A stretch of DNA of 64,000 bases, from positions 600,065 through 664,064 of the forward strand of contig JAQGDQ010000032.1 in the NCBI GenBank assembly GCA_030141605.1, written 5' to 3'. Source of the stretch: Tubiluchus corallicola (lineage: Eukaryota; Animalia; Priapulida). The position numbers and the translations under genes were made by a program. A model generated the notes under the pieces. The model was given only the letters and a program-made list of their open reading frames with translations, did not search any database and had not been told where the DNA came from. Positions 1-64,000 of this stretch are shown here, in pieces (position 1 is the stretch's first letter; the number at the start of each line of letters is the position of its first letter).

Positions 1-1120
1 ATTGATGAAAAAGAGTACAGTTACTGAGTTAGTCTAATAAATGGGGTAGGAAGGAACAACCGAACATCAAATGCTTGTTGCTTCAAATCACTTGTAAATT
101 AAATTGCTAAGGTAAACCATGCCTATGCTGCTGCTATTCTAGTCCAAGGCTGTCTGTGCTTTCCAACCTAGAATGTGCAGTGTGCGGGGAAACTCTTGCT
201 TAAATTGGTTCATCGGTTTCACATATATGTGCCAGACTTCACATATTATATGAATAAAACAAATGAGAATATGCCAAAGCAGTGGTTTGTAATAAGCAGT
301 GGCTATGGATGGATCAATGTTAGACTTAACAGAATAATAGAAAACAAAAGTTGAAGCATGTTCCAGGTAATTATAATTCAGTGTTTCCCATAGGTCAGAT
401 TACTGTAACTCATATCTATTTAGTCCAGCCACGGTAGTGTTAATTATAGCATCTAGGTGCTAGATTCTACAGGTAAAACTGCATGTAAATTCCAAATAAT
501 TTTAATTAATTGTGATGGGTAATGAATATATTTTTTGACCCAGGCATCATTTATATCTCCCCTCCTACACAGTAATACTTTTAATTATACTGTGTGAACA
601 GAATTGTTTTGTTTAGCAAGCATCATGTAAAGCATCACATTTAGCAACTTAATAAACGTGAAAGCCCTGTATTTAATCTAAAACTAAATGACTAATTTGA
701 GTGCTGTTACTTTTTGCTCAGAGCTATAGAACTCACTGATACTAAGTTAATGACTATCTCTATTGCCATATGCACACGCATACTTATCTGTAGATCTTTC
801 TCCTTAACAACCTAAATCCAGCACAACTCTAAAACTGTAAAGACAAATTAAATCAATTTCAGTGATTTCAAGTTGTTAGATTACTTAGATGCAATGAAAG
901 ACTTTACGTGATTAACACTTTCTTCAATGGAGGTAAAAACGACCAGTTACTGTTTGTCAAATCGCATTCATTTATTCATGAGCTATTTACAGGGGTAAAT
1001 TCTGGACATTTTCAGATTAATGAAAAACCCACCCAGACTATAATTTATAATTTTTAGCGTGTAAAGAGGACTTGTCTGGAGAAAACCAGATGTATGGAAA
1101 GCCTATATTTGTTAAGCCTT

Positions 1121-1127
<7 letters not shown>

Positions 1128-1170
<43 letters not shown>
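1128..1170. repeat. (TA)n microsatellite
   Basis: Uninterrupted TA run of ~21 units. Confidence 0.95.
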
Positions 1171-1177
<7 letters not shown>

Positions 1178-1825
1178 GAAAATTCATTGTTGTTTGTATT
1201 GATTCAAAATAAATCGATGTTTGTATTGACGTGCAAATTCTCTGTTGCCCATAAAATTGGTTTCAGTTAGAGGGAAAGCTCTCAAAAACGAGTTGAATAG
1301 TGTACCTGAAATGAAATGATTAGACCTAGTGAAATTGAAATAGATAGCAGGTACTTCCTTAAAATTGTATTAAATGTGGATATTACCACCAATTTTGCTA
1401 ATTTTTAAATTTCTGCACAGGCTCGTGTCTATCAAAAAGTGTGAATATAAAAGACAGGCCTATTCATTTTTTGAAGTGTAGTAAAGGTTTCTGTAGTGGC
1501 AATGCATTATACTTGTTTCTATTACATTACCAAAGGTTATGTAGCTACTTTAATGAAGTTAAACATGCTTATAGACATTGGCCGATATCAGCCTTTAAAA
1601 ATAATAACACAATCTTGATTTAGTATTTTATCTGATAGAAAAATTGGAGATGTTTACGATCTTGTGATAGGTGTATTATCAGATATAATTTTGAGATAAT
1701 CCAACAAGCACATTATGTCCTATACTCTAGCTCATAAAAAACTTAATCACCAAACACAGCTAATGACATTTAAAAAGCAAAACTTGGACTGCTGAGCAGT
1801 GAAATTGGTTTCAAATTCGTTCTAT

Positions 1826-1877
1826 GAAAAGTGAAAATTCATTTAAAAGCAGAAAAGTGAAAATTCATTTAAAAGCA
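1826..1877. repeat. 26-bp perfect tandem duplication
   Basis: gaaaagtgaaaattcatttaaaagca occurs at 1826-1851 and 1852-1877. Confidence 0.9.
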
Positions 1878-2611
1878 TTTGATTGTGTCTTTTGAAAAAG
1901 AGTTTATTTTGTTTATGTGTCGTGTGTGTGTGTATATCATCTGTAGCACATAGTGGCATATATGCTTCTACCAGCAAGAATAATGCATTGACTTTGTTCA
2001 CTACTGGCCACTTTTTAAAACTTGTTTTTCAGTTCTTAAATATCTGGCTCTAAAGAAGACATTACTTCACTCTTTTCATAGAAATAGTCATATGCAAGAT
2101 GTTAGCTACTGAGCATGAATAAGTATAAACAGTTTTTGAAGATTATAGGTAGTGTAAACTGTGTCAAAACTGTATTTATAATTCTAAAATGCATAAGTTG
2201 CCACTTATATTTACAAAGTATTACAAAATCACCCAATTTAATGCACAAAAATGGATAACTAAGCTGCATTGTTTAGATAGATAGCACCGTGACTTTGCAA
2301 TTTAACTGCTGTCTTGGATACAGAAAAACACCAAAACATATATCAAATTTTATGAACTTGGTTTTATTTTTATTTTCTAGGCTGATATCGGCTTGTGTGT
2401 ACAGTATATAGCTGCAGTACAGTTTATTGACGATAAACGTCAGACAAGAACTCTAAACAAATGTTTATTGACATTTAAACAATTGAATAAAAGTTTGCGA
2501 TTTACAATGTAATTAATGGACAAATTTATAAAGAAAGCATCTTCCAAGAGAGTTGAATATCGAGTATGTGTTTTAAACCTGTATCTAAAGTCTGCATGGT
2601 TCAAGTAGACA

Positions 2612-3649
2612 ATGGTTGTGACACGAAATTGGATTTATATGTGTGCGGTGTTACTATTTCTTCGAGTGCAGTTTTTTGAATGCTTGGAACCTATTTCTAC
2701 AACTGTTGCAGCAGTTGGAATTGTGACTAGCGCATTGGCTGGCTATGAAATGTACGTGAAATGTCGATTTATGGAATGTTGCGACAGAAACTGGATACGG
2801 CCGAACATCACCGGATTACGAGCTGCTCTTGAGTATAGAGTACACGGCCAGCACTTAGTTATAGACGGTGTTGTGAAAGCTATAGCTGCACACATTAGGC
2901 AGAAGGCGCAGCCCAGTAAGGCCCTAGTTCTTTCATTTCATGGCTGGACTGGTTGTGGTAAGAATTTTGTAAGCAACATCATTGCTGAACACCTTTACGT
3001 ACAAGGCATGAAAAGCAAATATGTGCATCTATTCATTGCTGAACTTCACTTTCCGCACAGAGAGAAGATAGAAACATACAAAAGTCAGTTACGCCGATGG
3101 ATAACGGGTAATGTTACCGCATGTAAAACTAACTTATTTGTATTTGATGAAATGGACAAAATGCATCCTGGAATCATTGATGCAATAAAGCCGTTCATTG
3201 ACAACTACCCTGAAATTGACGGTGTGGACTTCAGGAAGTCTATATTTATATTTCTTAGCAACACTGCTGGCAATGCTATCACTATGAAGTCTCTACAGTA
3301 CTGGGAGGCCGGCAAGGATCGGGAGGATATTCAAATGCGCGAGATGGAAGAGGAGATTCACTTGAGTGCATTTAACGAACAAGGTGGTCTGTGGCACAGC
3401 AGCTTGCTAGAAAAAAATATGATTGATGTTTACATTCCGTTTCTTCCAATGGAACGTAAGCATGTGAAAATGTGTGTGCGTGATGATCTCCGTAGTAAAG
3501 GTTATTTTCCTACCGAAAATATCCTCAATACGGTTGCTAGTGAATTACAGTACTTTCCAGAAGAACGAAAGCTTTATGCCAAATCCGGTTGTAAACGAGT
3601 GCCGCAAAAAGTCGATGTGATTATGGAAGAAATTCTAGATGATGTGTGA
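2612..3649 (+). CDS. TOR1: Torsin-1-like ER/nuclear-envelope AAA+ ATPase, 345 aa, single coding exon
   Basis: Signal peptide followed by a hydrophobic segment and CRFMECC; VHGQHLV; torsin-type Walker A GWTGCGKN; Walker B LFVFDEMDKM; FIFLSN; PFLPME; C-terminal GCKRV. A splice acceptor (tattttctag) ends at 2380 in the 5' UTR. Confidence 0.96.
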   Translation: MVVTRNWIYMCAVLLFLRVQFFECLEPISTTVAAVGIVTSALAGYEMYVKCRFMECCDRNWIRPNITGLRAALEYRVHGQHLVIDGVVKAIAAHIRQKAQPSKALVLSFHGWTGCGKNFVSNIIAEHLYVQGMKSKYVHLFIAELHFPHREKIETYKSQLRRWITGNVTACKTNLFVFDEMDKMHPGIIDAIKPFIDNYPEIDGVDFRKSIFIFLSNTAGNAITMKSLQYWEAGKDREDIQMREMEEEIHLSAFNEQGGLWHSSLLEKNMIDVYIPFLPMERKHVKMCVRDDLRSKGYFPTENILNTVASELQYFPEERKLYAKSGCKRVPQKVDVIMEEILDDV

Positions 3650-6600
3650 TAGTGGCCCAGACTAGCTGCCTAACTGTGTTATACAATGTAACATTATTGT
3701 GATTCTCCTTGTTTGAATTAAATAATTATTAAAGGATTTATATAGTGTCATGTCACTTTTGCAACTTCGTGATGGATAGAATTAGTAATAGTTTTAAGTA
3801 ATGTAATGGTTGTTTCGTTTTGCAGCATATATTGGCCGTACCAAACAGCCAGACATGTACAATTTGTATGAGCAGGCAAAAATACATTTAATGAAATTCC
3901 AGGAAGTCCTAGCTCACACTTTAAGCTTAATATCAATATTTATTTTTGCTCTCTCTGTGGATTTTTTTTGCATCAGAATTAGTGACGAGATGTGCTTATG
4001 TTACAGTGCAACATCAAAAAGGGACAACTCTGTACACAGATATGCAATGTTAACAATATAGGATTAACAGACAATTAGGTGTTAGTGTTATTTTATCAAC
4101 ATAAGAAAGACATAGTTCTAATGGTGTCTCACGTTTCTATTTAAGTTTCAGACTTGGCTCTTGCCATTTTTTTCCTTATTGAAATTAACACTAAATATTC
4201 AACAATATGTGAAAAGTGCAGTTCAGCATATCTTAAGTTGCTAACTTGCATGAAATTGCTACCTATAAATGCTGCTTAGTTTTCATTATAAATTTTGTAT
4301 AGAGAAATTTTAGAAACAAGTTTAGGATAAGCTTTATAAAATAATGAAAAAAGTCACCAATAAATGGAGATACATGGCCCATATTATTGTTAATATTACA
4401 TACTTTAAAATTTCGATCATGGTGGTAGCAGCCAATCAGTTGAGAACATGATGTGACTGGTGGACTTTTTTACTTTTAGTAAGCATGTCATGGCTTTCCG
4501 TTAATGCTCGTTGCTTAAACTAATTCAAACTTCTGCAGCTTACCTAATGTTCATGCAAAAATATCACCAATTTAGCTATCGAATTTTGTGTAAAAATTTG
4601 TAGTTTTGACTGAAATTGACATTGCGCTGCTTTTATTCAGTCATTGAACAATGTCACTAGTAGAAGAATGGGCGATCAAACTGGAAGCACCCAAACGTGA
4701 AACGATCGCTACTTTAAAGCGATTTTACTAATTACGCAAGGCACATATCACACTTTTGTTATTAAATCCTAACACGTTTGATGAACATTGAAATGTCTAA
4801 TTTCTGAGAAAGCTCGGCTTTTTCTTATCTATTGTTAGAAAGCTATAGTACTGAAATTCAGTTGTCTAAGACATTAGAATTTGTCGCACAATGATTATTT
4901 GACTTTAAGTGTTATACTTTATCTCGTTTTCACAAATTTATTGTGCAGCTCTACATATATCCTGCTGTTAACCTGATATCACCTACCTGTAGGCTGTTGT
5001 TACTACTGGGTGCTAGCAGGAAAATAGGTCATACTGACTTACTCTAATTTATTTTTGTTTCTTTTTTCTCGGTATTAATAGTAATTTATTTCCTTAGCTT
5101 TAGCCATGAAGGCTGCGTATCTGTTGTAATCTGTAAACAGAATCTGTATTTTTTTTATTTTAGAGCCCAGTGTTTACGTGGCTTTAACATTACTCAGGAT
5201 CCATCTATAGGAACCCGATTTGGTTTCCAAAGCTAATGCTTGCCCAGAAAGGTGTCAGTCACAGTTTTAGAATGCTTGAAAACATTATTCACCAAAAAAT
5301 CTTTCCCACCTTGACCTTTAAACTTATAACCCAAAATTCAAGGTCATTAACAAGTACTAACCTTGAATCTTAAACCCCCAAAATGTCTGTTGGACAAGTC
5401 TTGGGTTTCTAAAAACAGTTCAACTCTCAATTTAAGTTTAAACATGTTATGTTAGTGCCTTTGTTTGATATTTTTAAATTTTATTTTTATAAAAGAATGT
5501 TTTATTGCAAGTCTAACTGAGAGACAAAGTCAACTAAATAGTTGAGAAAACAAAATGATAACACATAATTGTAAAATAAAATACTCTTTTATCAGTGCTC
5601 AGTGCCTATATGAACATGAATATAAAATAATTGTATTAAGGGTCTAGAGGCAGATGATTCTACAACAAAAGTTACATTGTGATTTTGACTTAATTGTGGT
5701 GTGATGGGAGATGTGGGTTGCAAAGGTGCTTGGTTGAAATCTGAGCTCACCCCAAACTTTTAGGCTTCACGAATTCAGTAATTGTGAGTTAGGATTTACC
5801 CTGTCTCGAGTCACAAGTATTTAGTTAACCTGTGTCTCGATCAACATTGGAGACATTTTGTAAGATTTGGTAATTGAGAGTATTAAGAGTATTCAATTTG
5901 ATTTTGTTGGTACGTTGATTCCTTTCAAGTAAATAACAAAAAAAGTTCCCTTACTATAGTTTTTGAGTGACAGTTCCTAGTCATTATGATAGAACCTTGA
6001 TTTTGCCAAATAACTTCTTTGATGTTCCTAAACTTTGTGTGCAATACATGTTTATTAAGAACACTTTGACAATGATGAGACATTTAGAAAAAAACACGAT
6101 ATATAAAATAAAAAAAATCACGCAATTTTCTTACCTCTACTGTAAAATCTGCAAGGTGAGGATTTACTATTGATTGTCTCCTGAAGATTTGTGGTGTTGT
6201 TGTATATCGTGTCTTTTCACAATGAAACTTGTGCTAATGTAACAATTAATTCACTAATCAGTATTAGCTGAAGACTTGTGTGAATGTGATGACTGCATAA
6301 ATCACTGCCCACCAGCAAGCACAGCATCACCAATAATCAACTGATGTAATAATCAGTGTCTGTAACCTGGTGACAGTGATGGGGCTCGTCAAAGTTTAAT
6401 GAGGCAGTGTGAGCAAAAACTCGACTTAATTACCGTAGAGAGGACATTTGCTTGATTAGATTGTTGGGTAGGTGATTTAGAGGTGTTGTAACTTCTTATA
6501 GAGTTTGCTTCCAAATGGTTTATAATTGTAAGAGAAAAATTTGGACAAACGTGTTTTGGGAGAAATGTAAAATGAGTCCATCAGTTATTTTTTCTAAGAT

Positions 6601-6854
6601 CATTGGCATTTAATTGCGTATTGTCTGAGTATTGGCTTGTCCTCTGAATATTAGTGAAAATTTCCATACAGCAGTGTTCTTAATAATAATGTCTTTCATT
6701 ATGTTCCTGGAAGAGAAGTGGAAATAACTGACCTTCAATTAAGTCCTTTTACTTTTAGGTGAAACACCATTAAGGATATCTTCTGCTGAACTTTTTTTGG
6801 TGTTGCATTATAACAGTGCCAAAGTGAGTGTCAACTTTCGGTTTTCATGTTAGA

Positions 6855-9800
6855 ATGAGCATGAATATCCCCGAGATTCCCAGTCTACGTCAGGTATGTA
6901 CTTAGGAAAGCATTAAGTGGGATAATTTAAGATAAAAGATAATGCATTTCGTCCTAGGTTATATAAACATGGTGCTTCAAACAGTGCTACTAAAAATGAG
7001 TAACTACTTAGCATAGTTCAAGGCAGTGTATAATATTATAATTACTATTATTATACTTGTTATTACCTGTGCTTAAATACACTTTTACTCATAAATATAC
7101 CACATTTCAATTTTACTCAAGTACTCTGCTGTTGCAAATGTCACATTACAACAAAGTCACTAGGTTGCTGAAATTTTAATTTGCTTATTACGTTTGTCCA
7201 GATGCTTGATGAATGTTTAATGATATTGCATATGACTAGTTTGTTAGCGGGAAGCTGGTGAACGCGCTCTCCGTGGAAACGACACCTTGACAATTACGGC
7301 GTAAATCATTAATGACTCAGATTACATCTCTTTTCATCACATCGTTAGCCGCCTTGAATAATTGAGTTCTGAAAGTTTCCAGAAGAACCCTCAATAATTC
7401 ATTGTTATGTCATTATTCGACAGAATACTTGAATCGGATTGATATTTTTGGGTTAAATTAAGAACATGTTTTAGTTAACATACTCTCCTGTATATTAGCT
7501 GAAGTATTGATTGAATTTTTTTTTCAAGTTACAGATGTTGTACCTTTTTTTTCAAAATTTACTTTATTGTTTGACTTTGCTTTACTTTTCTTGAAGTTAT
7601 TGCTGTGCTATATTATATTTTTACTTTCTGATGTGTACTTGAATTTAGTATCAAATTAAGATTGCCAACTGAAGCACATTCTTCATCCAGACTAACTGTT
7701 TAAGTTATCCGGCTAGGTACACTGCTGGCACAGTTCTTGGTGAATTTGGCATAGTTCTTAATCCAGTCTGGGTCCTTGCAGCTGTTGTGAACAATATTAT
7801 GTTTTTGCTGTCTAAACTAATAATTAAAAATAAATAAGCAGAATTTTAAGAATAACATAAACGTATTTTGTGGCTTAAATACAAAAGATTTAGTGTTGTC
7901 AGTTTTTGTTTGCATCCAGTTCTTTTGTTGTTACCAAATAAGCATAATTTTTAGTTTATTTAGAAATAATTGGGTAAAAACTGATTACAAAAGACAAGAT
8001 TCTAATAAAAGTAATGAAATCTTTGAATGAGTTTTCAAGCTACTAAGTAGCATGTGGTAGCACCAACTACACACTGACAAATAGTGATTGTACGGTTTTA
8101 AGGTTTGCATTTGACTGGCTTTGTGGCATATGTGACAAAGAACTAATAATGCTTATGACATCTGCTGAGACATTTTGAGGTTAATTAATTATGCATTATT
8201 ATTCCTGTTTTGTCAGCATGATGTGATAAATTATTACTGTTCAGATTATCAGTGCCTACTTGACTAGTAGCACCGCTTTCTAGTTCCCAAATTCCTACAT
8301 AACTGAGTGAAAGTTTAAAGATTTGTTTTTTAGATTTTGAATTGTAACTAAATTTTGCAAATTTAAAAGAATGATAATAAAAATAACAACAATAATAATA
8401 ATAGTAATAATAATAATAATAATAATAATTTATGATTAATATTTATTGTTATTATTATTATTATTATTATTACTACTACTAGTTTAAGTATTAGTATTAA
8501 CTATAATATCATTTATTTACTTAAATAGTGTTGCAAACTAACATTTATTGTTGCATTATGTGACTTCATAGTTTTCATTAGATGTCATTTCTACTCATTA
8601 TATCTTGCATTGCGTTAATTGTGAATTGTGTGCAGAATATGGTATTATTACCTAATGTTAATAGTCAGAGTAGAGTAGTTCTTTGGTTTCGAACACATTG
8701 CCCCGTTATTATACTTGGTACACACCTGATCAGAAGTTATATCACTTAAATGTTTTTGAGTGAATTATACTGGTTATACTCTTCAGGGTTTTTTGCCAGC
8801 ACTGTTTTTGCGTGGATTTCCTTAGCAAATATTATCTTGTGTGACCGTAAATTCATCCAATTTTCATGCTGAGCTAACTCAATTTTGTATGAGGTTAATT
8901 TCCATCTTGTGCCATCAGTGATTAAACTCATGCAGTTTAATTTGCAATTACATGTATGTAGCAATTAGCAGTTTTCAACTATTTTTATGGTAGATAGTTA
9001 TAAGATTTTAATTACTTTTGGTATATGAATATGCTGTATTGTGCATTTAGGAAGGCGTGGAGCGTGATTTGGAAGAAATCATCGCTCTCATAGACGAAAG
9101 AGACAGGAAGATTTTTCAGATTCTTGCAGAAAAAGATGCGCAAATCAAAACATTTGAAGCCATTGTGAAGTCAGTTTCTACAAAGTCAGTTTCTGCCTTT
9201 GCTTTTAAATGTTATTTACTTCCCAAATTCCCTTTTTTTATTAAATTTATTGCTATTTATGCTGTTCAAGTTTGAAAAGATATGGGCATAATGCATTTTT
9301 CACTTGTGTTCTTACATGGAAAGGCGTGCATAACCATGTATAGAAAAACTAAATAGGTCTGAACATTGGAAAATGCCTCAATACTAAGCATCACTGCTTC
9401 GTGTATTGTAGTGTGACATAATCTAGACTCAAACTGAGTACAGAGTAGATATGTGTATTCTATCAGATTGTTATTTGCTGAGCTGAGTTAGCACGTGTGT
9501 GATTGTAGATGTTCCTTTGTGTGTTTTATCTTCAGTCAGTACATTGTTAACTAATTCTTTCGTTTTTACTTTCACCTAGTTTTACCTGCATTTTATTTTT
9601 AATAACACCTTTTAGGCAGCCTGCTAAAGATGATGTTGATGAGTCCAAATTCAAAACCGACGGTGAAAATCAAGCAGATTTATTGAAGTCACTGGAATCT
9701 CGAGACAAACTGCTGGAAGAAATCAAACGTGCTCATGGCGAAGCAGTTGACAAGTTACAACATGAAATTAAAAGTGAGTATTTTGAGAATTTGTGAATAG

Positions 9801-12800
9801 TGGTGCGCAGAAAAAATGAAATGGAAAAAATGGCACGAGGAAAAATGGCATATGTAAAAATACCATAGGAAAAAATGGTATGTATGTTATTTTGATGCTA
9901 GTGGTTTCTATAATAAAACTAGAATTTACTCAGCAGGAAGCAGATCTCTGCCAAAGCCAAACAATCCTAATGTTATTCACAGCCTCATTCTTTTCGTTCA
10001 AAAAATTTAACACAAAGGAAAATAAGCAAACGTACAAAAATGTACATGTATTGGTATTACATAGGCTAGCAAAAGACTCACAAAATATTTCTTCCTTAAA
10101 TGAATTTATAATCAATAATGCCCAAATGTTCCACATAGTGTTTAGCTACCTTTTCACCATTAATTTAGGTGATGGTAATAGACTGACAAATATATACGCA
10201 CCAAGTCATCTTATAGAGCTATACGCATTAATAAGCAAAGGTTATAGACAGTGTTAGAACAGTTTAACAAACAAAATTTTCTCAAAATAGAACCTGGAAC
10301 TAACTGGTAGTCTTTGTGGAGATAATAAAAAAGAACCACTAAACATTCTGTCTAAGACCTCCATGAAGTGCATCATGAACTTTTTTTGTACTTGGTGTTC
10401 AGTCAAGTTTTCCAAAAAAAGAACTGGCAAAAAGATTTTTGTTTATACCCACCTTTTCTTGGAAATCTGTTATCTAGTTTTTCCATAATAGGCTTACTGC
10501 CATAACAGACAAAAAACAACCAATCAACTAAACAAACAAGCAAACAGAGGTAAAAATAACTAAAATAATTACATCCCACTGTAATCCTAATCCTAAACAC
10601 ATACATTACTAAGTGTGCCATTTTTACCTGCTTTTCCATTTGTGCTATTTTTTTGTGCCATTTTTACCTACTTTCCCATTTGTGTCATTTTTGCTGTGCT
10701 GTTTTTTTCCAGTGCCATTTTACCTATTTTTCCATTTGTGTCATTTTTCCCTGTGCCATTTTTACCTACATTTGTGAATGGCACCATGTTCATCAAAGAA
10801 ACTTATTATTCTGCCTGGAAAATTAATAATTTTTACAAATTATGCCTAATGATTGGCCTGTATGATAGTAGCAGATGAGAACAATACTGGATTTATTTCA
10901 TTTGTTTTGTCATTCGTTTAGACCTATATAAGTAATTATTTGTGGTTTTTAATACCATCAGTAAGAACTGATAACTTTGTGTGTTGGCAATTGCCAAGTT
11001 ATTAGTTGTACTTCATTTTTAGAATTAGAAATCCAGCTGCAATTTGCTAAGGAGGAAAATAAATCTTTAAAAGATTCGAAGAATGGAGCTATGATAGAGT
11101 TAAAGGCTAAATTGAAACGTCTTGAAGATGAAAATAAAACTTTGCAGAACCGCGTGAGCAAAAGTAACAACAAGAAATTGGTATGTTAAATAGAGAACTT
11201 TAATATTTTCAAAGACTTATGTGATGGACCACATCACATAACATCACATTTTTTCTTGCTAATTCAGATTGTGTATCAGTAGAATAAAGCATTGAAGTGT
11301 TAATTGATCTTTCAGTAAGCTTTGTATTCAGAAACAGGTACACACAAACCACAAGGAAAACTCCGCATTTCAAAAGTCTTAGTATCTGTCTCACAACGTT
11401 ACCAAAGTTAAGTGCGCTTCTTACTCGTATTGCATAAGTTACTAATTACTATCACCCGCGAGGAACGCCATCATTACAACTTATTGCAAATAAATCATGG
11501 AGCAAGAGGCTCCAAAGTGAATAATCAAAGAAATATAAACATAATTTGTTTATATAATATGTGCATATGGTAGTATCGATTAGAATACTGTTATAGAATT
11601 GACCAAGATGGCAAATGTATCTGGCAAGATTTCCTTAAGACTGCTTAAAGTAAAAGCCAAGTCTCTCGGGAAGTTGATCTTATTTTAATATATGAGAAAA
11701 ATGTTAGAAAGTTTCACAATAAAATTGTGATCAGTGCCTCGTATAATTAGTGAAGTTAATTTAAAGTCGCGTTCACTTCGCACTTGAGTGCACTCATTTT
11801 GAACTAAAAATTGTCATCCAGTTACCATGAAGTTAACACTCACTCATTCCACCAGGACTTGAGCAATCCTATTTGCAGCTGCAGTTCAATTATCAACTAT
11901 TAACAAACAACGATGTTAAACTAAAGACTATTTTTTGGCTTTTTGATGAATCTCATTACTTACCGTGTAATAAAACGTAGTTATAATAACATGTAATTAA
12001 CACCAACAAAGTAATAAAATAATTATTTTAAGAAGCTAAAACTGAAATGTATAAACTAAGTAACTCGTCCGGCACCTGCTATGTAAATGCTCACAGAATT
12101 GCATGTTTATGTGAAAGTCAACAAAAATGTGTAAATTATTAATATATACACTGTACATTACTTGCAATTTTAAGGTGTATTCCTGTGAATTAAAGCTATG
12201 TAACAACATTAAAGTTCTTCCTAATTGAATCCAGTGAACTAATTTTTACATAAACTCAGTTAAAAAGTACGCTAGAATCATGGCACTTCTGAGTGAAAGT
12301 TTTGTAGAAAATTTGCAATGCATACCTTTCCGGCATTTATGGTGCCCACCTGGTTACGTCATTTTTTTCAAATACTGTATGCCCGTAGCGAGGTTTGTTT
12401 GGCAGGAGATAAGAAATATTTAAATTTCTTTTGCAATTTTGAGCAAGGCATTTTGTGTGCATATATTGTGCAAATTTCAATATTTTAATTGTATATGAAA
12501 ATTCAGTAAATGTTGTTCAATGGTTGGTTCTTCCTTTAAGGTTATGACAGAAGAAAAATATGATGTGAGTAGTATAGAATATAAGTGATAATACAGTAAT
12601 TTGGCTCCATAGGTAGATTGTGCTTTATTGTATGTCATTATTTATAATGTAACTTAATTTGTTGCAAAAGGTTGCTAACTGGCAAACACAGTCCATGGGA
12701 TACTTGTTATAAAACTGCTTCTGTACCATTTGTTTTCTACTTATTTACAGGCATCAGATAAACTCTGTGAGAATTGTGCTGAAATGGCACGCAAAATGGC

Positions 12801-15800
12801 GGAGCTCGAAGAGTATGTAGAGAAGCTGATGGATGGGTGAGAGACTGGGAAACTTATTTTAGCATAAACTAATATATAAGACATTCTGACTGGCTCCAAG
12901 TGTTGTGAAATATTATTATAAATGTGTAAAACAGTTTTTGCCTATAATAAACATTTACATATAATTTTAATGTCCATTCCTCTCCTACAAGATCACAGTT
13001 CCCGATGCATTATTATAAAATACCTAAATATGCTGCGCAGTCTCTTACACATATTATTTCAAATATGATCAACAAGCTCCTTGTTAATATTAAATTTAAG
13101 TTATTTAACAGTAAAATTTATGGCTTAAGCTGCATAGTTAAAGGATTAAGAGTATTGTCTCTCTTCTTATAGTGACTTGTGTAATATACCTGAGTGCTAT
13201 GTTGCCAACTACATTAATGTAACTTGGTGAACATTTTAATATGTCTCATTTTTAGAACTCTTGATGTCAACTTTATTAATAAAATGGAAATTTGCTTTTA
13301 TTCTTCAACTTTACTTGATTATGACTAGGACTGTCACAGACTCATTGATTGAGGCCTGTTTTTAAAAGCTATTGTGATTCTTACTTTTTAATCGAGTGTA
13401 TTTGAGAGTTTTATTTCAGAGTATCTTTTACGATAATTTTTGTATCACGTATAATATCCTGTTTTTCTGCTGGCTGCCATATCTGCGACCATACAGGCTT
13501 TTTGTGGAAGTCTCCATGACATAACATCTATGATTGGCACAATGTATGTGTAGCATACTTGGTCGAAAGTTGTTAAAATAGATTGCCTAATACTACTACT
13601 TATACTGCTACTGCTATGCTGCTACACAGATAAAATAATAATGAAACAAAAATCTCAAGCAACAAAGAATTGCTTTTGCAGTCCTTTAACAATGAATAAT
13701 TTTTTATAGGGTTGTGGAGGAAGAATTAACAGATGATAGTTATGTTCATGATGTTGTATCACTTGCTCACAATATGCAAGCGTTCGACAAGAAACTTCAA
13801 AACTGGATGAAAATTAAGATGATGAAGGTATTAAGCTCTTCTCATTTTACAACCAATTTTGGATGTATTGAAAACTCTGATAAAACAAAAAACTATTTTA
13901 TTTTTCAACTCTAAACAAACATAGAAAAATTTTGTATACAAATTTACATAGTTTTTAGCTACAGTGTGCAAATTGCAGTAAAAGCCTGCTGCTTGTGAGG
14001 AGGTGGATACGCTTTGTTCATGATGTAAATTGGTTGTAATAAATCGGCTTAATCCGCTGTTGTTAGGTATATAATTAGATGCTTCAGTGATTTATGAAGT
14101 GCTATGTTGGCTGTGTTCGAAGTGTCAGTAATGCCTGACTTCGCAAGTGTAGCTTGTATTATGTGGTCGTTTCTACTACATCTACTTGGCAGCAGAAAAA
14201 AATAGTTATCCAAGGGAGAGAGAGAGAGGGGGAGGGAGGGAGGGAAGGAGAGAGAGAGAAATTCATTTCATTTGTTTTGATATTTGTGATTTTAGCAGCG
14301 TCCTTTCACATCCAGCTTCAATGACTACGAAAATATTCCTGATGATGGTATTGGAATTCTGAAGCGTCATTTTCACAAAATGGCAAAGGAAAACAAGTTG
14401 CTCCTACGAGATTGTGAGCGACTGAATTCTCGCATGGCCAAGCACCGAAAATTGCGAGACCAGTTTGCACGTCTTCGGAAAGCACATGAGCAAGACCAAC
14501 AGAATATTGAAAATTTGACAACTGAATTGAACAATCATGCTGAAAGTGGGCGTTGGTTCTCATTTTTTGTTTTTATGCTAATTAAACATTTTCATTTTTT
14601 TATTTGTTTATCATTACAGCATAAGTTTGGGTAAAGTCAGAGATGATGAACCTAGCAATTCTTTATGGATAAATTTTCAGCTATTTACCATGTGTTGTGA
14701 CAAATGCCAATTAACAAACATATGTATCTCAATGTACTTGTACTGTACAGATAAGTAAATGCTTTGTCTGTTCGTGTTATTATTAAAATGTTGCCAAGTT
14801 GGTCATTTTTGCACTAGTCATAGGTTTGGTCCAAAGTATTTACTCGCTTTGTTGTTCTTGTTGTTTTACATCCTTCATATAAAGCTGTAAGTCTTCATAA
14901 TAAGCATATTAGAATGTTTGCTGGATTGCTAGTGTAACAAAATAGCTGATGCCTTTTTGCTCAATCTAGCAGTCTCTAAGTGCAGTGTGGTTGTTGCAGG
15001 GCTCATGGCTGAAACACTTGTTCCCCAATTAATACATAAATTAACTCCAAAGGCTGAAATGTGAAGCTGAGAGCTGGGAACTTTGTTTATTGTAAACACT
15101 TATTTAAGAAAAGGAAATGCTTTTGAAGTCCAAAACAAAAACAGATGTCAATGTAATGAGCTGTACCTGAAGTTGAATCTTCCTTCTCAGTCTTTTCCTC
15201 TCTCTGTTTTTTAACAACGCCAGAACAGCTTTTCTGCACCTGTCACTGTGCATGGGTGGTAGGTGAACAAAGTAACTTTGCAAAATTGGCTGAGTGTATC
15301 ATTTGTTGGTGCCACTTCTGCAGCTGGAGAGTGGTACCAGTGCCGTAAAAATATGTAAGCAATCAACATTATGAAGTGGAAGAAAAAATGCATGGTTTGG
15401 GAACCTGATTTCATATAGAAAAAATCATTTAAACTGTTAGCAAACTCAGCTGAAACTAATGACTAAGATTCATAAGAGATCTAGTATTATGTACACTGAG
15501 AATTCCTGACACAGCAATGGGAGCTTTTCTCAACTTCTATTTTTGGGGATAAGCCCCAGAAATTTCAAGGTAGTACTTTGCTTTGTGAAATGGAGTGTAG
15601 TTTTCAATGCTGATGTAAGCATATCGGAATGCAAATTTTGATTTTCCTCACGTGCGTATTACGCGAAACTGACCTGAAGGGTACTTGTTTATAATTGTAA
15701 ATTGTAAGTTGTAATTATAATTGTATAATGCTATCACAAAAAAACATAAATATAAGTTTTATGTTTATCTATGTATCAGATATTCGTCGACTTCATTGAG

Positions 15801-18800
15801 GGTAATTACTATCCCAGAGATCATGATTTTTTTCCAAAAAAAATTGAAGTAGAAATCTAAAATAAATTTCTTTAGGTACCTATGCTTTGTTGAGTGTTTG
15901 TACAGTTTGTGAAACTTAAGAACTAGGTTTTATTTTATTTGTCTGCACTTTTTTTTAGCAACCAAACACAAAGTAGAATTAGAAGTATGCACCTCAGTTT
16001 TACAGCAAGAGGTGTTAGTGGGTTATATAAGCCTCTGCAGTTAATGCTAAATATAGTTCTTGTAATATTTTTGTACCTAGTCTATAATTGCACAGTTTTT
16101 TACATTATTAGTAACTATTGTTAAGCATAAGTATTAGTAATTGTCTGAAAGCAGCTTCTGTGTTTGCTGGAGTGATCATTGGTCAAATCTCATTATAATC
16201 CCCCCCCCTTTATAATGCTAGCTTCGCTTAATGGCCAAATGTTTGGCAAAACAATGTTTATATTTGCGTGGACATGTATGTATTACTACACCTCCTTATA
16301 ATGCCAAACTCGCTTAATGCCAACTTTTTTTGCAGTGCCAAAGTAGATTTTATAAAGAGATTTGACTGTATTGGTTTATTACAGCTTGACTATCAGGATT
16401 TGTTACACGTATTAAAAAAACTTATTTTTACCAAGATTTACGTTTTATACATTTTTCTACTTTTAGCACTGAAGTTAAATCAAAAAACAATAAAAGAGTT
16501 AGAGAAGCTGCGTCAAGAGAAATTTAATAGAATGGCCTCTGCAGAGAATAAGAGTTTGATGTTAGAAAAACGCCTTAAAAAACAACTGGAAGCTAATGCA
16601 GCATTAGAAAAGCATAACAAAGAACTAAGAGCACAAACCAGGTATGTTTTTAAAGAGAACTTGGCAAAAGCTATAAATTGGCCTTGTATGTAGTTTTTTT
16701 TACAAATAACTGTGCCACTTCCTGGTTTCAAGATGCGTGATTCACTGAATTTAATGGTTAAGAATGATGAAGTGAAAATCTTAGGCAAAGTAGTACTGGG
16801 AAGGAGGAAATGGCTTGTCCACGGAATGGCATGGTAGGCCACCAAAACAATGCTAAAGCAGTCATTTTTAACTTTAATGTTTTTGAGGCGGTTCAGATAA
16901 ACTTGTTATAAAAAGATGTTGGCTAATTTCACTATAGTGTTGCTATAAATAAAAGATGGAATTTAAAACGTGCAGCCCCATGATATGATCAAAGCTGGCA
17001 AATAATTGTTAAGAAAAAATATGGATCTGAGCAGCTACATCAAACAATAAAAGTTGTTTGATTATAAACATTGTATTTTGTTTTAAATTTAGCATTTTAG
17101 TGGCTAGATCACAAGCGGCATTTACACCGTCCACCTTGATCACGTGACACACTTTCTCACAAACACTAACTCGCTCCAGTATATACAAGCCTGTAAAACA
17201 TGCACAATGAGTGAATTTTGAGTGATTTATCGGTAATTCCGGAAAATGCATCGTGCTACAAGCCAACCAAGCTATAAGAACTTGTCTAGTAAATCCTTAC
17301 AAAGAGCACTTAATTATTGTATTATGCAACCATATGTGCATTATATCAAGATTTATTGCGAAGTTTCAAACATAGTTACAATAAAAGTGCTAGATATAAT
17401 AAAAGTTACAACAAACTACTAAAATAACAAATATGAAATAGTGTGTTAACTTTGCTTTACATGTGTTGTAAATCAAAATTTTTATAACACGTAGTTACAC
17501 CAAAACAAATTATTTTAGTGTCCTGTACTTAATTCTGTGATAAACACGAAAACTGAATAAATTAAATAAAAATCAAGTAAGATAGCCCAGCTGAACTATT
17601 TAACTATACTACTGAACGTTCACACAGTCATACTCAACCAACGAAATCCTATTTTTTGCTGTACAGTATTTGCACTATCATGTTGCATTGTGTTGTCCTG
17701 ATTTAGCAGGACACATTCTATAAGTAGCCAGTAGGAATAAATAATAGTACGATTCTTAGAAAACTTACATATAAGTAATCAGAAAATTTCTCTATGAGCA
17801 GACAGCACAATTTTTATTAATTTTTAATGGGTTGAGCTGTTTATGTGGCCTCCCGCATGCTTTGACCCAATGTTGACACTTGTCTAAGTCTTTTTTGGGT
17901 TGGCGAACTTATAAGTCCTTCTAATCTTTCTGGATAGCGAACATCCACATTACAATGTGCCCTAAGCACAACGCTTCACCATTCTTCACTACTATTAACG
18001 AATTTTAGCTGCACAAGGTTTTTTATGGCAAGAAAAAAGCAAAAATAATCATGAACACACGCTTTAGCTGTAAACTTCGTATAGGCTTTAGGTGCAAATG
18101 TGGCTGGGTATGTGAGTAATGCCCCCAACAATCCGAGGCACCAACAATCGAAAAACAATAGCCCTACATAAAAGCATCTCATTGGTCATTGCGAGGTCAT
18201 TGGTCATTTCTTGCATACTTTCAGGTCTCTATTCAGCAGATGCAATCATTTGAAAGATAACGTCAAAGAAGTTTTGAACGATCGTGTCAGTGATGAACTG
18301 CCAGAGGACAGATATCCACATAATCGCAGAGCACGAAGCTTGTCTCCAAAAAGAGTATAAAAATAATTTAATTTTCACTTACAAGGAAAATGCAGTCATA
18401 ATTACTGCTCACTAGAAACCAATGCCTAGCTTTCGCTGGTTGGATCTGCTGCTTTGCATGTTCTATTGACCACTGAACAAAAACTCCCCCTTATGAGATA
18501 AAAATTTTTTTGTATTCTTCATAGTTGGCTCCTTATGAGATAAAATTTTTTTCTTCACATTTCTGTTTGAACCTAGTGTCTGATGCCTAATATATACAAA
18601 CTGTGAATGCATCTAGTAACATTTTTTGTTTGTAGGAGCCTGACGTTGATTTTGAGGAGGACCCAACTGTTAGATATAAAAGGCTAATTCGAGCAAAAAC
18701 ACCACAACCTAGACGTCAGAGATCAAAATCGTGCATCTATAACAAACCTAGGAGCAGCCAAACTGCATTGTCCTTAGGAAATAAACTGAGAAGCTTAAGA

Positions 18801-21800
18801 AAGGAGGTTAGTATAAATACTGTCATTCTTCACTTACATGAAATTATTACTTTTCTTCCAAAATGTTTTTTTTTGATCTGGTCCAGGCCTCAGTTGAGGA
18901 TAAGATTGTGAAAAGTTGAGTGAGTGTGTTTATGTGGAAGATGGTGTTAAAGCGTGATTAGATTTATTGACTAATACAGTAGGCGCCGCTTAATAGACTC
19001 GCGGTTAATAGGCTCAATCGCTTAATTGACTCAAAAATGCCTGGAACGGGCTGCTTCTATCCAAATATACATAAAAACTATTCAGAGATGTTCTAGTCAC
19101 GCACAACGACAGATTTTCAACATTTTTATAATTACGAGAACTTACTGGGCCAACTTCTTTGCGAGAATATGAAGCAACAGACTTTGAAGGAATTTTTGTA
19201 ATTTTTGCAAATAAACAGACTTAGAAAAGTTTGTGATTTAGAAAAATATACTTTTTAATTTAGTGCTAATTCACTTATATAAATTAATATTTTAAAATAT
19301 TTTTTTCTAATTTTCATCTAAATTCATTAAAAACCTTTACAGTGCATAGTAAGCAGATACTTCTATACCTGTTATACTACACCCATCGGTTAATAGGTTC
19401 AGTCGGTTAATTGGGTCAAAACGCGTCGGTCCCAAAGTGACTCTTTTAAGCGGTGCCTACTGTAATTACAAATACACATGGTAAGAACTTAAGAGTCATT
19501 CCACGAGAAAACCATGCAAAAGTCAAAAAATAGTGGAAGGTGACAAATCACCGATTTTGTTCTTATTCACAGGGTTGGATGATCCCCTCAGATGTACCCC
19601 ACAGCCAAAATATTAGATATCAAAAATGAGCCGTTTCGGAGATAGGCCGCCATTTTGATTTTTTTCGGAATTTGGCCATTTTGACGTAAAAAAATGACCT
19701 ATATTTGTCACATCATTACAGGCAGTAAATGAATGATCCAGGACTAGTTGCTGGGTGGTATATATAGTAGGGGTGTTGCCCTATTGCCACATTGAGTTTG
19801 ATGAATTGAGATTCTCTTTCAGTAGGTATCATGAGCTCATGAAAGATGCGTGTCTGCTACAGTCTGAATGACACCCTGTTTTAAAATTCTCATAACTCCA
19901 CTGGGGCGGGTATTTGAAGTATAATTAATATATGTTTATTTACAGCTTGACCAGGCATACTTAGATCATGAATAAAATTTTGGCCAGCTCGTCCATAAAT
20001 TGACGAGATTCGATCTTGAATGTGACCTAAATCGGAAAAAAATTAGTACGAATTATTCATAATTCTGAATAAAAAAATGAAAATTTCAAAAAGAAACGAT
20101 AAATTATAGTTTCTGTCTCTCTCTTTGTCTCTCCGTGTCTCTCTGTGTCTCTCTCTCTCTGTGTTTCTCTCTCTCTCTCTGTGTGTCTCTCTCTCTGTCT
20201 CTGTGTGTGTCTCTCTCTGTACCTGTCTCTCTGTGACTCTCTCTGTCTCTCTGTGTCTCTTTTGATAAGGAGGTTACCATAGCAACACATAGTAGCAGCT
20301 TACTGTATGTATTATCAATTATTAGCTTATTATTATTTACTATAGTGCGACTTTTCATTGAATATTGGCGAATAAAAAATAGTCGTGGACGTAAAGAATT
20401 TGTTGTTGTCTTTTTGTTATTTTGAAAATTTGCGATTATAAGCGTCAGCGCCCTGATTCTCGTTAGAGTTTAGTTGAATATGGTAGGTAGTCGGTGTATA
20501 TGCGTATATCTTTACGAGACGGTGAAAACCTGGCGGTTAAATACAATATGAGCGAATGGCTTGAAACATACGTTGCACAGAGTCGGAATTAGTATGTAAC
20601 GGCCGAGGCAGGGTTGCTGCGTTTCTTAACCAGTTTTTTTTTGTTAATGCCCGTTGTTAGTAAGCAGAAGTCTGGTTGTCGAAGCTGCCAAAGTTGCCAC
20701 ACCAGGGTATTAGTAACTAACTAACTATTAACTTGAGTTGATTTGAGGAAAATATCAGGGACTCTCAACTATTCGCCTGTTGAATACAAGACCACAAAGC
20801 TGTGCACGTTTTAAAAATTGGCTCGCAACATGTTATATTCGATGCTCGCGGCGGTTTCAACACAATTTCACAAATAGTGCCTTGCCTCGCCTTGTCCGTG
20901 CGACACTAAACCTTTTTGACTGAAGTCTATTTTTCAGTCAAGATAGTGGAGCCCTCCCGAGGCCCCCGTATTCCACGGGCCATAGGTATATAGCCCGAGC
21001 ACTTGTACACGAAACTGTTATTATGTACATGAAACTATTCCGTGTTTTATACAGATTATAAAAATCACTGTGTTGTAATCGTCACAGGGGCCCTTCGAAG
21101 GGAATGCGGCCCCCTGATGAGGGGCCTGGTTGCTAGGAGTGCCCAGACATCTAAAGCCAGTCCATTACTACTATAAACATTGACGTTGCTGCACTTTGTA
21201 TTGATTTTAATGGCAACACCGTCATCCAAAGGCGAATAGCTGAATATAGGTCAAGGTTGTGAAAATGGCAAAAAAGAGCAACTTTGGCTAAAAATTCTGG
21301 ACTCTTGGGAGATCGCTGGCCAAAATTTTATTTCATGCATTTGTAGGACTAGTCAAGCTGCAAATAAAAATGTATTGATTAGTCCCCCAATACCCGCCCC
21401 AGTGGAGTTATTTCAAAATGGCGTCGAAATTCAGCAGCAGCAGACACATATCTTTTGCAATCTGATGACACCAACTGAAAAGGAGGTTCAATTTGGCAAC
21501 GATAACGGTACGGTAGGGTAAGACCCCTACTATATATATCACCAATTAACTAGTGCTGGGTCGCTCATTTACTGTCTGTAATAACGTGAGAAATAATGGG
21601 CAATTTTTTTACGCCAAAATGGCCAAAATCCGAAAAAAATCAAAATGGCGGCTTTTCTCAGAAACAGCTCATTTCTGAAATCTAATATTTTGGCTGTGGG
21701 GTACACATCTGAGGGGACCATCAAACCCTGTGAATATGAACAAAATCGGTGATTTGTCACCTTCCACTATTTTGCTGATTTTCTCATGGAATGACTCTTA

Positions 21801-24800
21801 ACAAGGAGGGAGTTAGTCCAACAAAAACAATACTCAAATTGCTGAATTAGCAACTAAAATAACTTGAAACAATGAAGAACAATGAACATGCATCCATTAT
21901 ATTCAGGAATGTTGTTCTTGGAAAAAGTAGTAGGCATGCCGTGTACTATGGCCCGAACCAATGCTTATGGTTCATACATGGCTGTATACTGGTGGCTGAG
22001 TTGGCATGCATGCACTAATAACGGGCCAAGTTTATATATGGTAATTCTAATTTGAAAAAATGGCTGCAATAGAGGACTGAATAGAAAAAAAGCAATACAA
22101 CTAAAAATTATAGCTTACATGGGACTGTCTTTTTTCTAAAACAGTAAAGGATACCATCACTTGCATCCACTTCCTCTAGACTCCTCAGTATTGTTAAGTT
22201 ATCTTTTAATTTTTGCACATTGGTAAAATTTAAACCAATGCCAAATGTGACTTAATTGCCTAATGCACAAAGAGACATGTTCATTTGAAACACTTTTGAA
22301 TTTTTTTGTTTTAAAATTTTTAATGTTTACTGGACTGTTATAACTGGGGTATCCTTATAGCATTGTCACTTTATTGAATGTAAGAGTTGCTACTAGTTGA
22401 GAATATAAGAAAATCGCTAATTTTACATGTGACTTCATTTTTGTTTTCCATTTAGGCCAATTCACTTCGATTGGCTCGTGATTATGCTGCCAAGTCCGCA
22501 ACAGAAAACAAAGATCAAGTAAAGAAATTAGAAGCCGAACTAGGAGACAGCAAGAAACAATTAAAAAATCTTAAACTGAGAGAGAAAGTGAGTATGACAT
22601 ATTATGAGCGTCGTACGGCTAAATTTGCCTTGCTGTGCCATATCGATTTTATTTTATGATTAAAATTCAAACCATTATATTTTAATTGCTTAAGTAAAAA
22701 CTTCTATTGTGATTTATTTTTGAAAAAGCAGTAAGTTCCTAGAACATCCGCTAACAATTGTGTATCATGAGCAGTGATATTTGTGTGTTTTTTTTACGAT
22801 GCCTATGGAATGCTGATGTTTCCTTCATGTCTGATGACGACTGCTATAGTGTAGTAGAAACATTGCAATTTTTTATTAAAAAATGTTTAAAAAATCATTG
22901 GTTATTGAAACTTGTGGGATATTTAATAAACAAACAAAATTCAATGTGACCTGGAGCAAATCAGTACAGTAAAAAAACTTGCTTGTAACATCAGTTGTGG
23001 GTGAGATGATTTTTTTGTATTCACATGTATGTGATATCCTGTGATATCTTGTTTTGTGTCGCCCCCTTTCACCTTAAGCAATCATGTAGAGCCTGCATTC
23101 CTTTTCATGCAGAACATAATCAGCCAATGACATGAAAAATAAAGTTCCTTGGCTATCATCAGTGATAAAACAAAGCTCAAGTTCTTGATGTGTTTAATTG
23201 TTGCCTTTCACATCAGTTGCCATATTGTTTTATTGCTTAGTGCTGTGTTACTTGATATAAAAGCCTAAGCCAACAAATAAAAATTATGTTATATTGGAGT
23301 TGTAATTAACGAGGTGTGTGATTTACCTTGTGCGTTTGGCTAGCACAGGATGTAAAATAGTGTAGCATAAATGGTAAGTAGTTGTGATATTTGTTGAACA
23401 AAAGCAAACAAGGGAAAGATGTTGATCATTTGTAAATGTACACACAAGATTTTGACGTGTGGAACTGAAATTGCAGAAATGAGACAAGTGATTTGTTTGC
23501 TGCAGTAACCTGGGTTGATTTGTTGGCTTCCAGAATGCAATAAAATGACATCACCTGTTGCAACTTATACACATCTTCATTTTTTACTATCTACTTTAAC
23601 TGTTTTGCACCCAAGCTGCCTATAGGATATCTAGTGGCTGTTATTATTTAACACGTTACAGTTGTCGAGCCTCTTGTATTATGCTTTACGCTATTGCATA
23701 CAAATTGATTGAAAAGTTTTGTGGTACATGCAGGTACAACTGCAGTCTTTTTGTCACTTCGATAGTAACTTTAGCAGATGGCGACACAAGTGCTGTAGAC
23801 ATTTTTTGGTAGCTGTACAGTATGCATATGTGATGCCATCTATTGGTGGGTAGAGAGGAATAGTTATTAGTTCGCACTTTCTTAATGTTAGCTAAACTAT
23901 ACTTTTGCATATCATATTTTAAGCCAAAAGTCATTTGTGTGAAATAAGTGAAAATTAAATCACAGTTAAATTAAGGTAGTTCATTTTGGTTAAGTAAATT
24001 TGTTGTTTTTAATCAGAGACAAAGAAAAATTTAATTTTGCAGCTGCTCAAATATTTTCAGGGGTTTTACAATGATTTTGAGACGATGAGAAGCAAGAATG
24101 AACAATTACAGAAAGGACTGGATGAACTACGAGCTCGGTGTGAAAAAATGATAGCTGAAGGTCACACACCTTACGAATGGAAAGTTATGGAGGAAAAGCT
24201 TAAAGTAAGGTTTGAGTATGGCAACATGGCATATAGACTATAGATACTTGATTTTACTGCAAGAGTGTCCTAGTGGTTTGAAATATCTAATTTATGTAAT
24301 GGCAAACATCTGCATTTTGAACTTTGTCACTTGTTTTACCCTTTATATGTTCATATTTGATGACTGTGATTGATCTGCAGGAGTGTTTCTAGTGCATTTG
24401 TTACAAATTATATATAAAAAATTGATTTTTAGTTCTGCAAAAGATGATCACATATCCAAATAATGGACATTTTTTAGGTGTACTTTATTCGATGCACTAG
24501 AGTGAGTAGATGTGGTGGGGGGATAATTATAAAAGAAACTTGCTGTTAAAGGTGAAAAAATTTAATTGAAACATAAGCGTTTCGTTTTGCAGTAATTTTG
24601 TGTAATTAAATCAAAAGAGTATTTGCATTTTTCTTTTCAAGAAACAAGTGACGTTATGTTCTGATCAGTTAGCTACAATCAAGACACTCAGAAAAGAGAC
24701 TGAGGACCTCAATAATAGCGTGCAGGCTTTGCAAGAAAGGTAAAGTTTTCAGTTTTAATAACTTTGTTGTGCGATGAACAACATCAAAATTCTACTTTAT

Positions 24801-27800
24801 AATTAGTGTATTTCAGCTACCTTCAGCAATGTGTTAATGTATTGAAAAGATAAAATGCATTTTGTGTACATTAATCTCATGGTTTATACAAGTGTTTTTC
24901 TCTTTCGAAAAGCATGTTTTGCCAAAAGCATGTTAAAAATTGTGTGTCATGTGCGGCATAGATTGTGCTGTAAAACTGTTTTCAGAGTTGAGTATCGAAT
25001 GTTTGAATTGAATTCAAATTCGAACCAGTTTTTTAGTTCAAATTCAATTTGAACCTAAAATCATGGATTTGAATAATTTAGCACTTTTTCACCTCTTACA
25101 GGGCCACTCATGCTGAACATGACAATCAGCAAAAGCGCACACTGATCGAGTCTTACAAGGAACGTGCTAAATCTGCGCAGCAGACTGTTATCGATCTGGA
25201 GAGTGCACAGGAAGCCAATATAGCTGAGAAAATAGAAGCTTTGGAGGAAGCAAAGCGACTGCGAGTTCAGAATCAGTCATTGAAAACCCAGATTTCGGTT
25301 GCATCTCAAGGGAAAAGAGATGCTGATGAAAAGACGCAAGAGATGACAGATATGGTAGCAATGCTTAGAGATAATTTACAAAATAATGAGGTGATTACAT
25401 ACACAGCTAGTTTCATGGTAAATTATAATTTTAAAAATGGTAAAGAAATCTTGATTTCTGTTGGAATGGAATCTAGAACTTGGCTCTAGTGTGGCATTTA
25501 CAAACGTGATGCCACTGCTAAGGCAGTCACACGATAACTTCTCGTCCTTATTAGGCACTATGAGAGGGTGTAGGTTTGTTCTTGCAATTAGCTAAACTAT
25601 AAAATGGCCACCTTAGGCTAGGGAGATTTCTGGGTTATTCTGTAGAAGCACAATCGGTGCCTTCTGCAGAAAGAGCTTAGTAAACAAGGGTGGTGAGACG
25701 TCCATAGTGAACTGAGAAAGCTGCCAGCTCAATTAAATTTGGCAGTGTTAGTTTGTTGAGAAAGAGTCGACATTATGGCCTTTGTCCTTGTTTTATGTAA
25801 TGTATTTTCTTTTGATATCCAAAACGCACTTGCTATTGCAGAAAATTATCAGAGAACTGCAGACATCCCTGTCCAATCTACAGCAGCAAGAGCGCAATCA
25901 GCGAGAACGGGGAATTCATCAGCAGGAGCAGATCCAGCAGCTGCTTGATGCACAGAAGAACATTCATAGCGTGAAAGAGAATCAGCTTCAACGAATATTA
26001 GATGGACTTGAAGAAGAGCTGTCAACTTCTTTGAGGAGAAATAAGGAGTTCCAGAATGCCATAGAGGTACAGCTTGTGCCAGCCTTGTTTGTTTTTCTAC
26101 AAAGTTAAAACCCAAAGTTCCCCTGCTACCTCCCAGAAAATCAGACAACACAATAGGCTATAACATAGTACGTAGTGTGCCACGCATACTTTTGTAATTT
26201 TTTGCAAAAACCACCAAAACTGTTAAAAATGACGTTTTTTGTACTCAGCTGATTTGAAAAATGAAACTTTAGTGAGACAGTAACAATGCTCTGAGATATT
26301 ATTACATGTCCTGTGTGATAATAAAATAGCAGAGAAAATAGTGGAAATGGGATTTATCTGTAATTGAAACACACCTGGCATTGGTATTGATATATGGCTT
26401 TGTTTCAGACTGTTGTTTCCAAGCTCAGCATGAACATGGAGAACGGACATCAGGATGAAAGTACTGCATTACAACATGCTAAACAAGTAGCTAGTTCTAT
26501 ATTGAATCTTTCGGTTTCCGATATCGAAGATATTCTTAACGATGCTCAAGAAAGTCGGGTAAATTCTTGACTTCGTGTATGCTTAGCCCTTGCATAATGC
26601 ACATTACATCCAAATCAATGTAAAGTATTGCTCATTGTATGGCGAAAATGCAGATTATTGTTTGTGGATGTATTTCCATCTATTTTTATCCAAATCGTTC
26701 TACATGCACTATTCACTACACATTGCACAGAATGCATGACGAACACATGGAGCCAATAATTAACAGTTATTTAAAGTGGCAATTGGTTTTGCGCTATTAC
26801 TTCTCAATTCTTGTTTCATTTTTGTATTTGCATATCCAATTGTATATCGTAGGTCTTATTATTGACTTGAACATTTACATAAAGTTATGTATTAATTTGA
26901 TTTCACTTCACACCAGTTGTTTCTTTTTTACTTTATTACCTACTTAAACTGTTTACTTTTTGCTTGTTTATTTTAAATTTTTTTTTAACTTTGAATCACC
27001 CACACAAGCTCACTGATTGGATAATTGCCCCCACCAAAATTTGTTCCCGATCCATTACTTTATGTAAGGGCACTGCCTACTAGAACAGTGCTACCCTACC
27101 CAAGTATGCGCTTTGTAAAAAAAATTGTGATCTAGTTGGAGTTTGTAAAAGTTCTTACACTTTTTCGCACCATAAAAGTCTCATTCATTCAGCTGAAGAA
27201 GCTTATTTGGTGCTAAACACTATGTATCTGCATATCTTTGTGATGATGAGTTCACAAACATTGAAAATGTAATTTATATATATTTTCTACTAAAAAGGCT
27301 CGGTTGATACTCACTGCTCCATTTGTGTAGATGTTTGAAGTAAAACATAAGTAACTGACACGTCATTACAACATTAACAGCAATTAACATTGTAATGTTT
27401 GAGCTTCTTGAACAACACACTGTGTTATCTGTGTTACTAGTTACTGAAAAAGCAACACAGTACTGGTAATATGTTACGTGTTAATAGTTGACACAGTGAA
27501 AACAAAGTGGAAACGAGTTATGAATTCTACCTTGAGAGGCATTTCTAAGAAAAATTAACATGATATGTTCTTCAGACATCTAAAAAAAGACCTGCATTTA
27601 TTATACTTTTTTCAAATCTGTGCTGAAACAGAAATTTAGCTCTCTTAAAATCTTAGGTCTTCTTAGATTGTGAAACATTTTCACTTCTTTTTTGGATTTT
27701 ATGCAGATTGTCATCTTTTGACAGGGACTGACAATCACGCCTCATCTGGATTACTGGACAAAGCAGTTGAAGTCTGTCTTGACGAAAAACCATTTTTCTC

Positions 27801-27856
27801 AGCAATTATCAAGTCTGCTTCTTGATTTGGCCAATCAGACATATGGAAGGGATTGA
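6855..27856 (+). CDS. CNTLN: Centlein-like centrosomal coiled-coil protein, ~872 aa, 18 exons
   Basis: Phase-consistent GT-AG exons: 6855-6893, 9051-9169, 9616-9773, 11023-11180, 12751-12836, 13710-13827, 14296-14545, 15959-16011, 16475-16641 (5' junction uncertain), 18225-18354, 18636-18806, 22456-22587, 24061-24204, 24642-24739, 25102-25390, 25842-26066, 26409-26558, 27725-27856. Motifs resemble centlein as I recall it: RDRKIFQILAEKDAQIKTFE (human KDRKVLEILQVKDAKIQEFE), EHDNQQKRTLIE, AKQVASSILNLSVSDIEDIL (human AQTLAASILNISRSDLEEIL). Confidence 0.8.
8375..8480. repeat. (AAT)n followed by inverted (TTA)n microsatellite
   Basis: An AAT run, then an ATT/TTA run, forming an AT-rich palindrome. 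Confidence 0.85.
9799..10769. mobile_element. Non-autonomous MULE/foldback-like DNA transposon
   Basis: 10-bp direct repeat atttgtgaat at 9789-9798 and 10770-10779. Tandem GGAAAAAATGGCA-type units on the left are mirrored by TGCCATTTTTACC-type units on the right. Confidence 0.7.
16180..16368. mobile_element. ~190-bp pogo/Tc1-mariner-like MITE
   Basis: Left end tggtcaaatctcattataa versus right end ttataaagagatttgactg followed by TA; internal repeated ttataatgc...cgcttaatg. Confidence 0.65.
18977..19462. mobile_element. pogo/Tigger-like MITE with TA target duplication
   Basis: TA-cagtaggcgccgcttaa ... ttaagcggtgcctactg-TA; subterminal cggttaatagg repeats at both ends. Confidence 0.88.
19493..21797. 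mobile_element. Non-autonomous TTAA DNA transposon (Kolobok-like), ~500-bp imperfect TIRs
   Basis: TTAA at 19489-19492 and 21798-21801; ends gagtcattcc...ggaatgactc; inverted similarity of ~19493-19990 with ~21313-21797. RR...YY termini with a TTAA TSD fit Kolobok rather than piggyBac (CC ends). No transposase ORF. Confidence 0.85.
20113..20260. repeat. (CT/GT)n compound microsatellite inside the TTAA element
   Basis: tctctc/tgtctc run; it explains the spurious RE-rich ORFs at 20057-20358. Confidence 0.9.
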
Positions 27857-28228
27857 CAGAAATGGAGCTACGTCATTTCTTAGACTCTCAGTTTAAAAGT
27901 TCTTGTACTATTTTAATATTTCGGAGTTGCAAGTTTTGAGCATTTTCTAAGTGTGGTATAATTTTTACATATTTTTATTTTTATATTTTTGTTATATATA
28001 TAATTTTCCATTTGTTAAATTGGTGTAAAATGAAACGTGTCTGTGGTGTCATGCATTCGTTACTTAAAATGTTACTTTTCAGGAAACTTAATATTAGTAT
28101 TAATTTTGTATCAACATGTCTATTTTGTAAAATGTTTTTTACAAATATTTACTTACATTATTTACTTATAAATAAAAACTGAGATTATTCCAACAGTGCA
28201 TATCACGATAGAGAGATCTTTGGTGAAA

Positions 28229-31200
28229 TCATTTCTTGACGGACAGAGTCCGTTGTTTCTCCCCATGTTCCACAATTTTTTCTTGTATCCGCAAGCCTTT
28301 GCGTTTTCGTACGCTATTCATGTATTTTCTAGCTTGATTGTAAGAATCTGGCTTTTCGCCAAAATGGAGGTACTCTTCTTCTGTGGTGGGTTCCCAAAAT
28401 GGGTCTATATCAATAACCTGTGGAATTTTATAAAAAAAGCTAAATGAAATCATTTTTATTATGCATGTCCTAAATTGATTTGCTGTAAATTGCATTATTC
28501 TGGTGGTGTTTGAAGTCAACGTAAAGGTTCTGATTGAGGTGTTTATGTTTGCATTTTGCATCTAATCTACTATTTATATGTATTGAATTTAAAGTCGCTG
28601 TTGTTTAGATGCAGTTTACTTAATCTACTCTAGCAAGCAAATGGAAGCTGCAGTAATTCATCATCAGTAATGGTTCAAAAGAGTTTTAACCCTTAGAAGC
28701 TATGCATTAAAAATATGGAGTTCTCTAATGACGATGCAAAAATGCCTACATTCCAAACATGTGTATATTTTTTGGAAATGCGCCAAGCATGTAAACTTTA
28801 CACAATTTTGAGGATCTTTTCAAGATCTACAAATCCCACTCCAGCTTTGTTTACGATGATAATTGCCAGACTAGCTGTGTACGATAGTCCAAATTATAGG
28901 CAAAAATTCAAATTTGCGAAAACTGGTCCATGCTTAATCAAATTTCACAGCACCCAGCTTTAAAGTTTCAGCTAATTTCTTTGTAACACTGAAACAACAA
29001 ATATAGTATCTAACAAAAAAAATATAAAAGTTGTATGGATTTTGCATGGAATTATGAAAAATATAAAAAGTAGTATGGAATTTGCTTACCGTTAGACTTT
29101 TTAACAGAAAATGAGAACTAAGTTTTTTGAGCATAATGCAAAGAATTACACTACACTCTTTATTCAAGGAAAGTATTTCTGCCTTAGTTATTAGTAATTT
29201 AAAATGCTCGCGCCAAATGGTAAAATGTCACTGACTTACTTTCCCAATGACAACCATTTACTCGCCAAAAACATCTTTTATCTTATTGAAAAGATGCAAT
29301 AATTTATACTTTTGCTTAGTTTGCTACAAAATTTTAAGACGAATTTGCTTAGTTTCATGCAAGCAAAGGGTTTTCTTGTGCTTTAAGCTAGTCACACGTG
29401 AAAGCTAATTGTTTTGACAGTCTTTTGTAAATACTCTTACCTCCCAGTGGCTGAATACAAGTTGTGGCATAGCTAAACCACTTGTACGTTTTCGTATGTC
29501 TTCCGCAAATCCAATACTTTCTGCTACAGGCAGCACAGCAGTAATACTGAATATCTGAGAACCTTCTTTCATGTCCTCACTTAAAACACGGCCATTTCGT
29601 TTGGATAACACAGCATAGACACGACCTGTTTAAAATATATATTGAATTATCAATTTTGATCTATAAGGTTCAATCATTTTGGTTTATTTATGTCACATTG
29701 TTTATACTAGCAGTGAACTACAAAAGGAAACTGGTCATGCAGTTCATGTTAAATTACAATTTAGTATCACCTGTTAAGCTATTGCTATTGACAGCAGTGT
29801 AATAACTTGTACATGGAAGCTATTGAACAATGAAATGTGATTTGTTTCAGAACTTGTGCAATACTGTCTTTATAGTTTCTACACAAAGCTTTTATGATGA
29901 CAGACAGTAAAGTGTAACAAAGTACGAAAAATTTTGCTCAAAGACAACAACTTGCTTTGATTACAAAAAGGCTAAGTGGAATCAATCTATTTTTAAATTG
30001 GTGCTTATCTTTATCGGCTACTAAATGTGTATGTTTCTTCCATTAAGAATCATCTCCATACTGTAAATATGTAGTAGCTTCCTGGATTATAAAAGTGACT
30101 GCGCAATGATATTACCTAATACTTCAGCAGTAGCCTGGATAACACAAGAGTACATGGCCGCCATCAGCCTTTGCGGTTGTAGCTGGAATGCCCTCCGGCA
30201 TCCGTCTTTTACCGCTGACATTAATTGTCCAGATATGGGTCCATGAATTTTATGTTTCAATAGATCGTCAACTGTAACCAGCTGCATTGCGGAATCCGAA
30301 GATGTCACTAAAGTTGAAGGCTCACAAATGTCTTCTATATTTTCTTGTTGGCAATCAATTGAATCTGAATGGTTTTCCAACTCGGAGGACAAACTCTTAC
30401 TAACTTCACACGTCAATATCATGTTATCATTCGTAAAACCTGCAGCCACTCGCGATTTCTCATCACTGTCATAGTTACACTCTGAGATGGTTTCTAAATT
30501 TCCGGAAGATTCTAACACTTTATTTTCAGTAGTCAAACCAAAATCATCAATTATAAAACAAACCCCTGACATTGGTTCTTCACACAGTGGCCCGTTAAAA
30601 GCTGCGAGTTGAAAACCATTTACAATACTGTTATCATAAGCATTTAGTACTTGCAGTCTTTTAGAAAGTGCAGTGCTTGGTGAACAGCTTTTTGCTGGCG
30701 TAGCATCTTCTGTAAGCCAATCCCACAATGACATCCTGTAAATCCAGACACTATAAATTTGTGCTGCTTTTTACCAAATGGACCACATGTTCTTGTTCTC
30801 GAAATAATGCAAACTAATGGCATTAGTAACCTTGAGAGCTGATTTAAGCCAGTGATATTAGCTTTAAAAAATTTAAAACAAAATTCATGCAGCAAAATAA
30901 ACAAAAATATTTTATGTACCAAAAATGTAGGAGTTTTCTGTATCATTGTACTACAATAAACCCAACCTGTTATAATCGCGTATCTTGTTAACCAGAATAT
31001 TTGGGCCATTTCTCTGTGGTCCAAAAGCCCAGATGTCGTCAGTAATGCCCTTCCACCGTTCTTTGTCATCTTCTTCAAATGCAGATTCCAACTGCTGTTT
31101 CAATTCGAGTAGATGGTTCACAGTTTCCAAAGAAAGTTCTCCTTTAAACTTTACTCTTTCAGATTCTCTTAAACTACTGTAATTGACTAAAGCAAAAAGA

Positions 31201-34200
31201 GGTGAATTTAAACATCTAAAGATTTGAAGCAGCTCAGCTTATAAAGCTTTTTTCCTGTCAGAAGGTATTACAACACCATATTGCCTTTACAACACTCAAT
31301 ACTTAAACTTCGTAAAAAATTTATCATTGAACCAATAAAAGCTATAAAGTACCTTTAAAAGATCATTGCAATCTGGTGTTATTGGCTACAACAAGAATTG
31401 AACTAAAAGAGGTTAAAAAGAATATCTGTGAAACAGACAAAACATTTTAAGACTTTATTCTCTTATAAGCGTAATATGTGGACTATTTAGTATTCAGAAA
31501 TATATATGAGAAACGATTTTACCAATGAACGCCTTCCCTACTGGTACATATATTTACCCATCATCTGTGACGGGTAAGAGCAAAGCCTTATTAACTTAAG
31601 TTCAATAAAATTTGGAAAAGAAACGACCAACATACAAGCAAACCATATAAGAACAAAATAAATTCTGTTGTTTTCAGTATTTAAACAAGTTTTTTTGCAA
31701 ACTGATGAATAAAAATTTTGCTTTGCACTTGCACTGGTCATCATCAGCGAACATTGATATGCCCTGCTACGCTCATTAGCTCAGGCTATCATTAGCATGC
31801 TAAGGTAATTTTTGTTGCACCTGAGCGTGTATTCACGCAACCAGTGCTGAATAGTACTGTAAGTGTAAGCAGACCAAATGTTTCATTTGCACAACGGGAA
31901 CCAAGGCCCACTCAGAAGACCTTATCAGCAATGGAAATGCAAGCTCTTATATTTGGCCCTAATGACAGCTAAATTGTTTTAGATAATAATTCATCTGAAG
32001 TGCCTGGAGAATGTAAAGTCTATTTTACTACAATTAGTACGGTGACATTTATTTGTGTTATGATATTATGTGAAAAAAAATTGCTAGCAATTTGTCTTTT
32101 TTAAATTTGTAATGATTTCACATTTTGATCACACTAGCAGTTACTGTTATTGGGCAGAATGGGATAGCAACCTGTTAGATGCATGCACTGCAGTAATTTT
32201 TTACTTGCTAACAACAAGTTTGCTGTCAGATTTTGTCTTTCAGGCAGTGCAACATTCATTGCAACTGAAAAAAATTCACTACCTGAATAAACAGCAAGTA
32301 AATAAATGCACACTATATATATATATATATATATATATAGCTACTTATCCTACAGGGGATGCTGTCTATCACTTCAACAGTGCACAGGCCCATCGTTATA
32401 ATTAGCTGCAGTCAGCGCATGGCAGACCCACCTGCAGCAAGCTGTTACATTCCTGTACAAATTTTGCAACACCTTGGCACGTTTAAATAGCTGTCAAATT
32501 TACAAAGTTAAAGTGATTTCAATGCTTTTTGTACAAAAACTGCTTAGTCTGTATGTTGAACATTTTGAGATACAAGCTGTCACTTGGAAACTAGAAGGCT
32601 TTGAAACAAAAATTCTGAGAAAATTTCGCATCAGCTTGTTAATTATTCAAAGAAATAAAAGACGCTAAGCATTTTATTTACAGTGCTAGAAAGAAAATTT
32701 AATTTTCTCAAAAAATATGTAGTTTTGTACTAGTGTCTCACGCAATAAGGCCGCTATGGGCATTTTTGTATGGGGATGTCAAAACTACACAAATATCCAC
32801 CGACGTGAAGGAGTTAAAGCTCAAATAAAAACGGTGGTGCAGAAAGTGCTTAGTATGAATTTAGGACAGACGATTTAAACTAACATAAGAAAACGTCAGC
32901 GCACAAATGTTATGACAATACTGATTAAGTTTGCAACCAACTCATTTAATTTCACAAACTTTTCATTTAATTTTAGCTATGTTTACTTTAAACTTTCATA
33001 CCTAACGTTTTTAATAGATTCACGCTGGTTTCAAGTCTTTTTGTGACAGCAGATGGCAGAGGTACGGCCCAGATCCGTATAGAACACAGTCCGTTTTTAG
33101 TTTTTACTTCAACAAAATCCTGCTTAGTTTTTGATTTGGATTCTTCTTCGCTATAGTTAAATCTAAAAAAATGAGGAGGACAAATGAAGAAAAGTTAAAC
33201 AAAACTGATACAATAATGTAGCAAGGGAAGGCCACCACCCACACTACTTTTAAAAAGTAATGACTTTTGGGAAATATTTCCAGTTAAAACTGGAATAATT
33301 TGTTAAATGCAATGGTTTACATGTGCAATAAATTTTGGCAATCTTAAGAAGCTAATTATTAAAAGCATCATAATATTCCTTACCTTATCTCTTTATTTGT
33401 TGTTTCTTCTATTACTTCATTAACCATGTCGACTTTTGGCTTTGGAATAATGGTCTCTCTAAAAGGAACTATAGGAGGTGACACATTGACGGAAATTCCT
33501 GCAAACCTGCAAATGAAATTCAATTTTTGCTAAAAAATAACCTTGATACAAAATTGCTGCAATATAAAATTACTGGTCACGATTCCGAGAATAACAGAAA
33601 TGAATTTCCATCGTACCCATCTTTGTCCCCATATTTATTAAAGAATAAGCATGTGACATGTGTTCTTATCACTGCATATCTTGTTTAATACCATACACAA
33701 AAAATTTAATGCCATATGAATTTATAGCTTTTAACAGTTTGTTTGCCATGCTATCAAAATAGCGCCATATTTAAAAAAGCCATATCTTGTCACCTTTCAC
33801 GGAGATCATCTAAGCAACGCTTCAGATGTACCTCCCCCGCAGTAATCAGAATATGTTCACCTGTCTGTTGTACCAGCATCTGTACACAAGGATCGGCTTG
33901 ATTTAGTAATCTCATTCCCTTTAGCAATAATGAAGTCTCAGCTGTAAGTTTATAGTATAAAACATTCATTATACAAATACTACACGTGCCATCAAACATA
34001 CATCCTGGCACCACAATACATATACTTCAAACAGAATCCTTAACTGTAAAGATATATTACTCCTAATAAGTAGTGTGAATATTTTTCATAAACTGCAAAA
34101 TCCATTTTGTTATCATAGTAGACATATTGTCTATATATAAAGCAAAGATTAAATGTAGAACTAACAAAAGATAAAACATAGACAGTGAAAATGATTATAG

Positions 34201-37200
34201 ATGCAAACTGAGCAGCATATTTTATACAATCACATTTGGAAGGACACCAAGTAATCTTACAAGGATGAGTTGGTTCAAGAGCAACCCTGAGAATTGGAGC
34301 AGCTGTCACGTATATGTCAGTAAACGCTGGACAAGCTATCGTACTGGCAACAGTCGCAGACTTGAGAATATGATCCTCTAAGCCAGCTATGCCTGAAAGC
34401 AAAAAACATCTTCACTGTAAAAAACATATGGGGACAATATTTTTACTACTTGCTATGCTTTTGTTTTGTTTTGTAGTATTTTGTTCGGTACTCAAAATGA
34501 CGAACAGCATTACATTGCAGTGCAAACTACATACACATTTTAATAGGCTTAAACTAGAAATGCCTTGCATTCATTATTTGTATCACATGTCTAGTTCTTG
34601 TCAGCATCTGCATGTTGTAATAAGTATGAGCTATAAAGCAATCAGTATCTCATGTTTTATTAAAAAAAATCTTTGACCTACATATCAAAATAAAACTTAT
34701 ATGAAATTTTTAACTTAGCATTGATAGACTTTACTAATAAAAAAGCTCATAAAATTCTACTACTCAACAGTGAAATTTCTCTGCCTATATTAACCATTAT
34801 TCATAATATAAGATTTAATTGTGATAGTAATATTTAATATTGATAATAATAATAATAATAAAAATTACTATGACGGCCTTTTAGATGAAAAAAATCTCAC
34901 AAACATGTCTTCACATGTGGAACCCATAGATGATTTTAATAGTGCAATGATTTTGAAAGATTTTGAACTGAATTAAGAACATCATACCTAATACATTTCC
35001 AGCTGGTACTTTATCTAATTGTTCCAATTCTTTACCCATGAATAAAAACAGTGATCCAATAGTGCACACTGTAATATGTTGATGACTTTCAATGGTATGT
35101 ATATTTGTTTCAGTGCCAATACTTTCCACCTTAAACACATTTAAAACACATCAGTTATGCATAGTTAGTTTAGAGGTTTGTCGCATGAACTTTAACTAAG
35201 GTATACTAATGTATAACTGTTATAATCCACATTTAACAACTGAAATGTCAGTACATTTAAATGTCTTCATTTTATACTCACTCCTTCCAAAGCTTTGCGT
35301 GGATGGTGTTTTGGTCCCAATACAAACAGCTGCTTTCCTGGTTGGACTGTTCCACTAAAGATTCTAGCAAATGCTATAAAAACTGCATCATCTGCTGGAG
35401 ATGCATTGCTGTCAGGCAAATTGTTATCATAAAGATCAGTGCAATTTTCAGCAGCAGAAGGGTCCGTCTGTTCATTATCATTCAACTGAGCTTTAAGTTT
35501 TTCCGCGTGTCGTTGACGTGCAAGCTCTCTTCTCTGAGTAAGCTCCTCTTGAGTAAGAGGTCTAAAATAAACAGTAATGATAATTATTATTACCTTTCAT
35601 GGCATCATAGCCACCATCATCATTACAACCACACCACTGGCTTTGTCGAACTTTGCTCGTAGCTCTGCTAGTTTCTATTGAATAATTTTCTTCCATGTAA
35701 TATGCTCAATAGCAGAACACATTAACAAAAGAGGAAAGCATAACTAACTGATTTTTCTTTAAAAGGTCAATAAACAAATTTTTTAACTATCTTATACCAA
35801 GTATAGATATACAATTTAAATTTCAACTTGACCTATTAACATTATTTTTGTAAAATGTATTCAGAGTTATTAGCAAAAGGGATATTCATCTAGTATCGAA
35901 AGACACACGTTTTTAAAGCCTATTTTGCAGTTAAAAAGTTGGTTTACACTTGGTCTTTTGTTTTGGTGGGATGCTGTATTTCCAGTGATGATGAGGTAGA
36001 CTGGATCCATATTACATTTTAAAATTTTTCAGAATAAAATTAAGTTAAGCTATAAACAAGAAACCAAATTGTATTGGCTAATGTAAAAACCTTTCTTAAG
36101 TAAGTTGTCTTTCTAACCATTATTATTAGCTTATGCAGTTTATGTGTACTTTAAACAATTATAAAAAACTCCTATTTGACTACAATGAAACCACGACATA
36201 CTGCGCTCCAAATCTCAAAAATATTATTTACTTACATAGAAATTGGGTAATCAGATTTAGCACAACAAGTCAAATGCAAAAAAGTGATGAAACCAGCAGT
36301 AAAGGCAGGTATTTCAGACATAGAAAATGACTGCAAACCTTTGTTTATTTTCTGGCAAAGACATTCTGTCTACAGAAACCATCTTTGAGACGTATATTAT
36401 AATGGGTGCATCTTCACTTGGGTTGCAGTTCAAAAAATCTGAATAAAGAATAAGATTATAAGAAGCCTTATTTTCAGCTGTACTTCAAAATAGGTGTTAA
36501 AGATGAAACAGCATTAGCTCTGCCTACAAATGGGCTGGCAAATTTTGCAGAAAGACCAAAAGTTATCAATTCCAAGATAAACTATTACTCGCACAGGAAA
36601 TTTCCTAAAAGAAGTTAACCTTTGTCTAACTCAACATCAACATCAACATTAATGACCAAACAATATTTGACTTTAGCAAAAAGTTAAACTTTATGGGCGA
36701 TGACCAATTAGTCCATTACTTGACAAATTATTCTACATCCAGCTGATATTTTTAAATCTATCAATTATCCTTGCTTTGTTTGATGTTTAGAACAATTAAT
36801 ACTGTTTAGATTAAGGTCCAAAAATGCAATTTCCCGTCTTGCTTAATCAATGAAATTTGTAAAAACTGCGTGTTAAACCAGTATAAAAATCCCTGCGAAA
36901 AAGTAGCAAAATCACATCAACAATTATGCAACACAAGGCTGTATTTTGAAGTAGTTTTATTTAAATCAAGCAAGTGGCAAAGACAGTGGCTGAGAGGTCA
37001 CAGAGTCTGCTTGGGCATTATAGTTAGGTAGCACTGACAGTGGTTGACAAATAGGAGAGTGATCATCCAGTAATGGCTTCTGCGTATTACTCTCCGTCAT
37101 ATTGCCTCCAGCCTATTTCTCTTGTTGACGGAAAAGGTGTACACTCTTCTAAACATGGCCACAGTATGTTTGTTGCTCCTGTTTTAGAATAAAGAGTGTC

Positions 37201-40200
37201 TTGACAAAGAGCTATACTTTGGCTCTGCCATAGTCATTCAGCATTAGACAGCTTTTCTTTTAAGTGCTAGACTACAGTTGGCAGTGTGCTGAACTAGATA
37301 AGAAAGCCATAAATTTGTTCACATCAATTATTTCTCATAATGCAGGGCATACATATTATAAAACATAAGGAAAACCTTGTTTAAGTTGTTGGGTGGCATC
37401 AGGCATCACTTCAAACTTTTCCCCATGGCTACACATTAGTCTTTTTACTTTTTCTTCACTGATATCCAAAGGACTTGGCAACTTCTCACAAACCATTCCT
37501 GCAAAATGAAAAAACAAATATTACATACAGGCACCTAAAAGATGCTGGTGTGAATTAAAAAGCTCTCAACTGAAAATGCCAAATGTTTTCAAAAGTTTAC
37601 AATACTGTGAAACTGAATTTTAAATAAAAGCCTTTTGACAGCCTTTTCTTTATTTTATCCAGTTATTGTTCATTATTGAAACTTGGACATATCACGAAAT
37701 GTCTGAATTTCTTGCATACTTGAGTAAAGACTTAAAACATAACAAAAACACTGGCAAAGTGTTCTTTCAAGAATGGTAGAATGATTAAATAAAACTAATG
37801 AATTTCTTAGCTTTTAGTTGAAATAAAGGAGAAGCAGTTTCTTACTTTGCTACTAACACTGTATTTCTGAGTCACGATTTTTACGGTGAAGAAACTTCAT
37901 AGAAAAACATCAAATTACCTTAACGAGCAGCTGTCACAATTGTTTTGAGAAAAAGTACATAGGCAAAATTTGTTTTATAATTCTTAGGCTTTTTAAACAA
38001 AAAAATCAAGCAAGACATGTATCTTTTTTGAAATACAAGTCCACAACCTTTATGCTATTTACTTGTAATTCAAACTCATTACCATAAATGTACAGTGAAC
38101 CTTTCAGCTCTGCACTGCTGAGCAAAAAGTGACAATATTGCATCAATACAAGCAAAAAATAGCATTTGTTAATGCATAAAAAAGTTGCCTCATAAATCAA
38201 ATGTGTAAACACGCATTACGGTTCCATCCAGTATCTATTCTAACATATGGTGCAAATATGATGCGAATGCTTACCATCAAGAAAAAGATTCAGATAAACA
38301 TATAATAATATTCTAGTCCGCTCACCCAGTACAGCATCTGCTAATGGAAGCCACTGATTAAAGATAGCACGCAGATACACGTGCGAATCATTATGACGCG
38401 AGTCTCGTGCTGAAATCTTTAAGTTTAGAGATCTTTCTATTTTTTCAGCCATTGTTTTATCTCTACAAAAAGAAGATTTTAGGTAAATACAATTGTTGAA
38501 ATATGGAAGTGATGTCAGACTAACACACTAGACCACTACAGTATTCCACTGAATTACTAATACATATATATTACGCTAAACAGAATGCATCAAATAAAAA
38601 CAATTTTTACAATCACGTGCCCCCATATTTTGGCAAATACTTGAGTTTCTTATGCTGGCATTTTAAAGGTATGAAGTTCTGACAATGAAACTTTGATTGT
38701 TCCTTTTAATGATGGGTAAATGTGCACGGCTGCATGGTCAATAAATTTTCCATAAAAAGCAATTTCCTACAATGAAAACGCTATTGTGCTTATTATAAGT
38801 TATCTAGTCGAAAGTAACAGAATGAAAAAATTTATTTTTTGTAGCCGTGTCTTTCGCAAGACAATTATTATAATTATTAACCATCTGGAAACATAACTCA
38901 CCTTTTGAGAATTATAGCGTCGTATACTGACCAGATATTTTCCAGTACAAATTGAACAAACAAAGGCTTTTTACCTTTATTCTAGAAAAAAAACTTTTAA
39001 AGATTGTCAATTTCCTGAAATAAGTCTGTATTGTCAATTGATATCAGTGCAGGTTATGTAAAGCAGCTATGCAAAATTAAAAAAAACAAAAAAAAATAAA
39101 CTAATGTTTAAAAAAATCCAATGAAACTTGTTTAAAGTGAAGAAATGCCAAATGAACATATATACAGCTTGAAAATAACATAATTAAAAGACAAAACTTT
39201 TACTGCATATGTAAATGAGATAAGCTTGTCAGCATCTATTCAAAAATACGTGTTGCATTTTATCTAATCCAATCATGTACAAAAGAAAACCACACACCTT
39301 TGCTCCTTTGCATATTCGTTTTGTTTTGGAATTCAAGAAAAAATCACCCCACAGAGTTTTCTTCAATATGTCTGGGCGAATACTCAACTTTTTAGCATAA
39401 AGGAGAACAAAATGTTCAATCCTATAACAACAACATAAAAAATGCTATAACAATAAAAATGAGTCTCTAATCTAAAAATATTATTTTGCTTAACAGAAAG
39501 AATTTGGTTTATATAAATTAAGGTGAAAATTAAACATATCACAGAACACTGTGATTAAAAGGTTGAAAGTCTTACCCGAAAGCCCAGCCATCAAGTGCGC
39601 TAGCAAATACAACATTCCCTTGATCAGGAGAAAAATACAAGTTACTGTCATCAAGATCATCTAGTCCTACACTCCAATCATATATCTAAAAAAACAAAGA
39701 AAACCTTATAAGCACAGAGTTAATGCAGTAACTTCACTTCAAAATATTTCTTGTCCTCAGATGTGCGATCATTAGTGACATTTCTGTACAAAATCTATGA
39801 CAGTCAGCTATAAAAATGGATGCTTGTCCATTGAAATATTAGTGAAGGCAAGTTAGTGTGAAAAGTATGTGAAGTTTTGTTAAAGTAGCTCTAGCTCGAA
39901 GACAGAAGTAATTAGAGACTGTGGTCTCAAAACTGCCGCCAATGTATTAATCTACAAACTGCAAGAAAATTCTGTGCCGTTTGCACTATATAATAACTAG
40001 AAATGTTAACAATGACGATACATATTAATGAAAAGCAATAACTACATTATCAAAGTTAAGCAATTTTGTTACTATCATTATTTAGTAAAGTGTTTGGACA
40101 ACACAAAAAGTGACTGAATAAAACTATTAAAGGACCTTAAAAACCAACATTATAATAAACTGCACTTAGTGGAAATAAAAAAGTTGTAATATAAACTGCA

Positions 40201-41975
40201 CAAACAAAAGAAAACTTTTGTATGTATACATGCTGTTCGTCTGCAGCTGGTGACACCCGCTTCTGGGGTGCATCATCTTTCTCTAAAACATCAGATAAGA
40301 AAAGTTCACCAGTGAATGCATTAATTTCCTCCAAAATATTCTGCAAGTGAAGGTGTGCCTCAAACGGTGACATCTGCAGCTGGCAAACTAAACGATCGAT
40401 TTTATTCAAAACCAGAACAGGTTTAACCTGTTCAGTCCATGCTTGCTGAAGAACAACTTTTGTCTGAAATGAAATTTAGAAACTGTACTTATAATAGATA
40501 CGCTATTAGAGTATTATTTATTATTATTTGCTACTTTTTTCACTTCCTTGGCAAAAATAAAATACCTGAGGACATATTCCCTCCACGACATCAACAACAA
40601 TAATTGCTCCATCACACAGACGTACAGCCGTCGAAACTTCACTAGAAAAATCGACATGACCAGGAGAATCTATCAAGTTAATGAGGAAACCCTTGTCGTC
40701 TGTAAGAAAAATCACAACGTAAAAACTAAACCTATGAGTTTTAATGTCCATTTTCCTACTTTGCTGGGCCAATTACACACAAGTGCAAAATGAGTCATGA
40801 AAAGAAGTTTCATTATTGATAAGCTTCTTTGTGTTTTACTACGCAAGAGTATGGCTTTCCCATACCTCTAAGCTTTTAACTTTCAAAAGCATAATAAGCT
40901 ATCCAAGGAGCTGTTAACAGCAGTTCGACAGATGGCTTGTCATGGCACGGAAGAGAGAACTAAAACAAATTCTTCTTAGAATACCTAAGAAGCTTTTACG
41001 TGCATAAGAATGTTAATTGCCAGTCTCTGAGTTGGCAAAAAGAATTTCTTTATTTTACCTTTTTTGTAGCTAAGAGCTATTGCACTAGATTTCATTGTTA
41101 TTCCTCTTTCTTGTTCATCTTTTCTGCTGTCCATGTATCTCACCTAAGCCAAAAAGAAATGCATTGGTAGTCAACTCGGTTGTATAGTAAAAGGCCCATA
41201 ATCACAACGTATAACTACAATTTCAAAAACAAGTTTCAAAGTGGTATGTTGAAGAATAACTAAATGCAAACTTGCTAAAAGAAATCAAATCAACAAATTT
41301 CGAGTTTAGTTGATATGGCTGCAGTAGTCCTCTAATACGGACAGCTATTTCTTACAGTGGTGCTTCCAGAATACTAAACCTACCTATTTTAAACTTTCAA
41401 TGGGACGCGACACTGAAACTATAAGTGACAAAAAAAAATAATTTATCCTCAGAATTTTATAACAAGATTAATGAGTTTTTCTCTCCTGGATCATCCAGTA
41501 TCATACAACATTTGCGTAACTAAACCAGCTAAATTAATGTTAACTTTTAAATGTTTTGTCCACTTGATCCTCTGTAAACTTAAGATTAAAATATATAACA
41601 AACCTTTCCAGCCAAACGTTTAGAAATGATCCCATTGCTTGCAATGAGTGAATCAGCCATTGTTGTTTTTCCTATAACCATTAAAACATGATGTAACTAA
41701 TCCATCCTGTCAGTCAAACTAAAGTTCAGGCTAATTATCCAATGAGCTGAAAACAGCTACTCACACAAAAAATAACAAGTTTGTTAGTAATAACTCTGCT
41801 AGCCATCTTAACAAAACTGAATAAAAAAAGTTTTCAGTTTTCTAGTTGTTGTTTTTACAAAAACAGTAAAACATATAAGCTTACCATGATCAACATGGGC
41901 CAAAATACAAATATTTCGTATGCAAGAAGGATATTGTTGAAGTGATGTTATATCTTGTACACCCAAAGACTTCAT
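28229..41975 (-). CDS. EFL1: Elongation factor-like GTPase 1 (EFL1/EFTUD1/Ria1), ~21 exons
   Basis: ATG at 41975. G-domain motifs across exons: [13 protein letters not shown]|[42 protein letters not shown]. Later motifs [62 protein letters not shown], and C-terminal [26 protein letters not shown]; TGA at 28229-28231. The C-terminus distinguishes it from eEF2. Confidence 0.96.
28690..29370. mobile_element. Possible decayed piggyBac-like MITE in the last EFL1 intron
   Basis: TTAA-CCCTT left end; AAGGG right end followed by TTTT instead of TTAA; only a short TIR match. Confidence 0.3.
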
Positions 41976-44229
41976 GATTAATAACTCACGAGCACTCAAT
42001 TTTCTAAAAAATAAAAATAGGCATGTAAAAGTTATTAGGCACCTAATATATAAAAAAAGACAAGCTTTAAAGCTAAAACATCTTTCCTGGCCTGTCAGAT
42101 TATCACAGACACATTTTCTCATAGAGATTCCAAAGTATCACAGAAGCAATGGCAAACAGTACACTGCACTGTCCTGTAGAATGACATCAATCGGAAAAGC
42201 AATATGACATTCAAATTTGCAAATTCTCTAACCAAAAGTTAGCAACGTAATCAGGTGAGCATATGAATTAGTGCTACTTTCAAAGTAAATAAATACAGTG
42301 GATAGTCCATCTGGCATTAGAAGGTGTTTTATTCCCAAAGACACGAACACATATTTAGGTTGCTTAGAAATATTATTATGAATAAACGTTATGACATTAC
42401 ATAAGATACTTGTAGAATGGAAAGGCAACGCAGGATGGCCACCCACAGTAATCATAATCATTTCTTAACAAGAAAACGCACTGCCGTTACTTACACACGA
42501 GCAGTACTATTAACACAAAACCCGCACAGAAGGGAGACAAGTGCACATATAAACTGTGAGCATATTGGTCGGCCTGACAAATGTTTAGGCTGCAGCTTTT
42601 CTTTCCTAATTCCAATGTCAAAAATTATTCAAAAGTTTTGTTTGCTAACAAAAGAACGTTTAGTAAATACCGGCTTTACTTTAATTGCTTCTGATCCGAT
42701 TCAAGTTTCGTAAAAAAATGCAAAGCAGTCTTCATGATTCGTATTTTCTCACTTTAAGGGGCAAATCCGCTGCCAACTAGTGCTGTAAAATTTATCTAAT
42801 TTCCCTTCTTACCATAATAAAAGTTTAATTTTGTGATGTGAGTTTTGCCATGTTGACATGTTACATGTGATAGCGAAGTTCTGTAAAAGTTATGAACCGC
42901 ATAAATTATTCGTCAACTCAGTGCCCGACCGATGTAAAATATTTTCACCAGTGACATAATAAAATTTCAGTTCTTGTGCTTCTAAACACACATTGTGCTT
43001 AATTTCCGTTTTACTTTCTGAAGTTTATTGATTTAGCTCATAAGAAAGTGCAGTCATAAAAGATGCCAAAATTTCTCTAAATTCTTTATACATGGTACCA
43101 TGCACGTTTTGCATAGTATTATTCTCTAGACACCAATTTAAATATCAAGGCAAGCTGAACTAAAGCAAAAACAGTTACTTTGTTTAGCAAGACCATTATA
43201 TAAGATCAATTTGTAAATATTATGTGTCAATGAAACATCCATTGTTACCATCACTACAACAATCCTAAGAAGAAGAACTTAACTGGCATTAAGTTACAAG
43301 AGTCGGATTTAACCTGCTATAGAAAATTAAAAGCGAATTGAAGATTTGGATTAAATTATGTGTTCAAAATAAAACAAAAATGATCTTTGGATTTAAATCG
43401 GTTTCGGAAATTAAGGCTTTGTTCCATCCACCACCAGTCGTTAACGGACACTGGACACTCTTCAAGTTCCTTCTTCAAAATGCCAAGGTATACAGCAAGG
43501 TGGTACATGCCAAAGCGTGGTATGTGGCACCGGTGTACATCGCAAGGGAGGCAGTACACAGGAAAGTAGAACAACGCTCGAAGACCCACGTAGTGTCAAT
43601 GACATGCATGCAATACACTTTCTTTATTATTCACCGATTATAAAACTCAAAGGTTTTACTTATAATGTACAATTGCAATTTTTTCATAACTGTATCATGT
43701 GCATTATAAATAACTGTTAGTAGGCTTAATATGTAGAACGTCGTCACTCATTAATTCAGCATAATCTTTTTACATGATTGAATTTAATTCCAGATAAAAG
43801 AAACCGCGAACATCTTTTTTTAAAAAACTTTTGAAAATTTCGCAATACAGACCTACAAATAAGGCATGACAATAGCGTGAATCTAAGCAGTTTGTGGCTG
43901 TCTGTTTAGAAGCTCCACTTCATCGCCAAAGATTTCTTGTATTGGTTTGACAGATATTTTGGATTTTTAGACTGGATGATGCTGTTATATTGTTATACTG
44001 TCGTGATTTCTTTAGATGCGCAATTCAAAAAAGTGAGAGCACTGACAATAAAATTTCAATTAAAAAAAGAAAAAAGTCTGTGACTTTTAGCACCACTTTC
44101 CCGTGGTGGTATACTGTGAATACGCTCCGTGCTTCCGCAGTATCACCTCTAGGCTCTACTAAATATCACAGGCACTTAAATAATTTAAGTGCAAGATACA
44201 ATACACTGAATCACTTTTCCAATTAATCA

Positions 44230-47200
44230 CCTCACAATATTTTACACTTGTTGAAATCTGAATTTACTGAATTTCCTTTCTGTAGTTGAGTAGCCATTCA
44301 ATAGTTTGATGCACCTATTGCAAAGTTTGCCCAGTCGGTCTTGATATGTCATTGGCATCCAATTGCCACATCTTTAAGTTCTTTACCTTACATTCCAACG
44401 CATGTTATGTAGTGTCTTTTTGTTATAGCATATAGGGCAATTTAGGTAATTTTTGTTACTACTTGGGTAATTTCCGTTAACATCTACCCTGTTTAGTCTA
44501 ATGTGCGTAAATTCTCTCACTTCAGTTTCATTACTAGTTAATACATAGGATTTTTTCTGAAATCCATAAACACTGACCATAAAATTAATAATTGGTCTGC
44601 AGTACTCCAGTTTTTGCAACAACCACATTGTAGGTTACTCATCTTCTTTCTAATAATGGGTTTATGATAGTTCATTAGCGTTTTTCAAACAATTTATTAC
44701 TTGTATTCATTATAAATATTCCTCTTCTATTTGCTATATCCCATTTTGACCCCTTACCTTTATAAATTGATTTAATCGTAATTTGTTTCCATTCTTTTGG
44801 TATTTCCGTAGTTTTTCGGATTTTATTAAACTCACAATTTAAGTTATTTATCACATCACTTCTCGCGGCTTTTAACATTTCATTTTTCCATCCATATTGG
44901 TTGCCTGATCTTTTATTTTTCAATTGAGTTATTACTTTTATAATTTGTTCTTTTGTAATCATTTTATTTTCTTCATTTTGTTTGGCTAATTTATCAATAG
45001 ATGTCACTAAAAATACTCGTTTTTCGATTTGTTGTTCTTCTTTTGACATAGATTCTCTAGGTTGTAACTGTTTTTGGTAATAATTAGTGAATATTTGCTT
45101 CACCTCCTCAGCTGTTTCTTTTAAGCACTCATTTTCATCATGTATGGCAATTGCTTCCTTTTTATTTCTTTCTTTCTATTTTTAATTTTTTTGCAGAATT
45201 CTTAGAAGAAATTAGAATCAACACCATATTTCTTCAATTCATCTATTGTCAGGTTTAATTTTCTGTAATATAGTACTGCTGATGCTTATAAATTGCTTGG
45301 TCAAGCTCATTTTCTCTAAACTTTAGTTCTTCTTCTTGTTTATCAGCACTATTTCTTCTTTGCTTTTTTATGTTCCTTTTAATTTTCATTAATTGTCTGA
45401 CAACTTTTTATTTTTTGTCTTTATTTATTTTTGTTCTACTAAAACATTTATCTATTTTGCTTTGCATCATTATATGCCATTTGTTATATTGACAGGTTAC
45501 TGGTTCATCTGTTTCCCACACTTTGCAGCTCTTGTCCTTCTGTTATTTTTTAATTTTTTTATTTTATCTTGATTTATAACCCAATGGATTTTTGTTCGTT
45601 TCTCCTTTTCTTTATAAATTAAATTCCAGTCTATATTTATTAGAATCGTGTTATGATCTGAGTATACACATGTTACAGATTCTTTCTTTTTACTAGTCTT
45701 TAGAGGCCATATTCTTTACTTTGATCTATATGCATGCTTTTAATTGCAATGACATCATTTGCAAACATTATTAAGTAATCTAATATCGATATTTTGTGTC
45801 CTTCTATCCTGGTCCATGTTCCTTTGCACTTCTCAGTGCCATTTGTTATTGCTAAATGTTCTTCTTTAACCATTTGTCTAGTCATTTTTCTCTCTAAAAA
45901 TATATTTTCATAGCTTTTTGGGATAAAGTTACCTATTTTTCCATTAAAGTTCCTTTGCACTTCTCAGTTCCATTTATTATTGCTAAATGTTCTTCTTTAA
46001 CCATTTGTTTAGTCATTTTTGCCGCTAAAGATGTTTCTTCAGAGCTTTTTGGGATGAAGTTACTTATTTTTCCATTAAAGTCACCAGTATGCATATTTTC
46101 TCTTCATTAAGTTTAGCTAATCAAATTTGTTCTTTTATGCTTTTATACATTTGTGAAAGCAACTTTTTTCCATTCTACTTTCTTGGGAACCATAAACTAA
46201 CCCTATTCTTATCTTTTTCTACCATTATTAATTAGAAGCCATAACATTTGTCCTATTTCTTGCTATTTATATACTTGAACAGTAACATTTTTTAATTCAT
46301 TTTTTACAGCAAATAACAATCCACCTCCTTTAAATACAACATTTAACTCATTTAACTATCATTTTGTATCAGTGTACTTCTGTTTAATTAGCTAGCTAAC
46401 TTATCTATGTAATACAAAGTATACCAAAAATGTTAATTATTGTTACTACTAACACTGAAAATAACCTTTTGCACACAGCTTTTATGAATTAACTTTATAT
46501 GTATGTACTCTTTGACATGTATGTACTCTATTGTGTTTTGCCAATGTACATTATGATTATGTATTTGAGCAATAAATTAAAATTGAAATTGAATTTCCAT
46601 TAAGTCTATTGTTTGTTACTATTTTATATCCTGGCACTGTAACTGATTCATCATTCACTATATGTATTTCTACCTATTATTGTTGGTTTATTTATGTAGA
46701 TATTTTCAATTAACGAGTCATATTTAGATTTGATACCTCGGTAATTGGCATAAAAAATTTTAAAATTTTTATACTGATTTTGTTGTTTTTTGGATCGTTT
46801 TTGTTTTTTAGGTTTTTTGATTTTATCATTATGTTTTTGTTTTACTGTTGAGATGTCTGTGATTGCTCTTGAATCGTAGGGTTTTGTGCTATTCTGGCTA
46901 TTACTGGTTGGTAATAGCCATATGCCATTTCTTCTGCATAATTTGTCTGATTTGCTCGCCAGCTGTTTCCTTGGTTGTCATGATATATTTGATTGTATGA
47001 GTTTGTAACTGGTCAAGCCTGCGAGTTCATTTTATATTCCATTCTGTTCAGTGTTTGACTAAAAAAATCTAGCTTGTTGCTAAATGACTGTACTAGTTGT
47101 GCAGATTCCTGCACTACTGTATTTTGACTTGTACTTGTTCCTGCTCGTTTGTAGTTTCCCCAGTATACTCTATCTTGGACACCATTTTCCAATGATGGTT

Positions 47201-47441
47201 TCCATCCTGATCTATAAAGATGTTTAAACCAACATCTATTTCCAAATCGACAGTAGCCGTCCATTTCAAAATTCCTACAGGCTATCTGTGATTTGTTATT
47301 TCTACTTACTATTCTCCTCTCTTGCTGTTTTCTGTATACATTTCTGTATGTATCTCCTCTGTTTCTATTTGTTTTGTCATTGTCCTTTTTTTCACTGATT
47401 TCATGTTCAAAATAGCAAACATCTAGTAGCAGCAAGTACAC
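44230..47441 (-). mobile_element. Decayed non-LTR retrotransposon (LINE) with CCCH-finger ORF1 and APE-RT ORF2
   Basis: ORF1 remnant CRNFEMDGYCRFGNRCWFKH (47013-47441). APE motifs FYANYRGIKSK (~46750), GGGLL (~46325), GDFNGKI (~46080), LDY, YSDHNTI (~45655). RT N-terminus IPKEWKQITIKSIYKGKGSKWDIANRRGIF (44675-45103). C-terminal RLNRVDVNGNY..CPIC (44383-44628). Frameshifts and stops present; RT core missing. Confidence 0.9.
46332..46593 (+). mobile_element. 5'-truncated LINE tail inserted into the APE domain of the older LINE
   Basis: Interrupts NRLNG-K-GGGLL on the minus strand; ends in aataaa followed by (aattga)n short repeats. Confidence 0.55.
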
Positions 47442-47789
47442 TGACCCACTTCATCTCTAAGAATGAGCCCCTTTGAAGAAATGTATATATCTGAGTAGTT
47501 TATTAGGTACTGAAGATTAGGTACTGGCACACAGCATGCAGAAAAATGTTAGCCTTGGCTGCATATTCTAAGTTTTGATATCACATAGAACCTGTATATT
47601 CTTGTATGTTTGTATAATTGGTGGATTTGGATAATTCTGAATTATTGTATCATGATTTAGGTAGACACAACTCTAAATTATTTCTACAGTACTCTTGCAC
47701 TAATATCAGAGCCAGTTTCTTCTCTTATCATGTTGTGAGCCCCTGGAATTCAGTTAATAGTGAAATTGTTGAAGCATCAAATGTGGCTC

Positions 47790-48270
47790 AATTTTGAAAG
47801 TCATTGAGAAGAGACCATCAAAAACCATGTTATGGTTAGGTCTCTTAGACTTTGCAAGCAAGCAAGTCAAAGTTGCCGAGAAGATGAAATCGATGCCTTC
47901 CAAAGGCATCTGTATAGAATGATGTTGGATATAAATTGGCCAAAGAAGATTTCAAATCAGGATCTATGTAATTTAATGAATGAGAAATAATAGAGTGTGG
48001 TCATACAGAGCATCAGCTTAGATGGATTGGATATGTCATTAGATTGCCACAGGATTCTCCATTTACTACTTCATTACATCAAGCACTAATAATACCTGGG
48101 AAGATACCAATAGGAGGACAACTGATCACATATTTGGATGTTCTGACAAAAAACGCATTAAATACTCCACTTGACTGAAACAACTTTGATACTCGGCATG
48201 TGGCAGCAGATTCGGGAACATGGCATCAAATTATGAAAGGTGCTGTGTTACATAACGGAAGCACCTGAGA
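47790..48270 (+). mobile_element. RTE-like LINE 3' fragment
   Basis: Broken frames read EIDAFQRHLYRMMLDINWPKKISNQDL and LRWIGYVIRLPQDSP, matching the typical RTE C-terminal RLRWxGHxxR region. Confidence 0.75.
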
Positions 48271-48289
48271 TGATAATGGTAGACTGGAA

Positions 48290-49000
48290 AATGTCTTCCT
48301 GTGATTACTTGTGGCCATCTCCACTGGTGTGGGGAAACGATAATGGTTTGCAAAGACTTTTATACATTGTAAATATTATTCATCCTCACTGCTTTCATTC
48401 ATGTCCCCGCCTATTATGATTTTTTGGTAGCGCAGATAGTCTTGTACAAACCTCGATGCTTCCAACAACCTTTTACTACCACATTCACTTGTAATATCAT
48501 CAATTGAAACTCCTGCTGCATAATTAGCTTTGATTTTATCATATATCTTACATAAAAAGAACTGCTCTGTAGTGTTTTGTTTATCCCCCATACATTGGAC
48601 ATAAAAAAATCATAAAAAGATCATAAATGAGTTCTTGTAGTTTAGTTTTACTTTCACCATATTTAGCCTCACCTCCGTAATATTTTTAACAAATGAGGAA
48701 TTTAGTTTGTTACATTCTTCTTCAGGCCCCATTTACTTTCTCTAAAAAATCTTAATTTTGTGTTTGTATTCCACTATTTTTTTGCATTCATTTAGTATTT
48801 CATATACAACTTTATTTTTAATTCCTTTCTTGCATTTCAACTTTTTACTTACCAAGTACTCTTTGTCCATGGCAATTCTGTATTTATCAGCTATCTTTTT
48901 CAATGCAGTGTGCCAATATCCACTGTTCAGATATTTTATTTGTTGATCCAAAGTTTTTCTTGCAAATGTGACATGTCTCATTACATGGTAAAAGAAGCTT
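48290..49000 (-). mobile_element. Second LINE 3' fragment, same type as 44230-47441
   Basis: Broken frames read RLNMVKVKLNYKN..CPM..DKQNTTEQFFLC...ESSEDE*. Confidence 0.7.
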
Positions 49001-51761
49001 CCTGTAAGTTTGTGGTGTATACATTTTGAAGTTGTAATAATGATGGTAATATATATAAAAAAATTAGATTTTAAGTTTGATTTGACAAATGTGAAATGCA
49101 GCCTTTCTTTTTGGGTTGTGCACATAATATAAAAATTGTGTGTATGTTGCACTATACTACTAGTTACAGTGCATTCAAAATTTGCATGTCTGAAATACCT
49201 GGGAATATCAGCCAAGATGAAAAGTGAGGTGATAAATAGAAAGCCTCAGTCTAAAATGATTATTTATAGACAGGTAAATGTAAAATGTAAAAAATTGTAA
49301 TTCTAGAAGTTACTCAATTCGTGTAGCTAAAACTGCTTTGAATAGAAAGTTTCTTAATAATCTCTGTTCCTATTTTTTACAATACCAACTTGCAAAATAA
49401 ATTTTTCAAATAAAAAAAGTTTTTGCTTTATCATATTTCTGACACGTTATTCTAAATTCATTACTCTAAAATTCTGTGATCGCAAAGCGAAAGAAAACAG
49501 GTAATGAATTAACCTTGAACTAGAGATGCCAAAAGACTCACCAACAGATGGGACCAAGTGCTCTTTATTTGCTTTCTTCCTGGGGCAACTATAATAATGT
49601 TCACCATTATTTTTGTGGCTGGTCACTTGACCAGACATCCCCTTAAACTTTTGTTTTCTCGTGAGATACAGTTGCATGAGAAAATACACACGAGAAACTC
49701 AATATGACTGCTATTTGTAACCCATGAGAGCAACACTTCTTTACACTGCACTTTGGAGATTACACAAAGATAATTTATGCTCATATGACATACGCTCATA
49801 TGCTCATACTTTCTGGTGTCTAGTCTTACTTTCTTGTTTAGTTGAGGTTTCATCTAATTATTTCAGAGATAGTTGATAATTTTTGGTTTTCTCAATATTT
49901 GACTGCTAATAATTATTGAAAAGTGAAAGTCAAGTAGGGGGCTTTAACCTCTTTTGTGCAAATTGTAACTTCTTTTTGTCTGGCCACTTTGTGATGAATT
50001 AAAACATCACTGTGTGATGATTGTAATGTTTTGTAAAAGACAATTTTAGCTGAGTAACACATAGAGCATTGTAGCAGTGTAGCAAACATACTGTAGTGTA
50101 GCTGTAGCCATGTTTTGATAGTATTTGAGATACATCCACTTTTATCTGTTTTTAGTAAAGAACAATTAATGACAGTATGTAGTTTGATACACATAATATC
50201 TGTATGACTTTTTACCTTTGAAATGTTTCGTGTTGTTTGGGAAAAGGAAAAAGATGTGTGAATTATACTCGCTTGCTGCTTCTTATCTTTGGTACTAAAA
50301 TCGAAGCACTGCTGTTGTAGCCGTTTGTTTCTGCTGTTCTTTAAATTGTAATAACAAGGTTTCTTGTTTATATTTTAGATCTGAAATCAAAGTTTCATGA
50401 ATTGTGCTTATTTAATATCCCTTCCGTGTAAATTGATTTGGAACATGCTTATAATAAATCATAAGTGCATAATCGAATGGCTGAAAAACTAGCTGAAAAT
50501 GAATGAGTGATGGAAGACTGGGCAACACATATATCTGTCAGTATGATAAAACTTTTTAAAACTGAAATTACCACAACTCATCAACTTTTCTCAGGCCTGA
50601 TTTAATTCCAAAAACTTAATTTTATTATTTCTTCTTGCAGACTTACACAAAAAGAATCACATTAAAGTTTTACCACAAAATCCACATTACCGGCCACAGT
50701 TTTTTTTACATTATTTTCTATTATTATCTGAGGATGTTTGTAGTTAGATAGTTATTTTAAATGTTAGTATGTTGCTGTTGCCTGGTGTGATAGAAAAACA
50801 CAAGTAAAAAAATTTGTAGTTTCTGATTATATTAAAAGGTTGTAAAATTATGTACAATTCCGTGTGATTGAACTTTCATATTTGAAAGAGCAAAGTGAAA
50901 AATTGACGAAATCTTGTCTGTTTAAATTTGTTGTATCCTTGTAGCCCTATCAAAGATTTAGAAGCCCTTAATATTTTAATTTCATTTCCTATTCCTTTAT
51001 GTTTGGTTGCTATAGATCGTTGTTAGGTGCTGGTTGCTATGGGAGAAAACTGTTTAAATGGTATCTGCTTGTTGAAATTCTGTGTGATGTCATCATAGAG
51101 GGCACCAGGAAAAATAACCAAGGTTACCAGTCATTAATAGTTTGATGTCACAATTAGTACTAATATGTGTCTAAGCAAAAAAGATGTAGCTGTTTCACAG
51201 GAAGCATGCGCCCGAGTTGAGCGCCCTTCAAGTGGCTGTTTATTTTTGCTGATTTCTGGTTTGTTATATTAGTGCCTGACTGGCCAGTGTACATTTTTGA
51301 AATTGAGAACCACCTTGTAATCAGTAATATGCAGTTAAATTTACAAGTGGAACTTGCCTGAGTGAAATATTTCGGTTACTCTGCAAGTTAGTGGTTTGCC
51401 TGTCATCGCTGTAACTTGTGAGGCTGGAATTTTTATACTGACATTTAGTGTTTTGTTTTGTTGTAAGAATTAGATTGCTGAGTGACGGTTCCGCTGCTAA
51501 AGTTTTTAGTATAAAATTTATATTATTATTTACGTAGATAGATCAATATTTTATACAATGTAATTTTAATTAACACACTTTTACTTTTTAAGCAACTCCT
51601 TGCAAGCCTTTGATACATAATTTAACTAGTTTTTGAAACCACACCTTGATTGAATGAGATGAGTTCATTAGTCGTAAATTAGTAATATGTATCGCATGGT
51701 TACTGTCATATACACAAGCTTTATTCTGTATTGATTTCAGTTGCAGGTTTTGCCTTGTTAT

Positions 51762-51822
51762 GTTGCCTGCAACCTAGAATAAGTCAATGCTTGGCTATAG
51801 AAAAGACGGTTTCCATTGAAAC
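51762..51822 (+). promoter_or_regulatory. RFX X-box-like motifs upstream of SAXO
   Basis: GTTGCCTGCAAC (51762-51773) and GTTTCCATTGAAAC (51809-51822), 160-220 bp upstream of the ATG of a ciliary gene. Confidence 0.55.
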
Positions 51823-51978
51823 GCTGCTGATGCTTTTTGTGTTCCATAGTTGCTGAATGCTATTTTCTGTCAACACACCAGGTCATTTCCTGACATGTCC
51901 AGTACCAGGTAAAACTTTCTGGCTGACTGATTAAAAGGACAACTTTATTAGCACTAATCTCATCAAACAACCATTGGC

Positions 51979-54900
51979 ATGACAAGAAAGAAGTGCATTT
52001 GCCAGATTTGCACGTGCGGGTGAGTAAATAAAGTGTTTACTAGGAGGCTAAATTTGATGATTTTAAACTATCATTTAGATTCCTGACTTTTTTAAGGAAA
52101 GCATTGTATGTCTAAACTTGATTAATAAATCAGGAATTAGAACTGATGTTTTGATTTAAAAGTATAGCAGCAAAAAGCATTGATTTGAAATATTTTATCA
52201 TGATAAACTTGAAGTAGTCAGTTCCTGCTTGTCTTTTAATCTGCCATTGTGTGATTGTAAAAGATAATTGATAAGGCAGTGCTGCAGAGATGGGGCAGCC
52301 CTTAGTTCTCCTGATATAAAACTGATCGTTTTTTATTAGATTCTGCAGCTACTGTTATGTGGCTATAGATATAACATATAATGCTATAAGTATAGATTTT
52401 GGAATAATCTTACACCAACTAGTGTTTTTGGTAAAACATGCTCAAGTTATACAACACATTTCAATGTTGAAATAAAACCTTTTATAAACCTAGCAAGTAA
52501 ATGTTCTCAAACTTTGTATGGAAAGATTATTAATTCTATGATTAATCTATTTCATGCTATGTCTATGTTAAACCCCATATCGTCGATAAAAATTATCCCT
52601 TCTTTAACTGAATTGATCTTAAAAATGGATATTAATTAACTGTGCATGGAAATTTGTTTTCAGATATAAGTAATCGTAGTAAATACATAGATATAAGACA
52701 GTTCACCAGAACAAACAAACCTTGTACAGTCCTAAATTTAGAACCAATAAAAACCTTAAACCTCCAGTATTAGGTGGTAGCCCAATTTTCAGAGTGGCTT
52801 CTAGAGTAATTTGTGAATCTGTTATTAACTGTTTTGAGTTGTTTGTACTTCGTGTCCCTAATGGTACGCCTACCTATCCATTAAATTACCAGTTTTTCTA
52901 ATTGTTCTTTATTATGGTTAGCTACCGTGAAATCATTAACGTATTAATGGCATTGTGAGGTGAATTATGACTGACCAGAATATCGCATTAATGTGTGGCT
53001 AATGAAATTTCCTCCTGCAGTATTGATTGTCAAGCTTTTCTTTTGTCCTGCAGGTAGAAATGTTCAATTGGGTATTTTTAGTACATACATACACACCTTA
53101 CTACTACGGAATTTGCATATTCGCATGCAGATATTGAGACAAGCTTTTGTGCACTCAGTTTTTGCTAGTTTTTTCTCATTTAATATTGATTATGCATGTC
53201 TTGTAAATTACTCTGTATGTGGCACAAGTCATGCGCATATATCAGGATACAAGCATTTCACCACTGTATGCAAATGACAGCAAAATCTTTTTTGAAAAAG
53301 TAAAGGATAGTAATAAATAATGATACCGACCAGAACGTGAAAAATCCAGGATCCTTGAAGAAGTTCAAGTCCAAGTCCACTGCTCAAGATTCAAGTCCAA
53401 GCCTTTTAAGTTAACACTGGGAAATGTAGATAATAAATAGCATTATGGTTGTTATACATACAATGTAGGTATTAGTCAGGTATGTAATATGTAATTAATT
53501 ATTACACAGACAGAGACATTTCATCATAACTTTTATGCTTAAATTGCACATTGCAAACCACTATTCATTTTCGTACACACAAAATCTTTGGCAGTCTCCA
53601 GTAAGATTGTTGCTTTAATGCATATTAGCAAGAGACACATTTCTGCAGTTCGAGTCTGAGTTCCAAGAAAAACTTGCTCAAGTGCAAGTTAATGAGTGGA
53701 GGCTTTACCCTCTGATACTGACTCCATAAATATTATTATTTGTTTTTTGTACTACTTTTTAGTGCAATATATTTGAGCAGTAATTCTTTTATTGAATTTA
53801 CTACATATTTTTTGTGCTAGAGCAGTCTGCAGATCAGTTCCACTAGCTTTATGTCATTTTTAATATCAATATAATAAATCAGCTTGATATCATTTACTCT
53901 GACTAATTAGCTAATGTTTAACTGTCTACTTAAATTACTTTCCCTAATTTTTTAATTTGTTTTTCACATAGGCGACATCATTGCCCACACAAAGCTACTT
54001 CTAGTGTGATGCAGTTCGATGAAACTGCAGCTATGGATCCAGGAGTCAAAGCAGCTCCACCTATGCCACAGAAGAGGGAGTCACCCATCCGCCCCAAAGA
54101 AAACAATGTGAACATGGACTATGGGCAACCAATGCAGTCTGTTACTACAGCTCGGTAAGTTCACACATTTTTGTTGTGGTTTTATTTGCAATGATGGAAT
54201 AATATGCCTAAGTTCCTCTGTTCCTCTGTTAAAAATATAAGAAAATGTATGTGTTTTATTACCACACGAATTAAAATAATTACTTTGCTATTTCGTGCAC
54301 CGACTTTTCACAAATTAATTTTAGAATATAAATTAATTATTGGTTGGGTAAACAATTAATAAACTTGGCTAACTAATTACCTAGAACAAAGTTTCAAGAA
54401 TATAGGCTTTCATCCTCTGACTGCATTTGCTAAATGTGATTTAGGAGCATATACTTTGTGGCAAACGTGCTCAAATTTTAATATTGTTTGCTGATAATAG
54501 CCTCCTGAGTGGGCTCTTCTGACTCAATTGTAATTCAATACAAAGCTAGAAAACAGTTCATTTTCATTATATTTGTTTTTGCAGTTACGTAACATTTAGT
54601 CACAGAAATAGTGCTTGACAGCTGCCCACGTATTGATGTTAAGGCATTTTCATAAAATAAAGTTTCCATGGCAACTAAACATTTTCTAGCTTAGCAAATA
54701 TATCACATTGTTTAGAGGTGCTCGCTTAGACACATACACAATCTGTTGAATTTCCAGTTGCAACAACTCAGCAAGTGGCATTGGAATATCAAGATTTGGA
54801 TATTGCTGATGCTGCTAAGATATTATAGTATTTTTGCAGTGCATTATTGTTGTTCATTTTAATAATGTGATACCGATCATTATTTAACTGACAACAGCAA

Positions 54901-57900
54901 AAATGTGAAACATTAGTTTACAGTAGTTAATGTCAAATTTCTACAACTAAAAACTTAAAAGTTCAGTTTAGTGAACTATATTTTCAGTAAATTATTTTCT
55001 CTCATGTGCTAGCGAAGTAATCATGACAATTTTAATTCTCTGGCTGAAGACAATTAATGGTAACACTAATTATGCACCCAAAAATATATAATGTGTCTGT
55101 GATGTGGTCTAGTTCCCGTGATAGGTGCAGTTGATAACTGGCTAAATTTCAAGGTCACTGCTTATTTGTAGGTAGAACCTAATTACAATCTTAATGCTAG
55201 TATCCAAATGAGACTTTGTACATCTAAATGTGTACAAAAGTACCTGTTTATCTATTGTTCATGTTGTCCTTTTTTACTTTTTTAGAGGAGACTACCCTGC
55301 ACATCATGTTGAGCCAGTCCAGAGAGTGAAAAACTCTTCTGAGTATCATCCACCTACAGAAAAATTTGAAGGAAAATCATCATATAAAGAAAATTTTACA
55401 GGTTTGTGTGTTTCCTGTGGTTACATTTTTATATAATTTGCACTGGTCTGCCATAATTTTAGACTAGAAGCATGTCAATTATGTAAATCGTTATTTGCTT
55501 AATTAAATTATTTAACTTCTTTTTCAATTTAGATGCTCAGCCAGAGAAAGTGAAGCCCATCAGACCGGTGGAGAATATGGTACAGTCAACAGGAAAATTT
55601 GAAGGCGAGCCAACGTCGCGATGTATGCTACTTATAAAACTTCTTATAAATTGAGTTGATATCAGTTATCTGTAGTTACATTAATTTGAATCACCTTTAA
55701 TGGTAGCCACAAGAGGCTAACCTTTTCTTAATACTAAAAACGCTTTTAAGCTGAGGAAGTCTATGTTAGTATGTTTTAATGTGCATTTCTTACTATTGGT
55801 CCCCAGAAGTGTTTACACAGTGAAGCTGCATGCAGTAACCTTCTTTTTCTTGGCTTTATTGATTGTAATGACTATAAAATTTTGCTTGCATAATATTTTA
55901 AGTGTTACAATATAGCTGTAACATGAATTGCAGCTGCATTAATTACATATTTTTGTCAGAATGTTTTTTTTAAAAATGCTCAGGTCTACCTGCAGAAGAG
56001 AGCAAGGGCATTGTCTAAGTTAATTGACGTCAAACACATTGGTTTATCGCTCCGCCTCCGCTGCAATGTAAGCACACTCAGCGGCATTCGGGACAATAGC
56101 TCACGCTGGACAACAACTGTTTAAACTAAATTAAACAACATGACAGTCACAATTAATGTCTAATCAGCAGGTAAACTGATTGCACTTTTTCATAAACACA
56201 AATTTGCATAGCAGCAGCTATTTTTACACGAAATTAACACTTCAAGTAGCCAAAAAATCACATTTCAATTTAAACAGAATGTAGAGAATGAAGTTTCAAA
56301 GCACTACAAAATGTAGAGACATAAGTATAATAAAAAAAAAACTAAGCCAGTTAGCCTTGCTTTACAATAAATGGGCAACAAAATATATTTATGAAAGTCT
56401 CTTTTGTCTTTGAATATATGATAAGACATCATACCTGTGATGTAATTTTTCTAATTTTAACTAATCATGTGGTCGTTTGCAAGCTTTTATCCATTTTTTT
56501 CATTTTTTCAACTGTTTGTTAGACTACAGAAATGGAATAAATTTGATTATTTTATTCCGTAAACGATCTTGCCCAAGTTACGTAAGTCATAAGTCTGAAT
56601 GATATCTTTTAATTATGATTATGACCAGGAAAATAGTATAAAATTGACTATTTCAGAATACAAATTTTAGATTGATATATAACATAAATTTTGATATTAT
56701 TTGAATTAATTTGGACTGTGAAGGTCTTATTAAGGTTTATAAAAACTGACCAGAAAAGAAAACATTTTGCCTGAATGTGAATTCCGATGAGTGTGCTCGC
56801 TTACCACATAATCCTGACAGTTGTCATGTATTCCCGTAGATGAGTTCAACTCTGCCACAAGGCTTCATCTACTGCTAACTGGCCATTCCTACAACCTGCG
56901 CAAACCTCCTTGAAAGTACTCATGCTGTAATTTTTACATGCATGTTAACTTTGAATCATTATACATGCCAACTCGGGCTTCAATATAAATATAATCAATG
57001 TAACGTTATAAATGTCACCTCTGTTTTAGTAAGCCATTTTACATTTGCGATCATTAAAGCAGCGTCATATGATCGGCTTAATTAACCTCGTTGAGTTCAT
57101 TTGTATTTTTTAAAGTTGACACTTTTCTTTATCCAGCTTGCAAGGTCGTACATTACACTTAACTACGTATATTATTAATAGCAAAATCAGTAACTCATAG
57201 ACGCAAGCGCTGCGCATTTCTTCCTATAAAAAAGAAATTATACTATGTATTTACACTAATTCACATGCAATTTTAACCGACAATACAGACAGTCGACAAC
57301 CTGTAATAAGGTCTAAAACCTGGCTGATTTCCCTCCCGCAAATTTATGATAAGTTGAGCATTTTTCGTAAGAATATACTGACAATACATAGTTAGAGCTC
57401 TTGTTCTGAAAGATGAGGTAATGAACCGGTTCTGTGGGCGTGTGAAAAATAGGCACACTGATTGGACATTCAGTAGAGCTTGACTGAGAATGATTGACAC
57501 TTTGTTTGACGTCAATTGCTAGACTGTCAGAAACAGTAAGCGTGACACGTCTGATTAAAATCGAACCAAATTTGCTACTTTCGACTCGAATAAAACCTAA
57601 TTTCGAGATTTGAACACACAACTATGTTCTAACAAGCTTCACTCAGAATCGGAAAAAACAGACCTTCTGATCTAAATATTTATACATGATCTCTATTTAT
57701 AGTAATAGCTATTCTAAAATATTAGCAAAAATTGAAATTGAAAGAAAAGAACAGTTGACAGTCTTTCTATGCACTTTTTGCATAGAGTCTGATAATGTTA
57801 GATTCGGTTATTAGTATTAATTCTGTTAGATTCTGCTAAGTCAGTGCACTGTAAACAAAGTGCTTTACAGCATTTAATGCAGTATTTGTTATAAGGTTTT

Positions 57901-60900
57901 GGATGTGAAGGTACTCCATGTAGTCAAATTCATAATATCGCAGTGAACTTAATTTTATTGTTTCATTGTTGCTGCAGTACTGACACAAAATTGGAAATCT
58001 GTTGTCTGTGGCACTCTTGAACTGTGACGTCCAAGTGACTTTGCAAAATCGCTATCTGTTAGTTGAAGTTATTTTTGCTTTTTGCTAAATAAATTGTGTT
58101 CAAACTTTCATTGATTTTTTGACACTAACAGCACTGTATTAGTACTAGTAGCATTGAAACCATTTGCAAAAACAAATACTGTATTGGATAAACAGTTTGA
58201 AATTATGAGACCTCTCACTAAATTGTGTACATTTACACTGCAGATAGTAGCTTATGATATTTTTATATTGATGCTTTAAAATCGACTATAACTAATCAAT
58301 TTTGCATATTAACATATATAATACGTTATTTTAGCTGATTATAAACAGTGGGATGCAACTCAGCCAGAACGTGTGAAGAAGCAATCGGATTATTCACCAC
58401 CAACAGAACCTTTTAAAGTACGATGTGTTAGATGTGTGTTAAGTTTTATTTCAGCATTGCTGTAGTTGCTGTGTCTTAGGCTGGCAGTGATGACAGTGTT
58501 TGCTAGCTTGACTTATGCTAAAATTGTTAAGAATTTTGAAAGGTTTTACATTAGTACTACCAAGTATCATGTAAAAAATTCTTATTCTTAATTTAGAAGT
58601 GCTTATCATTGGCTCGTACTGAATGTGTCAGATTTAACTATGTTGGATGGGCTACAGTAGTTGAGTCACTTTCTTGGTCATTTTTTCATATCTTTAAATA
58701 TCTATTTGCAGCAGTCGGATAGCACTTACAAGGAAACGTACCCTGGTTATACGGTACCAAAGCGAGAGAGTATGAAACCAAAGGAGCAACCCGTAGCTTC
58801 AGGAGCCCCGTTTGATTCTACTACATCTTCTAGGGAAGACTATAGAGAGCATCCTGTGTCAGCTAGGTATAATAATCAATTTAGTGGCATGGTTTTGTGC
58901 ACAAAGTCAAAACTGTTGTATTGTATATCATATGTCGTATTAATGGTTGCTAGGGATGAGCATCGGACATTCGACAAATGGAATTTGAATGCTCAAATTC
59001 GATTAAAACTAGTTTTTTATCTAATTAGATTCAAACTTAAAACTATAGATTCTAATAATTCAGCACTTCTACTACATACATTCTTTATTGTTAAAACATT
59101 GAAACATTATGCAATCAGCAGAATTTAGTTGTAGTTACTGTGCAAAAATTTTTAATGTTTTTACTGCAGAATAAAATCAAGTAATATGCGTGACCTTAGT
59201 GAGGCCGCATTTTATTAATGAGTCGAAAATTTATTTGAAAATCTTTGAACTGAATTGGAATTCGATTCGAATTCGAAATCTCAAAATTCAGTTTTATTCG
59301 AATCGAAAGTAGCAAATCGATTCGATTTGAATTCGCTTTTTGGCAGAGTATGCTCACATAGGTCCAGGTGTTCAGTGAGAGCTAATGAGAGAGAAAAGTT
59401 TCCTACTCAAGGTGCTGAACTCATGGCCTTCTGTGCACCAAATGTTATAACTGGTAATATTGTACCACTAGTCAGCTAGCATACAGAATTAATGTGGCTT
59501 GTCTTAACATGTCTGACTTGCAGTCAAAAAGCATTATTTTTAATATATGGGATGGGCAATGGGCAACTTCAAAGGTTTCATTGTGCTTCTCTGGTTGATT
59601 ATAATTCTTCTAGGTAATGACATTGAAATGAATCAGTTGGCCAATGTATTTTCAGCTGCTATAAACTAATAGTAATTAATAGCAAGGTAAGTTTCTTATT
59701 GTTTGAGTTGATTGTAGAAAAATGAGAGAAAAGGAGGAATATAAACCAAATCCTATTAAATTTGATGCTCAGTCGACAACAAAAGAAGCATATGGTTCCT
59801 ATCCCGTTACCGGGAAATCTCAGAGTTTCAAGCCAGAGAACAAACCAGTTTCTTCAGGAGAAAAATTTGAAGGTCGCAGCACCATGCAGGAGGAGTTCAA
59901 ATCTCACCCGGTCCAACCACCCAAACCAAAAGTAAGATTCTTCCATTAACTATATAAAACTAGTTAATGCACTTACATGTGGGTACTTGACAAACACTGC
60001 AATCACATTTACAATATTGTTCGTAGTTCATGTATGCAGGTTTTCTCACATGGTACTAACCTACCCTAGCATATTGTTAAGTTTGTATACATTACAGTAA
60101 CTGTTTTGTAGTATTTTCCAAGTCACTTAACAAGTGACTGTCAAGGTCGTTTACCTCTTAATGATTGAAAACTGAATACATACACATTGTATTTGCAATT
60201 GTGCACCCATAGACTGTACCATGTCAGCCATGTCATACACTTGCGAAATATTGATCGTTAGCTTTTTTGTAGCTTTTTTTGAAGTGTGAGTGGTATGATT
60301 TCAGAAAAGCACGAAATTTTTTGGATGGCATAGTTATACAAGATTTCAATTTTTCTATATTTATACAGGAAGACCTGGTTAAAAATAGTGAAAATTAAAT
60401 AATTCAGAAATCCCAGTTTCCCATGATTTTTCTGTTAGAACTAGAAGTTAAGTCTCTGTCTATTAAATGTGTACTATGTAATTATAATGTACACCAGTAT
60501 TACTAACTTTGCTCTCAGAATTTTATGCAAACTAGTCATTGTGTGTTTTCTAGGAAAGAGCAAAATGGCAGCCTTCTGGCGAAAAAATGGAAATATATAG
60601 TTCAAATAAAGAGGATTTTCCTGATCATGGTGTCGTCACCAAAGCACAGCCGATCCGGCCTACTAGTAACAGGTATAAACAGTAAAGTAGCAGTGCCAGC
60701 ACAATCTGCATAATATTGGCACTTCATGTGATGTGTAATTTAGGGTAGTGAACTTAATGTGTTCACTAGGTTAATTTTACAAAAAGTATTCGTGATAGAA
60801 TAATTTGTGTTACTAATCTTAATATGATACTGTAAACCCAAAAAGGCTGACCAAAAACATTGTGCAAGAAAGCAAAAGTTATGTGCTGCAAGCAGTCTTA

Positions 60901-62296
60901 ATATCTAGCAAGTTTAAAATATGTTTGTAATAAATTAGTTACGCTTGATAGTTTAAACTTGTTTCTTGCTGCTTTTGAAGCTACGCATCTGATGCAAAGA
61001 TGGACAATTATTCCACAAGTCGCCAGGATTACAAAATACACTCGGGTGTTGAACGACCAGCACCAGTAAAAGCACAGGACAGTTACAAGCCACCTGAAGG
61101 CAGGTTAGTAAAGCTTAGCATTTCAATTTCTTTTATATGTGGTTTTGAGTATAACTAAACGTATGATTTATGGCTGCATGTAATATGCCTATTTTTTCTG
61201 TAAAGTCCTGCTGAGGTAAATACATATATTATATATATTATATTATTTTTTTCTAGAAAATTGTTTCTTGTTTAGTCATATTACATTAAACTATCTCTTT
61301 CATTTGCAGGTTTGAAGGTCATACTACAACGAGGGATGCATTTCAAGGTTATCAACCAGGAACAAAGCGAGAAAGTTTTAAGCCATTGCAACAGGCTGTT
61401 AGTAGTGGTGCACCATTTGAAGCAAACACTGAAAGTAGAACTGCATTCGGAGTTAAACCTGTAAGTCGTTTTTATTTACTTGGTCAAATTTGATTGTCAG
61501 CATAAGCACTAAGTTTTAGGCCTTTTTATTTTTCATGTTGTGTCAAACCTGTCACCATTGTTTGTCTTTCACTAGTTTACTGGACGCGCAAATTTGGAAA
61601 ATGCACTAAATTAGAAAGTTTTCCATGTTTGCAGGAAGTAAACAGCAGTAGCAAAATAGGTTTTCCCTAGTTTTCCCAAACTTTAAACATGCAATATAAA
61701 AACTCGCATTTTATAAAGGTTTAAACACACACTCAACTTTCTGACCAACTTTTGATGTCTCGGGTATCATTTCGTTCTTTGATCTTTGACATCTATTTCT
61801 TTAATGCCTCGGGTATTTTTCGTCATTTATTTTTTAGTTGTGGCTTTTCAGTGTTTAACATTTAAATGCTTATGCTTCTGAGATGCGAATATCAGATTGT
61901 GCGAACTTAATTTTTCTCAATAATGTATCATAGTTTTACATCTAGATTGCACTTATGTACAGCACTAAAAATTTATGCCAAAAATTTTTTTATTGATTTT
62001 AACCATGGATATTCAAAACAAAATCAGTATACCATAATTACTTGAGTCCCCATCGAGGGCTCAGAAATGTTAATTGTATAACGTCTCATTCGGAATTAAG
62101 CAATTGCAATTCTGATGTAACACTCTTTAGGATATTCAATTTACTTGATATTGCAGCTTTTAGTTGTCAATTTCTCTTGCAGGTAAATGTTTGTCCTGCT
62201 ACTAAGCTAGAGAATGAGGCATTCCGTTCCGAGGATCCTACTGGGCATAGATTTTATGAGGTTCAAAGCCGCCTTGGCTATGCATCACCACAGTGA
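51979..62296 (+). CDS. SAXO: Stabilizer of axonemal microtubules (SAXO1/2, FAM154) homolog, 11 exons
   Basis: Exons 51979-52019, 53972-54154, 55286-55401, 55533-55622, 58335-58417, 58715-58866, 59718-59931, 60554-60672, 60981-61103, 61310-61460, 62183-62296 join in phase. N-terminus CICQICTCGRHHCPH; 11 Mn-like repeats (e.g. FEGKSSYKENF, FDSTTSSREDY, FEGRSTMQEEF); C-terminus CPA...GHRFY. Confidence 0.93.
54662..54675. promoter_or_regulatory. Consensus RFX X-box in SAXO intron 2
   Basis: GTTTCCATGGCAAC. Confidence 0.5.
58951..59361. mobile_element. hAT-like MITE rich in TTCGAA motifs
   Basis: Starts tagggatgagcat and ends atgctcacatag; many ttcgaa/ttcgat units. Related pieces at ~24988-25080, ~57558-57620 (inverted) and ~62820-63117. 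Confidence 0.6.
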
Positions 62297-62819
62297 ATGA
62301 GCAACAAATTTCACCAACAAACCATCAGAATTTTTTTTAGTATTAAAATCTGTATTTTCATCTTAAAATAAAAATATCGAAATTATTGCTTCTTTCATTC
62401 TATCCAAAGATTCATTTTAGTGCATTTTGTGTCTGCTAATTATCATTCTCAAGCAAAATAAGTTTCTTGCTAAAAACCATATTTTCTATTTTTCTCCTGC
62501 TTTCGTATGCTTTTAATATGATTATGGCAATTAGTTGTGTTGTAATGGTATATTTTTATTCAATTCAGCATATTGCAAGTGAAAATATCGTATTCAACAG
62601 CAGGGCTCCACTCAATTTGTAGGGTTGTGGCAGGATTGGAACATGACTCATCAACAGTTTCCTCTAACATGATACAGTAAACTGTTAGAAGTGCTTTAGT
62701 CACATTAGGATGTAAATACAGTACATCCACTCTGTATGAGGTAAAGAGACACCGAAACTAGTATAGTAAATGAACAATTTAAAGCTAGTGTCATTCCTGG
62801 CAATTTCCCACCTGTTCAC

Positions 62820-63117
62820 TACGGTGAGAATCGAACGTTTGAATTCGATTCCAACAAGTTTTTCTAATTTGAGTTTAATTCGAACCTAAAATTATGGATT
62901 CAAATGATTCACCACTTCAACTACAAAATGTTATTTGTTGCGATTTGTTTGCACAACACCATTTTTCAACAGATATTAGTATTTTTAATGCAGGCATAAT
63001 CAAGCAAATATGTATGTTTTTTGCGAGACTGCGTTGAAATTCGGCTTCATTCAACTTCAAAAGTCAAAAATTTGATTTGGTTCGAATTCGCTTTCTCATA
63101 GTGAATCCTTACACCTA
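62820..63117. mobile_element. Diverged copy of the TTCGAA-rich MITE family
   Basis: Shares gaacctaaaat.atggatt with ~25051 and ttcgaattcgcttt with ~59330. Confidence 0.55.
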
Positions 63118-64000
63118 ATGTTCACTGATGTCCTTCACCACTATTCTTACGTATCGATTGCCAACTGTAGCCTGTCAACTATGCACCTTGCCTGTTGGCA
63201 TAAAGAGAAGAAATTTTTATTATATCAGAGTGGAAGTTTACCCCCACCTGTGCAGATATTTTAGAAAAAGTCTTGGAAAGTTGAAATGCAGTACTTCATG
63301 TTTTGCAGACACGACTTTATTCAAATAATTTTATTTGAATCAATTTGTAGTACATTCTGATGACATTGTTATTTTGTTCTTGGTTGGCTGTACTTTTTTG
63401 CGCTAGAAGCATAATGACTTCATAATAAATACTGATAGTAATAATTTTAAGATTATACCCAATATTCACTTCAAAAGTACTGCCTTGTTTAATTAAAAAA
63501 CAATTTAAATTATTGGCGTGCTGTGAACTGAGTGGGAATTGATTCATCAGTTCTTAGGTAGCAAATGAAAGTGGAGCAAGGTATTTTTTGTGCTGTTTCA
63601 CAGCATTAAAGACTTGGGAGGTATTCTCTGTTAGATTTGAGTTAATAATGTATTGTAGCATAATGTGATATTCTATCAGTATTTTAATATAATCTATCGT
63701 ATTGTTACTTTTAGTTCATTACGTATTTTAAGATTGCTGTCTCAGTTGTCAGTAAATTTTTTCACATCTGTGACTTAGCTTATGATGTTGACCAAATTTT
63801 GCTTTAGTAGTAGGAATATGCAATTATGTTCTGGGTTGTTACAAATTTCAAGTTAGGTGAAATTTTAATATGCTGCACTGTTTCTCATTTTATTATTACT
63901 GTTTTGTTATATTATAAATTGAAGCCTAATATTACTTATTAATGTAATCTAATTTATGAATAGGTTGGACAGCATCACTTGTGCAATTCAAACAGCTTTT

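What the first reader, a model, noticed from the sequence alone, without database searches (positions are those of the whole stretch)
6855..62296. CNTLN-EFL1-SAXO: candidate ancient microsyntenic block with a conserved head-to-head EFL1/SAXO pair
Seen: centlein-like (+), EFL1 (-) and SAXO (+) are consecutive, with EFL1 and SAXO divergent. Recalled knowledge: human EFL1 is directly head-to-head with SAXO2 (FAM154B) at 15q25, and CNTLN lies near SAXO1 at 9p22; these regions are paralogous (SH3GL2/3, ADAMTSL1/3, BNC2/1). Inference: this window may preserve the pre-duplication state, with reciprocal loss in vertebrates. A housekeeping ribosome GTPase flanked by two centrosome/cilium genes suggests a long-retained shared regulatory region.
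Basis: partly seen in the sequence, partly recalled or inferred. Interest (0 to 1): 0.8.

Follow-up and report, generated by a model that had tools for sequence, protein, structure and literature searches.

The report
Likely ancient EFL1-SAXO back-to-back gene pair
In this invertebrate a ribosome-assembly gene (EFL1) and a cilium-stabilising gene (SAXO) are neighbours facing away from each other, as in vertebrates, so the pair is likely an old inherited gene linkage of a well-known kind, but no second invertebrate could be checked and a shared control region is not supported.

Summary
The three genes are real, intact and consecutive: a centlein-like gene (+, 17 exons, 850 aa), EFL1 (-, 21 exons, 1131 aa) and a vertebrate-type SAXO (+, 11 exons, 462 aa). 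EFL1 and SAXO diverge; the centlein-like and EFL1 stops are 372 bp apart. Vertebrate links were confirmed from records: EFL1 beside SAXO2 (lizard, human), CNTLN near SAXO1 (turtle), and 9p22/15q25 as ohnologous. Chance of the pair is about 1 in 2000 under a shuffle model, so inheritance is likely. Limits: only two lineages show it (the field's standard is four); no other invertebrate's EFL1 5' neighbour could be read; a published 49-genome screen puts a SAXO-family gene beside PI4K2/TCERG1 in seven invertebrates and lists no CNTLN-EFL1-SAXO block; centlein's known ancient partner (BNC) is replaced here by torsin; the order differs from the vertebrate one. The start codons are 10 kb apart with a retrotransposon remnant between, and RFX-type sites sit at SAXO, not near EFL1, so a shared promoter is not supported. 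Verdict: probably a new example of a known kind of conserved gene pair; modest interest.

The parts
6855..27856 (+). Centlein-like coiled-coil gene, 17 predicted coding exons, 850 aa (first exon least certain)
   Evidence: In-frame GT-AG model; collinear with Priapulus caudatus XP_014667944 = P0265 (168 bits, 29% over 665 columns; 50 block shuffles at most 31.6 bits); Atlas names the three nearest clusters of P0265 centlein, 0.95-0.96
28229..41975 (-). EFL1 (elongation factor-like GTPase 1), 21 predicted coding exons, 1131 aa; a splice acceptor ahead of the ATG implies a non-coding exon further upstream
   Evidence: Last exon: 625 hits; all named ones among the best 120 are EFL1/EFTUD1 or unnamed/hypothetical records; tblastn and spliced model; Pfam GTP_EFTU, EFG_IV
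42401..44200 (.). CpG-rich zone, likely EFL1 promoter region
   Evidence: CpG observed/expected 0.73 for 41976-44300 against 0.48-0.54 in the three gene bodies and 0.32 for 47.5-52 kb; function inferred
44400..47450 (-). Decayed LINE-like retrotransposon between EFL1 and SAXO
   Evidence: CCCH zinc-finger ORF at 47016-47450 (Pfam zf-CCCH E 3.7e-06) followed by frameshifted pieces read by eye as endonuclease and reverse-transcriptase-like (the two pieces scanned gave no RT or endonuclease Pfam hit)
51809..51822 (+). Near-perfect RFX-type X-box 157 bp before the SAXO start codon
   Evidence: 1 mismatch to a recalled consensus; 3 matches at up to 1 mismatch against 0.49 expected
51979..62296 (+). 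SAXO of the vertebrate SAXO1/2 type, 11 predicted coding exons, 462 aa, 11 Mn-type motifs 33-35 aa apart, N-terminal Cys cluster and C-terminal CPA...GH motif
   Evidence: PDB 8ou0 SAXO1, E 6.5e-12; best 185 bits to frog SAXO2, long mollusc-type forms at most 142
54662..54675 (+). Perfect RFX-type X-box in SAXO intron 2
   Evidence: 2 exact matches in the window, 0 in 100 shuffles
20273..20286 (+). Perfect RFX-type X-box inside a centlein intron, between long inverted repeats
   Evidence: this site was seen before the pattern was chosen
2612..3649 (+). Single-exon torsin, the 5' neighbour of the centlein-like gene (outside the finding; sits where BNC would be expected)
   Evidence: Pfam Torsin E 1.2e-48; homologues

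Best explanation
EFL1 and SAXO are adjacent and divergent here, and this pair was likely inherited from the common ancestor of this invertebrate and vertebrates, with centlein likely a relic of the same old neighbourhood rather than part of a fixed three-gene unit. Shown: three intact genes, their orientation, and the vertebrate links. Inferred: the ancestral stretch held BNC, CNTLN, SAXO and EFL1 close together; local inversions and insertions reordered it while the EFL1-SAXO pair moved as one unit (turning the pair over relative to CNTLN converts this window's order into the vertebrate one, into which SH3GL and ADAMTSL are inserted). After the vertebrate genome duplications one copy kept BNC2-CNTLN-SH3GL2-ADAMTSL1-SAXO1 and lost EFL1, the other kept BNC1, SH3GL3, ADAMTSL3, SAXO2 and EFL1 and lost CNTLN. 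The pair most likely persists because the interval between the two 5' ends carries both promoters and is a poor place to break, not because one promoter drives both: here EFL1 would start from the CpG-rich zone at 42.4-44.2 kb and SAXO from its own RFX-type site about 8 kb away.
For: Lizard EFL1 C-terminal piece JD844_014499 and SAXO2 JD844_014501 (KAH0620006/KAH0620008) share one contig; human EFTUD1/FAM154B called adjacent at 15q25.2 (PMC6630005 passage); mouse Eftud1, Fam154b, Sh3gl3, Adamtsl3 in one QTL interval. Turtle CNTLN and FAM154A in one block on one scaffold; human BNC2 and CNTLN at positions 45 and 46 of chr9. SAXO1/2, ADAMTSL1/3 share ohnolog ids; SH3GL2 chr9 17.58 Mb and SH3GL3 chr15 83.45 Mb are ohnologs. 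The window's SAXO has the vertebrate-type ends and motif register, unlike 5 of 5 long mollusc-type forms. Shuffle model: 0.00025-0.003 for the pair, 1e-6 to 6e-5 with a third gene of the same neighbourhood; 0.3-1.25 chance 5'-5' matches per genome against hundreds of truly conserved pairs per genome in Irimia 2012 (inputs are my assumptions). X-boxes at SAXO, none at 42.4-44.2 kb even at 2 mismatches.
Against: Only two lineages; Irimia 2012 demands four. In Robert 2022 a SAXO-family gene sits in a bilaterian block with PI4K2, TCERG1 and TACC in 7 invertebrate species (8 of 11 rows of that orthogroup), no EFL1 is named in the 60 of 80 rows seen, and CNTLN appears only in 2 vertebrate rows; which SAXO paralogue that is was not testable. 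The SAXO tree does not join the window to the vertebrate clade with support. The human head-to-head orientation and the mouse gene order are recalled, not shown by a call. The animal's phylum is unresolved. No transcription starts were seen.
Confidence: 0.55

Rival explanations
1. The pair is inherited and is held by one bidirectional promoter in the CpG-rich zone at 42.4-44.2 kb; SAXO would begin there with a non-coding exon and an 8-kb first intron into which the LINE inserted.
For: A possible acceptor lies about 28 bases before the SAXO ATG; CpG is depleted over 47.5-52 kb (0.32) as in a methylated intron, and the only broad CpG-rich zone in the spacer is next to EFL1; most conserved pairs are 5'-5' (54.8% in human).
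Against: An X-box 157 bp before the SAXO ATG and another in intron 2 point to local control; no X-box in the CpG-rich zone; low CpG also fits old transposon DNA; a housekeeping gene and a cilium gene need different expression (general knowledge).
Confidence: 0.2
2. One reading: CNTLN-EFL1-SAXO in this order is the ancestral block, kept together by shared cilium/centrosome regulation.
For: All three genes map to the 9p22/15q25 ohnologous segments; centlein and EFL1 stops are 372 bp apart, so 3' UTRs may overlap; both flanking genes hold perfect X-boxes; the published screen also misses the known BNC-CNTLN-CCDC171 block in the rows I could search, so its silence is weak.
Against: Vertebrate order differs; BNC is not 5' of centlein here; 3 of 4 long EFL1 loci have Tub-family or ubiquitin-conjugating/proteasome genes 3' of EFL1; a two-sequence centlein profile found nothing in the 3' flanks of 40 loci (21 of them 1 kb or longer; best E 1.0); no such block in 49 genomes.
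Confidence: 0.13
3. Coincidence or hidden paralogy: genes of one ancestral chromosome were shuffled and a SAXO copy landed beside EFL1 independently here and in the vertebrate stem, the ancestral SAXO address being next to PI4K2.
For: SAXO-PI4K2-TCERG1 block in amphioxus, hemichordate, starfish, brachiopod, limpet, annelid and centipede; several SAXO paralogues per invertebrate (3 centipede rows); a scan of many windows will meet some chance matches (about 1 per genome).
Against: Needs the right gene, the right orientation and a third gene of the same vertebrate neighbourhood by chance (1e-6 to 6e-5); the window's SAXO is the vertebrate type.
Confidence: 0.12

Closest known systems
Conserved ancestral microsyntenic pairs (CAMPs), Irimia et al. 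2012, PMC3514665 (passages read; Table S2 not available)
   Same: Two unrelated genes adjacent in 5'-5' orientation in a vertebrate and an invertebrate lineage.
   Different: Seen in two lineages only, not four; the spacer here is 10 kb with a retrotransposon remnant; whether the pair is already in their list of 595 could not be seen.
Human/vertebrate EFL1-SAXO2 at 15q25.2 and CNTLN...SAXO1 at 9p22
   Same: Same gene families; EFL1 next to SAXO; CNTLN within a few genes of a SAXO.
   Different: All three together here; CNTLN is tail-to-tail with EFL1, with no SH3GL or ADAMTSL between; vertebrate orientation of the pair and short spacer are recalled, not shown.
GRB 113 [BNC2=CNTLN] and GRB 114 [BNC2=CCDC171], Touceda-Suarez et al. 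2020, PMC7530604 (Table S1 rows, part 1 of 5 of the text)
   Same: CNTLN as member of an ancient block thinned by differential loss after the vertebrate duplications.
   Different: BNC is not beside centlein in this window (torsin is); no developmental regulator lies in the window, so this is not a GRB.
Block 3089 (FAM154A-PI4K2-TCERG1-TACC) and block 1643 (vertebrate CNTLN-FAM154A), Robert et al. 2022, PMC8851819 (supplement rows, methods section)
   Same: SAXO-family genes in conserved bilaterian gene neighbourhoods.
   Different: Different partners; EFL1 is not named in any stored row; CNTLN-SAXO is classed there as a vertebrate novelty.
SAXO1 (bovine, PDB 8ou0; bioRxiv 10.1101/2022.09.29.510157, passages)
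   Same: Mn-motif repeat microtubule inner protein of about 470 aa with small end domains.
   Different: 11 motifs matched here against 12 reported for bovine SAXO1; about 30% identity to vertebrate SAXOs; single pre-duplication copy type.

Membership tests
EFL1 | EF-2-like G domain with intact motifs, domains II-V and the EFL1-specific C-terminus; best hits EFL1 | tested here: met
SAXO1/2 (PF05217) | Tandem Mn motifs about 33-35 aa apart | tested here: met
   11 motifs by my own pattern, in register with frog SAXO2; PDB SAXO1 hit; single exons give only sub-threshold PF05217 scores
SAXO1/2 (PF05217) | N-terminal Cys cluster and C-terminal CPA...GH motif of the short vertebrate type | tested here: met
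   Both present in the window and in 8 of 9 vertebrate rows (the ninth lacks the N-terminal match); absent from 5 of 5 long forms
SAXO1/2 (PF05217) | One-to-two orthology to vertebrate SAXO1/2 by gene tree | tested here: inconclusive
   No starred set holds the window; long branch; no short-type invertebrate SAXO of known species in the set
Centlein (CNTLN) | Collinear homology to proteins named centlein | tested here: inconclusive
   Two-step: window to Priapulus P0265 (E 1e-44 locally), P0265 to centlein clusters 0.95-0.96 with CCDC171 next at 0.94. A single exon gave only generic coiled-coil hits. No named centlein sequence could be fetched for a direct or reciprocal test; motif likeness to vertebrate centlein is recalled only
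Centlein (CNTLN) | Centrosome localisation, linking C-Nap1 and Cep68 | not testable with these tools
   Known function seen only as a reference title
CAMP (Irimia 2012) | [quoted passage not shown] | tested here: inconclusive
   Two lineages shown; no other invertebrate 5' flank readable
CAMP, co-regulated class | 5'-5' orientation | tested here: met
   vertebrate orientation recalled, lizard tag order is consistent with EFL1's 5' end facing SAXO2
CAMP, co-regulated class | Short intergenic distance (under 1 kb between starts) and co-expression | tested here: inconclusive
   ATG to ATG 10,003 bp, but transcription starts are unknown and no RNA was available
Microsyntenic block (Robert 2022 definition) | [quoted passage not shown] | tested here: not met
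   No invertebrate CNTLN row and no EFL1 name in the stored supplement (file cut at 4 million characters)
Genomic regulatory block | A developmental transcription factor whose enhancers lie in bystander genes | tested here: not met
   None among the four genes in the window; BNC absent from the 6.8 kb 5' of centlein

The most novel reading that the evidence does not exclude
This animal keeps an unlisted piece of the last common bilaterian ancestor's gene order: EFL1 and the short SAXO have stayed back to back for over 550 million years beside centlein, showing that Urbilateria had two SAXO genes (one by PI4K2, lost in vertebrates; one by EFL1, parent of SAXO1/2) and that a constitutive ribosome-assembly promoter and an RFX-driven cilium promoter have shared one interval ever since.
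Probability: 0.35. Interest if true: 0.5.

Novelty: new member of a known kind. Interest (0 to 1): 0.35.

Why it matters
If confirmed in more phyla it adds one more pair to the several hundred known ancient animal gene pairs, extends the known BNC-CNTLN neighbourhood to SAXO and EFL1, gives a clear case of reciprocal loss after the vertebrate genome duplications, and offers a positional marker to sort SAXO paralogues, which sequence trees resolve poorly. The housekeeping-plus-cilium pairing is a handy test of whether such pairs need a shared promoter. It does not point to a new kind of system.

Tried and rejected
No whole genome is held. No RNA holder listed; run X1 behaves as DNA and X2 holds next to nothing, so splice sites and starts were not observed. 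Metagenome scan with the last EFL1 exon: 40 loci, none reaching usefully past the EFL1 5' end; tblastn with four SAXO proteins and P0265 gave no hit in them; their records are not held for extension. The same query found nothing in genome contigs or viral contigs; the SAXO first exon was too short to search. EFL1 hit list was almost all vertebrate, and no invertebrate species gave both an EFL1 and a SAXO record. PDB has no relative of P0265. Supplements: Irimia 2012 not available; Simakov 2015 and Chen 2021 gave 0 hits, the latter with only 13,560 characters held; Lamb 2021 and Robert 2022 files were cut when stored; 20 of 80 rows of block 3089 unseen. Ten paper searches listed no paper on conservation of this pair or triplet; only listings were seen for most. 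Phylum: torsin tree of 43 rows joined the window to Priapulus (97/91), but a 22-row tree left it open and did not reject amphioxus (p 0.43) or hemichordates (p 0.14) as sister; the EFL1 tree only excludes vertebrates, with no priapulid row. Torsin-centlein linkage is not supported in Priapulus: records lie on contigs of 742,863 and 294,782 bases. Vertebrate contamination rejected. Pseudogene rejected: all three models are open end to end.
Full report
Observation. The window is AT-rich animal DNA with four host genes. A single-exon torsin lies at 2612-3649 (+) (Pfam E 1.2e-48). A coiled-coil gene runs 6855-27856 (+): 17 exons chain in frame through 16 GT-AG introns to 850 aa. EFL1 runs 41975-28229 (-): 21 exons, 1131 aa, 52-53% identical to Solemya and Latimeria EFL1. 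SAXO runs 51979-62296 (+): 11 exons, 462 aa. So the order and strands reported are right. The coiled-coil and EFL1 stops are 372 bp apart; the EFL1 and SAXO ATGs are 10,003 bp apart, with a decayed LINE-like element at about 44.4-47.5 kb (CCCH-finger ORF by Pfam; the rest read by eye). The models are predictions: no RNA of this species was available.

Identities. EFL1 is firm. SAXO matches bovine SAXO1 in the PDB (E 6.5e-12), has 11 Mn-type motifs 33-35 aa apart in register with frog SAXO2 (12 are reported for bovine SAXO1), and carries the two end motifs of vertebrate SAXO1/2 that 5 of 5 long mollusc-type forms lack; its best scores are to vertebrate SAXO2 (185 bits against at most 142), but the tree gives it no supported place. 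The coiled-coil gene is divergent: its best exon hit 1 protein among 1.84 billion representatives, a Priapulus protein that aligns collinearly with the spliced model (168 bits; shuffles at most 31.6). The Atlas names that protein's three nearest clusters centlein (0.95-0.96), with CCDC171 at 0.94. Centlein is therefore likely but shown only in two steps.

The animal. It is not a vertebrate. The centlein hit and a 43-row torsin tree (97/91) point to priapulid kin, but a 22-row tree left this open and did not reject amphioxus or hemichordates as sister. The age of any shared pair (bilaterian or only deuterostome) hangs on this.

Vertebrate side. Lizard EFL1 (C-terminal piece) and SAXO2 carry tags 014499 and 014501 on one contig; a human study calls EFTUD1/FAM154B adjacent at 15q25.2; a mouse QTL lists Eftud1, Fam154b, Sh3gl3 and Adamtsl3 together. 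Turtle CNTLN and FAM154A share a block. SAXO1/2 and ADAMTSL1/3 are ohnolog pairs, BNC2 and CNTLN are consecutive, and BNC2=CNTLN is a listed ancient block with BNC1 as unlinked copy; SH3GL2 (chr9) and SH3GL3 (chr15) are ohnologs. The human head-to-head orientation and the order BNC, CNTLN, SH3GL, ADAMTSL, SAXO, EFL1 for the pre-duplication segment rest on my recall of human 9p22 and mouse chr7. On that order the window differs by one inversion of the EFL1-SAXO pair and by lacking BNC, SH3GL and ADAMTSL: same neighbourhood, not the same block.

Invertebrate side. The decisive test could not be run. Of 40 EFL1 loci from metagenomes (taxa not determined) none reaches usefully past the 5' end. Of the 4 with 7.5 kb or more on the 3' side, two have a Tub-family gene, one a ubiquitin-conjugating enzyme and a proteasome alpha subunit, one nothing identified; a centlein profile of two sequences found nothing in any 3' flank (best E 1.0, while the Priapulus protein finds the window's last two exons at about E 0.001). 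In Robert 2022 (49 genomes, blocks of three or more genes) the SAXO orthogroup has 11 rows: 8 rows in 7 invertebrates lie in a block with PI4K2, TCERG1 and TACC, 2 in another centipede block, 1 in the vertebrate block with CNTLN; CNTLN has only 2 vertebrate rows and EFL1 is not named (file cut, 60 of 80 rows of that block seen). This counts against a widespread triplet. It is silent on a two-gene pair, and invertebrates have several SAXO paralogues, so the PI4K2-linked gene may be another one.

Chance. With random order on a chromosome of 500-2000 genes and 1-3 SAXO copies, the divergent pair has probability 0.00025-0.003, and 1e-6 to 6e-5 with a third gene of the same vertebrate neighbourhood; about one chance 5'-5' match per genome is expected (my assumptions), against 197-842 conserved pairs per genome in Irimia 2012. 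Inheritance is thus much likelier than coincidence, though two lineages fall short of that paper's four.

Mechanism. CpG observed/expected is 0.73 just upstream of EFL1 (42-44.3 kb), 0.48-0.54 in gene bodies and 0.32 ahead of SAXO, which marks a likely EFL1 promoter. A recalled RFX consensus matches exactly at 20273 (centlein intron; seen before the pattern was set) and 54662 (SAXO intron 2), against none in 100 shuffles, and with one mismatch 157 bp before the SAXO ATG; none lies in the CpG-rich zone. The simplest reading is two promoters about 8 kb apart: a constitutive one for EFL1 and an RFX-driven one for SAXO. A shared promoter with a long non-coding SAXO leader is not excluded, since both ATG exons have possible acceptors upstream.

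Comparison and verdict. This works like a conserved ancestral 5'-5' gene pair; membership by the four-lineage rule is unproven. It is not a genomic regulatory block. Ten paper searches listed nothing on this pair's conservation, but Irimia's Table S2 could not be seen and may hold it. Papers seen: PMC3514665 passages; PMC3585141 and PMC6630005 passages; PMC4729200 and PMC7817982 supplement searches (no hits); PMC8040251 supplement rows; PMC7530604 supplement rows and part 1 of 5 of the text; PMC8851819 supplement rows and part 4 of 7; PMC8435291 one reference line; bioRxiv 2022.09.29.510157 passages. Likely a new member of a known kind; interest 0.35.

Noticed in passing
window:2612-3649: Torsin is a single intact exon among intron-rich genes; a relative has a 91% identical protein. 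Possibly an old retrogene or intron loss.
   Followed up: partly
window:27856-28229: Centlein-like and EFL1 stop codons are 372 bp apart; the only plus-strand AATAAA is at 28171 and a minus-strand one at 27974, so the 3' UTRs may overlap by about 200 bases.
   Followed up: partly
window:19527-21773: Long inverted repeats (69 and 110 nt, 90-96%) bound about 2.2 kb of a centlein intron that is CpG-rich and holds a perfect X-box: DNA-transposon-like element or internal promoter.
   Followed up: no
window:44400-47450: Decayed LINE-like element with a CCCH zinc-finger ORF1 and a 131-bp internal tandem duplication at 45818-46079.
   Followed up: partly
window:54662-54825: Perfect X-box in SAXO intron 2 followed by a 32-codon open frame: possible internal promoter of a shorter SAXO form.
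   Followed up: no
L027:15512-19871: 3' of EFL1 in another animal lie a ubiquitin-conjugating enzyme and a proteasome alpha subunit head to head. By recall they resemble CDC34/UBE2R2 and PSMA4, whose human genes lie on 19p13/9p13 and 15q25, the same ohnologous chromosomes as EFL1.
   Followed up: partly
L006:5284-7670 and L021:9347-12716: In two loci with different GC content EFL1 is followed on the same strand by a Tub-family gene: another conserved EFL1 neighbour.
   Followed up: partly
window:57570-59317: 42-nt inverted repeats 1.66 kb apart flank two SAXO exons, in different introns.
   Followed up: no
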